Positions 1 through 64,000 of a DNA stretch of 64,000 nt are shown piece after piece. This DNA comes from Stylophora pistillata (taxonomy: Eukaryota): assembly GCF_002571385.2 (NCBI RefSeq), contig NW_019218119.1, positions 142,382 to 206,381 of the forward strand. The letters run 5' to 3'. Within the stretch, counting starts at the first letter, position 1. Each line of letters begins with the position of its first letter. The notes under the pieces were generated by a model, which was given only the letters and a program-made list of their open reading frames with translations, had not been told where the DNA came from and did not search any database. The position numbers were made by a program, and so were the translations under genes.

Positions 1-428
1 AATCCTACCTATCGCACTTGATTTAGTAAGGAAATAATAAATTGGAACTTGTTTCAAAACAAATTGAAAACGAATAAATTATAATGGGATTTGTGGCTGT
101 GTTTAGAAAGGATGTAGAGTCGCGCGGGGTCGAAACATGCTTTTTTTAGTAATTTATCTAGCCTTGAGATGCTTGTTACTGGCAAGTCACCTTTATCCCC
201 GATCAAAATTATTGTCAGTTTGCTCATCGGAGTGCTTATTACAAACAGCTTATAATTGTTGGGAAGAGGAGGGGAGTTTTGACTAGCGAAACCGCACTCG
301 ATTTTATCATCCCGATCAGTGCTAGAGATCAAATTACACGATCCGTAATAAAGAGTGCCAGCGCAATTTCTCAACATTTGCCGTCACATACAGCCCGCCT
401 GTTCTGTTCCCTAAGATATTTAGCTAAC

Positions 429-1034
429 CTTAGTAGGTGGAGTGTCATCAACCAAGACTGGTGTAGTAGATGCTCTTTCTGTGACAAGTCCAACTTTGTT
501 TTCGCATCTCACAACGGTGTAGTACCTTTCACCTGCCACTAACAGGAGCCCTGTTGCTGCTATGGTTGTTTTCAAACCATTATTTACAAAGTCGCCAGTC
601 AAGTCAGTACTGTTTCGTATGGCATAACTGCATGCTGTCACACCACTTTCAGCATCCTGGAAGAAGGTTACGTTAGAGACCAGGGTGCAGTTTGTCACAC
701 ACGATGTTACATCAGTGGCCGGCAGCACCTGACCAACAGACGGTGGAGTGAGGTCCACTTTTACTTCGTCCGTTGTTGCCAATGCAGACAGCCCTGCTCC
801 GTTCTGAACTCGTATGGTAATGTAATATGTTTCTTGGTGTCTTAACTCACAGTCATTGCAAGTTATTCCTGTTCCGTTGTTGGTTAGTTTGGTCATGGAT
901 TTAACCTGACAGCCATTGGATGAAGTTCCTACGCAAAATTCAGTTTTGGATATGCCACTTTCGGGATCTAGGGATTTCCAGGATGCTGTAAGTTTCCCTC
1001 CGGGTCCAAGCCACAAGCGAGAACCCCGCGAAAG
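429..1034 (-). CDS. Gene A exon 9: two further repeats
   Basis: Acceptor ttttag|CTT, donor AAG|gttagc; ORF 420..1016 contains WKSLDPESG, DLTPP and DDTPP. Confidence 0.88.
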
Positions 1035-4000
1035 CTAAAAGAGTGCAAAATAGAATGCAAATATCACTCAATTTCATAAGAAGGGTCCTGCACTCAGCTA
1101 CATCTTGAAACTAACGATTTTATATCTTGGTAATACTCTATTAAGACTTAAAGTAAGTCAAATACGTCGTGGGGGATGAACCTAAAATTAGATTTGAATC
1201 TATGAGTTTGACTGTGAGATATCTGTCTCCCCACTGCTCAGCATTTAACAGACTGACAGTGCGTTGGAAGGGATCAGAGACATCTATGAAGTAATAAACA
1301 AGGCGTCACACAATGCTGCTATGCAGCTCACGAACGAGTTCATTAAGCTACGACAGCCAAAGTCAGCGAGACAAAGAGAAACAAATATGTCATTATGCAT
1401 GCTTGTGCCTAGAGCGACTCACTGTTACGCCAACAATTAATCAACTTATTCATACCTCTGTCAATTCAGGGGGTGAGTTATCGACGATGAAGCCATCAGA
1501 CCATCCATGTGACGTCATTCCAGCACCATTTGTGGCCTCAACTGTAATGTAGTACCTTACCCCATGTGTAAGGGTAAGGTTCTCCGCAATTGCTGAAGTC
1601 TTCATGCCGACGTCCTTAAACTCTAAGACGTCAACATTATCAGGGGTAGTTCCAAGGCCCCAGCGGTATTTTGCTAGACCGCTCTCGTGGTCGCGGAATG
1701 GTTCCCATATTGCCGTGACTGCCGTTGTTGAGAATTGAAACTGAATATCAAAGAGGAGAGATGATCCGTCGTGAATTAGACCAGCATTTGGTGGAGTGAC
1801 GTCGACAATAACACCATCAGAAGATGAAGTGCTACTGAAGCCATCACCGTTTGTACAGGTTACTCGACTGATGTAGCGAGCGCCGGGAACAAGACTAACA
1901 TTTCCCGCAGTAAAGTTCCCACCGCTGTCCACGGCTTTTCGCACAACAACTGTGTCATTTCCAAAAGAGGAACTGTTATCCGACGCTGACTGTTCTATCA
2001 GTGCCCAAGAACACCCAGTGACACCGGATTCTTCATCTTTAAAACCTCTCCATTGAATTGCAAAGGTACTCGTTGAATTTGTAAAGTCGATATCCTGGCA
2101 AATTCCGTCTATCACAATACCCAAGGACGGTGGTGTTGTGTCAAATATCAGCTTTTCGGACGACATAACAGATGTTAAACCAGCTCTGTTTACAACAAAC
2201 ACAGTCACATGGTATGCAGCACGAGTTTGGGGCATAAATGGGCCAATGATACCTGAAGTAGACACACCTGCGGGTATTGTCTCAGCCACACAAGTAAGAG
2301 GTGTTGTTCCCAAACAGTATGCACTGCTTTTTATACCGCTTTCATTGTCTTTAGTCTTACTCCAGGAAACATATATTTCCACACTTTTTTGTTCTTGGTC
2401 CTTGACTTCGTGATGTGTGGTGACCTCTGTTATAAAGGGTGGGGAGGAGTCTACTGTAAAACCATTAGAAGAGCCCACACTACTGAGTCCTCTGGCAGAG
2501 ATGGCTTTTATTGTATTGTAATACTTTTGTCCTGAGGTTAAGACATCGAGGCCTGGTGCGTTGGGTACCAGGTTTTTCTCAACATTTGTGGGCAGGCCAA
2601 TGCTACTGAAACGCGAAACGTCGTCTTTACCAGGAGCTGTTCCTATGCCCCACGCATAATCAACGACTGGATCAACGGCATCGTCCATGAAAGGATCCCA
2701 ATGAGCACCAACTCTCTTTGCGCTGGTTAGATAGTACAGGTCAGCACCCTCCGCTGATCCGTCTCTGACATGCGTTGGAATGGGCCAGACATATTCTACT
2801 CGAAAGCCATTGGATCGAACAGTATTCTGCATACCCGCGTTATTCCAACATGTCAGCACATTGTGATAAGTGATGTTTTTGATGAAGGGAAGATCCGCGT
2901 ATCTTTGAGAATTCGAAAAAGCTTTCCTTTTACCATAGGTTGAGCTATTGGCAATGTCAACTTGTTGGATTTTGCTCCCATCTTCGCCCACGGTTACCCA
3001 CATGCATGATCGCACCCCACTTTCGGCATCTTCAACGCCAAACCAAGACATAGAAACGTTCCAGTTCACAAGAACGACGTTATAGTCTACTCCTGCTAAA
3101 TCGTTTCCGTCGATGACGTCACCCATTAGCGGTGGACTTACATCCAAAAGCATTCCATCAGAGCTGCGAGTCACAGAAATACCAGCTCCATTAGTCACGT
3201 GCACCGTTACATACACTCTCTCCCCTGCATATGCATGACAGGTCGGACAGGTGAATGATAAGTTGGCTCCAACACTTGCCATTGCTTTTATCTGACAGCC
3301 TCGAGGCTTGGTCCCTAAACAATACTTGCTTTCCATAATGCCACTCTCTGGATCTCTTACGTCCTCCCAGTAGGCTTGAATAGCCATGTTTGGAGAAATG
3401 TATTCGATGTCATCCCCACCTACGCCATCGTGGATGTCACTGTCAACAGCTAATGGAGGAGTTGTGTCTATAATGAGTCCAAGCGAAGATACGTTTTTAC
3501 TTAAACCCGCAAGGTTCGTTGCTATAACTGTTACGTAATAAACGTTCGCATGGGAAAGGCTAAGGTCGTTCTTGGTGACCTGCGTTGCTAGTTGTACGTT
3601 CTCAAAGCTGACGATATCGTCTTGGAACGGCTGAGTACCGATAGCAAAACGGTAATTCAGGACAGCACTCTCATATTCGGCAAACGGAGACCATGTGGCT
3701 ACAATGGATTCTGTGTCTGACTGATATTGAAAGGATTGATTGCGTGATACCCCAGCTTTAATGGGACCTGTCTGAATAGGTGGCGTGTTATCGACGGCAA
3801 ATTCGACAGTTGAAAAAGCAACGAGACCTGCATTGTTTATGCAAACTACACTGACATTATAACTTTCACCATGAAGAAGAACACTCGAAATCAGCGAAAC
3901 ATTACTCGAAGATGCATTGCTCTTCTCAAGAAAAAGAAGTTGTACCGCTGTGTCCCTAACGGATATATTGCAGCTTTTCACGCCACTTTCCATATCGTTA

Positions 4001-7000
4001 AACTCGCCCCAGGAAACAGTGATACTACTGTTGCTGACAAATGTTTTCCTTCCATTTCGACCTGATGATTGTCTAACTTTTACTTCTCCCGGATTCGGTG
4101 GTGTGCCATCAAAGACCAATGCATCCGAACATGATCGCGAGACGAGACCAGCTCGGTTTCGAGACGTTATAGTGACGTAATATTTTACACCGGGCGTAAA
4201 GATTAGGTTCGTCATCGAAGTGTTGGCGTAGGTGGACCGGCCAATGTTTATGAATGGTTGAACTTGAGTTCCACATTTACTCGTACCTATGGCCCACTTA
4301 TAGTACCAAAGTTCACTTTCAGGCTCGGAGAAGCTCTTCCAGTAAACTGCAATGTCAGATTCAGAAGCCGAGTAGAAAGTGTTGTCTTGTTCGTTGTACC
4401 TCCACCCAGCCTGTGATCCAAAGCCTGGAAGAATTGTACTCGGTATTGGTGGAGTTGCATCTGCAATGACACCATCCGAAACCAGTTCCCTGACAGCGCC
4501 AGCCTGATTTTTCACTTTTAAATGCACATAGTATTTTGTTCCACTCAGTAAAGTAAGGACTCCTTGACTTCTGACATGTGTCGAAAGACCAACATCCGTG
4601 TAATCTTGAACACTGGTTTTGTCATTCGCGCTTGTACCAATACTCCACTCAAACTGTTGAATTCCACTTTCCAAGTCCCAGACTCCTTCCCAGTTTGCAG
4701 CCATATCTGATAGAGAAGATTGATACTTAAGATCTGGCTCAATGACTCCATCGTGCACGACACCATGGCTTGGAGGGCTAAAATCAATCAGCACTCCGTC
4801 AGAGCTCATACAGTCGCGCAGTCCAGCAAAGTTCACAGCGCAAACAGTAAAATAATATACATCGTCAGCCAGGGAAAGACCATTAACGGTGGCTGAGGTA
4901 TTCAACCCTGCATTTTGAAAAGGAGACACATCAACAGCTCCTCCACGATTTCTGCTAACTCCATACTCATAATATTGGATTCCAGACTCAGGGTCGGCGA
5001 AACCATCCCATTCTGCTGACAGTGCCGTGGTATTTTCTTGATAGTCGATGTCTGAGCCTGAACTTCCGTCACGCACTTGAGCATTTTGTAAGCTTGGGGG
5101 AGTCACGTCAACCACAAAGCCATCCGTAGAAACTTCGGAGCTTATTAATCCAGCTCTGTTTTCAGCTTTTATTTTAATACAGTACTTTTGACCATTGACC
5201 AGTGTGAGATTTGTTAGCATAAAGGTAGTGGCCTGTGAAGGGTTAACCTTGAGGAAAGTATTTCCTGTCACATGATAGTTACCAGGGATACAGCTACCGA
5301 CGGCAAAATAGTACTGCTTGACTTCAGTATGAGGTTCTGGGAACTTTGTCCAGGAACCATAAACATGCTTCACGTCTGCCTGATAGTCGATGTCTACTCC
5401 TGATGTTGGTCCATCGTTAACGTTTCCTTGGGATGGAGGTGTAGCATCGGGTATGACAGTGACGGAATGGGCATCTTTATACAGTTTAGCACCATTGTGT
5501 GCTCTGATGATGACTTGATACGGTTTTCCTTGAGATAGTGCTAAATTTGTAAACGTAGCTGAGGTCGACAAATGAGGTCCTGGCACTGAATTGAAGTCGG
5601 AGTTTGATGGTGATCTTCCAAGAGGCATGACAGCCCAATCGTAACGCCTGAGACCGCTGTGAGCATCAGAGAAGCCAGCCCAGTCAACTGACAATGACGA
5701 GACACTTGACACATAGACACATGCAGTTCCATTTATGAAGTCATCCTCGCCAGTTACTTTAACTTTACCAGTGAAAACTGGATGAGTCGTGTCCACGGTA
5801 ACGCCATCCGTAGTGACGTCAGTGGTGAGACCAGCTGCGTCCATCGCTTTAACAGTCACGAAATACTTCGCGTTGTTTCCTAACGTCAGTCCGGTTTGTG
5901 TGACGTTTGTTGCTTTTCCTGTCGACGTCCAAGACACAACAACGCGTCCACTGCTATCTGTTACTCTGTATTTGTACTCTACGATTCCGCTCCCTTTGTT
6001 CCCGTCTGCGAAACCATTCCAGTTTGCTGCTATCAATGTATTGTCGGATTGGTAGTCTATATCAGTGAAGTGTCCGTCATTTACTACACCAGCTTGTGGA
6101 GCATCATGGTCAATTAGCACGCAGTCGGATTTGACTTGGGTAAACAGACCAGCCTCGTTGTAACCTCTGACTACCGCACAGTAACCTTCTTTAGAAACGA
6201 GATTCAGATTATTTGCAGTGGGAGAGCGGTTTAGAGCAGTTGTCTTAAATGACGTGATTAAACCACCTCCTATTCTCTGAATTGCCCAGGAATATCGTGA
6301 GATAGGGGAATGTGGGTCGGTAAAACGATCCCAGTTTGCACTGAACGTAGTAGTCCATTTTGCATACTTGAGATCTACACGAAGTTGACTTCCGTCATAG
6401 ATCTTGCCAGCCACGGGTGGGGAAGTATCAATAACAACTCCATCGCTAGTGATGTCAGAAAACAAACCAGCTTTTGTGAAAGCGCGAACGACGAATGTGA
6501 CCCTTGAACCGTCTGTGACGCCATTGAAGGTCTTACCTGCGTTAGTATTTAGATTTACGCTGGTAAAACCCATGAGCTCGGTTGTCTGGTTAGTGCTAAA
6601 CGATTTTGAGAGAACTTTCCATTCATACTTGGCAACACCATGTCTGGTTTGAATTCCTCCCCAGTTTACTTGCAAGACTTTAGTGTCCTGGTAGCTCAAG
6701 TCAGCCCCAGCTCCATCGCGGATCCACCCACCTTGTGGTTTTGATGTGTCAATTGTGATCTCCCGGCTGCAGACCAGTTGTGCATTTTTCTTTCTCATAT
6801 CAGAAGCTTGTATTGCAACTTTGTATTTGCTGTTATCTTGAAGATTTAGTCCAGTCAGCGTTTGTTGAAAGTTACCATTCGAAAACGTTCCTTTTACGCC
6901 GGACACGGTATTGCAAGCAGAGGATGCTGGTAGAAGGAACCACTTAAGTGTCAATTGGCCGCATAAAAAGGAGAATCCGGACATCCTTAGGTGAAGCTTA

Positions 7001-10000
7001 CCGGTAGAGTGCTGAAAAGATATGGTTGTCTTAAATGCCTGGTCCTGAAGCTGTACAGTGCCAGTAGTCAAGGTAATGCTGTCTGTCTTACCGCCTGGGC
7101 ATGTTCCAAGGCGTCCGTCACACCTGCAAACAATGATTCCATTAATAAGTACAATTTAGATGTAGTTTTATGATAATAATAATAATAATAATAGTAAGGT
7201 TTTTATGAGCGCATTTAAGAATCTCCATGCGCTTACATAGCATGATAAAAATAAAATATAACAATGATACTGACAGTCAGTAGTACCTACCCTAACAAAA
7301 AGTTAAATGGAATAAAAACCTATGAAGTGTTTCACAATACTAAACATAAAATTTCCGGAATAGATATGTTTTAAGGGCAGATTTAAAAGACGAAAGAGAA
7401 GCTGCAGATTTAAGAGAATCAGGAAGAGTATTCCATAATAGACCACTTTTATGAATGGCTGCAGGATTAATATTCTTTTGTTCAAATTTAAATTAGCCCT
7501 ACAGGCCTCCTTCTCCAGTACAAAACTCAAAAGAATACATTATCTCAAGCGAGGCCAGTAGGGCTAATTTAAATTTAAACAAAAGAATATTTATACGGCA
7601 GCTATTTATGAAAGTGATCTATGTAGGTGCACAGAAAGAGAACGCACGTTCACCGTATGTCACAGAATTCATAGTGGGGACAGTAAGAAGTGATTTGGAA
7701 GATGAACGTAGAGTACGTAGTGGATGATATTAACAAGCAATCATCATTCTGTGAAGTGCTTTTCGTTAAAGTCGCTTCACAGCCACTAAAGCTTGGTTAG
7801 CAATGATTAACAAAAGAATCCTCTGTTATCTCTCACCGTTCAGGGCGATCACAGGCGTCCACAGCCGGGCGGCAGATTGTTCCAATTGGCCTCATGATCG
7901 CGCGGCAAGATCCGTCACCTACACACTGCGAGGTTTGAATACAGCTTGTAGAGGGATAAGATGCTTGGCAAGAGTAACCTTGTCCTACGCATCTAGAAAA
8001 ATAACAAGCAAAGCAAATGTTATTAGGTGTCTTCAGTTAATGTTTGTCTGGGAATCATTATTGTTTATAATCATTGACATTGACGTTGAATCACCAAAAT
8101 CATATTTTTGGGCGAGATGAGACACAGGGTACTGACCCCCTCTTTGTCAAGAAAGTGTTCAATCAACACGGTATGACCAAGTACTGTTAGTACAGTAATG
8201 GAGGATTCACCTCATGGAGAGTCATGCCTAACTTCCCTCCCTCTCCGAGTAGGTGAAATAATGTTTTCAAAATAAAGACTGAAGATGTTTCGATTTCAGA
8301 GTTTCCTCGATGGAACTTATTCGGCCATGAACTCGAAGATATTCGGGAGATCATTTCGTCTTTTTTTTTCGCAGCTATAAAGTAATACGTAGCGATAGTT
8401 ACCTGCCAGCGTTGCACGTGTCTTGTTTTGAACATTTGTTTCCATCATCACAAGGTACCGCTGGACGATTGCTCCATGCACTGTTGGCTCGAGCTGCTGT
8501 ATCGTACAAGTCACACCACTGACACTGATTTGATGGACTCACTGCTTGGTGGCTGTAGTCCCGGCCTAATATGGGGCGCCAAGTGTACAAATATTATTTA
8601 CACAAAGTGTTGGTATAGCGTGTGTTATAAGGTATATTGCTGATAAAGTCGTCTGGTTATTTATAAATTAACAATTGTGTTACCTTGCCCTGACTTTTCA
8701 ATTAAAAAATCGCGGCTTTGTGATTTAAAGATCGCAACAACAACACTTTGGGCTTTAGAAATCGCAAAAACACAACTTTGCGATAAATAAATCGCAAGAG
8801 ACATGGCTTTGCTATTTGTAAATCGCAGTATTCCTTATCTTTGGAAACGTGCTATTAATAAATCACAAATGCAATACACAAATCACTGAAGTGTTATTTA
8901 AATCGAAAAAGTATGAGATATAAATCGCAAAACTGTGATATACTGTGTATAAATCGCAAAAATGCCGTTTTTGGATCGTATAAGTGCGATTTATAAATCG
9001 CAAAATTGTGATATATAAATCGGAAACATGAACTGGTGATTAAGAAAATAAGCTTGGTGTGCTCGTGATATAGCTCTTTTAAGCGACGACTAAAAAAAAG
9101 CGCCTCGAGATTAAAGGGACAAAAAAAGCTTACAACGTTGCCTGGTCTTCTTTGGCGCTTCAATTCCAGTTTGGATGCGATACACCCTTTATTTTATTCC
9201 TAGTATTGTGGGAGAACGAGTATAGCGTGGCATGGTCTTACTAACCTGCTATCTTGCACATGCACTTGCTGTTCACAAAACCAAATCCAGTTTTCAGACT
9301 GCAACTGTTGCCATTACAGTACTGACAATCTGAGTTGCAGTTGAAAGGTGTAGCTGTGCACTGGCCGCTTCGACACGTGTCTGCACGTGTACATGCGTTT
9401 CCGTCATCACATGCCACACCGTCTCTATTAGACCACGTGCTGATACTACTGCCAGGGTTACACCACTGAAAAAGAAACAGTAGCAAGAACAAACATTACC
9501 GTAATTGCAGCTTTTTTCTTTTGACTTTTAAGTGGCATTATTTTCGTCGTTGCGTGAACAGAAATATCCACCACCCTCAAAATGCGCCACCGGAGGGTTC
9601 ACTGAAGATAGTTAAAAAAATAGGAAGAAACCAACATTATAGTTCGACCGGTGGCTTACTTGACAAGGATTCCCAGGCTTGTATTGGTTCTTGGCATAGC
9701 ATGTCCTTTGGCCTCCTTGCAGTATTATGCAAAATCCAGATTTGATCGGACAGCCACTGCCGTCATGCGTTTCACATGATAGACAGTTGTAGGGCGTGCA
9801 GACGCACGTGCCACTTGAGCAACGGTCGTTTTTGGTCTTCAAGTTGTTGTCGCTGCACCTAAGGTTGTTGTTGTTAGTCCACCTATTATTGTAGTTGCTG
9901 TCGCATTGCTGAGGAGAGAAGAGTGTGATTGATGCAATAATCATCTATTAACCATTTTGAAATTCATAGAAATCCTGACAACTAGAATGTTCTCGAAATA

Positions 10001-13000
10001 GTGTCCACATTGTTTTAGCATATACCACACAAGTGAATAGTGCTTTTCGCGCGCACTGATTGGCTTGTTCGGAAGTGAATAGCAAATATTATTTACCTCC
10101 GAACCGCCGATGGAATAAAACCGCGCCTCAACAGTTTCAGTTCCGAGAATGTTTCTGTCATTGAAAGAAATAAATGAGTTTTTTGGTATCTGCGTGGTAT
10201 ATACTAAACTAATTATTCCCCTCAGTGTCGAAGAGAGTGGAGAATATCCGCCACTGAACACTTTCACTTCGGTGAATAATTGCTAATTAAGAGGCTGACT
10301 TTTATCTTGGTGAAAGACCCCAACGTCTTGACCATTCAAGTTTACAACTTTGCCTGGTTTATAGTTTATTTGGACCTCCTTCTTGATTTGAATTTTATAA
10401 AATATCTTTTGATGAGTTCCATTTCGTTAAAGTATCATTCATTTCATTGTCTCTTTATGGGCACCTTATCTACGATTGGCTTTGTCCATCAAGCCGAAAT
10501 AACTTCTCCATACAATATTATAACTAAATACGATATCAAGGTCATTAGAATAAAGGGACGAGGCTCGTTGTTCGAAGGCCCATAAGCGCTAACCCGACGT
10601 TAAATTTTAATCCAAGTTTCTTTATTCCTTTTTTCAAAGCCTTTTTTCGGATAAGGTCTCTCTAATCTTTTTAGAAAATTCAATCACCAGATCGTAAGCC
10701 AAAAAATTTATGCTGAATTCTCTCTTAATTAAAGCTTTCCGATCTGAAATCAGATTTCACACTAACCCAAAGCTTTGAACAACACGGCCCTGCTGGGGCA
10801 CGTTTTTCGAAAGTCCCGGTCACTTGTCGGGCCCGTAAAGCTGCTCTGTTTACATTCAAGATGGGGATTTCAAAACTTTTGAAAATAATACAATAAAACT
10901 ATTAGCTAAAGAAACAAAATGGACTGATTTGGGTGCCAGAATTCGAACCTACTTTCCTATCCTTTAAATTTTGATTTTAAAACGTGGCTTCGGGCCCATT
11001 AAGTTACCGGGACTTTCGAGAAACGGGCGCCTGAGCACTAACTAAGAAGCTCTTGATTGTTGAACAAATTCTCCTTGTCAGCACCCTGGGACATTTATAG
11101 AGAACAGTATGGAGAATATGCATACTGATGTTAGGGTGTCAAGGGTTAAAATGTTATTCCTTCATGCAACTCAAAGTTAATCTTCCGAAGGATTCACTGT
11201 CTGCGAATTATTTTACCTGGCATTGATGTCCTGGTCGTAAGGCTCCGTGACGAAAACACTGTCGTCTTCCACCTTCATTAATCACGCAGTATCCAGGTTT
11301 CACGCGGCACGCATCATTGTAGCACTCCTCGCAAGAGAGGCACGAGAAAGGTGTGCCTGAGCAAGCCCCACTGGAACAGCGATCATTTCTAGTGCATGCC
11401 TTTCGGTCGTTACACGGCAAATTGTTGTCGTTTGTCCAAGCATTCTTGTTTGCACTGTTGCAATTCTATTGGAAGAAAGGACAATACGCAACAAACGTTA
11501 ATAACTAATAGTTTTTCCTGACATCAAGGCTTTAAGAATGTATTGGAATGTATCTAATCGCAGCAATACTTTCATTGCGGTTTTTTTCTCCATTAAGTTT
11601 TTTTTTTTTTTTTTATCAAGCGTTATTTCAGTAGGGTGCATCTTCTACCAGCTCTAAGTTGTTGAAACGCCGTATTAACTCAAACACTCATCGCTCCCGA
11701 ATAAACAATGCAAGTCCGAATAAAAGTCTCTCCCGAATGAGGTCGCGTTTAGGATAGCAAGGTTTAAGCGCCGGGGTCTCGGTGTTGCGTCAATAGCCTA
11801 TTTCTGAATTACCCTCGGCCTCTTTTTCAAAGCGAGGCCTGGTGCTCAACCATTCTTGTGAGAATGAGTTTAATTTGCATGTGAATGAAAACTTATTTTC
11901 ATATGAAAGGATGAGCACCAGGACTCGTTTTGAAAATGAGGCCAAGGGTAATTCGGAAATGGGCTATTCGAAGACTTCTTTCACACGCTGTAGTACTTAA
12001 GTCGTAGTTGGACTATCTCGACGGAAAGAGATGGAAGTAATTAAGAAAGCACAGATTCAGACGTAAAGGTGGCGTATGCTTCCATGCTATAACACGTGGA
12101 CTCAAGATCGAAGTTGAGTGAAGAAACCACGGTTTTAAAATGCAATTAATCTCTTTGTCGCGGCCATTTCTTCATATGCGGCGGCCTCAAATAAGGGCCA
12201 CGGACCTTGTTCCAGTAAATAGGGTACTTTCTCTCGACTTGCTAGTCAAAGCTCGGGCATGACAAAAAGGGAATAAAACAATCTTACCTGACACTGGTTA
12301 CTTGGGTTCACTCTGCCATACGCATAACACTGGTTGTTGATTTTACATTGCCTCAGCTCACATTTTAAACCCACTTTGGTGTAGCACGAATGACAACTGC
12401 ATGTAAAACTACCGAACGTATTGGTACAGGTATGCTGGCATGGTCGGGTATTACACTCATTGACGTCTGTTCAAAGAAGAAATAGGACAAAAAGAGTAGG
12501 AAACCTGTAAGTAAGTCGGCTGAATCAGATGTAATATGCCAGCAAGGCTCTCATTATTAGGGCACAGGCAGACCACACTACGGTGGCCGTGGTTAATAAT
12601 TGTTGACTTGAGACGAACAAAATCCGTAAGGGTTATGAGCTCTGAAAATTGCTTGTCTAAATTACATTTCGATTTGAAAATCTCAAGAAGGCCACATAAA
12701 ATTTTTCGCCTACATGGGCCGTTTGTAGCGTCTTTTTACTCAATTACTTTTAGCCAGAAGGAGAGTCTCCCTTTTCCCCGACTAGTCTCATATCATCCCG
12801 CGGGCAGTAGCCTGTTTGCAGGCGGTACTTTGTGTTTTCAAGCGCGAGACTCGGTGCGGCGAATATTCGGTTGCCATATTGGCATAATTAATTATTCATA
12901 ACCGATAAAGCGAAAAATTTGAACGCGACCTCGCTTTGAAGAGCCCTAAAAAAAGAGACGAATGGGTTAAAATTGGCTCACTAGGCTTCGTAAAACTCCC

Positions 13001-15824
13001 TTTTCTGAGTTTTAGGAGTATTTGCTTCTAAATCAACGCACGGCTTTTTGATGTATCTGCAATTTGCTCTTTAAATGAACGTAAGTAAAAGTAGAATCAT
13101 TTTGCACTTGAAAATACTCAAAGTTCGGGCATTTTTTTGTGTGAAAATCAATTTTCAAAAGCGAATTCCTGAAAACCTTTATTACCCTAAAAGTACAAGC
13201 TAAGGTTCGCATTGTCTCAGATAAGATACTGCAATTTCGCAAGGAATTTTCGAGTTTCGGCGTGGCGGAGTTTTTGGTAGTGAAAAAGGGCATAGCCGAC
13301 ATAGATGTAGGGTTTTTATGTTGTTAATGCCAAACCCTGCAAACGGCCGTTTTAGGCTTGAGCATTTTCAATGGCTAGATTTTAAAACTCGCGGGTTGAG
13401 TGTGATAAAACGAAACGATAGCACAAACAATAACTTGCAAGGCCTTTGTTTCATAACTCCGCGCTAACAAGGTAAATGAGCTAGACGTTTATTCCCTGTT
13501 GAAGAAAGGACGCAAGATCTCGTTGATTGTGTCAGTGTCAGTCAGTTAACACTACAGATCTAAAATTTTTTCGCTACCGCCAGAAAATGTTGTGAGAACA
13601 ATAGGCATTCTGCCCAACGTCATCTCTGGTTTCGGAAAATTCACGATTTTCCTTCTTCACTTACCCAGTGTTTTCATTTTTGTTGACTCTCTGTCAATCA
13701 GTGGGGTGTCGAGGATAGTAATAGTCATCGCCCTAAAGAAGACCAGTCTACGGTCACATTTTCCTCCAGTTGGTTAAGGAGGGGTTCGTTATTTACTTTG
13801 ATAAATTGTATGTTTGGCACATATTTACAGTATGTTTGCATAGCCGTGCGTGATAGAATGACGTAACCAAGAACAAATTTGCGCGTGGGCTCATGATCGA
13901 ATAATTTTGCGACCTTTACCCTTTCCACTACAAGACTCAGAGTATTGTCACGACCAAGACGAGAAAACTCTGAACTTTCACATTGCACAATATAGAATTA
14001 GGTAGAACCAGTACTCGATAAAATCGACATTCCGTGGCCTATAAAACGGAAATAAAACTAACTAGTATACTCTTTCTTTTTTTTTATAAGAACGTCTAAT
14101 TTTGGAGCTGAGGCTGAACGTTCTTAAATTTTTTTGCGAGTCGAGGCTGAAAACATTCTTAAGATGTGCGCAAATTACATGGTAGGCACTATTTCAGACT
14201 TTGTATCACCTGATGACTTTTATGATGTGGAAGTTAATTTGAAACAGTTATAAATAAGAACTGCTGATTATGACAAACCGAGGTGGGTGTCACCGATGTT
14301 AATGTTATACAAAACATGCCCTTAATTAATTGAGTATTTTGGTTAAGTTACATTTGCTACCTTGATTTTATGCTTGTCATTCAATATACAGAATAGCAAA
14401 ATCAAAACATTCTTAATCGACTCTCATCCCGAGGAAAGTTCTTAAAACGTTCTTAAATAGACCCTTCCACGATTTTAGCGGTCATATTGGTTGGGGGTGA
14501 AACAAAACCTCGTTGCTTAGCAACGAGCCATAGAATCTCTTATGATAAGAAGACGCGCATCGCTTCCCTCGTTTAATTTTCGCTTTGTTCAGGAACAAAA
14601 ATTAATATTCATCGCTGAAAAAGAGAAGACATTAATAAAGGTGAGTGACTTTTTCTCCTCTTAGCGACAAATGTTTTCTTCTCTGCTTTTTATGGGAATA
14701 TTGAGATCGTTTTTTCTTTGGACGTGATCTCAAGCTCGACATTCTTATAAAAAAAGGTTCTCATTAAAAAAAAAAGTACTCTTTCAAGTTAAAATACAGT
14801 ACTTAAAATCTTATTCCACTTTTAGTTCTCTTGATAGTGCGCTGATTGTTTCAAGGCGATTTTTCTAGGAAGGAATTCATCCTACGCATTTGGTTGTTTG
14901 TCAATGCTGAATTCCAGAACGTGCCGCTACAACGCTCTCAAACAACTGCTCTCACGCGTGTGTGACATATTTCATCTTGAACTGTCATCATGACGAATGC
15001 CACTCCTGTGTTCGAAATCATGCCCATGCACACAATTCTGCAGATTAACTTAAGCGTAAAAGTAAATAATGGTTTTTTTCGTTTTGTACATCAAGAATCC
15101 CTGTTTAAAGCTTGTCAAACTACAAAAGAAAAGAAAAAACCTCGCTTCTCCGCATCAGAAGTCGGCGCTTTAAAGCGTGAAAGTTTATCATGTTTACCAT
15201 AGTTAGTCCCCTCTACTATGTGTTTACTAATGAAGTGTTGGATTATCAGCTTACACAGATATTGAATCCATTTGGAACAGTTGCACAATGCGAACACGGG
15301 GAGCAATGAAACAATGACGAACTTCCAATTTTATGTTTTCCATCGCTAAAAAGAAAATTAAAATATTGAAATTTTTTCCATGTCAGCTTCGTAAAATCTT
15401 GTCAATGGTTGTCGATTGCCAGCGCTCACTCACAAGTGTTTAATTTCGCGTTCATTCATGCATGGATCTACTTACCTCCTTCGCAACAAGTTCCCTGATA
15501 TCCAGGGCGACACCTACATCCACTAGCATAAGGGGTTCCTCCGTTCTTACACTGATCTCTGTTACAGGCTTGTACCTCATCTAAACGGTACGGGCAAGAT
15601 CCCCCGCAAGCTTCTACCACAGTTTTTGTTCTTGTTCTTCTTTGAGTTCCGCTTGTTCCGCACCGATGGCTGCAGCTACTCCATGAGGTCCACGAGCTAA
15701 CTTGACAATTTCGTGCACCACACGGAGGAGGAGAACGTCGCCGTCGTCGTCGCCGCCACGAATCGATATCTCTCGCCAGAACTAGCACCATCAATACGAT
15801 AGCTAAAAACTCGCTAATCCGCAT
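429..15824 (-). CDS. Gene A: giant extracellular multidomain protein (SP, poly-Arg, TSP1, EGF, cbEGF, Cys-rich repeats, disintegrin-like, ~19 FN3/Ig-like DxTPP repeats); 3' end lies outside the window
   Basis: Manual exon chain with GT-AG sites and consistent phases: 15824-15476, 12466-12288, 11465-11217, 9908-9660, 9465-9246, 8565-8403, 7992-7837, 7123-1456, 1034-429. Sum 7839 nt = 2613 codons with no stop seen. The last exon ends at a donor (AAG|gttagc), so the gene continues to the left. Confidence 0.88.
1456..7123 (-). CDS. Gene A exon 8 (5.7 kb): array of ~17 FN3/Ig-like ~110-aa repeats
   Basis: ORF 1450..7071; acceptor tttgcag|G at 7123, donor GAG|gtatga at 1456. Repeat consensus DxTPP..G.V.DG...D.DYQ...W..F.D.ESG...Y...GT...L..G..YY.TV.A.N.AGL....SDG. 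Confidence 0.92.
7438..7622. mobile_element. MITE (inverted repeat) in a gene A intron
   Basis: atagaccacttttatgaatggctgc...aatattcttttgttcaaatttaaattagcccta / tagggctaatttaaatttaaacaaaagaatatt...gcagctatttatgaaagtgatctat. Confidence 0.8.
7837..11465 (-). CDS. Gene A exons 3-7: tandem Cys-rich repeats (C-D-D-G-N-x-C-T..D.C..G.C) and a disintegrin-like segment
   Basis: Exons 11465-11217 and 9908-9660 (both 249 nt, phase 0-0), 9465-9246, 8565-8403, 7992-7837. Motifs CNDRKACTRNDRCSSGAC, CDDGNACTRADTCRSGQC, CDDGNKCSKQDTCNAGRC, GTICRPAVDACDRPER. Confidence 0.85.
8700..9030. repeat. Degenerate minisatellite of ~20-30-bp units centred on a TGCGATTTATAAATCGCA-like palindrome
   Basis: aaatcgca and tttg(c/t)gat recur about ten times. 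Confidence 0.65.
10557..11150. mobile_element. Cluster of adjacent MITEs (~10557-10791, ~10793-11032) plus a TTAA-ended fragment
   Basis: ggctcgttgttcgaagg / ctttgaacaacacggccc; ggggcacgtttttcgaaagtcccggt / accgggactttcgagaaacgggcgcc; ...agggtgtcaagggttaa. Confidence 0.7.
11792..11968. mobile_element. MITE
   Basis: TIRs aatagcctatttctgaattaccctcggcctc / gaggccaagggtaattcggaaatgggctatt. Confidence 0.8.
12288..12466 (-). CDS. Gene A exon 2: calcium-binding EGF domain plus start of the first Cys-rich repeat (not in the ORF track)
   Basis: Acceptor tttgaacag|AC; translation DVNECNTRPCQHTCTNTFGSFTCSCHSCYTKVGLKCELRQCKINNQCYAYGRVNPSNQCQ; donor CAG|gtaaga. Confidence 0.88.
15476..15824 (-). CDS. 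Gene A first exon A1 (proximal): signal peptide, WRRRRRRR, TSP1, EGF-like
   Basis: MRISEFLAIVLMVLVLARDIDSWRRRRRRRSPPPC...WTSWSSCSHRCGTSGTQRRTR...CCEG. Phase-1 donor GAAGGAG|gtaagt joins exon 2 to give G-DVNEC. Confidence 0.88.
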
Positions 15825-16275
15825 TTTTTTTTTTTTTTTAGTAAATTAATTTCTGGCGAAGTTTTATCGTCTAAAATGAAAAGGAAGGTTGTAGACCCCG
15901 AAATAAACCAGGATAACGCAACGCAATGACGATGGCTCGAAACGGTATCACCTCACTGTATCAAATGAGACTGTTTTAGGGTCAAAATATATAATCTACT
16001 CGACCACTCTTGAGAAATGCTAACCCTTCTTGCAGAAGAGTGTGTTTTGGGTTCTTCAAAAATTCGCTGTTTACCTGCACGAAAGAGGTTGACGGAAAAC
16101 GTGACCATTACTTTGTGATGAAACAATATTGGTGGTGTTATTGTTTCATAACCCTGTTTATCATTTCTTATGTAAGGTTAATTGCGTCATGTCTTAATGT
16201 GAAGGTGTCAAATGAGTACCAAACTCCCCGTTTCAAAATTTCAGTAAGCACTTAGGACTTAGTGCAGCTGCAGCC
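15825..16275. promoter_or_regulatory. Putative bidirectional promoter P1 (A1 <- -> B1)
   Basis: 451 bp between divergent ATGs; TATA-like element near 15985. Function inferred from geometry only. Confidence 0.5.
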
Positions 16276-16470
16276 ATGCAACGGCTACGTAGTTTTGCAC
16301 TAATATTGGAGATTATTTTAATGATTCGCCATGCCAGAGCTGCGGCAGTGTTAGGACAGAGACTCTCGTTTGTAAAGCAAAGCACATGTACTTATGATTA
16401 CGAAGTCGCAGTTCATACTGCAAGAGGCACACGCACTACAGCCAGTGAAGGATTTCATCTTCACGCTCTG
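16276..16470 (+). CDS. Candidate alternative (distal) first exon B1 of gene B: signal peptide plus first strands of the lipoprotein N-terminal domain
   Basis: MQRLRSFALILEIILMIRHARA...CTYDYEVAVHTARGTRTTASEGFHLHAL|gtgagt. Homologous to exon 26145-26333, same phase-0 donor after 'AL', good Kozak context (gccATG). Confidence 0.72.
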
Positions 16471-18066
16471 GTGAGTAGAAAAATGTGTTCACAGTATTTT
16501 TACTGCTTTGACGCGCTCGAAGAGACGTGCTTACACATCATTGAAGCGAGGAAGATGCGATTTGTCTCGGTCATTTCATTTGTTTCCGCCGTGTTTATAT
16601 GGCTCGCGGCACATATTGGCGGGAGCGTGCGTGACAAGTTGCACAACTTTACATCATTGCAAAAGCTGTTATTCGTGTCGCAATGCCCTCTTTTGAAAGA
16701 GTGAGATGTTTTGATTTGAGATGAGAGAAAGAGAGAGAGAGAAGAAAATATTGGTTCGCTAGATGTCAATTAAAATGTAAACCTCTTTTATTTGAATGCG
16801 GAATGGCTTGTCTTGGAACGTGACTTAATAAGTAAATATTTAAACACTTTTAATGTAAACTATTACTTACAATCTGCCTTTTCATATATCCTCGCAACAT
16901 TACGCATTTCAGCATGTCTCAGACAAAGGGGTGTACCCCTTTGTTAGTTTTTCAGGATAATTTTTTTCCATGTAGGTCACGTTTCTCTGTAAAATTTCGA
17001 AAGCATGTTTGTATTTACTCCCTTTCTCAGAAAAAAAAAAACCGGGAGCGTTTACTTAACAAATTGTGTCAAATGTTTTGATGAGTTTGTCTCTTCTCCA
17101 CACCCACTTGCAAAAAATGTATAAACTCAGTAAGGAGAAATTACGCGTTAATCTGGATTTCTTCCAAAGTTTCCATGTTGTTCGTTTTTCTACTAGCATT
17201 ACCTACCAGCAAGGAAATAATCTTATAAAGCTCTTTCTCTAGGATTAATTGGTATATGTTCACTTTGAAAGCAAATTTGGAACGCTGGGGCATATTTGGG
17301 AATACACACGTATGCATTTGGAAAGAGACCTACTCTTCATTCTTGTTTTGAAAGCCTACGATAATCCCGTGTCTCAGTTTCGTTAGAGTTAGTCGTTCTT
17401 TGTCCCCACACATTTGTATTCACTGATTTACACTGACTAAATGTTCCCTTGGTTACGAATTCTTACGTTCAGCGAATTCAAAACTTTGCCGCTTTTCTTG
17501 ACAGACGTTTGACAGCTATGTGAAATGAATGAGAACCTGTTTTAGGAACAGAAAAAAAAAAACCTATTATACTATCTTGAGCGTGTTTTTCATGTATCGC
17601 ACATTCCTGTTTTCTTGAGCGGTGGTGTTTGTGGGATCATCTGAATAGTTTCTTGCGTGGGCCAATGAAATGGGACGATGAGTTAATTTCCTGTTCAGAA
17701 AAACATTTTTTTTTCACTCAAACCGATATACCAAGGTATTTCACTTCAATATCGGTAGAATATTATCAGTCAGAAGAAATTGTTTGATGTGACGTTTCAC
17801 ACATGTTGAGCAGTGATAACGACTCCATTGGCTGATCCCAGAGTCAGATTTTCTTGTTCGTAAATAGTTTATTTATATATTTACGATCAACAGGAAGAGA
17901 ACAAACAGCTATGTACTGCAACGAGCTTTGAACGTCTGAAACACCAATACCTTTACCTAAGCCTCGAAATTTCTATTTTGGTACGGATCGCGGATTGTCC
18001 AATATACCTGTACGGCTTGGAATTAATAATTGTGTCCCATTCGTCATTTGGTTCAAATTACTTAGA

Positions 18067-18830
18067 CAGGGGTCGCACTAACGCTTCTTTTGTGTTTATA
18101 TTGGACAAAAAAAGTGTCATCGCATGCGTGAGACAAGTACGACCCTTTTGTCGCGACCAGACATAACTATGTCCGAAGGACCTAAAGATCAAAAAAGCCA
18201 ATGTCCTGCCTTGAAGCAGGTCATATCTTGTCTAATGACCTTAAAAAAAAAAAACAATTTTTTGCTTTTCTTCTGTCTTAACGTCAACAAAGTCCGAAAT
18301 ACCGGCAAAAATTGGATTTTAGAAATTCTGCAAAGACAACACGTCACCAGTTTTCTTTACAACGTTTCATCTGGTCCTTCGGGCGAATTTCAACCCATAC
18401 CAATTTACAAATTTGCACTATTCACCTGATTATTCTCAGTATGGGGATTAATTGTTTTCACCCTTTGGCTCGCTGATCATTTCCCATTTTTTCGCATCTG
18501 TCGACGTCGGTTTAAAGTGGCAAGAGCCAACATTTGTCGTTGGCGAGTGTTGTAAAATGAGTACAAACCAATAGGGTTTTGTACATTGAACAAATTAAAC
18601 AGAGATTGAAGAAATGTCGCTAATAAAACGAGCACCTGCCTAATGTCTACAAAATTATATTTAGTGCTCTTTTCGTGCGTGAAATATTAAGAGTTGACAG
18701 TCTGGTTTCAAATATCATTTATGTCGCACAAGTGCGACCTCCATGACTCCCGTGGTGTAAATGTCGCGACATATTTGTGGGACATCTTATGGCGCGACAT
18801 AAAAAAACTAAGGCCACAGCGCGACCCCTG
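18067..18830. mobile_element. hAT-like non-autonomous element
   Basis: TIRs caggggtcgcact / agcgcgacccctg, degenerate 8-bp flanks (acttagac/ccttacac). Absent from duplication copy 2. Confidence 0.6.
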
Positions 18831-19648
18831 CCTTACACTTCCCCCGGATCACATAAAGATCACATCAAGATTGACAACAAAATTGGTTCTAAAATAGAAC
18901 ATATTAGAAAATAATCAAATTTTGATATGTTGATTAAACTGAACAGGGGACATTCCATTAAAAAGCACGGTCGGGTCATTTCTTTTTCGACGGTGGAGAA
19001 TTCTCAACCGGATCATTCGGATTGCGAATGACGAACTGAAAAATGCGCCTTTACAACGCACTCAGACAGCTGCTATCACGCTGTATGATATTTCATTATT
19101 AAGTAAACACATCGAACTGTCATCGATGACAGTGCCGCGCTGTGCCGTGCTGTGTTCGAAATCATGTCTAACACACTATTCTGCACATTAACTTAAGCGT
19201 AATAGTAGACAATCGTTTTTTCCTTTTGTACATTAAGAATCCCTGCTTAAAACTTGTCAAACTGCGAAAGAAAAGAAAAAAACTCGCTCCCCCATGTCTG
19301 AAATCGGCGCTTTGAAAGTGTGAAATGTTATCGCATTTACTGAGGTTCACACGTCGAATTGCACATGTGCCGAACTTAATGCGCGTAAATGCATGTGAAG
19401 TAGATGTTTGAATAAATCAAACTCGACTGGTTTAAATTAAATGTGACGTTTGCCGTATCTATGACTGAAACAGTCGAAGATTCGACTTAGGTTCAACTTT
19501 TGTTTCAAACATCGCATCTCACATGTGCCGAATTTAATACATAAATTATAGGAAATTATTATGATTCATTTATTACCCACAATTCGCCAGGATTTCCGAG
19601 AAAGCCATGCGCGAAAAAGCCAAAACAGCAGAAAAAAATGGTGGAAGA

Positions 19649-19723
19649 CTATGGAATTTGTAGTTCTTGCTTTGCCAGAACTAGCACCATAAATACGATT
19701 GCCAAAAATTCGGTGATCCGCAT
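19649..19723 (-). pseudogene. Truncated copy of gene A exon A1 (signal peptide only)
   Basis: MRITEFLAIVFMVLVLAKQELQIP* versus MRISEFLAIVLMVLVLAR; the poly-Arg/TSP1 part is missing. Confidence 0.8.
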
Positions 19724-20197
19724 CTTTTTTGTCTTTTTCTGCGAAATTAATTTCTGGCGAAGTTTAATGGTTTAAAATGAAAATGAAAGTTGTAGACAGC
19801 GAAATAAACCTGGCTAGCGCAATTCGCTGTTTATCTAGACGGAAGAGGTTGACGTAAAACACTGGTGGTGCGATTGTCACATGACTTTGTTTATTATTTC
19901 TTGTGAAACGTTGTGTCATGTCTTAATGTGATGGTATCAGATGAATACCACACCCCCCGTTTCAGGCTTATACTATTTTGCGAAACAAAACGAAACGAAA
20001 CCAGGCGAGATCTAACGAAACTAAAGGAATAATGCCAACATATTTTCTAATAAGGTAAAGATAACTTTCACAAGGATTTTGAAGTAATCGTTAATTAATT
20101 TATTCCGCAAAGTAGTAGTTTAATAAGAGTTACTGTTTTGCACATACGCCCTATCACAATTTCAGTAAAGCACTTAGGACTCACTGCGGCTGGCGAC

Positions 20198-20423
20198 ATA
20201 CACCGTCTTCGCAGTTTTGCGATAATATTGCAGATTATTTTAATGCTGGAGCTGCGGCAGTGTTAGGACAGAGACTCTCGTTTGTAAAGCAAAGCACATG
20301 TACGTATGATTACGAGATTGCAGTCCATACTGCAAGAGGCATACGTATGATTACGAGATTGCAGTCCATACTGCAAGAGGCATACGCTCCACAGCCAGCG
20401 AAGGATTTCATCTTCACGCTCTG
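20198..20423 (+). pseudogene. Decayed copy of gene B exon B1
   Basis: ATG>ATA at 20198, small deletion in the signal peptide, 41-bp internal tandem duplication (20301-20382); donor ctg|gtgagt retained. Confidence 0.85.
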
Positions 20424-20591
20424 GTGAGTCGAAAAACGTGTTTACAGTTTATTTTTGTTTTAGTTTTGTTTTTTTTACCGCTTTGATAAACTGAGTTTCT
20501 TGCGTGGGAGGAGAAGCGTGTGCGAATCGAAGGGAAGTGCTTACAGCAACATCAGCGAAGCGTGGAAGATGCGGTCATTTCATTTGTTTCC

Positions 20592-21489
20592 GCCGTTTCT
20601 CGGTTATAAGGCGCACTCGGTTATGAGACGCACACCAAACTTAGCAACTTAGTCAAACAAGCCAAGTTCCCAAACTGAAAATTACGTGAAAACACTCGGT
20701 TATAAGATGCAGCAAAAGGTTGAGAGTTAACAAAAGGTGTGATGGATCCGAGAAAGTTTCACAGTTGCCCTGGCGGTGAAAGCAAATGGCGAAAAACTCC
20801 CACCGAAAGTCTTAATTGAAGGTGATCGACAGCTGAACATCAACGCACCACCAAGCATGCAAGTTTCAGTGCACAAAAAAGGCCTGATAGACGAAGAAGG
20901 TAGGTTTTTTATCTCCACATTGTTTATTCAGAGAAGGAACTTTTCGTGAGAGCGACACAGACACGATTCAAGGAATTTGAAACAAGGTTGAATGATTATT
21001 TTGTTGTCGCGGATATCATGTTACCGAGCACGTGTTGTTAAGAACGTATGAAAATTTACGCCGGTTTGTTTGCTTTTTCTATGCAAGTTGATTAGTATTC
21101 TAAAAGTAGTATTCCTTTTTAATTCATAGGAGTAAAGGATTGGATATTTACGCAATCTTTGCTACACCTCAGACTAAAAAGCTCTGCTTGTGTTTCGTGG
21201 TCATTTGACAGAGGTCGTATAAGAAACGGTTCCGTTTCAGAAACAGCACAACGGCTCTTTTCAGAGCCGCCCCTATTCTTTTCAGAACCACCACTAATTA
21301 AGTCAGTTACCAACAATAAGTGTCCTTTTCTTTTCTTTAACTATAAGTTCTGCTAAAATTGTGATCTAAAGATTTAGCTGCGCAAAAAAACTTGGATATA
21401 AGACGCAACTGATTTCAGCACTAACTTTCCACCCGAAGACAGAATTTTCTTGATAAAACCGTGCGCCTTATAACAGAGAAACTACGGTA
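20592..21489 (+). mobile_element. Internally deleted pogo/Tigger-like DNA transposon
   Basis: TIR-like ends ccgtttctcggttataaggcgcac / gtgcgccttataacagagaaactacggta; DDE remnant FTVALAVKANGEKLPPKVLI. Absent from duplication copy 1. Confidence 0.75.
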
Positions 21490-23314
21490 GGTCACGTTTC
21501 TTCGAGAGTATGTTCGTATTTACTCCCTTTCTTAGGAAAAAATGAGTAGTACTTAGAAAATTGTGTGCAAGGTTTTGATGTTTGTCTGCTCTCTATATCC
21601 ACCATCAGGAAAAAAAAGTATCGATTCAGTAAGGAGAAATTACGATTTCTTCGAAAGTTCCCTTGTTGTCCCATTTTCGAATAGCATCACCTACCAGCTA
21701 GGAAATAATCTTAAAAGCTCTGTTTCATTTTCACTTTGAAAGCAAATCAGTTTGGAAGGTTGGAGCATATTTGGGAATACACATGTATGTAATTGGAAAG
21801 GGAACCAATCTTCATTCTGGTCTTAAAAGCCTACAATGATCTCGTGTGCTTTAGTTTTGTTAGAGTTAGTCGTCCCTTGTCTGCTTATATTTGCACCTAC
21901 TGATTTATACACCAATAATATTCCCTTGCTTACGAACTCTTACGTCCAGCGAATTACAAAACTTCTTTTGCCTTCATAGATGTTTGACCGCCGTTTATGA
22001 GATAAATAAGGTTTACTTGTTTTAGTAAATGAAGAAAAAACTAGCGCACTATCTTGAGTGTAATCTGGATGGATTACACATTCTTGTTTTTCGTGAGCGG
22101 CGTTGTTCGTGGGGGCATCTGAATGATTTCTTACGTGGGCCAATGAAAGGGGATGATGACTTAACTTCCTGTTGCGAAAAAAATGTTTCTCTTTACTCAA
22201 ACCGATATACCATGGTGGAGATTTCGCTTCAATATCGGTAGTATAAAAATAGTCGGAAAAAATTGTTTGATGTGAGATTTTACATTGGTTGAGCCGTGAT
22301 AACGACTTCTTTGGCTGATCCCGGAGTCAGATTGTCCTGTTCGTAAATAGTTTATTTATATATTTGCGATCAATAGGAAAAGAACAGACAGCTATGCGCT
22401 GCAACGAGCTGAGAACGTCTGAAATACCAATACACACACCCAAAGCTCGAAATTTCGGATCGCAGTTGGTACAATATCCCCGTACGGCTTGGAATTAATA
22501 ATTGTGTTCCATTCGTCATTTGGCACAAATTCATGTAATCTTTCTGTGGTTTTCCAGATCACACAATTAAATGTAGTTCGTATTCTTTTTAACTTCAAAA
22601 AGTAGGACAGTGCTGTGTGTAACTAACTCCAGAAAGAAAACATCAATTTTACCTTCTCCGGCGCGTTGCTAACTTCCTAGCAGTAAGGATAAACTATCCG
22701 GTGTTGCTTCAAGTTTTTCTCAAAGTAGCTCAGGCGAATAACGAAAAGGCGCACGCCCCGCTCTTTCATTATTTTCCATCGCTGTGCTAAAATCCAATGG
22801 ACTGATGCACCAAATAGACCGATGCACCATCACAACATGAACATTAACAACAAAATGATAAATATATACAATTTATAGTGGGAGTCGCTCTCAAATACTA
22901 GATATGAAGAATTTTTCATTTTGAGCTTTTAATAGGAGAGCAAGCTGTGCCTCGATCCAACACATGGAATAATTGATTCAGTGAAACATGACAACGCTAA
23001 CATACTCATAAAAATAGTAAATTTTCAATATTGACAACAAAATTAGTTTTAAAATAGTGCATATTACAAATCAAATTTTGATCTGTTGATTAGACTGAAC
23101 CGGGAACATTCCGGTAGAAAGCACGTTCTGGTTATATCCTTTTCGACGATGGAGAATTCTAAACGGGATCATTCGGATTGCAATTAACGAACTGAAAAAC
23201 CCTTTGGCTGAATTTTTCTCGATGAAAACATGCGGTAGATTCACTGCGTAGTTTCGCCCATGTCTATGCTGTCTGTCTGAATTACGACAACCGTTATTCG
23301 TTCAGTAACCTCAC

Positions 23315-23660
23315 CTTGTTGGCAACAGATTCCTCCGTATCCCAGTCTGCAACTACATCCACCATTATTTGGTGTGCCGCCGTTTTGGCAATTACCCCTG
23401 TTGCAAGCTCGCGTCTCCTGCAGTTGATACGGGCAAGTTCCACCGCACTGCGCGGCCTGCAACTGTTGTCGTGTGCGACTCTGCGAGCCACTCGTTCCAC
23501 ATTGATGCGAGCAAGAACCCCAACTGGTCCAGCTTCCAACCTGACAGTTTCTAGCGCTACACGGAGGAGGCGACCTCCTTCGTCTCCTTCTCGACCAGAA
23601 AATCGAATTCGATCCAGTGATCAAAACCAAGAAACAGATTGTTAAGATACTGCTTTTCAT
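23315..23660 (-). CDS. Candidate alternative first exon A2 of gene A (SP, WSRRRRRR, TSP1, EGF-like)
   Basis: Intact paralogue of A1 with conserved Cys. Phase-1 donor CAACAAG|gtgagg at the same codon position as A1. I saw no downstream exons of its own. Confidence 0.75.
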
Positions 23661-25322
23661 GTTGTATTTCGATCAAAAACCTATTTTGTATGCTTGGTAT
23701 TCTCGTTAAACCAAACTCAAGAACTTTCAAAGTCTGGAAAACACGGATGTACTTCTTGAAATGAAGTACTTCCTCCGCCAATCGGGAAGGAAACGACTTC
23801 CGCTCAAAATATTTATCTTCAATTTGTATACGCAAATTCTATTTTTCACGGAATGACAGGTACGAAACTGTGAATGATTTGTAAGAAGGGTCTTTTTAGG
23901 GAACGTTCGACATGTTGAGACCAGTCTCTCTTTAAAGATAACAATTTATTTATGTAAGCGATTGCCTTCTGTTTTTAATTTCATCAAAAACAAGCCAACG
24001 AAAACACAATTAAAAGCCAGAGACCTTCTGTAATTAATTTTTCTGCTTTGTTGTGACATTTATCCTCTGCTAGATTTATTCTAATTAGCGATCATCCGTG
24101 CCGCCTGTTGAATGAAATGTTCCCTATGTTCGATGGGCACAGCATTAAGAAAGTTGGTGTTAAGGGCTAATAATTACAGAAGTTTAAGGTAAAAATCTCA
24201 CGATCCTTAATCTCAAACTATTTTAGTTCCTGTTATTTTGGTAACCTTTATTGCACCTCCATACGAAACTATAGAAGGAGGCGGCGTAGGACAGATCCCT
24301 TTTCAGGGCGGATTGTTTTAATTTGTAATTCAGCATTTACAAACTCTGTTGCGCGATTAACAATGCATCGCTACTGATAGGTAATCGCAATTTAAGCAAA
24401 CATCAACAGACAGGATTCCACAAACTTTGTTTTCTTTCCAATCCTCGTTTCGTTTAAAGAGTGTATCTTTTAGCGTTTTTTCAATTTCCATCTCTTGCCG
24501 TGTAGTTAGCCACACAAAGTGTTACTTTTGAAGTTGTTTTTAGTGAATTGAATTTTTGATGGTTGAAGTTTTATGAAAGTTTCCTTCCGAGATTTGAAGG
24601 TTTTGTGGTGTGTGTTTCTGGCATTTATCTTAAGTGGATCTGCAGAGGCAAGATATCAGTTTGGCTATAAGGTTCAGCGCTATATCGCTTTGTGTTCATC
24701 TTTCTAAATCCCTTTTAATCTCTCCTCTTAAAACCCTTTTTAACTTTGTTTGAATTTTCTATCAGCTTTCTCAGGCATAGGACAATTTTGGGAATAATGC
24801 AAGCGTTGCTACTCCACGCCCACTCTATGGAGTTCGTGTATGTCCGCAAAGCAACTTCTGCGTAGCTCAGTTAATCATTTTTCTATCAAAAAGAAATGCA
24901 CATTCAATGATCCACTTGATCTCTAGGGGTACTTGACCAAATATCAAGCATTTGAATTTCAAAACATATTTTTACGGTCGTATAAACAGCCTTTCTTTCA
25001 CACCACAAGAATCTCAGAACAAACGCGAGACGGTGTAAAAAAATCCAAATACTCCCTATCATTAACAATCAAGTCCTTTTTCTTTTAAAACTATCTCCTT
25101 AACATCTGGCCACCTTTTTTAAACAATAAATTCAGACCACCTACATTGTGTACAGGCTCACAAAATGTAACCAATATTTGCAACAGATCGCGTCAACTTA
25201 GTTTGGCTATCAGAGATTTGTCAAGAACTGTATATTTTCAGTGATCCAATCTTCTTCACACCACACTTGCGACATATCCAGTATGACCTAAAAAATCCAG
25301 ATACCTGTATGATTGGACTCAC

Positions 25323-25659
25323 CTCGTTCACAGCATGTCCCTCCGTATCCCGCTCTGCAACTGCATCTGCCGTTGGTCGGAGTGCCTCCGTTCCGGCAAT
25401 TGCCTCTATTACAGGCTTGAGTTTCTTGCAGATGGTATGGACATGTTCCTCCACAGGACGCGCCTGTAGTCACTGAACGTGTTCGTGCTTGTGATCCGCC
25501 CGTTCCGCAATGATGGGAACATGAACTCCAACTTGTCCAGCTTCCAACCTGACAGTTTACTGGGCTGCAAGGAGGAACCCTTCTCCGCCGCCGTCTTCTC
25601 CAAGCTTCCGTTTCAGTCAAAACGCAACAAAGCCATATTACTAGAAGTAACCTAGTCAT
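25323..25659 (-). CDS. Candidate alternative first exon A3 of gene A (SP, WRRRRRRR, TSP1, EGF-like)
   Basis: Intact paralogue of A1; phase-1 donor GAACGAG|gtgagt at the same codon position. Confidence 0.75.
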
Positions 25660-26144
25660 TTCTAAGATTCTTAGTTTAGTCTCTGCCTCAATAGAGAAGT
25701 GGGATTAACTTTTCCCTTCGCAAGGAGCCGCGGTTAATTGTTAAAGATCATTCTTTAATTCTGAGCTAGTATTGACTGCGGGTACATTTTCTAGGAGAGG
25801 GTTTTTTTCTTTGATAAATATATCCACGAATTGCATGTTAACAATATGCGCTTAAACTGCCATGTAACGGAAGTCGTCACCGTATTGAAACACAATATTT
25901 TATTTACCGGCATTGACTTTAAGCCTATACTCGTGTAATATAACCACGGTTTTAATTCCGGGATTAATCGTTGTTGACTTACTTACTTGTTAAGGTTTCT
26001 AAGGAAGTCGGTAAAGACCTCGGGGCGATAAAGATTCGTGGCTGCATTATAATTTGCTCACCAAGGGTGAAAAATAGCGAAATTTTACGGACTATGTCTC
26101 AATGAAATAAGATAGATGAAGAAGTGTGTATCGCAATTTCTACG
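25660..26144. promoter_or_regulatory. Putative bidirectional promoter P3 (A3 <- -> B3)
   Basis: 485 bp between divergent ATGs, same geometry as P1. Confidence 0.5.
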
Positions 26145-26333
26145 ATGCTCAGAAAATACCTGTTTGCGTTGCTAGTAATTTTACATATAGACGGGTTGCA
26201 AGGGAAAAGCGCCACGCAGAAATCGCTGCGACTCCAGCACCTCACAAAATGTATCTACGATTACGAAGTGACAGTTTACACTGCCCGAGGGGACAAGTCT
26301 ACCCACAGCGATGGTTACCAAGTTTACGCTCTG
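26145..26333 (+). CDS. Gene B proximal first exon B3
   Basis: MLRKYLFALLVILHIDGLQG...CIYDYEVTVYTARGDKSTHSDGYQVYAL|gtaagg; signal peptide and phase-0 donor. Confidence 0.82.
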
Positions 26334-29300
26334 GTAAGGCTCACTTCGATCAGTTCAGGTTGATTAACAGAGCTTTCTGTATCACAGTTATATTTCTCTG
26401 TTTCCTTGCATGTGCGACCAGCGTTACAAAATATGCAATGATTTACGCTTTCCTCGGAGAAAGCAAAGCTTGTCACATCGCTTTGTATATAAAGTATATT
26501 GTAGAGGAGACTAATTAGATAAAATAGGAATGGGAAGAGGGAACAGCTTAATCTGCGTTTCCTACGACGGCAGAAAACTGCTGAAAAAGTCGCTCTGTAG
26601 CAGAGAGAATAACATTGAATTGACTGATCATAAAACGACATTATCCCACTCTAGAGTCGTGGTTTTTTTTTCACATGTGTAGACTTCGCGTTTGCAAGGA
26701 AATGGTGTTCGGCTTTGCGCTTTGGTCGGTTAACATTTTTTGTTTTTAGCTTGCTGTTTGCGATTACGCGCTCTAGCATGTGATTCAAAGATATTTTCAT
26801 GAAACGGCTACAAGCAAATGTATTTTTATTTAACATGTATTAGTACGTGTTAAACGCAACGCGTGCAATATAGCAAGTGGAACGAGGCTGATACTTCCAA
26901 GGACTTGATATTCTTTTCAAATACCGTCATGCTATTCTCGCTAATGGTTGAAATTGATCATAGTCATTTTAATTCCAGCTGAGTCGTTTCAACCATCTTT
27001 AATCTTTCCTCTTTCTTTACACACGCTGATTAAAATTCATCAGGCTATAGAGTGCAATAAATGAATTTATATCCATGCTATAAAACTAATCTTTACTCTA
27101 CAAATTACTTGCTACAGTGTATACCTTACCAGCTATTCACAAAGCAAAGGCTTTTTTTTTTCATGAATGCTGCGTATCTAATTCTTGAATGGAGAAAGCG
27201 CTTAAATTGAGTCCACAATTCTGTCTCTCTAAGGCTACAAGGCAGGCTGTTCTAGAAGTTTGCGCCATTGTAGCTAAAACTATTTTTTAGAGACAGTGTA
27301 GTTGGTCCATTAAGACTACAGAAATGTTTTGTTGTGGCAACAGTAACTACTCCATCACTTAATAATGGATTCCACTCAAAAGCGTGCTTAATATCGCATC
27401 CTGTTGAAAGTTCGAATTCAAGAGCCATTGGTCTTATTTTAAGAATTCCCTGGCACAATGATGTGAGAACTGTGGTCAATTGTTTGTTTGACCATATAAG
27501 GTCATGAATTGGATTTTATTGTTCGATCTTCGATAGTTTCAATTCTCCCCACGCACCTTTTCAAAATGTTGGTTTGCGACGTATGCTATCAAAAGATTAC
27601 TCTTGAATCAACTTACACGCAAAGGCACGCAATTACATGTACCTCGCGCAACATTTCCGCATGCCGTCTGTGCTATTTTCGCCACTATGCATGCAATAAA
27701 GGACCCGAATTCGCAAGGAGTATAAGTCTTCCCAGATCGTCTTGGGATTAACTTTACATTTGTAGATTTTTCCTAACTAGTTTTTCTACAACAGGTTTTC
27801 CTTTCGAGTGAAGGTGCGAGTGAAAATATATATATATATATATATGACAAAATGGGGCTTGAAACGTCCTCGTGTCTCTATGCAAATATTACTCTTTTGT
27901 TGGACAAAGACATTTTTTCAAGGGAGAAATTTGAAGTGAAGATTGCACGAAGAGGGCACTACTGTGCCTTTGCTTGACGCATGTACTTAAAAATATTGAT
28001 CACTGATCCTGAGTTACTATTACTTCCTGAAAAAAAACAAACCAGCAATTCAGCAAGTTTGCGCATAGATTCCCAGTGTCTAGATCACAACGGGTTTAAC
28101 AACTGCAATAACTAATTGATTCTCTCTTTTTTAACAACATTGTCTGCTTAAGCAACATTTTCTGGGCTTCCCGGCCCAGGGTATTGATGGATTGATGGAA
28201 TCATACTCTTTGGCTCTGCTTATCATACTATATTTAAAAATATTGTCTACAGAATAAAACACAAAGTATTGATAATGGCTATGTTTAGGAGAGCAACGAA
28301 AGTTATTATTCCAACAGGAATTTCATTTGTTATTTTACTTTATTTTGAAGGAAAGCCTAATTTCGTTGATAATTATTGCCTACGTTTATTTCAGGTCGAC
28401 TTAACACCAGCATCTCGTGACTTTAATGGGAGGGAACACTCGCATCTCATTAAGCTTGACGTGCGGGAACCGCGCTTAAGGCGCCTACATCATGGGCGTG
28501 TTCTTGCCAATCACCCTGTCAATGAAGAGTTTGAAGAGCAGCTGTCAAAACCATTTTACTTCCAGCAGGAAGATCATGGTACCATTACTGACGTTCTTTT
28601 TCCAAAGAGGTCCGAGTCCCCCGAAATTGCGGCCTTCAAGAAAGGTAAGGGGAAGAAAGACAAAATTTATCCCCACATTCATCCACAGCATCAGCACCTC
28701 AACAGTTTGGACGTCCAGATATAATTTTCGATTTACTTAGTACGTACTTAAATGTAATAACGATTTAAGTGCCGTTCAACTGAGGAGCGGAGAAACTACA
28801 GAATATCTCATGTTTAAGGTCTTCGTTGTATAATTTTGACAGCCCTTTCCAATATAAACCATACTCATTTTGTAAATGAATGGTTTTGGCTGAACTAAAC
28901 GTCAAAGATAAGGCTGAAATTGCCTAGTTTCTTTCTTTTACTTGTAGTGAAACTAAAAGGAAACAACAAGAACAACTTTCACGCAAAGTGCACAGGCTGT
29001 TTGAAATACGTATATTTTGATGTTTTGAGGCTTTCTACTAAATTGGCAGATTGGTGTCATGCACCGGAAAATTAGGGTTTCGTTTCAGTCAACTCAGGCT
29101 TATGCTGCACATGAGTTCTCTCCAATAGAAGGGATCGTGGGGAGGGGGAGGGTCATTCTGTTAAACAACGTACGATTTTGCTCCCATTACTCATTATTTG
29201 ACAACAGGTATTGCAGGTGCATTTCAGCTTAACCTTAAAGATGCGCACAGATCCAACATCTATGAAGTACAAGAACACGATGATTCTGGTTTCTTTCGAA

Positions 29301-32300
29301 CAAAGTACAATGTTATGTCAGCAAACGAGACACACGCTCATCTGCATCGCACCTGGACGAACCAAGATTACCAAACGTTTGCGGATGGTACTCCGGCGAA
29401 GGCAGAACACAAGGTGCAGTCTCAACACAGTTCGTACATCCATGTGAAAGACGGAAAGGTAGAAAGAGTTCACCGTACTAATAAGGCATTTTTTAGACCC
29501 GCCAATGGGCATCCAAGGGCAGACAATTTCGAAGGATTTAAAGGCCAAGAGCAAGACATTGAAATGTCAACAAAGGGATACAGTAAACTGACGTTAAGAT
29601 CTTGTCTAACACCTGAACACCATCGTTCCAAGCGCTCGACAACTGAGGAACAGCATGTGAAGATAGCTCGTACTCTCAACAGAGACAATCTTTTGTTTAC
29701 TGATACTGAGAGGATAAACTGGTCCAAGATCGGAGGAGAGAAGAAAAAGCCGAGGCCTTTCTATGAAGTGCTGCGCTGCTTCACCGACAAAAGCATGAAG
29801 GAGCGTCAAATTGCTGATTGCTCTAATGAGATGCATCGTATGGTTCGCGAAGATGAAGACTCTTTTCGAATGATCAATCGACTTGTGCGGGACCGAAGTC
29901 ACCAGAACATCACCTCTTGGGCTGTATATATAGCAGCACTTGCCGGTCATGGAAATTACCAGGCCCAAAACACTTTAGCGCAAGCAGTCAAGACAGATTA
30001 CCCTCGACCTCTTAGCAAAGAAGAATACGAGACACTTCTGATCGGAATTTTCTACTTACCAGAAGGTCCACTTCACTCACAACTCTTTGCTGCCTTGTTG
30101 AACCTAGCATCACAAGAAGAAAAAGGAGATGAAGTTACATCTACAGCGATGCTAGTTCTAGCCGGACTAGCTGAAAGAGCAAAGAGATCGGGATACAATG
30201 ATACCTTATGTGAAAGCGTAGTTGAGATGATTCACAACAGGTACAAAAACAGATCAACACTGTATCATCCCGACAGCTCGGACCACGAAATACAGCTAAG
30301 AGACCACATCTGGGCCTTTGGAAATCTTGGACATTTTTCGGGACTTCCAGTAATCCTAAAACACATTGACCACGATAACTCTGGTATACGATCGGCAGCG
30401 ATCTCAGCATTGCGCAAGCTTCCTCCCGAGCACACGAATCAACACTTGCTGCATGCACTATACACAGATGAACATTCCGATGTTAAAGCTGCCGTTGTTA
30501 ATATCTTTGTCGAGCGTCATCAAAATTTAAGCGATTCAGTAGTAAAAGGCCTAGAGCATGCATTATGGCACGCTCCAGAAAGCGAGACTCTGGACTCCAT
30601 GATTATTCAGCTTATTGAAAATCACGGTGATCACCCTAAGGCCCTCTACTTAAGGAGAAGACGACGTGCGATTCATCGCCAAAAACGTGCTCTCTTTCCA
30701 TTCCTCCGTCCAAGAGAGTTTGCTCTTGGCCGATCGAAGCGATGGTTGAAGACCTATGGTGGTAAGTGGTTGGGTGCCGAAACAATCATCCGGTTCATTA
30801 ATCAGGTGAAGCTGAGAATTGGCATTTTTGGCGGGAACTTTGAGGTTAATCTTGACAACTATGCGCATGTTCATGCTTACATTCTCAAGTTTGGATTTGA
30901 AGTCGTCCGAGGTAAAGCTGCTTTTAAGGCTTCTGTCAGTTTTAAGAATGATTTCCCGAAAGACCTCATCCATGCCGTGGCTGACGCAGGAGACGATCTC
31001 CTCAAGCAGTTTGATAGTATTACAAGTGTGATTGCTGAACAGATAAACCAATTCATCAGCAAACTTGCCGGCTATTTACCGTTGTATATCGACAAATTTA
31101 TAGAGTTCGTCAACAAGTTCGTTCAATTTGTGCAGAATCTAGTGCAACCTCTACGACCGATTAATCTTATCGGAAAAATCATAACATTTACCAAAGATGT
31201 TCTAAGCCGCCTCAAGGACTGGAAGTGGCTCACAAAAATGATAAAGAAAATACAGCTAAGTCTCGGAAGGCTGACTGTCGTAGATGACGTTTTTCAAAAC
31301 GTTATTGCAGCTCTGGACAATATACTTGGCATTGTAGGTAACATAACCAACTATTTGCCCCATGATCTTCCCAGAAATTTCAATATCAAGACACTTCTGG
31401 ACATTCTTCGCTCGGTCTCTGTCGACCTCCATTTTGACAAAATCAAAGAATATTTCAATTCCATAGGTTTATCTGTTCCTGATGGTTTTCGTTTACAGCT
31501 TCCGTTCAAGTTTTCCATCCGCCTCTCGTTTTCTCTGGAAACATTTCAGCAAGTTTCCTTAAATCTTCTACGGTTTGCCAATCGTTTCCTGGATATGTCT
31601 TCCTCGCTTGATTTTCTTCAAAGCATTAGATTCCCCAGGTTACAGTTACCAGACATGAACCAACGATTTCCTCCATTTAGGGGTAGTGGTTTTAACTTTG
31701 GTCTGCGTTTTGATTGGCGGATCAGCTTAAAGTTCAACCTCAATCTGAAATCACCAGGCTTCCAAAATTTTATCGCAATTTTAGAGAAACTTGGAGACTT
31801 TTTAGTGCAGTTCAAACTCCCGGGTTTTGATCTCCAAAAGTTTTTTGAACAAATATTACCTGGCAAGAAGTTTGATCTCGAAGAACTTTTCCAAGGGCTG
31901 TTGGGCGGAAACTCCAACTCGAATTCTACAAATCCGAGTGAAGTTCTACAAGAATTTCTAGAGAGTATTATTAAAGTACTCGACGTTCAATATGGGAATG
32001 TCTCAGCAATAGGTGATATCACAGATTTCTTTCAGGAGCTCGGGCCGGCAATGGAGCAGTTCGCGGAGAAAAACGTACAGCGTATCTGTGGAGTGTATAA
32101 AGTGGCTTTGAACTCAACCAAGGAATTTAAAGAGTTTGGAGAAAACGTTGAGCAGGAAGGAATTCGGGTACTTCAGCTCGTACAGAATACTACCCAAAAT
32201 GCACTTACAGAACTGCTAAACTTTACCATCCTCGTAGATTCTTTAATAGACGAAATTCAGCGTAACTTTACCGTGGCTGCTAAAGGATTCGTCTCGGACT

Positions 32301-35300
32301 CGCTGCAAGAGCTCACCGGCAAACTGAAAGATATTCAAAATCTTGCGGATGATATAGTGGACTTTGCCAACGGGACAGCCTCAAAAGTCAATGGTGCATG
32401 CACCAAAGCTGCAAATTTCTCCGCTGACGTAATAGACAAAGTTCAAGAAAATGCTCGTGAAGCACTTACAGAACTAGGATCGTTCATCGGACCTGTCGCG
32501 ACGAAGATAAAAACGGTTGGGACAGAGTTGAAATCCGCTGTGTCTAACGTCGAGACGTGGTATGAAGAGAACATGGCAGCTCGTGTCGGGAAGATTTCTC
32601 GCGTTGCCCAGATTATTTCAGATTTTCTTTCAATTCTTAATACAAAGAAAGGGTTCCTGAAATCCGTTCGTGAAATAGCTGTTCGGATCAACGAGGCCCT
32701 CGCGCGTCTCAAAAATCTGCCAGAGTACGCAAATAAAGCAAGGAAAACAGTAGATGATATTCTTAACTTTGCGGACAGAGCCCAAGACTACGAAAAAGAG
32801 ATCCAGAAGCTTGATATCAGAAAGCAGTTTGGACTTGACTTTGATCAGCGAATAAAAGATGTCTGCAACGAGTTTAAGACTATCGCTACAGAGACGCTCG
32901 ACAAGTTTGGAAACTACGACATTGTCAAAGAAGTTAATACGTTTTTCAACGAAGAGGCCGATAAGCTCATCAGCAAAGCCGTGTCAAAGTTTCGTAGAAT
33001 TAAAGAACCAATCAACGAGATGCAAGACGAACTGAGAAATACCAAGGCCATGGTGCGTGAAGTTATGGTCGTCCTGATAGAGCTTAAGCCTTTCACTAAC
33101 AATTTTTCGCCTATTCTTGAGACGGCGGGACAATTACCCGACTGCAAGCAGATCAAGAAAATATTCGTAGAGAGCACTAAACCATGCGTCCGCAAAGCTT
33201 TTGGGGTTGGGAGATATGTCATTGATCAGTACAAGGACTTCAAGAAAGAAGTGAAAGTTCTCTATGACATGGTTCCGGCTACATGGAAGAACTTCAAAAT
33301 ACAGAAGTGTATCAAGGGTGGAACTTGCATCTCTAAAGCTTTTATCGATCAAGCTAAAACCATAAAAGATAAGGTCGACGTGCTGAAAGATAAATTTAAA
33401 GAAGCGAGTGGTTACAATGACATGCTTGAAACTTGCGAACAAGGCGTTGATAACATCACAGCTGTGATCGACAGAGTAAAACTCCTAGTGGAACAAGTCA
33501 GGAATTTCTCCCTCAAAGACGATGTTCAAAGAGTGAAGAAGGTTTTCCAAAAGATCACTGGCCGACAGGTCGAAAACAACGAGGGGAGTGGAATTCAAAA
33601 GCGCTCTATAAAAGACGTAAAGGAACGAATCGAAAGAATTGTGGACTATATACAGAAGGCGAAGGAAATACAGAAGAAAATGCAAGATTTGCTCGAGAAC
33701 ACATTCAAATCAATGAGAAATGTCTACGATGACGCTGTTCTAGAACATATTAAAGCGGTTAGAGATGTGCGTTCTAAACTTAAACTGTCATACGAACTGT
33801 GGAAGAAGACAAAGAATATAAACCACGTCCTACAAGCACTAGATACTGTTACCCAAGGTGCCTCAAGATATGCTGATAACTTAAAAGGTGTGACCAATTC
33901 ATTCTCGAGCCCAATCATCGACCTCTTATCTGAAACGGGAGAACTCAGTGATGTCGTGAAGCCCTATCTTGACAAATATGCGAACAAATTCACTGATACT
34001 GTTACAAAAGTCAACAACTTTTTGGACGAAGTTACCGACTTTCTTAGCAAGTTACAGCTGCGACAGAGAGGATTGGACCCCAGGGCCTACAAACCGTGGG
34101 AACAAATACCATATTGCTCAGGGGAAGTCTGTGTACGATCAATCAAACGATCTTCATCACTTTATCTAAAGACCATTTTCACTTGGAAGTTCCCGCATCT
34201 AGACGACCTTTCCTCCATGGATAAGAGTGGGCGATGGCTGACCCCTGGTTTATTTGATGACTATAAAGTAGAGGGTATTTCAAGGCTTTCCAAGAGCGAG
34301 GTTATTTTGGGTATGCACGGAGTCTCAAGTAACAAAGGGAAAGCATCGCTTTTGGTGGTTACCAATTTTGGTAATGGAGTTAAAAAGATAATTCAACTTG
34401 GTAGTCAAGGAAGCCCTCTAGTTGTGAAAATAGGAGGAGTAGCTGTTGCTCGAGATTGGATCTGGATCAGTGACAGCGCATCAAACAAAATTTATTCCGT
34501 AAAGAAATCTGGTGTGACAAGTTCCTTCTCGTCGCCAAAGCCATCTTGGATTGGTGTGTCGAAATCTGCATCAGTTGAAGGTAGTGCAACTTCTCTTTCA
34601 TACGATGAGCCAACAAATGTCCTTTGGGTAACAGACGGCAAAGGTGGAAAGGCCTACGGCTATAAGCTATCTGCGAGTGGGGATCTGTCTTCATCTGGCT
34701 TAACACCTGACAGAGTAATCATCATCGGAGCAAACGCGCAAGGCATGGGTATCGTCAGACAGTTCAGTACCGAGTATGTTTGCATCTCGAAATGTGCCAT
34801 GATTTCTGGTTTCCAATGTAAGCTCGAGTTCCATGACATCAGTGGTGGTGATGAGACCGGAGAAAACACGCTCTCTAGGGTCGTTAGAACCCCCTCGGGC
34901 TTAGAATCGGTCTCCAGGGTTGACAATGAAGTTATTGCAGTGGCGTTCTCAAGTGGTACTTATGCTGAGAAAGATAATGTAGAGCTTATAGGTGGCGACT
35001 TTGAAGAAAGATATTTCTATATAAGACTGCCGATTTTGAAAATGACTTTTGGAATCCAAGAGAACTGCCTCTTTTTTACAGTTATGAATGACTACATTCT
35101 GCGACCCCGGAGGTTGTTTCCATTCGGAGATATGATTTGCGGAACCACAAGAAAGCGAAGCACCTCGCAAGAGCTCTTAGAGTCTGATGTTTATTCTGAA
35201 CAACTGGAAGAAGTTCATAAGAGTAACAGGAGAATGCGAAGGCAAGTCTCAGATCTCGGATCGTGTATGACCTTGTTCCGTGGAAATGTTCTTAGGGGAT

Positions 35301-38300
35301 ATCATAAATTCTTCCCTGAATATTCGCAAACCATCATTGTGTTTGGCATACCTGTAAGACTATTTGCTGGGGCTGGTGGTTACTATAGTGTGGACTATCA
35401 AGGGCAAGTTTGTATGAGAGACAAAGTTTTCAGACTTAGTCTCATCCCTGGAGCCTGGATCTCTGTATACGCTGGAGCTTCTTTGTCACTTTTTATTGTA
35501 GAAGCTGGAATTACGATTGAGGCAAGACTTCTAGAATCCTACTTCGTACCAGAACTGAGAATCAAGATCGATAAGTGGCCGCTTAAAGCCTGCATTGAGC
35601 TTAGGCTACGAATGACTCCTCTTCGCATAAGAGTTTGGTTGTGGTACAGATTCCGTCTCTGCATTCGGATCAAGTGTAAGTTGTTTGGCTGTAGCATTAA
35701 GATTAAATGGTGTTCGAAGAAGACCCTTGCGGAGTGGTGGTGGTCAGCGAGAACGATCGACCGGACGCTCTTTACAAATTGCCACGAAGATGTAGACACA
35801 ACGCCTCCTATCGCTGGGGAATGTACTGCAAGGCAAGCTGCTGACAAAAAATATTTCGTCCAGTGGCATGGATTCTACGAAGATACTAAAATAAACAACT
35901 ACCACGTGAGGATAGGATCCATTCAGGGTTCTGGCGATGACTACTCTGCATGGGTGGGAACATCTTTAAGCGTAGTTATCAACGATCTCCCAATAATGCA
36001 TGGACGAGACGTGTTTGTCAGCGTATTGGCGACAAATGACATGGGTCGTGACAGTAAGTTAGTTAACTGCCCACAATTTACGGCTAGACGTAAGGGTCCT
36101 CAGATTCGTTATGTCTACGATGGTGTCGATGAACATCAAGATGCAGATTATCAGTCAGATACATACGCTTTAGGTATGAATTTTGCCCTCAAGAGCAATA
36201 TTGAAGATATTGCATTCATAAAATGGGGGGTATCGTCTGTTACCAGCTGCACTTTTGACGAAGCTGAAGCAGATATCGTTCCTCTGACGACTCTTGGTGA
36301 TTCAACTACCATCCAGACATCTAGCCTAGATTTGCATCACGGCAAAAAATATTTCACACGCCTTTATGCGATGGATTTGTTTGGACTAAAAGCAGTTATG
36401 TGCAGCGATGGTATTTTGATTGACACGACACCGCCTTTTGCCGGGTATTTCCAGGATGGTGCTGGTGAAGCTGATGCAATGTTTCTGCCATCGCTAAGGC
36501 GTGTTCGGGGAAAATTTGATCTTTTCAAAGATCCCGAGAGCCCTATGGTGAGATACGAGTGGAAGATTTCAAGAAACAAAACCGATGAAGATGTTACATC
36601 ATTTGTAGATATTGCACTCACACAACAGACTCCTCTTATGAATGGCCTTTCTCTTGAAGCTGGTTTCCCTTACAAGCTAGTACTCCGTGGAACAAATGCG
36701 GCTGGACTTCAAACAGTTATTGAAACAAATGGATTTGTGCCAGATAATACGCCGCCGTATTGCGAAACGAATGCTATTGACGTAACGAACAATGAAGATT
36801 TGTTTGATGTTGACTTTGTAAGAAAACTGAGCAGTATTCAAGCAAAATGGAAATGTGGGGACCAGGAAAGTGGCATCAGCGCACAACTGGTAGGAATTGG
36901 CACTTATCCAGGAGGACATGACGTGAGAGCATTTGAAGATGTCACCTCTGTTACCCACAAAGTCTTCAAAGATGGGATGCTTTTTGCGAGTTTTTCTGAT
37001 GTCAACATTCTTCCGCGAGTAAGATATCACGTCTCCATAAAGATTATAAATGGAGCTAACCTTAAGAAAACCATTTCTTCCAATGGCATTATCATTGACA
37101 ATACACCGCCCACGGTCGCTTCACAATACATTAAAGATGGCGTAGAGGGGAGGGATAAGAACTACACCAGCGAAAGATATATCTTTAGCTCACACTGGGA
37201 ACAAGCGTTCGCAGATTCAGAAAGTGGCCTAGTCGAATATCGCGTTGGTTTAGGGACTAACCCTGGACTGGATGACATTAAGAATTTTAAAACGGTTGGC
37301 TTGCAAACCAGAATGACCATTTCAGGTCTTTTTCTGAGCAGTGGTCAGCGTTATTTTGTTACAGTTGTTGGCTGCAAGGGTGTTGGTATGTGTACTAATG
37401 GCAGTAGCAATGGAGCCATTGTCGACTTTATTCCTCCACACACTGGAAAAGTCATCACCGGATTAACGGGTCCTCCTCAGTTGTTTCAGTGGATAAGTAA
37501 ATCAGTATGGGCACGATGGAATTGGTGTTTAGAGGATGAACAGAGAGTATCTGGACCAGTCGACCCTGATCAGTGCAGTAACGACAGCTTCTACGATGTA
37601 CATAGTGGTGTTTCAGGTTTTGGTATTGCAGTAGCCTCTTTGAAGACTGATGCCCTATTGGCCGCACCTATGACGGCTGGACGAGTGAGGTCCACTGGGC
37701 GTAACATTGACCTTGAAGATGGAGTGTACTCAGTGGTTATTGAAGCAAAAGATAAAGCAGGTGTTGCTGCACGCGGCTTGTCAAACACATTCATCGTTGA
37801 TACTAGTCCCCCTCTAATAACTTACGTCCAGCATGGACATTTCAGCGAAACACTGACATTTATAAACACACCGCGTATTACTTTCAGAGCGTATTTCGAA
37901 ATTGAGGACGATTTATCCAGAGTCGCAACGTACAAGGTGGGAGTTGGAAGCTATCCTGGGGCTGATGACGTCATGAAATTTCAGTCGACTCCATTAACCA
38001 CACCGATGTCTTCAATGAGAGCCAACTGGACAGCGCAAAACTTGTTATCCGTGGAAAACAACCGACGTTATTATATTACCATCTGGGCCATCAACAACGC
38101 TGGGCTGTTTAGCATCAGATCATCGCCCCCTCTGCTTTCTGACCAAGAGTCCCCAAAGAGAGGAATCATCCTAGACGGATGGGGTTCAGTAGATGCCCAG
38201 TATCAAAGCTACTCCACTCTATTCCGTGCCCACTGGTATGGCTTTACTGATTTCTCTGGTGTTGAAACGGTACTATTAGGTTTATCGAGCAGGTCAGACT

Positions 38301-41300
38301 CAATCAGCTGCGATGTGAAAAAAGAAGAGATCGTTCCATCCAATTCAAATAATCATGTGTTATTTGGGCTAAATATGACTACCGGTCTAAAATACCATGC
38401 ATGCCTCAAGATGAAAGACAGGGCAGGTAATCAAGCGCTTTTTCATTCTAATGGCGTTATTGTGGATAACACGCCACCCCTGCCAGGCATTGTGACCGAT
38501 GGAAGACCTGGGATGGACATTGACATACAAATCGAGAGTTCAGTTCTTCGAGCTTCATGGTTCAACTTTTCTGAACAAGAAACAAAAATATTAACATATC
38601 AGCTGGCATTCGGCATGTCTCCTGGAGCCCAAGATGTGCAACAATTTACAGATGTAGGACTCGTAAACACAGCTGCGAGCTCAAGATTACAAATTTCAGA
38701 GTTGACAAGTGGCAGTCGTTATTATGCGACCGTGATTGCATTCAATCTGCTTGGTATGCCTAGTACGATGGTTTCCTCCAAAGGTGTTTTGGTAGATTTC
38801 ACTCCTCCCGTTTTCTTAAAGCCTGTTCTCGACGGTGACGATCCAAATCTAGACCTAAGTTCCACCTCCGGAGGCTCCTTGGCTGCCACATGGACCTGCG
38901 ATGATCCAGAAACATCTTTGGCGTCTTTAGAAATTGCCTTTGGCTTACAGCCTGGAGAGGCCGATGTTATGAACTTCACAAGCTTGCCGATTCAGAAAAC
39001 ATCGTTTACAGTTGCGCGCAATCTTCAACTGGGATATCGTTACTTTACAACAGTAATATGCACAAACAAAGTGGGTCTTAAAGCCATTGCTGTTTCAAAC
39101 GGCGTTGTCTTTGATGATACTCCTCCAGATTTAATTTATGTCCAAGATGGAAAATACCAAAACTCAATAAGAAACTTGTCGGTAAAACTCAAATTTTCGG
39201 ACCCGGAGAGTGGTGTAAAAGAATATAGAGTGAAAGTATTCAGCTCAGTTGACGACGCCTACGGGTCCTTCAGTTTCAACGGTAATGTTTCCACGGCAGC
39301 TTTGATGTTAGCCAAAGATCTTGATAGTGGAAGAAGATATTTTGTTAATGTGACAGCAATGAACGGTGTTGGGTTGGAAACTACTGTGAAATCAGATGGA
39401 TTTACCGTGGATACTTCACCTCCAGTATGCCTGCATGTTTGGGATGGTCAGGGAGATGTTCATGAGGATTTGAAATACGCTCCAAGTTCAAGCAAGCTGA
39501 GCATTTCATGGGTGTGCTATGATAATGAAACTCCAATACTTGGATATCGTTTCTCAATTAAAAACTTACGCACGAGCGAATACGTTATTCCTTTTTATGC
39601 TTTAAAGACACCTGTAAACTCTACAGGGTCTGCATTTATAACAGGAGAAGGTCGAATTTTAACAAAGTTTGAAGAAGGGGAAACTTACGTCGTTGGCATT
39701 GAAGTTCTTAACGCTGTCAGCCTGTCCTCAGTAAATTGGACGGATGGTGTTATCATTGATAGCTCCCCACCTGAAGTGAAAGACTTGAAAATAACATTTG
39801 ACCCGAATAATGCTTCTTTGAGCGTTTCATGGACTGCGAAAGATGACCAAAGTGGACTCGAGTCTGTCGCATGGGGATTGGGTACTAATCCAGAAAATAA
39901 TGACATCAAAAACTTCACAAAGGTGTCAATTGCTTTATCAAGCGTTTCGATCTCAGACATTCCTTTGTTACTCGGCCGAACGTACTTCTTAAGGCTCCTT
40001 GCTGTAAATAAAGCCGGTTTATATAGTACGACAGCATCAAATGGCGTTGTGATCGACCGCACTGCACCGAACCCTGGCGTTGTGGTTGCTCAGTATGTTT
40101 TCCCAAGCAACTATGATCGGAACGAGAATGAAGTACCAGGATCATTCATGGTGGTTACTTGGACAGGATTTACAGATCCTGAAAGTGGTATTAGAAAGAC
40201 TAGCTGGGCCGTTGGTGAAGATCCTCTATCACTTAAAGCAAGTAGCGGTGATTTCTATACCGAGGTTATCGCAGACGACTCAGTGGGTGGAGTGGTAATC
40301 GATAATCAAACTCTCGTCGGGAATAAAACTTACTTCGTTTGCATTCGGGTCAGAAATGGTGCTGGGCTTCAAAGGACTGATTGCTCTTCTGGATTGTTTG
40401 TCATACTTGGAAAGTTCTCCGCTGGGGTAGTGAGCGATGGCCCAGTTATATCAGCGAAGGACATTGACTTCCAACTAGACGACAAAGCAATTTGGGCGCA
40501 CTGGAGTGGCTACAAGGATCCAGTATTTGGCATCTTCAGGTACGATTGGTGCATTAGGGATCAACCACCTAGCCCTTCTGGATTTGATATTTGTAAGTGG
40601 CCATTCTTGGAGTCATATCATCTGGAAACGTCCACGAACCGCTTCCACAACCTAACACTCGAACACGGCAAGAAATACTACGTCACAGTGAGAGCTGAGA
40701 ACAGCAGAGGAGAACATGTCAGTGCTTCATCGGATGGTGTTGTTGTCGATCGAACGCCCCCAATGGGAAAATCGCTCCAGATCTCTCCTACAACTGGAAA
40801 AGGAACCCTGTACCTGAGCACAACTTCTGCCCCTGTGGTCACGTGGTCCATTGACGATCCTGAGAGTGGTATAAGCCATTTTCTTGTCGGTGTGGGTAGT
40901 TTCCAATTCCAGGACAATTTGCTAGATTTTCAACGCGTAGACAGCCTTAGTCGTTCCATCGACTTAGATCAACTTAATTTTACCCTCCACCAAGGGCTAG
41001 TCTTTCACGTAACAGTTACTGGAGTCAACATGCTCGGCCTAAAAACCACTCTGACATCACAGCAAGTTGTAGTGGACTGGACGCCACCAAAATCTGGTCT
41101 TGTAATTGATGGCAACCTAACCTCAACGGGTAGCCAAGAATTCCTCGATATTGATTACCAGAACGAAAATGGGGTACTTTCTGCCCACTGGAAGGGATTT
41201 CGAGATACTGAGAGCGGTGTTGTTGAGTACAGCTGGTGTGTTGGAACGGCGCAAGGTAAGCATTTGACTTTTTTATACTCGTTAGAACTAGTTTTTTCGT

Positions 41301-44300
41301 GAGAGCATTTCGCGTAAAATAGGGAAATTCTGTATGAGAGGAAAAAGGGTTTCAGTTTTGTCTCGTTCATGACCATGGAAACTAAAGGAACTACGTTTAT
41401 GTATGGCTCGGCAATTTTATGAAAACCGTATTTGACGGTAAAGTCTATGTTCTGTTCACCTCAGTTACTTCAATATTACTTCAAATATTTTGTGATTATC
41501 TGTGGAGGTACAAGCACTACAACTCGCAACATCTTCATTCAGTTATAATTTCTCTATGTAGAAAATCTCTAGAAGCCTCGTTCTGATCCATTGTTCCTTA
41601 GAAAAAAAGTTAAAAATGAGATTGCCTTTTAATGCATGAACCTGTAATGTGGTATTTTTTTATTTCTCCCAGGCGCCTGCAACGTACATAACATGACATC
41701 TGCAAATCTCCAAACAAGTGTGCACTATTCCATTGTCCTAAAAGAAGGCCAACGACACTTCTTTACAGTAGAAGCTCTAAATGGTGCTGGATTAAAAGAA
41801 ACAGCTTACTCTGATGGCGTAATGCTGGACATCACTCCACCAAGCGTTGGGGAAGTTCTAGTGGCCGATGAGACTCAAAAGAGTGCAGATTCGCAGCCTT
41901 CCTTATCTTCGGGTTCCCGTCGGATAGCGCGATCTGTATGGGACACACCAGCTGATGCAGATCAAACCGACGCTTTTGGTGTTTCGTCCCTACGTGTTTT
42001 CTCGTCTGTCCAGTGGTGCAATATTTCTAGTATTTCTTCATGCGATATCAAGCAAGGAAATGATCGTTTGTTATCATTTTCCTGGGAAGCTCCTTCCGAT
42101 GCAGAAAGTGGAATTTCTTCTGTAGAGTGGTGCGCTGGCTCGAGATCAGAAACGTGTGATATTGTCCCATGGACAGATGTAGAAACAAGTACAACAAGGA
42201 TCAAGCATTCTCTTTCGCACCCGCTTGCATCAGGAGCTGTGGTGTTCATTAGAATTAAGGTAGCAAACGGTGCAGGCATGATATCAACTGCCATCTCTAA
42301 ACCGCTGCTTATTGATAGTACTAAGCCAACAAAGGGTGCCGTTATAGTAGGAAATACACTGGGAACTGAGTACCTGCGTAAAGATGAGCCTGTTACGGCA
42401 GATTGGAGTGGTTTCTCTGATAAAGAGAGTGGATTGAGTCACTTTGAGTGGGCTGTCTGTCACTCTGGCTCTGAAAAAGAGTGCATCACCCCGTTTGTCG
42501 ATGTCGGACTCAAAAGGAACTTAAGGAATTCCGCTCTTGACATCAAACCTGGAGTTTCATATGTTGTCGTGGTCCGAGCCCATAACAAGGTGGGGTTGTT
42601 CAGTGAAGCTGTATCTAATCAGTTTATACTCGACGTTACCTTACCGACTCCCGGTACTGTTTACGATGGCTCGAACGAGAGAAATGACGCAGCCCTGCAG
42701 ATATCGGAAAGTGAAATCTCCGCCAATTGGTCACCGTTTACCGATTCTAACGGTAGAATCACCGAGTACGAGATGTGTGTGGGAACAGCGCAAGAAAAAT
42801 GCGACGTAAATGACTTTGTTAGTTTTGGGATGGCTCTTAAAGGTACAATTACTGGTTTAAGTTTGAATCACAGGGGTCTATATTTTGTGAACGTGAGAGC
42901 AACGAACGAAGTCGGCTATAGCAGCTTGGCAGCTTCTAATGGAATTCAAGTCGACAGTACTCCTCCTGTTGCGGGCAGAGTCAGAGATGGGCAAACACTT
43001 GAGGACATTGATTTCCAAGCGGGTGGTACATTTATTTATGCCAACTGGGACGAGTTTCAGGATGAAGAGTCTGGGGTAACCAGGTACGCATGGTGTGCTG
43101 GAACGATAAAAGGAACTTGTGACATCATTCCTGAAATGGATGTGAGTGAACACACTGCCTACGGTCAGCAGATTCGTCCATCCTTAGCGACGGGAATGGC
43201 TGTTTTTGTGACGGTTAGCGCTTACAACGGTGCAGGAGCGGTTACCAGGGTGTCGTCTGACGGTGTTATAGTGGATAGTACCCCTCCTGATATCTCTAAG
43301 GTAACTTAATGTTAATCGTTTGAATTTTGTTGATATATCGATATTTAGCTCTTCTGTGAAGTCCATTTGTTTTGTATCGTTCCTCGAAACTTCACTTACT
43401 CTCTACGAACGCAAATTATTCGAGCAGTCTGTAGTGTATTCCAAACAGTCGTCTCTTCATGTTACTTGCCTATAAGCCCATTATTCAATTGTTTAGATCA
43501 ACAAAAAATAAGTCAACTTCTTTCAGTTATAATTTATAATTTTAGTTAAGTTGATCTTTTCGTCCACACAGGTAATCGACCTCCAGCTACGATCGCCTTT
43601 TGGTGATAAAGACTACATAACTGCCAAAGACGCATACTGTGTTAGCTGGGAAACAAAGGACACTGAAAGTAGTGTATTAAAGAGCGAAGTGTCCATTTGT
43701 TCCGTCATCGACGAGAACAGCTGTTTGTTACAGCAGATGGACGTTGGAAACCGCACTATAATTTGCATTGCTGACTTAGAGCTTCAAGAGGGTGTGAAGT
43801 ATGTAACAACGATTCGCTCTACGAACATTGTTGGTGGAGCCAGCGAGTTGTCATCGAATGGCTTTGTGGTTGACTCAACCTCCCCAATAGTGGGTGAGGT
43901 CATGCATGTTGAGAATCTGCCTGTAGGAGAAACTTCTGAGGTGTTCACCGACTCAGAGATATCAGTAGAGTGGAGTGGATTCTTTGACAAGGAGAGTGGA
44001 GTCCAGAAATATTATCTATGTGTTGGCACCCAGCCTGGTGAATGTAATATTATGAACTTTACTGACCTAGGTAACGCTACTAGTTACACTCTGCGAAACC
44101 TGAAGCTTATTCAAGGCGAGAGATATTTTGTTTCTATCAAGGCGGAGAACAGAGCTAACCTTGTCAGCGACGTTAAGTCCTCGAATGGCGTCACTGTTGA
44201 CAAGACAGGTAATTTAGACGAGTTCTCATCTAAATACTTGGTTAGAATAATTGGATTAGATTAGATTACGCCAGTGAGAAATTTTGACAATAAACATGGT

Positions 44301-47300
44301 CTTTGCTACCCTCACTCTGAGTTGATGTATTCATTGGAACAGGGTTATAAATTATTCTGGGTCGCATTAAAAGAATTTAATCATCCATTAATATTTAAAA
44401 CAGGTTAGGCTATGAAAAAAGGAAGGCTTTGAGGGTTATTTTAATCTTTGTCTTTTTTGTTGATGGAGTCGTTGTTAGGCTGTTTTTGTCTTAGACATGT
44501 TCTTATTGTTCTCGTCGATTGAAACGATATGGTTTGCTGTTCATTGTAGGTCCCCTTTCTGAAGGACAAATTATAGATGGAACAAAGGAAGGTGAAGACA
44601 TTGACATGCAACAAAGCAGAACCCAAATAGCAGCTCGCTGGAAAGCATTTGAAGACCTTGAAAGTGAAGTCGTTCGTCTCACGTGGTGCGCTGGATTGTC
44701 ACCAGGCTCTTGCGATCTAGTCAATGAAACTGAACTTACCATATCCAGTACGTCTGTCAGCAAGGTTCTCGTTGAACCCGTCACGAACGGTAGGCGGTAT
44801 TTTGTCACAGTGAAGGCAATGAACGGCGCAGGTGTCCAAGCTTTACTTACGTCGGATGGAGTGACAGTGGATGAAACGCCACCCACATCTGGGCATGTCA
44901 TTGATGGGAGTGACACAGATGTCAATTATGTGAATGGGGAACAAGATATCCGTGCCTCTTGGTTTAACTTTGAAGACTTGGAATCTGGTATTAAATCCTA
45001 TAAACTCGCTTTATGTGACGCCAGGAACCTCTCCTCCTGCCCACAACCTTTTACTGGAGTGGGGCAAGCTACAAATGTCTCAATAACAGGTGAAATATGT
45101 TTAAGGAAGTTGATATAAACAATAGCCTCCGATTAGCCCAAAAAGTTTTACGGATATATTTCCACACACATTATCTGTTGAGATGCGAACAGTTTTTCGT
45201 GAGCGAGACTCGAGTCAAACTTTGAGCAACTATGATTATTATTTTTATTATTATCATTATCATCATTATGATTGATATTATTACTGATCATTATTTCAGT
45301 TTATTTTACAAGACTTCATGAACGGAGAAATGTTTCCCTTCCCTGTTGTAACAACCGCAAAATACTCCCTCATCTTTAATTAAATCTTAAACTTTCAAAT
45401 TTGCGTTTATATGGGTGAGCTCCAGCGAGCAAACGCTCAATGATAGTACGGCTGCTAAGAAAATAAGTGCTTTTTACCACAACTCCTCTCCGCCTTTAAT
45501 GGAATGCTCCTCCAGTACAGCTGTGTCTGACATTATTTGCAGATGGTCATTTGCACTCCCTGGTGCCGCTGTAACCTCACCATGTCCACATTATTCTGTC
45601 TAATTTTGAAGCACTATTTGTAATAACAGATATACCTCATTCGATGGTTTGACATATAATACGCGCAGATATTTTGCACGTTGCGTGGTATTTTTTCCGA
45701 GCTCGGTAGGGGTGAGGAAAAAAATACACGCATATATGTCAAACCATCAAGTAAAGAGTTTATTATTCCAGTATTATTTGATTTTATTAGTCTTTTGGTC
45801 TTCTAGTTTTCGAACATTTGTACGGTCTTATCAGAGCATCTTTTTGATCGCATAAGGTGTATGTGAAAGAAGAAAACAACCCTAAAGGAACCTTTGTGTG
45901 TTATTGTGACAAAAAAACTGGGCTTCGGAGTTCATTGCTGAAAAAGTCGTGTTAAAAAACGAAAAAGAAATCAATGATCGCGTGGATCGTTTCTGTCCGT
46001 ATTTTTGCCCTGTTCTACACTGTAATATCGTGGCATATTTTGTGCGATCCATTCCCCTACTATGATAAAATGGCATAATAGCTAGTGGAAAAATGAGAAA
46101 TATCTCGCGAAGGTAATCTTCATGCTTTCGTTGTGTAGGCTTAGACCTCGAGAGTGGCGCTCAGTACGTTTTCGTCGTTAGAGCCATCAACTTCGCTGGT
46201 CTTCATGTTGAAGCTTCCTCCGATGGTTTCACAGTAGATTTTACCCCTCCTTTGCCAAGTGAAGCAAGATTAGGAACTGGAATTGAACCCGCCAAATACC
46301 AGTCAGATATGACGAAGCTGGTTGTCAGGTGCTGTTCACAATTCGCAATAAGATTTTCGGATTAGTCATGTCCTCGATCAAGATTAGAGAATGTTGTAGT
46401 GGCTGGTGCAATATTTAAGAAAGTAGAAATTGGATCAAAAAAGGACGCGAGGTAGTCCTTGTAAGGCCAATACATTTAGATGTACATCTGGTAGAGTAGG
46501 AGAGGTGGGTTAGCGTGTTACAGATTCGTAGATACGAAAACAAGATATATGTGTTAGTAAGAATTTTTCATCAATCGTGACATGTCTTCTATAGAAGTTG
46601 TAGACACTCAATTTACTAATAAGCTTTTCTACACTTAAACTGTTTTCATCTCGAAAGTTGCTCGACTCAAACGATTTATGATTTCACCAAAACACACACT
46701 AAACTACCATATGTTTTGTGCAGGTGGGATCAGTTTATTGACTCTGAGAGCAGAATTTCGGAATACCAAGTCTGCGTCACTTCTGTGCCCGGAAACTGTA
46801 CAGTCACTAACTACGTTGACGTTGGAAGGAATACAAGCTTCACTTTCCATGGCTTACAACTTCTCCATGGCGAAGCCTATTATGCTGTTATCAAAGGAAC
46901 AAACCACATTGGATTATCCTCAGACAGAACAACGAATCGAATATTGATCGATTCAACGCCTCCTGTCTTAAAAGATGTCGACAGCGGCTGGATCAACACA
47001 ACTCATAAAACTCCTGGTGGAAACAATACCGTTGACCCGAGGGTTCAATCTCCATCCAACGACACCACCCAAGGAAGCATTCATATGCGATTCAGCTGCT
47101 TTGAAGAACTATTGAAAGCTGACTGGGATGAATTTGAGGATCCAGAGAGCCAGCTAGCGCGTTATGAATGGTGTGCTGGGACATCTCCAGGCTACTGTGA
47201 TATGGTAACTTTGAGGTCAGTGAATGTGAAGATAAAAGGAGCTGCTCTTGTGAAGAGACTCCTTTCAGGTACGATCCTGTTTGCTACAGTATACGCCATC

Positions 47301-50300
47301 AACGGAGCAGGATTGAGAACTCGTTTGGTGTCTGAACACTGCAAGGTCATATCCATTGCACCTAAGGTTGTGGAAGTTATTGACATTCCTAGTTTGAACA
47401 CAAGCAATCTTACTGACATTGACTGGAAATCTATGGCGCAAAGTTTGTCACTCAGATGGGAGATAATTGGAAGATATGTCAAAGATATTTCGCGTTTGCG
47501 TATTCAGGTGGCCATCACACAGCCTTCCCCGAACGTGTCTTTACCGCATATTAACTCAGATAGGTCCTGGCGTAGCGAACCACTCGTACACGATTTCATG
47601 GACGTCTTGACATGGCAACGAAATGTGACTATCCGAGGCGTTGCATTGTAAGGATGGGAACGTTATCGAGGGGTTGTGAAGGTTTGGAACGAAGGAGGTA
47701 TATACAGTGAGTCTGCGAGTGATGGACTGAGAATCGAACCCACCGCTCCTCCAAAGCGTGGATTATTCATCTTGGATAAAGGCGCCGAGCAAGAGCCCCT
47801 CCGCTGGCTTCCAAATCTGAGATTGCCCCCGGTTAATGACAGTGCATTAGATTCGGAGGTAAAATATATTTCCTCCCTTAGGGAAGTGGAACTGATTGTG
47901 AGAAGTGGCTTAAATGACTCTAGCAACAGAACAGCTTTTATTTTGGATCACAAGCTTTTCAGTCCGACCAAAGAATTTAAAATCGTTGTCCAAAGAGTTA
48001 CGTCTGCGGCGAATGAAACCAACACTATTGAAGATTCAAGCATAATGAAAGTATTCCCAGGTTTTGTCGATCCCGAGGGTCCTTGTTGTACCAGACACCT
48101 TGTTGATCCACAATCTGTCTTCAGTGACACGCATTTTAAAACAACCATACCGTCCCAGCATTTTGGAGTTTCTATCGCTAGGCTACCAAACGATCAGTTT
48201 GCTGTTGGTTCTGCAGATAAAGCGTTTGTTTTGCCTCTTCGAAACAGGGCTGCAAGCCACATAACATTACCAAATGACATTGCTGGTTCCCCGACAACAC
48301 CCATCATGGTGGTATCATACAGTAATAGGTCCGCATTCTTGGCCAATGGCAAAGCTTATATTTACCGTAGTGAAGTCAGTGACGATGGCAAGCTTGAATT
48401 GACCAGGATCGCTATTCTTGGAAACTGCAAGACTGTTTCAACAGCTGTTTGTGCTGCCAAAAGCAAATGGGCCGATAGTGTGAAACACGTGATAGCCATT
48501 AATCGGAATACGATCGCTATGACGGGAGTCAACTCATCTACGAACGCCAGTGTTGTAGCCGTATTCCAAGAACGGGGTGGATTGTGGAGGTTTGCGCAAA
48601 CACTGAGAAGGGGAAAAAGTGATTCTGACTTTGGATGGTCTTTGACTATGAATGCACGCATCCTAGCAGTGGCGACAGGAGAAGGAAAGAACTCTTGTAT
48701 CTCGGTATACTCTGTCGAATCTTTTTCATTGGTCATGACACTTTGCATGTCTGAGCTCGAAAATATTACAGGTGGTCTGTCACTTTATCTTACGGAGACT
48801 AACGCGCTAATTATGGTCTCTAAGGACTCCAGGTGTGTAAAAGTTCTTCAGCTGAACATTTCATCAAAGTCCTTCAAAAACGTATGTCAGCGTGAGTTCA
48901 CACCAAACGAACGTCTGAGTGGATACCTGGATGTGAGTGCTCGCGATGGAGGTTTCATTATCGCGTTAGGTATGCAGACTTTAGACGGCCGGGATGGTGT
49001 GCAACTGGTAGGTTTCCATGGAATCTACTCAGATTATAAACTGAGGAAATGCGCAAACTTAGGGAGTGTGGTCGCGCGAGAAAGTGGATTTAGAGTAGAT
49101 GATGGCATTCCACGCACTTCCGTATCATTTGACAATGAGACCGTTTTGTTTGGAGCCCCAAATGATGTCACATGGCCAGGACAGGGTGAGGACTCAGGTA
49201 CTGGAAAGGTCTATGTGGCAACGTATTGCCCTACTAATCATATAAGAGTTCGCGTTTCTCAGATAAACGAAATTGGTTCTGTACGTTGCGTGCCTTGCGA
49301 GGCTAAACGGAAGTCATTTGGGGGGTTTGCGGAAATGTGCTCAGAGTGTGAAGGAATGCGATGTTCAGCACCTCAAAGCGACGATCCGTTTAGTTTTAAA
49401 TCAAGTATCTGTGATTCGTTTTCCTGTCCTTCTTCATCGACTGTGAATAACTCGACAAATGGCGTGAACTTTTCGTTCCCGAATGAATCATTTCTTGTCC
49501 CTGGTCCAGAAAACCTGTACACTGTACAATTACTTGAAACAACACGAGCCCATCTCTCAACAAGTTCTCTCACGGAGTCGTTTGTCATCGATCCGACATC
49601 CCCTGAGCCTGGAATCGTCTACGATGGACTGGGCAGCGACCCAAACACGAACTGCTCAGACAATTCGACATTAGGTGAAGACAGTCAGTGCTCTACTCGA
49701 AGCTTTGAAGAAACTGATGTGGACTATACCAATAATACGCGAGAGGTACACGCCAGATGGCTTGACTTCCTTGACGAAGAAAGCGACATTGTGGAGTACT
49801 TCTGGTGTGTAGGATCAAGGCCTATGAGTGACGACATCCGGGAATGTGAGAGTACGGGATTCAGGCCAAACGGAAGTCATTACGGTCTTAATTTTGATCA
49901 GGGTGACTCTTACTATGTGACAGTTGTCGCCTGCAATGGAGCTCGCAGATGTTCAGCCGCTCACAGTGATGGCGTCACAATAGATACTACACCGCCTGTG
50001 ATGGAATATGTCAGGGATGGAATCATGGGTCCTGATATGGATTTCCAGGTATACAAGCCTGACGCTAGAGTAAAGAATTTTTTCCTGATTCATTTCATAA
50101 GCTATTACTTATTTTCCAAGATGAGATCTTGGAAGTGTTTCTCGCCATATCACCAAAATGCTCGAATTCACCGAATTATTTGGTTTCTAAAATGAAGCAA
50201 ACCAAGTTTTTCTTTGCTACCTGGTTCGTAACTCACTTGGACTCAGGATACTGACAATGATTCCTTGAGAAGTTTGAAAGGCTAGAAAGCAATTTTGATT

Positions 50301-53300
50301 ATTATTTGCTAAACGATTTCTCATAAAGTAATTAAACGTATCATTATCATCGTTTTTTGTTTTTATTATTGTTGTCATTATCATTATTATTATTAGAGTA
50401 ATTATTATTGTAAAATGTCTCACTTTTCAACTTTTTTTCATCGTAGGTCTTTGTTGATATCATCTTTGCCTATTTCTCTGCGAGTGACCCAGACAGTGAT
50501 GTGACGTCATACGAAGTTGCTTGGGGGACCGCACCTGGTTAAACAGATATCAAAGAGTTCGAAGAAGTTACCAACACGACTATATGGTTGGCTAAGTTCA
50601 AAGACAACGCACTCGGCGTAGGAAAAAAATACTACGCTACTGTGCGCGCCACAAACGGTGCTGGTCTTCTGTCAGAAAAGCTTTCTTCCGACGGAATAGT
50701 AGTCGGCAAGTCGGAATACACTTTTGACAACGCGTCCACCGCCGAGTTTTTCTTTGATACGGTAAATGTTAAAGAAGACGGATCGCGCAAAGATGGAGGA
50801 GTGGGAAAGACATACGGGACATTGACTGTACCTGAAGGTGCTGTTGAGGAGCAAGTGAAGTTGAGATCGTACAGCTTGGATGAGGAAACTATGGATACAA
50901 ACAAGACTGAGGAGGGTCCTGTTAGCAACCCTAAGTACACTAGGCCTAAGGTATGATTTTGATTGGTTTAAATAATGACAGATGTCTTTTGTTCCCTTCC
51001 TCGTTCTTTCTCTCTATCTGAATAAAGGCTGATAGTTTCTAAAGAAAATATTTGGGGCTGCGTCGGTGGGGGTAACGAATTAATTTGAATATATCAACAA
51101 AGTTGAAATGGTAAATAATCGTTATAATCGTAACGGTGGCCAATTTACCTTTTCAACTTTCTCTCTATCTGTCCGTGTCTTTCCTTCATTCAGCAGTTTG
51201 TCGGCTTGTTCTTTTTTTGGTTGTTTCTTTGTTCGTTATTTTCCACCTAATGAGTATCCTCCGTCATAGTTAAACTCGAATTTGGACAGTTGCATGGCTT
51301 TTAATGAACATCAATCTCTGAGAATGAAGAAAATGACGTGTACTTTGCAGAAGTGCGGGGAAACTCCTGGAGAATTTTCAATTAGTGCAACAGTAACTTC
51401 TGTTCTCTCATCTCTGTGCAAGACCTTACGAGGAGGGCTGTCACTTGCGGGTGGAATGTTAGAGGTGTAGGTGTGACGACTGACAAAAACATTGCTTGCT
51501 ACATCAGCAACAAACTCACTCATAGTGTTCCTGTTTTAATTGTACAGCAATTCATGCTTGGAAATTACAGTTTTGTCATAAAGGCGTTAGACCCGCAGAA
51601 TGACACGGTGAAAGAAGGCTTCAAGTTTGCTAAGCCAATCACAATTGCCATGTTCTACGACGTTGACAACCTGGTGAAAGCCAACAGTAAGCATGTCAAT
51701 AATGAACTCACCAAGGAAGACATTGACCCTGTGTTGTATCTGTGGGATCCCAAGAATGAAACCTGGTAAGTTTGCTGCTGCAGGTTGTTAAAACTTAAGT
51801 GGAAAAATAGCCATTTAAGAAATGCTTAAAGAATGTGCGAAGCATCGCTTTTTTATTCAGCGAGATGATGTAACTCAAACGTATAATGGTGGATTTAAAT
51901 TTTACATCTCGAGTTACCAGGGATCAATTTTTAGGCCATACTTTTTAACCCTGGAAACAGATTTTTTTAAATTCTCAGTATTCCCAAAGTTCCGTTGCGA
52001 AAGGTTCCAACCTGAAACGATTTTGGGATCTTACGCCTCTCTGTAGAGTAAATCATTGCTTAATTAACTAATTCCTAATTAATTTCATATTTTGATAATG
52101 GGCAAAGGTGATTGATTGGCTCGTGCAATGAAGGACACCTTGATGATTAAACAAGATTTGTCATCATCATCTTGCCATCGTTATTGGTCTATGCATCAAG
52201 CGAAATATTTAGCTTATTGTTTACTTTTTTACTTTCTATCTGTGGCTTAGGATTGATGCCGCTTTCACATGCCCTGAGCCCTGGAGTCACGTGAACAGGT
52301 CGATTAAACTGTTGACAGTAAAAGTCTGTCACCTGACTCAGTTTTCCTTCCTTTGGTCATTCTACGCTAAAAATGGTCTGGTTTTATTCGACAAAAACAA
52401 CTCAAGTAAGTGCGATTGTGCCATTTAAAGAACCCTGTCGTAAAACTAGAGAAAAGTCCACAATCCATATATCAATAGTTTGGCCTTGGTTTACATATGA
52501 AAAAGTTATCCATAGAAGTGTTGATAAAGGTGGATTATCTTAGAGGTTGCTATCTAGATCTTAGTAAAGCAACAAATTATCTGCCTTGCATATAGCAAAT
52601 TCAAATTTGTTGCAATTAAATACCGGACATATCCGAGTCGGATATTGGATTATGTACACTGCTAATTTTCTCTTATTATTTTAAGTGTCATCTGCACACT
52701 ATTCCTAAGATGCCTCCCCAACCTATTATTGGGCTTCTTGCTTTCGGATTGCCTTGATTTCTTATTGGTTTTAACTCGACTACTGACCAAAATTACTAGC
52801 GTGTTTATAGTACGGTTCTTCTTTTTTTTTGCAGAAGTAATCTTCGAAGCTGAAAGGCATATTTATATGTATGTAATGATTTTATTTCCTGTTTCTCTGT
52901 AGTGTACAACGACAATGGAGCTGTAGAAATTACCCTTCCCAGACAAGTCACCAAACTGGAATTTCCAGTACGTAGAGCGAAAGGTTCGCTGGGTGACATA
53001 ACTGTGCGATGGTCTCTTTACCAAAACGATTCATCAGACAGTATGGAGATGCTGTGGCCGAAATCTGGACAAGTGTCATTAACTGATGGTCAGTGGAGCG
53101 ACTCGTTTATCATCAACGTCGATAGTGACAAGAAAGAAGTACACGAGAGCGTAGTCTGGGTCCAGTTAGACAAGACCACAGGTGGCGCTGTCCTTGCATC
53201 ACGTGATCAAACCACAGCCAAGATCTTAATCGCTGGAAATGAAGAGAGGAATGGGAACTGGATATGGATTGTGACTGGCGTCGGTTGTGGAGTGTTGCTT

Positions 53301-55736
53301 ATTATTCTTGTTGGTGTTGTGTGCTGGCGACGTAGAAAGAAACAAGAATCACAGAGGTAATGTTCGAAAGACATTTTTAACCCTAAGCGAATAAATTTTC
53401 AACAGCGAATACTCTTCTTTAACTACTGCTGCAAAGAGCCTGCTGATGAAACTTAAAATTTACCTTGTATAAGAGATACCAAGGAATTAAGTGTAAGGGT
53501 CCTGGCTGGAGCCTTAGCCGGGTTTCCGGGTCGCGATTTAGGGCGATGCACTTTATTTTTGCATCGCCTCGCCTCATAATGGAGTATACGCTGTAAACTG
53601 ATGCTAGTAAGCTGTTAGAGAAACACTAACTGGATAGATATTTATCCAGTATATAGCGTTGTCTACGCTTCCCTTCCAACAACCGGAGTCAGAAGGATGA
53701 AGAAAACACCCCAGCCCTAATATACCACAGAATTGGACAAAGGCTCCACATGAAATGATCCTAAGGCTCTCTAGACACAGTAACATCCTGTCATTGTACT
53801 TTTGTAGGATTGTGGAAAGGACATCCGAGATTGAGCTTCCCTACTGCAGTACAATGCGCGGAAAACGAGACTTGACTGAAAGAATGTATGGTAGCAATGA
53901 TGACACTCTACAACCCAATGTGAATGCTGTTCCACAAATGTATGCTGGTGATATAGGGACATTGAGTCTCGTTCCAAAAAACACACAAATGTAAATCTAG
54001 AAATGCCTGGTTCTAGCATGTAATACGTAGTATGTTGGACATTTGTTTGGTTAAGGGCTGGTATAGCTTATCGACAGAATGCCATGTCATTACAATGCTG
54101 ATGAATGACTTTTTATCACAATATAACATATGATGGAGAGCATGCTAAGGCTGATGCACAAAAAATGTGCTCCTACAAAGAGACTTTCATGAGCCAAAAT
54201 ATTATTCATTTTATTTATTTTTCAATGCAGGCTCCTTTCTTCTCTACCGGGCACCCCTGAGATACATCGCGTGTTGAACCCGGAGCAGTCTGGTGATGAG
54301 GAAACGGACAGCCTTAGCAGTAGTGTGGAGTCATTTTTGGATGAAGGAAGCGACAGCGCAATGCGACCAATTTCTGGAAAGAAGAAAAGCTTCAGACACA
54401 GATTAACAAGTACAGTGATTTTCTGTTCATTTGTGCTTCCTTTTGCGTCTCCTCTCTCTAGGCAAACTTTCCTAAACTAAAACAATAGGAGTTAGACGAG
54501 CAAGTTTGAGTAAGTCAGTTGAGGTTCTTTTTTATTTTAGAAGTGTCTGGGGATAAATCTAGCTTTAGTCTCAAGTGTCAAGGCAGTAAAGGGTGAAGGT
54601 GATCAAGGAGGGACGAGAGCTAATAACATTTCCTCTACTGTTCTTAAAAATACCCAATTATTTATGAGTGATGCATCGCTATATGTCGTATTTTAGACCG
54701 GCTCAGCATGGCAACGAAAGACAAAAACCATCTTAGCCCTGCAGCAGCCCTTACCCCAGCAAGCAGCGACGATGAAATGGAAACTTCTTTCACATCTTCC
54801 AAAAGGACTGGAATGGGTGTAAGTAACCCACTGTATGACTCGGGGCTGAATAATACCCCAGAAGTCTCCGAGGCTGAATCGACATGCCCTCAGATAGGCA
54901 CCCCGGAGTCCAAGGAACGGAAACAAGTAAATGTGAGGTAGGAGGCTGTTATCTGCCTGGAATAGTGTCCTTTACGGTTTTCTTTGACCAATATTGTTCG
55001 TTAGCTAAGAGAAAAATTGATCCTCACAGAGAAAATAGAATGCAACCAATTGTATAAGTTAAAGTTCCTCTTCTCCGCAAGCTCCCTCCCCTCCCCATTG
55101 CCAAAAAAAACAACAACAAACTAACTAACTAACAAACAAGACAAGACAAAACAAAAAAAAAACAAAGACAATAAACTCTAGATTTTACTGACAGGTCGGA
55201 TGTAAAGTAAATCATACGTTGTAGACATCCATATTTTTATACAGGATAGCCCCTTCAGTGTAGTAAACACTGGCATCAACGGGGTCCTGTTACCCACCCA
55301 TCCCCGGCCACCCCAGGGAAGGACATCCATTACGCAGTAATCTCGTGTGTGGGAAATTAACGTCTCCTGCCCCTAACCCTGCAGGAGACGGGACCTCCAT
55401 TTATTCGTCCCTATCCCAGAAGACTAGAATATCTAAACATTTCTTGCTGTTATAGAAAGGTAGCATATCCTTCTCAATTATTTTAAGACCCTGAGTGTTG
55501 GTCCAGCCGGGGCTCGAACCCTCGACCTCCCGCACAACAGTTCAGCGCTCTATCCATTAAGCTAACCGGGAGGCGATTAGCTCAATGTAAATGTGAATGT
55601 TTGCTAACACAATTAAATTTCAATTAGGACGACCAGGGAACATGGAATTAACAGCCAGGATAGGTCTGCTTTGACTGAAAACACCAACACTCCAGAAGAC
55701 TCGGTCGGATACGCCCAAAAAACAACCGAAGATTGA
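26145..55736 (+). CDS. Gene B: ~6949-codon type-I membrane protein with vitellogenin/apoB-like N-terminal domain, ~30 FN3/Ig-like repeats, propellers, ZU5/GPS-like site, Calx-beta, TM and NPxY tail; two premature TAA codons
   Basis: Exons 26145-26333, 28395-28644, 29208-41255, 41673-43300, 43572-44208, 44550-45089, 46139-46328, 46724-50048, 50447-50950, 51548-51765, 52251-52405, 52903-53356, 53808-53990, 54231-54409, 54697-54937, 55628-55736. All GT-AG with consistent phases; total 20850 nt. The last four (cytoplasmic) exons are less certain. Confidence 0.82.
28395..28644 (+). CDS. Gene B exon 2 (lipoprotein N-terminal beta region)
   Basis: tttcag|GTC...LSKPFYFQQEDHGTITDVLFPKRSESPEIAAFKKG|gtaagg. 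Spliced to exon 3 it gives KKGIAGAFQ, resembling the Vitellogenin_N 'N(I)K(K/R)GI...FQ' motif. Confidence 0.88.
29208..41255 (+). CDS. Gene B exon 3, 12,048-nt giant exon
   Basis: Uninterrupted ORF 29198..41302; acceptor caacag|GT, donor CAAG|gtaagc. Contains LPD_N-like helical repeats (IWAFGNLG...IRSAAISALRKL), an apolipoprotein-like helical region, a propeller-like region and ~17 repeats. Confidence 0.93.
41673..50950 (+). CDS. Gene B exons 4-9: further repeats, FG-GAP-like propeller and Cys-rich module; in-frame TAA at 47649-47651 and 50540-50542
   Basis: ORFs at 41693, 43551, 44519, 46716, 47676 and 50588, plus unlisted exon 46139-46328. ORFs 46716 and 47676 are in the same frame, separated by a single TAA. 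Confidence 0.85.
45641..45750. repeat. Short palindromic repeat element in a gene B intron
   Basis: gatggtttgacatata...tatatgtcaaaccatc. Confidence 0.6.
51548..53356 (+). CDS. Gene B exons 10-12: ZU5/GPS-like domain (CHLTQF), Calx-beta-like domain, transmembrane helix and basic stop-transfer
   Basis: FAKPITIAMFYD...LYLWDPKNETWIDAAFTC...LTVKVCHLTQF; VRRAKGSLGDITVRW...GQVSLTDGQ...VQLDKTTGGAVL; WIWIVTGVGCGVLLIILVGVVCW-RRRKK. Confidence 0.82.
55230..55575 (-). mobile_element. tRNA-derived SINE in the last intron of gene B
   Basis: Minus strand begins gcctcccggTTAGCTTAATGG (A box)...GGTTCGAGCCC (B box), followed by a non-tRNA body (accaacactcagggtcttaaaataa...). Confidence 0.75.
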
Positions 55737-56680
55737 AAAGTCACAGCTACTGAAGAAGGCAAAAATTGAGTAGAAGAGAAATCAAAGCCAATGCAAACAA
55801 AAAATTGCATTTTAAAAGCCAAAGAATCAAAACAAAAGCATTGTAGGATATTTTAAGCAGATTTTTGTGTTAAATGATTGCCTTACTTGTTTCAAAACCA
55901 TTCAAATTTTAACAATGTTATTTTAAAGGAGGACTCAAAGTCTGACGGACTTTGATTGATCATCAAAATCATAGAGTTTTAGTGTTTCCTTATAATTCTG
56001 AGGTAACGAGAATTGTCACCATATTCTGCTTCTGTTCGAGAATCATAGGTTTTTAGAACTATTTCATCAGATTTATAGAGGTAAAATTATATAGAATTAT
56101 ACTTGATACAACGGTACTTTTGCTTGAACTGTTAGAGGAAGTAAATAAAGCTGCTTTTAAAAGAATCTCAGACTATGTGAATTTAATGAACAATGGTTAA
56201 GGTCAAATGATTCAACTGAACATCAGGAGAAATGCAATCTATATAAGTTGGAGGGCCGGGTAAACATAAAGATCCACCTATTGAAGGCCACAACAGCTGT
56301 TTCAACGCCAATAATATCATCTTCTTATACCTGAAGATAATCGATAAAGTTAGTTGTTTTTTTATAGGAGGCGAAAATTAATAACTAGTTTCTACTTTTT
56401 TCAACGTTTGGTTCTCGTTAGTGTTACCCCTTTGAATCTCGAAACGTTGCCTCTTTTATCGATACTATTTCCACGTGGAACCTACTTTGGCCTCGCCCAA
56501 GATAAAGATTTTGTCGCGCGGTAGAAAAACATTTTGGTGACTACGGTCTTACGTCATGTAGTTTTAGCAGCCATTCCCACGGTCTCAACATGAGAAACCG
56601 CATGACTTTAGTTATGAGAGGTGCGCCTTAATTCGTAACCTTTGATCCGCTTCATTGACAGTAAGATACAGTGCTGTATC

Positions 56681-56990
56681 TACAGTGGAACCTCGATTTA
56701 ACGAAGTGCCAAGGGAATGGGGAAATTGGTTCGTTATATGGCCGTATAATTGGTTCGTATACATTTTACTGTAACTTTAGCCGGGGTGAAACTGAAGTAT
56801 CGTTGGTTATACCGAGGACTTCGTTATGAGGAGGTTCGTTAAATCGAGGTTCCACTGTCTCGAGGGTTCGTTATATCGGAGTTGTGTGGCATACATTTTA
56901 CTGTAACTTTAGCCGGGCTGAAACTAAAGTATCTTTCGTTATACCGAGGACCTCGTTATATAGAGGTTCGTTAAATCGCGGTTCCACTGC
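56681..56990. mobile_element. Tc1/mariner-type MITE with duplicated right half
   Basis: tacagtggaacctcgatttaacgaa ... ttcgttaaatcgaggttccactgt (ends ~56858), then a second right end ttcgttaaatcgcggttccactg at ~56989. Confidence 0.8.
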
Positions 56991-57333
56991 ATTTATGGTA
57001 CAACCTTAGTTTCTGAGTCCTCTCTATGAAATTGATGAGATTTCAGAACGGTTGATCTTCCCCCCTCCCCTATACCCCCCTCAAAGGATTCCTTTCTCGT
57101 TTGATGTTCGCCTGGTTCCTTGCTCGTCTCAACCGAAGGAGAGCGAGCCTGGAAAAGGCTAACGCGAGAAGGACTGGGTTTAAAATAATGTTACCAAGAC
57201 AACGCGGCCATTTGTTTTCATCCCTTGTTCGCCATATTGCTCGCCATTGTAAAACTAACAATTTTAGGATTTAGTGTTCAGCCTTCTAATCTTCCCCTGA
57301 GGTTTTACTCTTTTGACTTTCGATTTTACTAAG

Positions 57334-60300
57334 ATGTCGATGGCAACGAATTACAGGTACGAAGTGGAGCGTCCTGGAACGAAAAACCTCAGAAAAGCTC
57401 TGAAAAGACAGGAAGAAAGGATAAAGGTTTGTGATTTGCATCTCGACACCGAAAACATAACGTTAACCGTACCAATCTTTGCATAATTATCTGAAAACGG
57501 CATGTATTGTTTCCCTTCTGAATGCAAAGAAAAGAGATTCTTTCTTTTATCTTGAGCCAGTGATTGTTGTTTAATCTTCAGTGACAAGTACATGTGGGTC
57601 TGAAGGGAACACGAATAGAAAATTACTGGCCAAGAAGAAAGCCCTAAATTCCAATACATATTGTCCTTTTGTTAAAAGTCGGTAGACGGATTTGCTTATG
57701 CCCACGCACCCTTGCATTACTACATGTCTGTTTTGTTAAAATATTGTATGTCTTGATTTAAAAAAAAATTGTTCTGCGAGTTTTTCTCTTAAAATTCGTT
57801 CAAAAAAAATTGCCTCAAAAAATTCATTAAAATTAAAATTGCCTTAAAAACAACAACCCAAGAGCTTTTGTCGAGAGCTATTTGCATGAATTCACATGGT
57901 GCACGTAAACTTATCGAACACATTATTCTCAATTTTTTAGTTCTTCGACCAGCACTGAACACGTTATGTCAGAATTTATGTAATTACATTACTTGCTTTA
58001 AAGTTCCTCCTGAAAGGAATAATTATGAAGGGAAATAGATACCTTAAGAGCCTTCCCTGATTGCCTCAAGTACTTTACAGTAGACTCACAAACAGTGCTG
58101 TTACCACATAGAACTCACAAGAACTGAAAATTTCTGTACAGAGCTGTCTTTATTGTATAGAGTGATTTTAATTAGTACATACAATTTGTAAAGGAAATAG
58201 GACTACATGCTGCCCAATTTGGAAATTGGGCAACATAATTTGGCTGTTAGAGGAGTATTTCAAATCCAACCATTTCCAAAATTGGACAAGCAATTGTAGT
58301 CCTCTTACCTTTTAATTGTACAGCTACTCAGCTGTAATCAGGAATTGCTCAGTCAAGCTATTTTTCTTCAATATTTGAAAACTGTTCAATTAAGTATATA
58401 AGTTTGAAACTATCAAAACTAATTCATAATTGGACACTTTTAAAAAATTTAAGAATAACAGCTATGCTGACAATTTCTTCTTAGCTACCAGCTAGGCAAT
58501 GAATATTTAAAAAAAGGTTAAGAAATGTTTCTCTTACAGAATGATGAATTCAACTCTGAACAGAAAGCAAAAGTGAAAAGGTAACCAATTTAGGTACAAC
58601 TATAACTTTAATCAATAGGAGATGTTTGTTTCCTGGTTAACATGAGTTATGAAAAAAGTCAGAATTTTGTATAATCCTAATTGGTAGGCTCAATAATTTA
58701 CAATGTACAGTTTTTCACAGTTGTCAAAAATATTTTCATGGTTGACCCTCACCCACAATCCCTCAGTCTAGCATAATGAGTATGGGGAGATCTCCCTGTG
58801 TAAAGTGATTTTGAACACTTTTCAATACAAAGTATGGTGAATTTTAATTCTGTGAAAAATTTTGTTTGCCAGACTATACATTTCAGTGTTTTTTTTTTTA
58901 ACTTTTTGTAGTGAAATTAGAGTCAACCAGATTGCTGACTGGATGGAAAAACAGGAAGAGGTACAATTATGTCTCAATTAATACTGTAAAAGAGAACCAC
59001 ATACAGTGCATTTACTATTCCTTTGATAAATAAACTGTACTGTGATTTCTCCAGCAAATCATCAGTGTACATGTGTTTGTTCCCAGTAGATGTAAATTGT
59101 GTTGTTCTACAAATGAGATATAATTGTAAACATTATTATTGCATGAAAAGGTTGAACTGTCACCCAACATTACAGAATATTTGCATTACAGAACATTACA
59201 GAATATTTGCAATCAAAGACACCTTCTGTTGTCAGTGCCAATTGGCATATTGAATATTGAAGTTGAATGTTCTGCTACAAAAGTTGGTGAAAAGGATTTG
59301 AGAAATGCTCAGCTGCAATAAGGGTTGCTTCAAATTACTTATTCATCTTACTGCATCTTACCAACACTAAACTTGATTTTTCACTTACATGTACATGTAA
59401 GTGTTGCACTATCTGTCATTTTTTGCAACGACACTGTAAATTGATAATTTTTTTCAAAACATTATAGAGCACTGATATAAAGTTTAAGCCTGACATTGGG
59501 TCATTTTCACCATATATTGCACATGTACTACAGCAACTGCTAATACATATATCTTATTAACCAAGCGTAAGGGCCGTACTGGGAGAATATCGGCCCGAGG
59601 TCTTGACAGTACGGACCGAGCGCAGCGAGGTCCATACAAAAAAGACTGAGGGCCGATATTCTTCCAGTACGGTCCCGAGCAAGCTTGGTTAATAAGAGAT
59701 TTATTACATGACTGAAGTTCAAAGGGACACAAGTGCGGTATCATTCGGGACCATTCGGGACAGTGCCCGGTCCAATACTGAGAGAATACTGCCCGGCAAT
59801 AGAGCATTTTGATTGGTTGATTTTAGTTATTGGCCCTCTGACTTCCCGAGTCGTGTAATAAACAATCATTATTTTAATCAAAAGGGTAACTGACCATGCA
59901 TCTATCCTAAAGGGGTCTGTTTAAATAATGAATCATTCTGCAATGCCAAATCCATTTTGTTATGATGTTTATAAATAATGATACAGCCAGTTATTGTACA
60001 CATGAGACTTTGACTTAATTGAATCTGGAGCTATTGGCTGTTTTTCACAGAATAGTGAGGGACGAATGCTGAAAGAGTGGGCAGCTGACACAAAAGAAGA
60101 GCTTTCTCTAGCAAACAAAGAATTGACAGCTGTAAGTTACAAATTATACTAAAGTAATAAAATGTACTCAGCTAGACTACATACCAAAATGTCCAATGAT
60201 CTATTTTCCAACTACTTTATAGCTCACCCAGGCATTAAGTCAACCTGTCAAACAGTTTTTTTTTTTTTTTAATTCATTTGCACTCATTCTGCACATTATT

Positions 60301-60708
60301 TCAACTCTACTGAGTGCAGTTGAATAATTAATGCACACCTATACATAGCTCAGTCAGGATCTTCTTCAGTGGCGGATCCAGGGGAGGGGCACAGGGGGGC
60401 TGCCCCCCCTCCTTATTTTGGATGAAAAGAATAAATGCAGAGGGAAGAGAAGCTGGCAGGTGAACACACAGAAACAAAAATGGGCCCATGAGGGTGGATC
60501 CACCTCAGCTCAAGGTCTTGATCTGCCACTGTTCTTCACCCATCACTCACCAGTTTGCAATCATCTCAAAGTGTTTAAATTTACATATTTAAACATTCTG
60601 TTTTAGGTTAGAAGAGCCCAGCTTCAGAAGCTGTTGTATACAGAGCAGGCTTTGTATGAAATGGAACTTAATGCACAAGGAAAATCTTTCTTTAAACAAA
60701 GAACATGA
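57334..60708 (+). CDS. CFAP141: Cilia- and flagella-associated protein 141-like (C1orf189 family), 5 exons, ~121 aa; not in the ORF track
   Basis: Exons 57334-57426, 58540-58580, 58912-58960, 60051-60131, 60607-60708. The C-terminus EELSLANKELTAVRRAQLQKLLYTEQALYEMELNAQGKSFFKQRT* matches my recollection of the CFAP141 C-terminal pattern (ELALA.K.L..VR.A.L..L...E...Y..ELN..GKAF). Confidence 0.78.
59549..59862. repeat. Two adjacent palindromic elements in a CFAP141 intron
   Basis: atcttattaaccaagc...gcttggttaataagagat; tttattacatgact...agtcgtgtaataaa. Confidence 0.7.
60367..60531. mobile_element. hAT-like MITE
   Basis: TIRs cagtggcggatcca / tgatctgccactg with a G/C-rich subterminal tract. Confidence 0.7.
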
Positions 60709-62078
60709 GATTTGTTAGTGCATCTGTAAAGGGTAAAGTAATGTGAGAAGATTACTTCAGTGATAGGTATTCACACAAATTGTTAGTTAATGCTTTTTAG
60801 GAGTTAATTGGATTAATTTTAAGCATAAATTGTTCTTGTATGTTAATAAATTTTGCTACTGACCTTTACCAATAGAAAAAATAGGAGGTGACAGTTCATT
60901 CTTACGTCCACAATTGGACATAATTTTTTTAAAAATTCTTCAGGCTGTTAGTCTGCTGTCATATATTACCTAGTAATGAGACTGATACAGTTCATGTACA
61001 TGTAAGACTCATTTTCAACTTGTCTACATGTCAGCTTTTTTGTTAGATATACATACCATGGTCAACTTTGTTTTGGTCTGCAGACAAAAATTAAAGTGGC
61101 TGCACACTAAAGATTGATGTTTTGTGGTGAAAAGAAAATGGCTAATGTTGTATCTGGAAAGACAGGGTTGTGAATAGAAAATGTAATAAATGCAAAATCT
61201 GAATGGATTTGTTGCTTTATTTGAATCATGCTTGCATATCAAGGGGATGCAGGGGCAAGCTTCTCAAAAAAAAATTGAATTCTTTAACTCTCTGAGTGGT
61301 GATTTCTAGCATTCTGAGTGGGACATATATTTGGCTGGTATGAACTTCCTTTGGCCAGACTTTGATGTTAGAATGAGTTTAAATTAAAATACGTATTTCA
61401 ATTGGTTTGATCACAATTCATAAATTAGCCAGAGCTAAAAATGTAGAGGTGGTGGGTTTTGCTGCCTACTGGTTTCTATATAATGACAGCCCTGGTCTCG
61501 GAAAGAACTTCTAGTGAATGATCAACAAATTTTTTCGAGCGCAAATGAAAGATCTTAAAAGACAATCAGTTTGAAAGCTTTCCTGCAAATCCCAAGGCGA
61601 TTTTTTTGACATGTGAATGTCAAATTGGAAGAAAATTACCTCGCAGTTGGACTCACAGTTGTTAAATAGGGTTATAAAGGGAAAGAGAAAAGGAATTTGA
61701 CTTCCAGATAAAAAGCAAAATGTAGTTACTGTTGACATCATTTACAATATACATCATTTTCTGTAAATATACATCCGAAAAAAAATAAGTAAGCAATTGA
61801 AATGAGATTGTGTGCATGATTCGGCTTATTACATAAGTTCCATGGGTGGGGCAAAAGGAAAGCTGTGACCTTCAAGCAAAATTCTCCAAACAAATAAGAA
61901 GGAAGTATGTAGCAGATAAAAGGGAGAGTTATAAATCAGAGACCTTGACAGTTTCAGTTCAATTACCAGCTGCTGTTTGGAAATCAGCCCTCAGTCCTCA
62001 TGTGAACTAGGGTTCAAAGAGTAGACTCCAGAAAAGACAGAGACTGGCTGGTGGGAATCGGGCTCACAGACAAAACAT

Positions 62079-62084
62079 TNNNNN
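62079..62084. other. Assembly gap (Ns)
   Basis: Run of n bases. Confidence 0.95.
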
Positions 62085-63155
62085 TTCGCAACGTTCTTTT
62101 TGATATTTTGAGACAACTGGAGTCGGGAAATAATTCTTCTGACACCTTGGATCATGTGCAAAACCGAATAGATCGCCTTTATGAAATTATACTAAGATGT
62201 TTTGATATTGGATTTGTTGACGAAAGTGTTAATTGTCACCGCTGTGAGAGAAACCGTTGACAGTTTCAAGTTGAACGACAATGATGTGATGTATAAATTA
62301 GGAAGAGTGTTTACTGGTAGTTCTGGTAGACCAAGATATAATGTTTCCAGAGAACAACTGGAATCCTTGGTTCAAAAGAGGTTCAGCACAGCTGAAATAT
62401 ACACAGGCAGCCCAAGCTCACTACCAGAAAAGTGAACGTGACTCTTACCGTGTTGCGCAACGTTTTATATTTATAAAGGTTTGTATGGGATGTTATCGGT
62501 TTGCCTTAAAAGAGAGGAAAAATGTCTTGTTTTGAAAAAAAAATGGACATACCTTATTGCCTTGTTGTTTTCTTTGTTGATTCCTAGCGTCTCAGGCCAT
62601 TTTGAAGCGTTATCGGCGAGTGAGCGCTAGTTGTAGCGCTAACTCGCCGAAAACGCTTCAAAATGGAAAGGCAACAAGGTAAGTCCATTTTATTTCAAAA
62701 CAAGACATTTTTTTGCTCTCTTTTAAGGCAAACCGATAACATCCCATACAAACCTTTTTAAATATAAAACGTTGCGCAACACGGTAAGAGTCACGTCCGC
62801 TTTTCTAGTAGTGGGCTTGGGCTGCCTGTGAAATATATAGCTGTTCGGGTTCTTCTCGGGGTAGGTAAACGAACCGTAAAGAGGCGATTGGAGAAATTTC
62901 ATAGAAGAATTAGATGCACAAATTACCAATATGCTAAGAAACTTTCCAAACACGGGACAGAAGCGCATTACAGGATTTTTGTTTTCCCGCAATGTACGAA
63001 TTCAGCAACAACGTATTCGCGAGGCAATGAGAAGGGTTAACCCGGAAGGAACACTTTTGCGAGCTTTAGACTAGAACATTGTACAAAGGAGAAAGTATCA
63101 AGTTAGAAGCCCCCTGGCATTATGGCATATCGACGGAAATCACAAACTTGTCAGG
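62085..63155 (+). mobile_element. Degenerate DDE integrase-core transposase (IS3EU-like), frameshifted and interrupted
   Basis: Fragments GRPRYNVSREQLESL..F..AEI, LLGVGKRTVKRRL (HTH), LPNTGQKRITGFL and IREAMRRVNPEG...RRKYQVRSPLALWHIDGNHKLVR|gt. Confidence 0.7.
62402..62830. mobile_element. Fold-back (nearly fully palindromic) MITE with 7-bp target duplication AAATATA
   Basis: CACAGGCAGCCCAAGC...GCTTGGGCTGCCTGTG; arms complementary over most of their length; aaatata at 62395-62401 and 62831-62837. Confidence 0.9.
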
Positions 63156-63479
63156 TATGTTGCATGTTAACGTATGGCACTAAAGTGTATAAAACACCAT
63201 GTTAGAACTGCGTAAGAGAATTTCTAATTTTGGCGCTAAGCACCCTTCTTAAAGGAGAATAACAATAGAACCATATTTCAAAAGAGTCACTCCTTTAGTT
63301 TTTGTACAAGATAAAAGATGAAAAACTAAATTGAATAGAAATAATAGTGATAATTAAGTACAATTAAAAATAGCTATAAAATGTTTTGTAAAGGACTTAA
63401 GAATTAAGTTTAAAAAAAAATCATAAAAATCTCAAAAACTAAATCTGATTAAAAATTACACAGCCCCGATAAAGAAAGC

Positions 63480-64000
63480 CTTTTTCGTACATTCTAACTT
63501 TATGGACGGGAGTCTAAGTTTACCACTGCTCCTTGTTGTTCTGGGCAATACATCCTTGTTATAAGTAAAGCAATACATAAAGAACTATGGACAACGGTTA
63601 TTTAAGCATTTCTTAACTAGACTCAGTACGTACATGGCTTCCACGCCTTTTCTAGTTACCTAACCTAAAACATTTGGCGCATTTTCGCTGTTCCCCAGAC
63701 GCATAACAATACGAGCAGCGCGCCTCTACACTTCTTCGACTTATCAGCGGTAACACTCCCACAGCAGCTCCACTCAGTGTCGCAGAAATCAAGCCAGAAT
63801 AGGCAGGACAAACGACGTGTCAACAGTACCTGCTGTGTACATATTTATGTTTTTCCTAATCTCTTCTTAACCTTAACGATCAAGTACTCAACGTGCACAT
63901 TCCACATAAGCGACGCATCGAGAACAACTCCAATATACTTATACTCAGAAGCGCGATTAAGTGATTTTCCGTCAATAACTACAGAGAGAGAAGTAGAAAG
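63480..64000 (-). mobile_element. Non-LTR retrotransposon (CR1/L2-like) ORF2 3' remnant
   Basis: Minus strand reads IDGKSLNRASEYKYIGVVLDASLMWNVHVEYLIVKVKKRLG...DFCDTEWSCC...RRAARIV with frameshifts. Confidence 0.75.

What the first reader, a model, noticed from the sequence alone, without database searches (positions are those of the whole stretch)
15825..26144. Cassette geometry predicts paired, mutually exclusive isoforms through sense-antisense collision
Seen: A1/B1 ATGs are 451 bp apart and A3/B3 ATGs 485 bp apart, both divergent. A B1 transcript from P1 must run rightwards across A2, A3 and P3, while an A3 transcript from P3 must run leftwards across B1 and P1, giving about 9.4 kb of convergent overlap. 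Inference: on one allele only matched pairs (A1+B1 or A3+B3) avoid interference, which would be a built-in promoter-choice switch by cell type, stage or chance.
Basis: inference. Interest (0 to 1): 0.78.

Follow-up and report, generated by a model that had tools for sequence, protein, structure and literature searches.

The report
Interleaved first exons of two coral genes
Two giant back-to-back genes of the coral Stylophora pistillata share a conserved stretch where their alternative first exons are interleaved, so some transcripts must run head-on through each other, but nothing yet shows that this makes isoforms mutually exclusive.

Summary
The window is Stylophora pistillata. Gene A (minus strand, LOC111337481, named 'Versican core protein') has three intact SP-TSP1-EGF first exons: A1, A2 and A3. 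Gene B (plus strand, a giant Vitellogenin_N + FN3 protein) has two: B1 and B3. The A1/B1 and A3/B3 ATGs are 451 and 485 nt apart, and B1-ATG to A3-ATG is 9,384 nt.

An RNA contig joins B1 directly to B exon 2 and exon 3. So B transcripts from the distal promoter do cross A2, A3, P3 and B3. Stranded reads show minus-strand RNA over A3. All five first exons, in the same order, are intact and under purifying selection in another coral (dN/dS 0.09-0.34). A closer relative has lost B3 but keeps A3. A Desmophyllum locus has a single, non-interleaved cassette.

- A1+B3 is also collision-free; only B1 against A2/A3 collides.
- No B3, A2 or A3 splice junction was seen.
- P1 and P3 share no sequence motif.
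- Partner exons are lost independently of each other.

Most likely this is a duplicated bidirectional 5' module giving independently regulated alternative promoters, with interference a possible secondary effect. The scan noted this same stretch before under other titles.

The parts
12288..12466 (-). Gene A exon 2 (cbEGF, 'D|VNEC...NQCQ'), the only copy in the window. It is the common acceptor (phase 1) for A1, A2 and A3.
   Evidence: Acceptor ...ttgaacag|AC and donor CAG|gtaaga read. Single tblastn hit. The annotated proteins PFX19966.1 and XP_022799528.1 read ...CCEG|DVNEC.
15476..15824 (-). A1, the proximal first exon of gene A (signal peptide, RRRRRRR, TSP1, EGF). Donor GGAG|gtaagt, phase 1.
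   Evidence: It is the N-terminus of the public S. pistillata models. Orthologues are intact, dN/dS 0.31 and 0.14.
15825..16275 (.). P1, the 451-nt divergent spacer between the A1 and B1 ATGs.
   Evidence: Blocks next to both ATGs are conserved in relatives. Orthologous spacers are 433, 408 and 446 nt.
16276..16470 (+). B1, the distal first exon of gene B (signal peptide plus the start of the lipoprotein N-terminal domain). Donor CTG|gtgagt, phase 0.
   Evidence: RNA contig of run X1 (2,184 nt, depth 39.8): the 30 letters before exon 2 equal window 16440-16469 exactly. Orthologues are intact, dN/dS 0.24 and 0.27.
19670..20423 (.). Decayed duplicate of cassette 1. The A1' remnant keeps 18 codons. 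In B2' the ATG has become ATA and there is a 41-nt internal tandem duplication.
   Evidence: Repeat families D5, D8, D11, D14 and D16. tblastn fragments. Absent from relative I.
23315..23660 (-). A2, the middle first exon of gene A. Donor CAAG|gtgagg, phase 1. No B partner upstream.
   Evidence: Orthologues are 90.5% and 83% identical in protein, dN/dS 0.17 and 0.09.
25323..25659 (-). A3, the distal first exon of gene A. Donor CGAG|gtgagt, phase 1.
   Evidence: Stranded run X24 has minus-strand RNA peaking here at 3.8x. Orthologues are intact, dN/dS 0.26 and 0.15.
25660..26144 (.). P3, the 485-nt divergent spacer between the A3 and B3 ATGs.
   Evidence: Orthologous spacers are 586 and 475 nt. 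The half next to B3, together with B3 itself (25862-26679), is missing in relative I and is single-copy in this genome.
26145..26333 (+). B3, the proximal first exon of gene B. Donor CTG|gtaagg, phase 0. Intact, but not seen spliced.
   Evidence: Orthologue is 73% identical and intact, dN/dS 0.34. Only unspliced contigs cover it, and no B3->exon 2 joint was found in 4 runs.
28395..28644 (+). Gene B exon 2, the common acceptor for B1 and B3.
   Evidence: The RNA contig is joined to B1 on one side and to exon 3 (29211...) on the other. The Montipora RefSeq protein has the same three-exon N-terminus.
29208..41302 (+). Gene B exon 3, a giant open frame of about 4,030 codons (Vitellogenin_N / HEAT-like region, then an FN3-like array).
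16276..25659 (.). Zone of potential convergent overlap, 9,384 nt. It is intron 1 of B1-initiated B transcripts and intron 1 of A3-initiated A transcripts.
   Evidence: The plus-strand passage is proven by the B1->exon 2 junction. The minus-strand passage is observed only from 25800 down to 23200 and inferred beyond that.

Best explanation
This is an array of duplicated bidirectional 5' modules. The ancestral state was one head-to-head cassette: an A first exon, a spacer of about 0.5 kb, and a B first exon. That cassette served two divergent giant secreted or adhesion-type genes. Tandem duplication of the cassette necessarily interleaves the copies, giving A-body ... A1|B1 ... A2 ... A3|B3 ... 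B-body. Each surviving first exon keeps its own proximal promoter, ATG, signal peptide and donor, and splices to the single exon 2 of its gene. This gives gene A three N-terminal TSP1-EGF variants and gene B two N-termini. I consider promoter choice to be set mainly by promoter-specific regulation (cell type or stage). The convergent overlap between B1 and A2/A3 transcription is real, but it is a by-product that is tolerated or at most fine-tunes expression. Shown: the geometry, the B1->exon 2->exon 3 splice, minus-strand transcription of A3, and conservation with purifying selection on all five exons. Inferred: A2, A3 and B3 splicing to exon 2, independent regulation, and the origin by duplication.
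For: The B1->exon 2->exon 3 RNA contig comes. Public models start A1->exon 2. All five exons sit in the same order and are intact in L027, with dN/dS 0.09-0.34 at dS 0.5-1.0, while the flanks are unalignable apart from about 30-260 nt upstream of each exon. Relative I keeps A1, A2, A3 and B1 (dN/dS 0.17-0.31) but lacks B3. A more distant coral has three cassettes, with a B partner for A2 as well. A Desmophyllum locus has one simple cassette. A paralogous S. pistillata locus is also interleaved. P1 and P3 share no 8-mer or 9-mer across species and B1 and B3 are only about 37% identical, so the promoters are old and different rather than equivalent. Human 5'-overlapping coding pairs show TSS-dependent overlap without down-regulation (PMC8076222).
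Against: No read or contig shows A2, A3 or B3 joined to exon 2. In X1 the contig over A3 runs unspliced through its donor. Long conservation of an arrangement that forces promoter-spanning antisense transcription could itself reflect selection for interference. In mouse ES cells such pairs are reported as mutually exclusive (PMC12720443). The RNA evidence is thin: one contig, and about 20 stranded reads.
Confidence: 0.58

Rival explanations
1. P1 and P3 are strictly bidirectional promoters. Transcription from each runs through the other and silences it in cis, as an antisense toggle. One allele then makes either A1+B1 or A3+B3.
For: The geometry is of the promoter-spanning convergent type that modelling and mouse ES cell data link to mutual exclusion (PMC12720443). 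B1 transcripts provably cross P3. In stranded run X24, minus-strand reads on A3 and plus-strand reads clustered at 25.4-26.8 kb occur together, as expected if P3 fires both ways. The layout has been kept for a long time.
Against: A1+B3 is equally collision-free, so matching does not follow from geometry alone. B3 is deleted in a close relative while A3 stays under selection. A2 has no partner, and B partners come and go between species. No B3 splice was seen. No data exist on co-expression in cis. Human 5'-overlapping coding pairs show no down-regulation (PMC8076222).
Confidence: 0.17
2. A2 and A3 are not first exons of gene A. They are small stand-alone genes whose unspliced transcripts encode secreted TSP1-EGF mini-proteins of 139 and 123 aa.
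For: The X1 contig 25130-25672 passes the A3 donor unspliced. Minus-strand reads continue downstream of A3. Both frames reach a stop soon after the donor.
Against: Tails after the donor differ in sequence and length among orthologues. The GT donors and phase 1 are conserved. Conservation stops at the donor. Annotated relatives join this exon type to the cbEGF exon.
Confidence: 0.08
3. B3, A2 and A3 are dying relics of duplication. Only A1 (annotated) and B1 (seen in RNA) are functional.
For: Public models use A1 only. Only B1 was seen spliced. A decayed cassette shows that copies do die. B3 was lost in a relative.
Against: Open frames, ATGs and donors are intact. dN/dS is 0.09-0.34 over dS up to 1.0 for A2, A3 and B3. 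A3 is transcribed in sense.
Confidence: 0.06

Closest known systems
Clustered protocadherin / UGT1A-type variable first-exon arrays
   Same: Tandem paralogous first exons, each with its own promoter, ATG and donor and no acceptor, splice to shared downstream exons. In Pcdh-alpha, antisense transcription through the exon and promoter takes part in promoter choice (my knowledge: Canzio et al. 2019).
   Different: Here two genes on opposite strands draw on one interleaved array. There are only 3 + 2 exons. The exons encode a short N-terminal module rather than the whole ectodomain. No shared promoter element was found. No stochastic choice has been shown.
[quoted passage not shown] 2021, PMC8076222)
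   Same: Head-to-head coding genes whose overlap exists only when distal promoters are used.
   Different: In that human survey, overlap was not linked to down-regulation. It does not describe duplicated coding first exons interleaved as cassettes and conserved between species.
Promoter-spanning antisense toggle loci (Mutzel et al. 2025, PMC12720443; Xist/Tsix and Airn/Igf2r from my knowledge)
   Same: Two convergent units each transcribe through the other's promoter, which is the geometry that can give mutually exclusive states in cis.
   Different: Those cases involve a non-coding partner or a synthetic construct. Here both partners are coding isoforms, each gene also has a non-overlapping promoter, and exclusivity is untested.
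Classical bidirectional promoters (head-to-head genes less than 1 kb apart)
   Same: A1/B1 and A3/B3 are divergent, with spacers of 451 and 485 nt conserved at 0.4-0.6 kb.
   Different: The module is duplicated in tandem within the pair, and partners can be lost independently.

Membership tests
Variable first-exon array spliced to constant exons | Two or more tandem paralogous first exons, each with its own ATG and a 5' splice donor but no acceptor | tested here: met
   A1, A2 and A3 are 58-67% identical to each other. B1 and B3 are 37% identical. All have an ATG and a GT donor of one phase per gene.
Variable first-exon array spliced to constant exons | Each variable exon is spliced to the same downstream exon | tested here: inconclusive
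   B1->exon 2 is shown by RNA. A1->exon 2 appears in public models. A2, A3 and B3 junctions were not seen in 4 runs or in two junction scans. There is only one exon 2 per gene in the window.
Variable first-exon array spliced to constant exons | Own promoter upstream of each variable exon | tested here: inconclusive
   About 30-260 nt upstream of each exon stays alignable at dS 0.5-1.0 while the rest does not. There are sense-strand reads at A3. No TSS data exist.
Bidirectional promoter pair | Divergent genes with starts less than 1 kb apart | tested here: met
   Spacers are 451 and 485 nt between ATGs, and 408-586 nt in three other corals.
Bidirectional promoter pair | Both directions active together | tested here: inconclusive
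   X24 shows both strands around P3, but from only about 13 reads. P1 lies outside the stretch that was laid.
Promoter-spanning antisense toggle (transcriptional interference) | Each unit transcribes through the other's promoter | tested here: inconclusive
   B1 through P3 is shown by the splice junction. A3 through P1 is only inferred; minus-strand reads were seen from 25800 to 23200.
Promoter-spanning antisense toggle (transcriptional interference) | Mutually exclusive expression in cis | not testable with these tools
This needs allele- or cell-resolved 5' or long-read RNA.

The most novel reading that the evidence does not exclude
The interleaved cassettes form a conserved cis toggle in stony corals. 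Distal-promoter transcription of B (from B1) and of A (from A2/A3) silence each other's promoters. A cell or allele therefore commits to one coordinated combination of N-terminal isoforms of two giant matrix proteins. This would be a protein-coding, two-gene analogue of antisense-driven promoter choice.
Probability: 0.15. Interest if true: 0.75.

Novelty: new variant of a known kind. Interest (0 to 1): 0.45.

Why it matters
Alternative first exons, bidirectional promoters and antisense interference are each well known. A conserved array in which the duplicated first exons of two opposite-strand coding genes are interleaved is unusual, because the distal isoforms must be transcribed through each other's promoters. 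It offers a natural test of whether convergent transcription of coding genes constrains isoform choice. There is also a built-in comparison: one relative has lost B3, and a Desmophyllum locus has a single cassette. If the overlap has no effect, the locus is still a clear example of how tandem duplication of a bidirectional 5' module creates N-terminal diversity in two genes at once.

Tried and rejected
- **Word search with A3.** The 47 hits were ORF-style calls from genomic contigs that read into the intron, so they gave no splice evidence.
- **Junction scans.** I scanned JGI metagenome contigs for A-exon->exon 2 and B-exon->exon 2 junctions and got 0 hits. This says nothing about S. pistillata RNA.
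- **Raw-read run X21.** It laid 0 reads, so it is no test.
- **Run X2.** It looks like unspliced RNA or DNA, since exon 2 runs into intron 2, and is uninformative.
- **First search with the 1,873-aa exon.** It timed out and worked with a shorter region.
- **Look-up of the RefSeq protein's locus.** It is not on record, because the window's own genome is left out. I could not see which first exon of gene B, or which other isoforms of gene A, are annotated.
- **Cell-atlas paper supplements.** The held files do not contain the gene.
- **CpG observed/expected across the region.** It is about 1 everywhere and marks no promoters.
- **Shared k-mers among P1 and P3 spacers of four species.** None were found.
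- **B2 remnant upstream of A2.** None was found.

Exons were searched one by one by reference.
Full report
**What is there.** The window is Stylophora pistillata contig C335:142382-206381. Identity rests on a 100% match to PFX19966.1 and XP_022799528.1 on a contig of the same length.

Gene A is on the minus strand. It is LOC111337481, named 'Versican core protein', 2,654 or 2,737 aa, with no link or lectin domain. It runs from the array leftwards:
- a first exon (signal peptide, RRRRRRR, TSP1, EGF);
- exon 2, a cbEGF, at 12288-12466;
- Cys-rich exons at 8.4-11.5 kb;
- a 1,873-codon FN3-like exon at 1450-7071.

Gene B is on the plus strand and runs rightwards:
- a first exon (signal peptide plus about 40 residues);
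- exon 2 at 28395-28644;
- exon 3 from 29208, about 4,030 codons.

The same three-exon N-terminus is seen in the Montipora RefSeq protein of 6,916 aa. The family (Vitellogenin_N plus an FN3 array, 6.3-6.9 thousand aa) reaches an octocoral and Nematostella.

**The observation.** The first exons are:
- A1 at 15476-15824, A2 at 23315-23660 and A3 at 25323-25659, all minus strand and donor phase 1;
- B1 at 16276-16470 and B3 at 26145-26333, both plus strand and donor phase 0.

The spacers between ATGs are 451 nt (A1/B1) and 485 nt (A3/B3). B1-ATG to A3-ATG is 9,384 nt. The window has only one A exon 2 and one B exon 2. A decayed copy of cassette 1 lies at 19.7-20.4 kb: A1' is cut to 18 codons, and B2' has ATG changed to ATA plus a 41-nt internal duplication. 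A2 has no B partner.

**RNA (one call allowed, 6,000 letters, 23200-29199).**
- **Run X1 (poly-A, contigs).** A 2,184-nt contig at depth 39.8 covers B exon 2. It continues upstream for 213 letters, and the last 30 are exactly window 16440-16469, the 3' end of B1. The decayed copy differs from this by one letter. Downstream the contig continues into exon 3 at 29211. So the distal exon B1 is used, and its 11.9-kb intron holds A2, A3, P3 and B3.
- **Splice joints.** No joint from B3 to exon 2 appeared in any run. B3 and A3 are covered only by contigs colinear with the genome.
- **Run X24 (raw, stranded).** Its exon 2 reads behave as in a dUTP library. It gives about 12 reads of minus-strand RNA from 25800 down to 23200, peaking on A3. 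It gives about 6 reads of plus-strand RNA confined to 25400-26800, and 2 reads on exon 2. This is weak support for two-way activity at P3 and for leftward transcription from A3.
- **Runs X21 and X2.** X21 laid nothing. X2 looks unspliced throughout.

**Comparative evidence.**
- **Relative I** (TARA scaffold; its gene B protein is 93% identical to the window's) has A3, A2, B1 and A1 in the same order. All are intact, with conserved donors and dN/dS 0.17-0.31. Window 25862-26679, which holds B3, is replaced by 113 nt. That segment is single-copy in S. pistillata.
- **A further coral** (L025/L027; its gene B protein is 86% identical to the window's) has all five exons in the order exon 2(B) .. 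B3|A3 .. A2 .. B1|A1 .. exon 2(A). Its spacers are 586 and 408 nt, and dN/dS is 0.09-0.34 at dS 0.5-1.0. Elsewhere the DNA aligns only for about 30-260 nt upstream of each exon.
- **A more distant coral** (L026/L028) has three head-to-head cassettes, so A2 has a B partner there, and a retrotransposon is inserted.
- **A Desmophyllum locus** has one simple cassette.
- **A paralogous S. pistillata locus** about 135 kb away is interleaved too.

Together these fit tandem duplication of an ancestral bidirectional 5' module, long retention of the copies, and independent loss of single exons.

The convergent overlap is real for B1 (shown) against A3/A2 (inferred). 'Only matched pairs avoid interference' does not follow from it. 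A1 and B3 are the two proximal exons and never overlap, so three of the four A1/A3 x B1/B3 combinations are collision-free. The matched-pair idea needs the extra assumption that each spacer always fires both ways.

Three further observations weaken the idea of paired units:
- B3 was lost while A3 was kept in relative I, and A2 stands alone.
- P1 and P3 share no motif.
- B1 and B3 are old and divergent, about 37% identical.

In relative I every B transcript must cross A2 and A3, so the arrangement is at least tolerated. The literature points both ways. Human 5'-overlapping coding pairs show no down-regulation (PMC8076222). Promoter-spanning antisense pairs in mouse ES cells are mutually exclusive and can act as a toggle (PMC12720443).

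**Verdict.**
- The best reading is a conserved, interleaved array of alternative promoter and first-exon modules for two divergent genes, with interference possible but unproven.
- It is a new variant of known kinds.

Noticed in passing
L013-L016 versus L021/L022 (TARA contigs): Two forms of the relative's locus exist. The gene A body is 98% identical between them, but the cassette region is only 80-86% identical and rearranged. In L013, A1 and A3 are missing, there is a truncated extra A2, there are two B1 copies (one degenerate), and a Pao/rve retrotransposon is inserted. This is either two species or an old structural polymorphism.
   Followed up: partly
G000:C335:296001-326000 (L017-L019): This is a paralogous A'/B' locus in inverted orientation, and it is also interleaved: B'a | A'a, then B'b beyond A'a, A'b, a frameshifted A'c, two copies of A' exon 2, and a B'c | A'd cassette. 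The stretch contains assembly gaps.
   Followed up: partly
window 9660-9944 (minus): RefSeq XP_022799528.1 (2,737 aa) includes this Cys-rich exon. GenBank PFX19966.1 (2,654 aa) skips it, an 83-aa difference. 'Isoform X1' implies further RefSeq isoforms that I could not retrieve.
   Followed up: partly
window 1450-15824 (gene A): The public name 'Versican core protein' looks like a misnomer. Pfam finds only TSP1 in the first exon and FN3/Ig-like repeats, with no link or C-type lectin domain. The protein ends without a transmembrane segment.
   Followed up: partly
window 23200-25100: X1 contigs differ from the reference by 1-4% in the intronic parts but not in A3 or in the B1-exon 2 contig. This points to strain or lineage divergence in the 'coral metagenome' sample. 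Such variants could phase alleles.
   Followed up: no
window 24400-24800: Three runs (X1, X2, X24) cover this stretch between A3 and A2. In X24 the RNA is on the minus strand. It could be A3 pre-mRNA or an unannotated exon or 5' UTR of A2.
   Followed up: no
Oculina patagonica and Desmophyllum pertusum proteins: A-type and B-type genes carry neighbouring locus tags: OS493_002725/002726 in Desmophyllum, and ACROYT_G001761-G001793 with several of each type in Oculina. The A/B neighbourhood is therefore old and multiplied in other stony corals.
   Followed up: partly

What the first reader, a model, noticed from the sequence alone, without database searches (positions are those of the whole stretch)
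26145..55736. A ~7000-aa receptor-like protein capped by a vitellogenin/apoB lipid-transfer domain
Seen: N-terminal Y-x-Y strand, LSKPFYF..G.I..V.F...E......KKGIAGAFQ, helical repeats with AFGNLG and IRSAAISALRKL, a long heptad-like helical region, ~30 beta-sandwich repeats, then Calx-beta, a single TM and a cytoplasmic tail. Established: large lipid transfer proteins (vitellogenin, apoB, apolipophorin, MTP) are soluble, and vitellogenin and apolipophorin end in vWD. Inference: a membrane-tethered lipid-binding module on a very long stalk, possibly capturing or sensing lipids, symbionts or microbes. I recognise no named gene with this architecture.
Basis: partly seen in the sequence, partly recalled or inferred. 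Interest (0 to 1): 0.8.

Follow-up and report, generated by a model that had tools for sequence, protein, structure and literature searches.

The report
Membrane-anchored giant protein with vitellogenin-like head
This coral gene encodes a roughly 6,900-residue single-pass surface protein whose outer tip is the N-terminal module of the yolk and lipoprotein carrier family (vitellogenin, apoB, MTP); the family is unnamed, occurs in anthozoans and sponges, and is the first membrane-tethered form of a protein class otherwise known only as soluble.

Summary
On the + strand a 15-exon gene (about 6,900 codons) runs from a signal-peptide exon to a stop at 54939-54941. One 12-kb exon (29208-41255) carries both the vitellogenin-N-like domain and the first 17 beta-sandwich repeats.

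- **Head domain:** Pfam PF01347 is not reported for the window's own copy. It passes the curated cut-off in 6 of 10 trimmed homologues and in a homologue whose giant exon is 87% identical over the first 760 residues. The AlphaFold model's best PDB matches are MTP, lipovitellin, honeybee vitellogenin and apoB100.
- **One gene:** polyA RNA contigs splice the repeat exons to the transmembrane exon.
- **In-frame TAA codons:** both are absent from four public runs and from an orthologue. They fit mis-rendered ambiguity codes, so the gene is probably intact.
- **Not confirmed:** the Calx-beta label, any lipid cavity, and any lipid binding.
a 630-residue orphan domain that is better conserved than the head domain, conserved furin-type sites, and a conserved NPxY tail.
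- **Distribution:** full-length homologues occur in Nematostella, octocorals and homoscleromorph sponges, and a 2,883-residue fragment in a calcareous sponge. No paper describes the family.

My best reading is a surface capture or endocytic receptor; that function is inferred. The scan had not reported this family on other DNA.

The parts
16276..16470 (+). Candidate first exon E1a: ATG, signal-like peptide, first barrel strand (C-T-Y-D-Y-E-V). This is the conserved first exon.
   Evidence: It aligns with residues 2-69 of the Montipora protein P0013. It is intact and 83% identical in the orthologous locus L001. Its use in transcripts was not tested.
26145..26333 (+).
   Evidence: It has no counterpart in the orthologous locus L001. 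Its use in transcripts was not tested.
28395..28644 (+). Exon 2: barrel strands including LSKPFYF, ending in F-K-K-G.
   Evidence: 69% identical to P0013 residues 68-148. Canonical AG and GT sites with compatible phase. Conserved in L001, L005, L006 and L008.
29208..41255 (+). Giant exon 3 (about 4016 codons). It holds the rest of the LLTP head, the helical rod, the orphan domain and 17 beta-sandwich repeats in one open frame.
   Evidence: Open frame 29165-41299. 69% identical to P0013 residues 142-4184. The only phase-compatible donor is 41255, pairing with acceptor 41673.
29210..30700 (+). LLTP N-terminal module inside exon 3: remaining barrel strands and the helical horseshoe (residues 1 to about 497 of the exon).
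   Evidence: PF01347 is found in 6 of 10 aligned homologues. P0002 residues 3-434 match profile positions 111-553 at 31.9 bits. AlphaFold helical part has pLDDT 75-93. Foldseek top hits are MTP, lipovitellin, vitellogenin and apoB.
29618..29638 (+). Conserved R-S-K-R-S dibasic (furin-type) site in a loop of the barrel.
   Evidence: R, K, R and S are nearly invariant in alignment A1. Cleavage was not tested.
30671..30694 (+). Conserved R-x-[KR]-R / A-L furin-type site at the end of the helical domain.
   Evidence: Present in 9 of 10 rows of A1. Cleavage was not tested.
30728..30979 (+). Short, highly conserved beta segment after the helical domain (RIGIFGG..FEV ... FKNDFPKDLIH).
   Evidence: Invariant columns in A1. 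Shared with distant relatives P0094 and P0144. Three strands in the model at low confidence. MTP aligns up to model residue 610.
31010..34129 (+). Amphipathic helical region of about 1040 residues.
   Evidence: Hydrophobic periodicity of 3.4-3.6 residues, z = 12-14. Only sub-threshold hits to Apolipoprotein A1/A4/E (24 bits against 90) and ApoLp-III (20 against 36).
34082..35974 (+). Orphan globular domain of about 630 residues, with two more basic sites (35147-35164, 35228-35245). It is better conserved than the head domain.
   Evidence: Alignment A3 shows 50-96% identity. No Pfam, PDB-sequence or ESM Atlas match.
35795..47375 (+). About 27 of the beta-sandwich (FN3-like) repeats of about 108 residues, across exons 3 to 8 (exons about 41673-43300, 43572-44208, 44550-45089, 46139-46328, 46658 onward).
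   Evidence: jackhmmer count. Pfam fn3. Collinear with P0013. Splice sites chosen by phase.
46658..50048 (+). Exon 8: two repeats, a non-repeat region of about 780 residues (47350-49680), then further repeat sequence that continues into exon 9. Contains the first in-frame TAA at 47649-47651.
   Evidence: 61% identical to P0013 residues 5142-6271 across the TAA. The donor at 50048 is confirmed by RNA joints.
50447..50950 (+). Exon 9: last repeat and the start of the juxtamembrane beta module. Contains the second in-frame TAA at 50540-50542.
   Evidence: 82% identical to P0013. RNA joints at both ends in X8 and X17.
51548..51765 (+). Exon 10: middle of the juxtamembrane module.
   Evidence: 84% identical to P0013. 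RNA joints.
52251..52405 (+). Exon 11: end of the juxtamembrane module, with the C-H-L-T-Q-F motif at 52327-52344.
   Evidence: The motif is conserved in Montipora, Oculina, Nematostella and Dendronephthya. RNA joints. No family match.
52903..53356 (+).
   Evidence: It is spliced to exon 11 in RNA contigs of X8 and X17.
53808..54941 (+). Cytoplasmic tail exons (about 53808-53947, about 54229-54400, 54697-54941). They carry an acidic Ser cluster at 54762-54791, NPxY (N-P-L-Y) at 54825-54836 and the stop at 54939-54941.
   Evidence: A loose end of the X8 contig matches 53809. The tail aligns with Oculina P0017. The inner exon borders are approximate.

Best explanation
**Shown.** This is a real, transcribed gene for a type I membrane protein of about 6,900 residues that belongs to an unnamed family of anthozoans and sponges. 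From the outside in, it reads:
1. Signal peptide.
2. The N-terminal barrel and helical horseshoe of the large lipid transfer protein superfamily (Pfam Vitellogenin_N).
3. A conserved furin-type site and a short conserved beta segment.
4. About 1040 residues of amphipathic helix.
5. A strongly conserved orphan domain of about 630 residues.
6. About 30 FN3-like beta-sandwiches, interrupted by a second non-repeat region.
7. A juxtamembrane beta module carrying a conserved H-L-T motif.
8. One more beta-sandwich.
9. One transmembrane helix.
10. A tail with an acidic serine cluster and NPxY.

**Inferred.**
- The protein is processed by furin-type proteases in the secretory pathway, as apolipophorin-II/I and insect vitellogenins are.
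- It then stands on the apical surface with the LLTP head held far from the membrane. This assumes about 3.5-4 nm per FN3-type domain (my own figure), which gives well over 100 nm for 30 of them.
- It acts as a capture receptor: the head and/or the orphan domain bind a particulate or lipid-rich ligand, and the NPxY and acidic tail recruit PTB-type adaptors for endocytic or phagocytic uptake.

Lipid binding itself is not shown.
For: **One polypeptide**
- The vitellogenin-N-like region and 17 repeats share a single 4045-codon open frame.
- X8 RNA contig 23 (11.2 kb) extends about 8.2 kb of mRNA upstream of 47500. By my exon arithmetic that reaches into the giant exon. It runs down to 50844.
- X8 contig 25 (976 nt) overlaps contig 23 by 30 nt and continues through exons 9-12, including the TM exon. 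X17, from an independent study, shows the same joints.
- RefSeq models of 6,650-6,917 residues in Montipora, Nematostella, Dendronephthya and Oculina are collinear with the window.

**LLTP head**
- PF01347 is above its curated cut-off in P0002 (31.9 bits, profile 111-553), in 6 of 10 trimmed homologues, and in Nematostella, Dendronephthya and Sycon proteins.
- hhalign ties the family profile to a protein with a strong PF01347 N-sheet.
- Foldseek ranks 1-7 are MTP, lipovitellin, honeybee vitellogenin and apoB100, with E from 8e-7 to 1e-4 over 536-680 aligned columns.

**Intact gene**
- Both TAA codons read as sense codons in two DNA and two RNA runs and in the orthologue L001.

**Receptor-like tail**
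- NPxY or NPxF recurs in Oculina (up to four or five copies), Nematostella, Dendronephthya and Corticium tails.

**Conservation**
- The family is found in anthozoans and sponges.
Against: - The window's own copy gives no PF01347 hit even at E <= 10.
- A profile search against PDB sequences finds only HEAT and alphaRep proteins.
- The model is below pLDDT 50 after residue 495. No open beta-sheet or DUF1943-type domain was detected, so a lipid cavity may be missing.
- NPxY also serves talin and kindlin binding in integrins, so the tail does not single out endocytosis.
- There are no expression-site, localisation, ligand or cleavage data.
- Exons 1-2 were never folded together with exon 3, because the joined step was left out.
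Confidence: 0.55

Rival explanations
1. It is an adhesion or mechanosensory surface protein. The LLTP head is used only as a protein-protein (dimerisation or docking) module. The long stalk bridges to matrix, skeleton or a neighbouring cell. The H-L-T module is a force-sensitive autoproteolytic joint, and the NPxY tail couples to talin and kindlin and so to actin. No lipid or uptake function is involved.
For: - The ectodomain is built almost entirely of adhesion-type modules.
- No lipid-cavity sheets were found.
- A conserved H-L-T motif lies just outside the membrane.
- In lipovitellin and MTP the barrel and helical parts mediate protein contacts (established knowledge, not tested here).
- NPxY is also the integrin-beta tail motif (established knowledge).
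Against: - The acidic serine cluster next to NPxY, and the multiplied NPxY copies in Oculina, look more like sorting signals.
- The conserved amphipathic helical kilobase has only weak apolipoprotein-like hits.
- No junctional or matrix-binding domain was identified.
Confidence: 0.3
2. The N-terminal domain is only a generic HEAT or ARM solenoid, and the vitellogenin resemblance is spurious.
For: - HEAT_2 is the only Pfam hit in the window's own copy.
- PDB sequence and profile searches give only alphaRep proteins.
- VIA-align ties MTP with many solenoids.
Against: - PF01347 matches span profile positions 111-553, including barrel strands upstream of the helices.
- Exons 1-2 and the start of exon 3 carry the barrel motifs in the right order.
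- Foldseek alignments of 536-680 columns put all four structurally known LLTP classes (MTP, lipovitellin/vitellogenin, apoB) first, ahead of solenoids.
- A relative, P0202, has a PF01347 N-sheet at E = 1.6e-25 and aligns with the family profile over 386 columns.
Confidence: 0.07
3. The window's copy is a pseudogene, a recently disabled paralogue with two nonsense codons.
For: - In-frame TAA codons at 47649-51 and 50540-42 fall on conserved residues.
- The genome has three clustered paralogues, one of them with only an 865-codon open frame.
Against: - Both positions are sense codons in two DNA and two RNA runs (CAA or AAA; TCA or TTA) and in the orthologue.
- There are no frameshifts anywhere in about 20 kb of coding sequence.
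- polyA RNA contigs cover and splice the exons.
- All seven sites where the window shows a third letter follow the pattern Y to A, M to T, R to C, as expected if ambiguity codes were packed into two bits.
Confidence: 0.05
4. The gene model is an artefact: two or more neighbouring genes (a secreted LLTP-like protein and a separate FN3 membrane protein) were read as one.
For: The first exon is uncertain, and there are 14 introns. No single RNA contig spans the whole gene.
Against: - The head and 17 repeats lie in one uninterrupted exon.
- RNA contigs overlap from the giant exon to the TM exon in two independent studies.
- The same architecture is predicted independently in four anthozoan RefSeq or GenBank annotations, and the sponge Corticium model has a C-terminal TM.
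Confidence: 0.03

Closest known systems
Large lipid transfer proteins: vitellogenin/lipovitellin, apolipophorin-II/I, apoB, microsomal triglyceride transfer protein (Pfam PF01347 Vitellogenin_N)
   Same: - Signal peptide, N-terminal beta-barrel motifs and a double-layer helical horseshoe.
- Pfam PF01347 hits in family members.
- All solved LLTP classes top the fold search.
- A furin-type R-x-K/R-R site after the helical domain, as in apolipophorin-II/I and insect vitellogenins (that comparison is from established knowledge).
   Different: - It is anchored by a transmembrane helix.
- About 6,000 further residues of helix, orphan domains and FN3-like repeats follow the head.
- No open beta-sheet (DUF1943-type) lipid cavity and no von Willebrand D domain were detected.
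- Sequence similarity is marginal: the window's own copy is below Pfam's reporting level.
NPxY-tailed endocytic and phagocytic receptors (LDL receptor family, megalin/LRP, CED-1/Draper/MEGF10)
   Same: Type I topology, a large modular ectodomain, and a cytoplasmic NPxY that is conserved (and multiplied in some paralogues) next to an acidic serine cluster.
   Different: - None of those receptors' ectodomain modules (LDL-A, YWTD propeller, EGF) was detected by Pfam.
- Here the 'ligand-type' LLTP module sits on the receptor-like chain itself.
- Uptake was not tested.
Giant surface proteins with a juxtamembrane autoproteolytic module (adhesion GPCRs such as ADGRV1, polycystin-1 GAIN/GPS; ZU5 proteins)
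   Same: A very long repeat-built ectodomain, with a beta module ending in a conserved C-H-L-T-x-F just outside the membrane.
   Different: - It has a single-pass anchor, not 7 or 11 helices.
- No GPS, GAIN, ZU5 or Calx-beta Pfam hit.
- The cysteine pattern differs from the canonical GPS (my reading of the motif).
- Cleavage was not tested, and the module could not be folded because it is split over three exons.

Membership tests
LLTP superfamily (Pfam PF01347 Vitellogenin_N) | The window's own sequence matches the PF01347 profile at or above the curated cut-off (24 bits). | tested here: not met
   No PF01347 hit was reported for exons 1, 2 or 3, or for the first 700-760 residues of exon 3, at E <= 10 or <= 1. 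Only HEAT_2 was found, at 34.5-34.8 bits. Exons were scanned one by one, not joined.
LLTP superfamily (Pfam PF01347 Vitellogenin_N) | The family to which the window's protein belongs matches PF01347 above the cut-off, over barrel and helical parts. | tested here: met
   - P0002 (87% identical over the first 760 residues of the giant exon): E = 7.2e-8, 31.9 bits, residues 3-434 against profile 111-553.
- 6 of 10 trimmed homologues match, best E = 1.9e-8.
- Precomputed hits exist in the Nematostella and Dendronephthya proteins.
- Sycon P0095 scores 40.2 bits.
LLTP superfamily | N-sheet barrel plus helical horseshoe fold, as in lipovitellin 1LSH and MTP 6I7S. | tested here: met
   - Foldseek ranks 1-7 are 6i7s, 1lsh, 8eoj, 9enr, 9ens and 9bd1, with E from 8e-7 to 1e-4 over 536-680 columns.
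LLTP superfamily | A lipid cavity formed by C and A beta-sheets after the helical domain (Pfam DUF1943 / open beta-sheet). | tested here: inconclusive
   - No such Pfam hit in the window or in 10 homologues.
- The model has only three short strands at 534-557, with pLDDT below 50.
- The MTP alignment reaches model residue 610.
Vitellogenin / apolipophorin subfamilies | A C-terminal von Willebrand factor type D domain. | tested here: not met
   No VWD hit in any exon scanned.
LLTP superfamily | Binds or transfers lipid. | not testable with these tools
   This needs purified protein.
Calx-beta (Pfam PF03160) | Sequence match to the Calx-beta profile or to solved Calx-beta domains. | tested here: not met
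   - No hit at E <= 10 for 52905-53357.
- None of 66 exon-sized homologues carries a precomputed Pfam domain.
- A 45-sequence profile search against PDB sequences gives nothing relevant.
Calx-beta (Pfam PF03160) | Calx-beta fold. | tested here: inconclusive
   - The model has pLDDT 56.5.
- Foldseek shows several CALX and NCX Calx-beta domains only at E = 0.05-0.12.
Fibronectin type III (Pfam PF00041) | Profile match, with repeated units of about 100 residues. | tested here: met
   - fn3 scores 52.4 bits for exon 3, 35.0 for the next exon and 25.4 for the one after, against a cut-off of 25.
- Individual units are divergent.
- The jackhmmer self-search gives about 29-30 units.
GAIN/GPS or ZU5 autoproteolytic modules | Profile or fold match, plus an H-L-T/S cleavage motif. 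| tested here: inconclusive
   - The C-H-L-T-Q-F motif is present and conserved from octocoral to stony coral.
- No Pfam or PDB-sequence hit for the three exons taken singly.
- The fold was not predicted, because that would need the exons joined.
NPxY-dependent endocytic receptors | A cytoplasmic NPxY motif after a single TM. | tested here: met
   N-P-L-Y at 54825-54836. Equivalent motifs are present in Oculina, Nematostella, Dendronephthya and Corticium tails. Adaptor binding and uptake were not tested.

The most novel reading that the evidence does not exclude
This family is an ancient, membrane-anchored branch of the large lipid transfer protein superfamily, already present in the common ancestor of sponges and cnidarians. 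In it the lipid- or particle-binding head and the endocytic NPxY receptor are one molecule. The soluble carriers (vitellogenin, apoB, apolipophorin, MTP) and their separate receptors would then be a later or parallel division of labour. The 630-residue orphan domain would be a new ligand-binding fold.
Probability: 0.2. Interest if true: 0.85.

Novelty: new variant of a known kind. Interest (0 to 1): 0.62.

Why it matters
Large lipid transfer proteins are textbook soluble carriers of yolk, plasma lipoproteins and ER-lumen lipid loading. Their origin at the base of animals is still debated.

A conserved form that is tethered to the cell surface on a stalk of about 6,000 residues would show that the LLTP head was used early in animal evolution in a quite different setting: surface capture, uptake or adhesion. 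It occurs in sponges and anthozoans, and the searches run here found no named bilaterian homologue.

The idea is testable in Nematostella, which has an orthologue (XP_001634336).

The gene also carries a strongly conserved domain with no detectable relatives. In addition, the two apparent stop codons illustrate a data artefact that could mislead other readings of this genome.

Tried and rejected
- **Pfam on every exon singly.** This included permissive thresholds. It gave no PF01347, Calx-beta, ZU5, GPS, VWD or FG-GAP hit in the window's own copy.
- **PDB sequence searches.**
  - With the head as a single sequence and as a profile, only HEAT and alphaRep proteins came up.
  - With the last extracellular exon, the orphan domain profile and the juxtamembrane exons, nothing came up.
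- **ESM Atlas.** The orphan domain gave no usable hit.
- **Upstream minus-strand gene as a paralogue.** tblastn with the first 2300 residues of exon 3 against window 1-26000 found nothing. That gene (open frames 420-1016 and 1450-7071) shares only the repeats.
- **Coral skeletal 'vitellogenin-like' proteins** (PMC4890752). These were considered and rejected as the same thing, because they are Vitellogenin_N plus VWD proteins without this architecture.
- **Literature.** Searches by accession, by architecture and by phrases for a membrane-bound vitellogenin found nothing relevant.
- **Source letters at the two TAA sites.** The stored genome copy has the same letters as the window, so it cannot decide the question.
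- **Joined exons.** As a result, the first ~110 positions of the LLTP profile (exons 1-2) and the three-exon juxtamembrane module were not modelled.


Full report
**What is there**

The window is eukaryotic, about 40% G+C, with long introns. The closest proteins are from stony corals. On the + strand, open segments collinear with a 6,916-residue RefSeq protein of Montipora capricornis (P0013, XP_068740821.1) run from 16.3 kb or 26.1 kb to 54.9 kb.

Canonical GT..AG sites with compatible phases give 15 exons:
- Exon 1: 26145-26333, or alternatively 16276-16470
- Exon 2: 28395-28644
- Exon 3: 29208-41255
- Exon 4: 41673-43300
- Exon 5: about 43572-44208
- Exon 6: 44550-45089
- Exon 7: 46139 to about 46328
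- Exon 8: 46658-50048
- Exon 9: 50447-50950
- Exon 10: 51548-51765
- Exon 11: 52251-52405
- Exon 12: 52903-53356
- Three tail exons, ending at the stop 54939-54941

The summed length is about 6,900 codons.

**One gene, transcribed**

The head-like region and the first 17 repeats lie in one uninterrupted 4045-codon frame, so no splicing is needed to link them.

I laid contigs of two DNA runs and two polyA RNA runs from different studies on 47500-53400.
- The RNA contigs skip exactly the predicted introns: 50046>50445, 50948>51546 and 52405>52903, all GT..AG.
- The joint 51767>52253 is compatible with a canonical 51766..50 intron once the A>G variant at 52252 is allowed for.
- One 11.2-kb RNA contig (X8, record 23) extends 8.2 kb of mRNA upstream of 47500 and down to 50844. 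By my exon arithmetic, 8.2 kb upstream is inside the giant exon.
- A second contig (X8, record 25) overlaps it by 30 nt and continues through the exon that encodes the transmembrane helix. Run X17 shows the same joints, and its contig goes on for 1.1 kb beyond 53357.

These are assembled contigs, so they show presence and joints, not expression levels.

**The head**

Taken alone, the window's copy does not reach Pfam's reporting level for PF01347; only HEAT_2 is found. PDB sequence searches also see only HEAT-like repeats.

The family does match.
- P0002, whose giant exon is 87% identical over the first 760 residues, matches Vitellogenin_N at 31.9 bits (cut-off 24). Its residues 3-434 align to profile positions 111-553. 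This places the first ~110 profile positions in exons 1 and 2, where the Y-x-Y strand and LSKPFYF lie.
- I fetched nine related loci and aligned the first 760 residues of the exon (A1, 39-93% identity). Six of the ten members hit PF01347.
- Precomputed hits exist for the Nematostella and Dendronephthya proteins.
- More distant members, including a Sycon ciliatum protein, also pass.
- hhalign links A1 over 386 columns to P0202, a protein with a strong PF01347 N-sheet (E = 1.6e-25).

I conclude that the barrel-plus-horseshoe module of LLTPs is present. The sheets that make the lipid cavity were not found, and the model is unreliable after residue 495, so 'lipid-transfer domain' goes further than the evidence.

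**The rest of the ectodomain**

- **Processing sites and beta segment.** Two furin-type sites are conserved in the head: R-S-K-R-S, and R-x-K/R-R before A-L. They are followed by a short, almost invariant beta segment.
- **Helical region.** About 1040 residues then show strong amphipathic-helix periodicity of 3.4-3.6 residues (z = 12-14). Only sub-threshold hits to exchangeable apolipoproteins are found. I treat those hits as compositional.
- **Orphan domain.** Next comes a 630-residue region (34082-35974) that is better conserved than the head domain: 50-96% identity against 39-93% in the same loci. It has no Pfam, PDB-sequence or ESM Atlas relative.
- **Repeats.** A jackhmmer self-search finds about 29-30 units of about 108 residues. 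They match fn3 weakly.
- **Second non-repeat region.** Exon 8 holds a further non-repeat region of about 780 residues. By eye it has FG-GAP-like and cysteine-rich stretches, but there is no database support for that.
- **Juxtamembrane module.** The exons before the membrane encode a beta module that ends in C-H-L-T-Q-F, conserved from octocoral to stony coral. No family could be assigned to it.
- **Last extracellular domain.** It is a beta-sandwich. Calx-beta is not supported by Pfam in the window or in 66 exon-sized homologues, nor by a 45-sequence profile against PDB sequences. A low-confidence model gives only weak Calx-beta matches with Foldseek and none with the wide VIA-align search.

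**Anchor and tail**

A 23-residue hydrophobic segment is followed by basic residues. The tail has an acidic serine cluster and N-P-L-Y. NPxY-type motifs recur in the tails of the Oculina paralogues (several copies), Nematostella, Dendronephthya and the sponge Corticium.

**The two stop codons**

The window has TAA at 47649-51 and at 50540-42, on positions where homologues have E, D, H or K, and L.
- The orthologous locus L001 (87% DNA identity, syntenic through introns) has CAA and TCA there.
- All four runs read C or A at 47649 and C or T at 50541.
- At seven sites in the 5.9 kb the runs carry two alleles and the window a third letter. The pattern is always Y to A, M to T, R to C, which is what a common two-bit packing gives for IUPAC codes.
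- Five further window-private letters also fit that pattern.

I infer that the source assembly has ambiguity codes at heterozygous sites, and that the codons are really MAA and TYA. The stored genome copy has the same letters as the window, so I could not check this directly. The gene is most likely intact.

**Relatives and novelty**

- **Anthozoans.** Word-indexed searches with the head and with the orphan domain find only anthozoan names: Montipora, Acropora, Desmophyllum, Oculina, Nematostella, Dendronephthya, and Paramuricea, where the protein is misnamed Rad50 ATPase.
- **Sponges.** A profile search of 1.84 billion representatives adds proteins of 5.9-7.9 thousand residues. Their clusters include Corticium candelabrum and Oscarella lobularis proteins, and a Sycon ciliatum fragment also matches. 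The Corticium protein is collinear with the window and ends in a TM plus an NPxY-like tail.
- **Bilaterians.** No named bilaterian homologue appeared. Absence is not proven.
- **Paralogues.** The window's genome has three head-bearing paralogues within 120 kb.
- **Literature.** No paper in the searchable library mentions these accessions or a membrane-anchored LLTP. The coral skeletal 'vitellogenin-like' proteins are ordinary Vitellogenin_N plus VWD proteins.

**Mechanism**

The architecture, transcription and conservation are shown. The following steps are inferred:
- furin processing;
- display of the head far above the membrane;
- ligand capture by the head and/or the orphan domain;
- NPxY-driven uptake.

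The main rival is an adhesion or mechanosensing role in which the head is only a docking module. The present data cannot separate the two.

**Limits**

- No N was filled, and no contig was taken for human.
- First-exon use was not tested.

Noticed in passing
window 47649, 48944, 49487, 50158, 50541, 51776, 51798 (also 48197, 48849, 49360, 49572, 53052): At seven sites the public runs carry two alleles and the window a third letter, always Y to A, M to T, R to C. This is the result of packing IUPAC ambiguity codes into two bits with (ASCII>>1)&3. Five further window-private letters fit the same rule. Heterozygous sites of the source assembly may therefore be rendered as wrong bases throughout this genome, creating false stops such as the two TAA codons here.
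   Followed up: partly
window 34082-35974: A domain of about 630 residues that is better conserved than the head domain (50-96% identity against 39-93% in the same loci). It has no Pfam, PDB-sequence or ESM Atlas relative. It contains two basic, furin-like sites and long alternating hydrophobic strands.
   Followed up: partly
window 16276-16470, 20198-20429, 26145-26333: There are three copies of the first exon (signal peptide plus the C-x-Y-x-Y-E-V strand). The copy at 16276 is intact and conserved in the orthologous locus L001. The copy at about 20.2-20.4 kb is split over three reading frames, so it is broken. Which one is used was not tested.
   Followed up: partly
window 50849-51242 (intron 9): Contig depth rises to 10^5-10^6 in all four runs, with many loose ends. 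This indicates a very high-copy repeat or mobile element inside the intron.
   Followed up: no
window 420-7071, minus strand: The upstream head-to-head gene has open frames of 198 and 1873 codons built from the same kind of FN3-like repeats. No counterpart of the LLTP head, helical rod or orphan domain was found within window 1-26000.
   Followed up: partly
own genome contig C335: 171591, 236553 (-), 290547 (-): Three paralogues with the LLTP-like head lie within 120 kb. The third has only an 865-codon open frame at the head and may be broken. Oculina also has three paralogues on one contig.
   Followed up: no
proteins P0300 and P0302 (Paramuricea clavata): Public homologues of this family are annotated 'DNA double-strand break repair Rad50 ATPase, partial'. 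This is presumably a misnomer caused by the long helical region.
   Followed up: no
window 47350-49680 (exon 8): A non-repeat stretch of about 780 residues which, by eye, has FG-GAP-like motifs and a cysteine-rich segment. There is no Pfam support.
   Followed up: no
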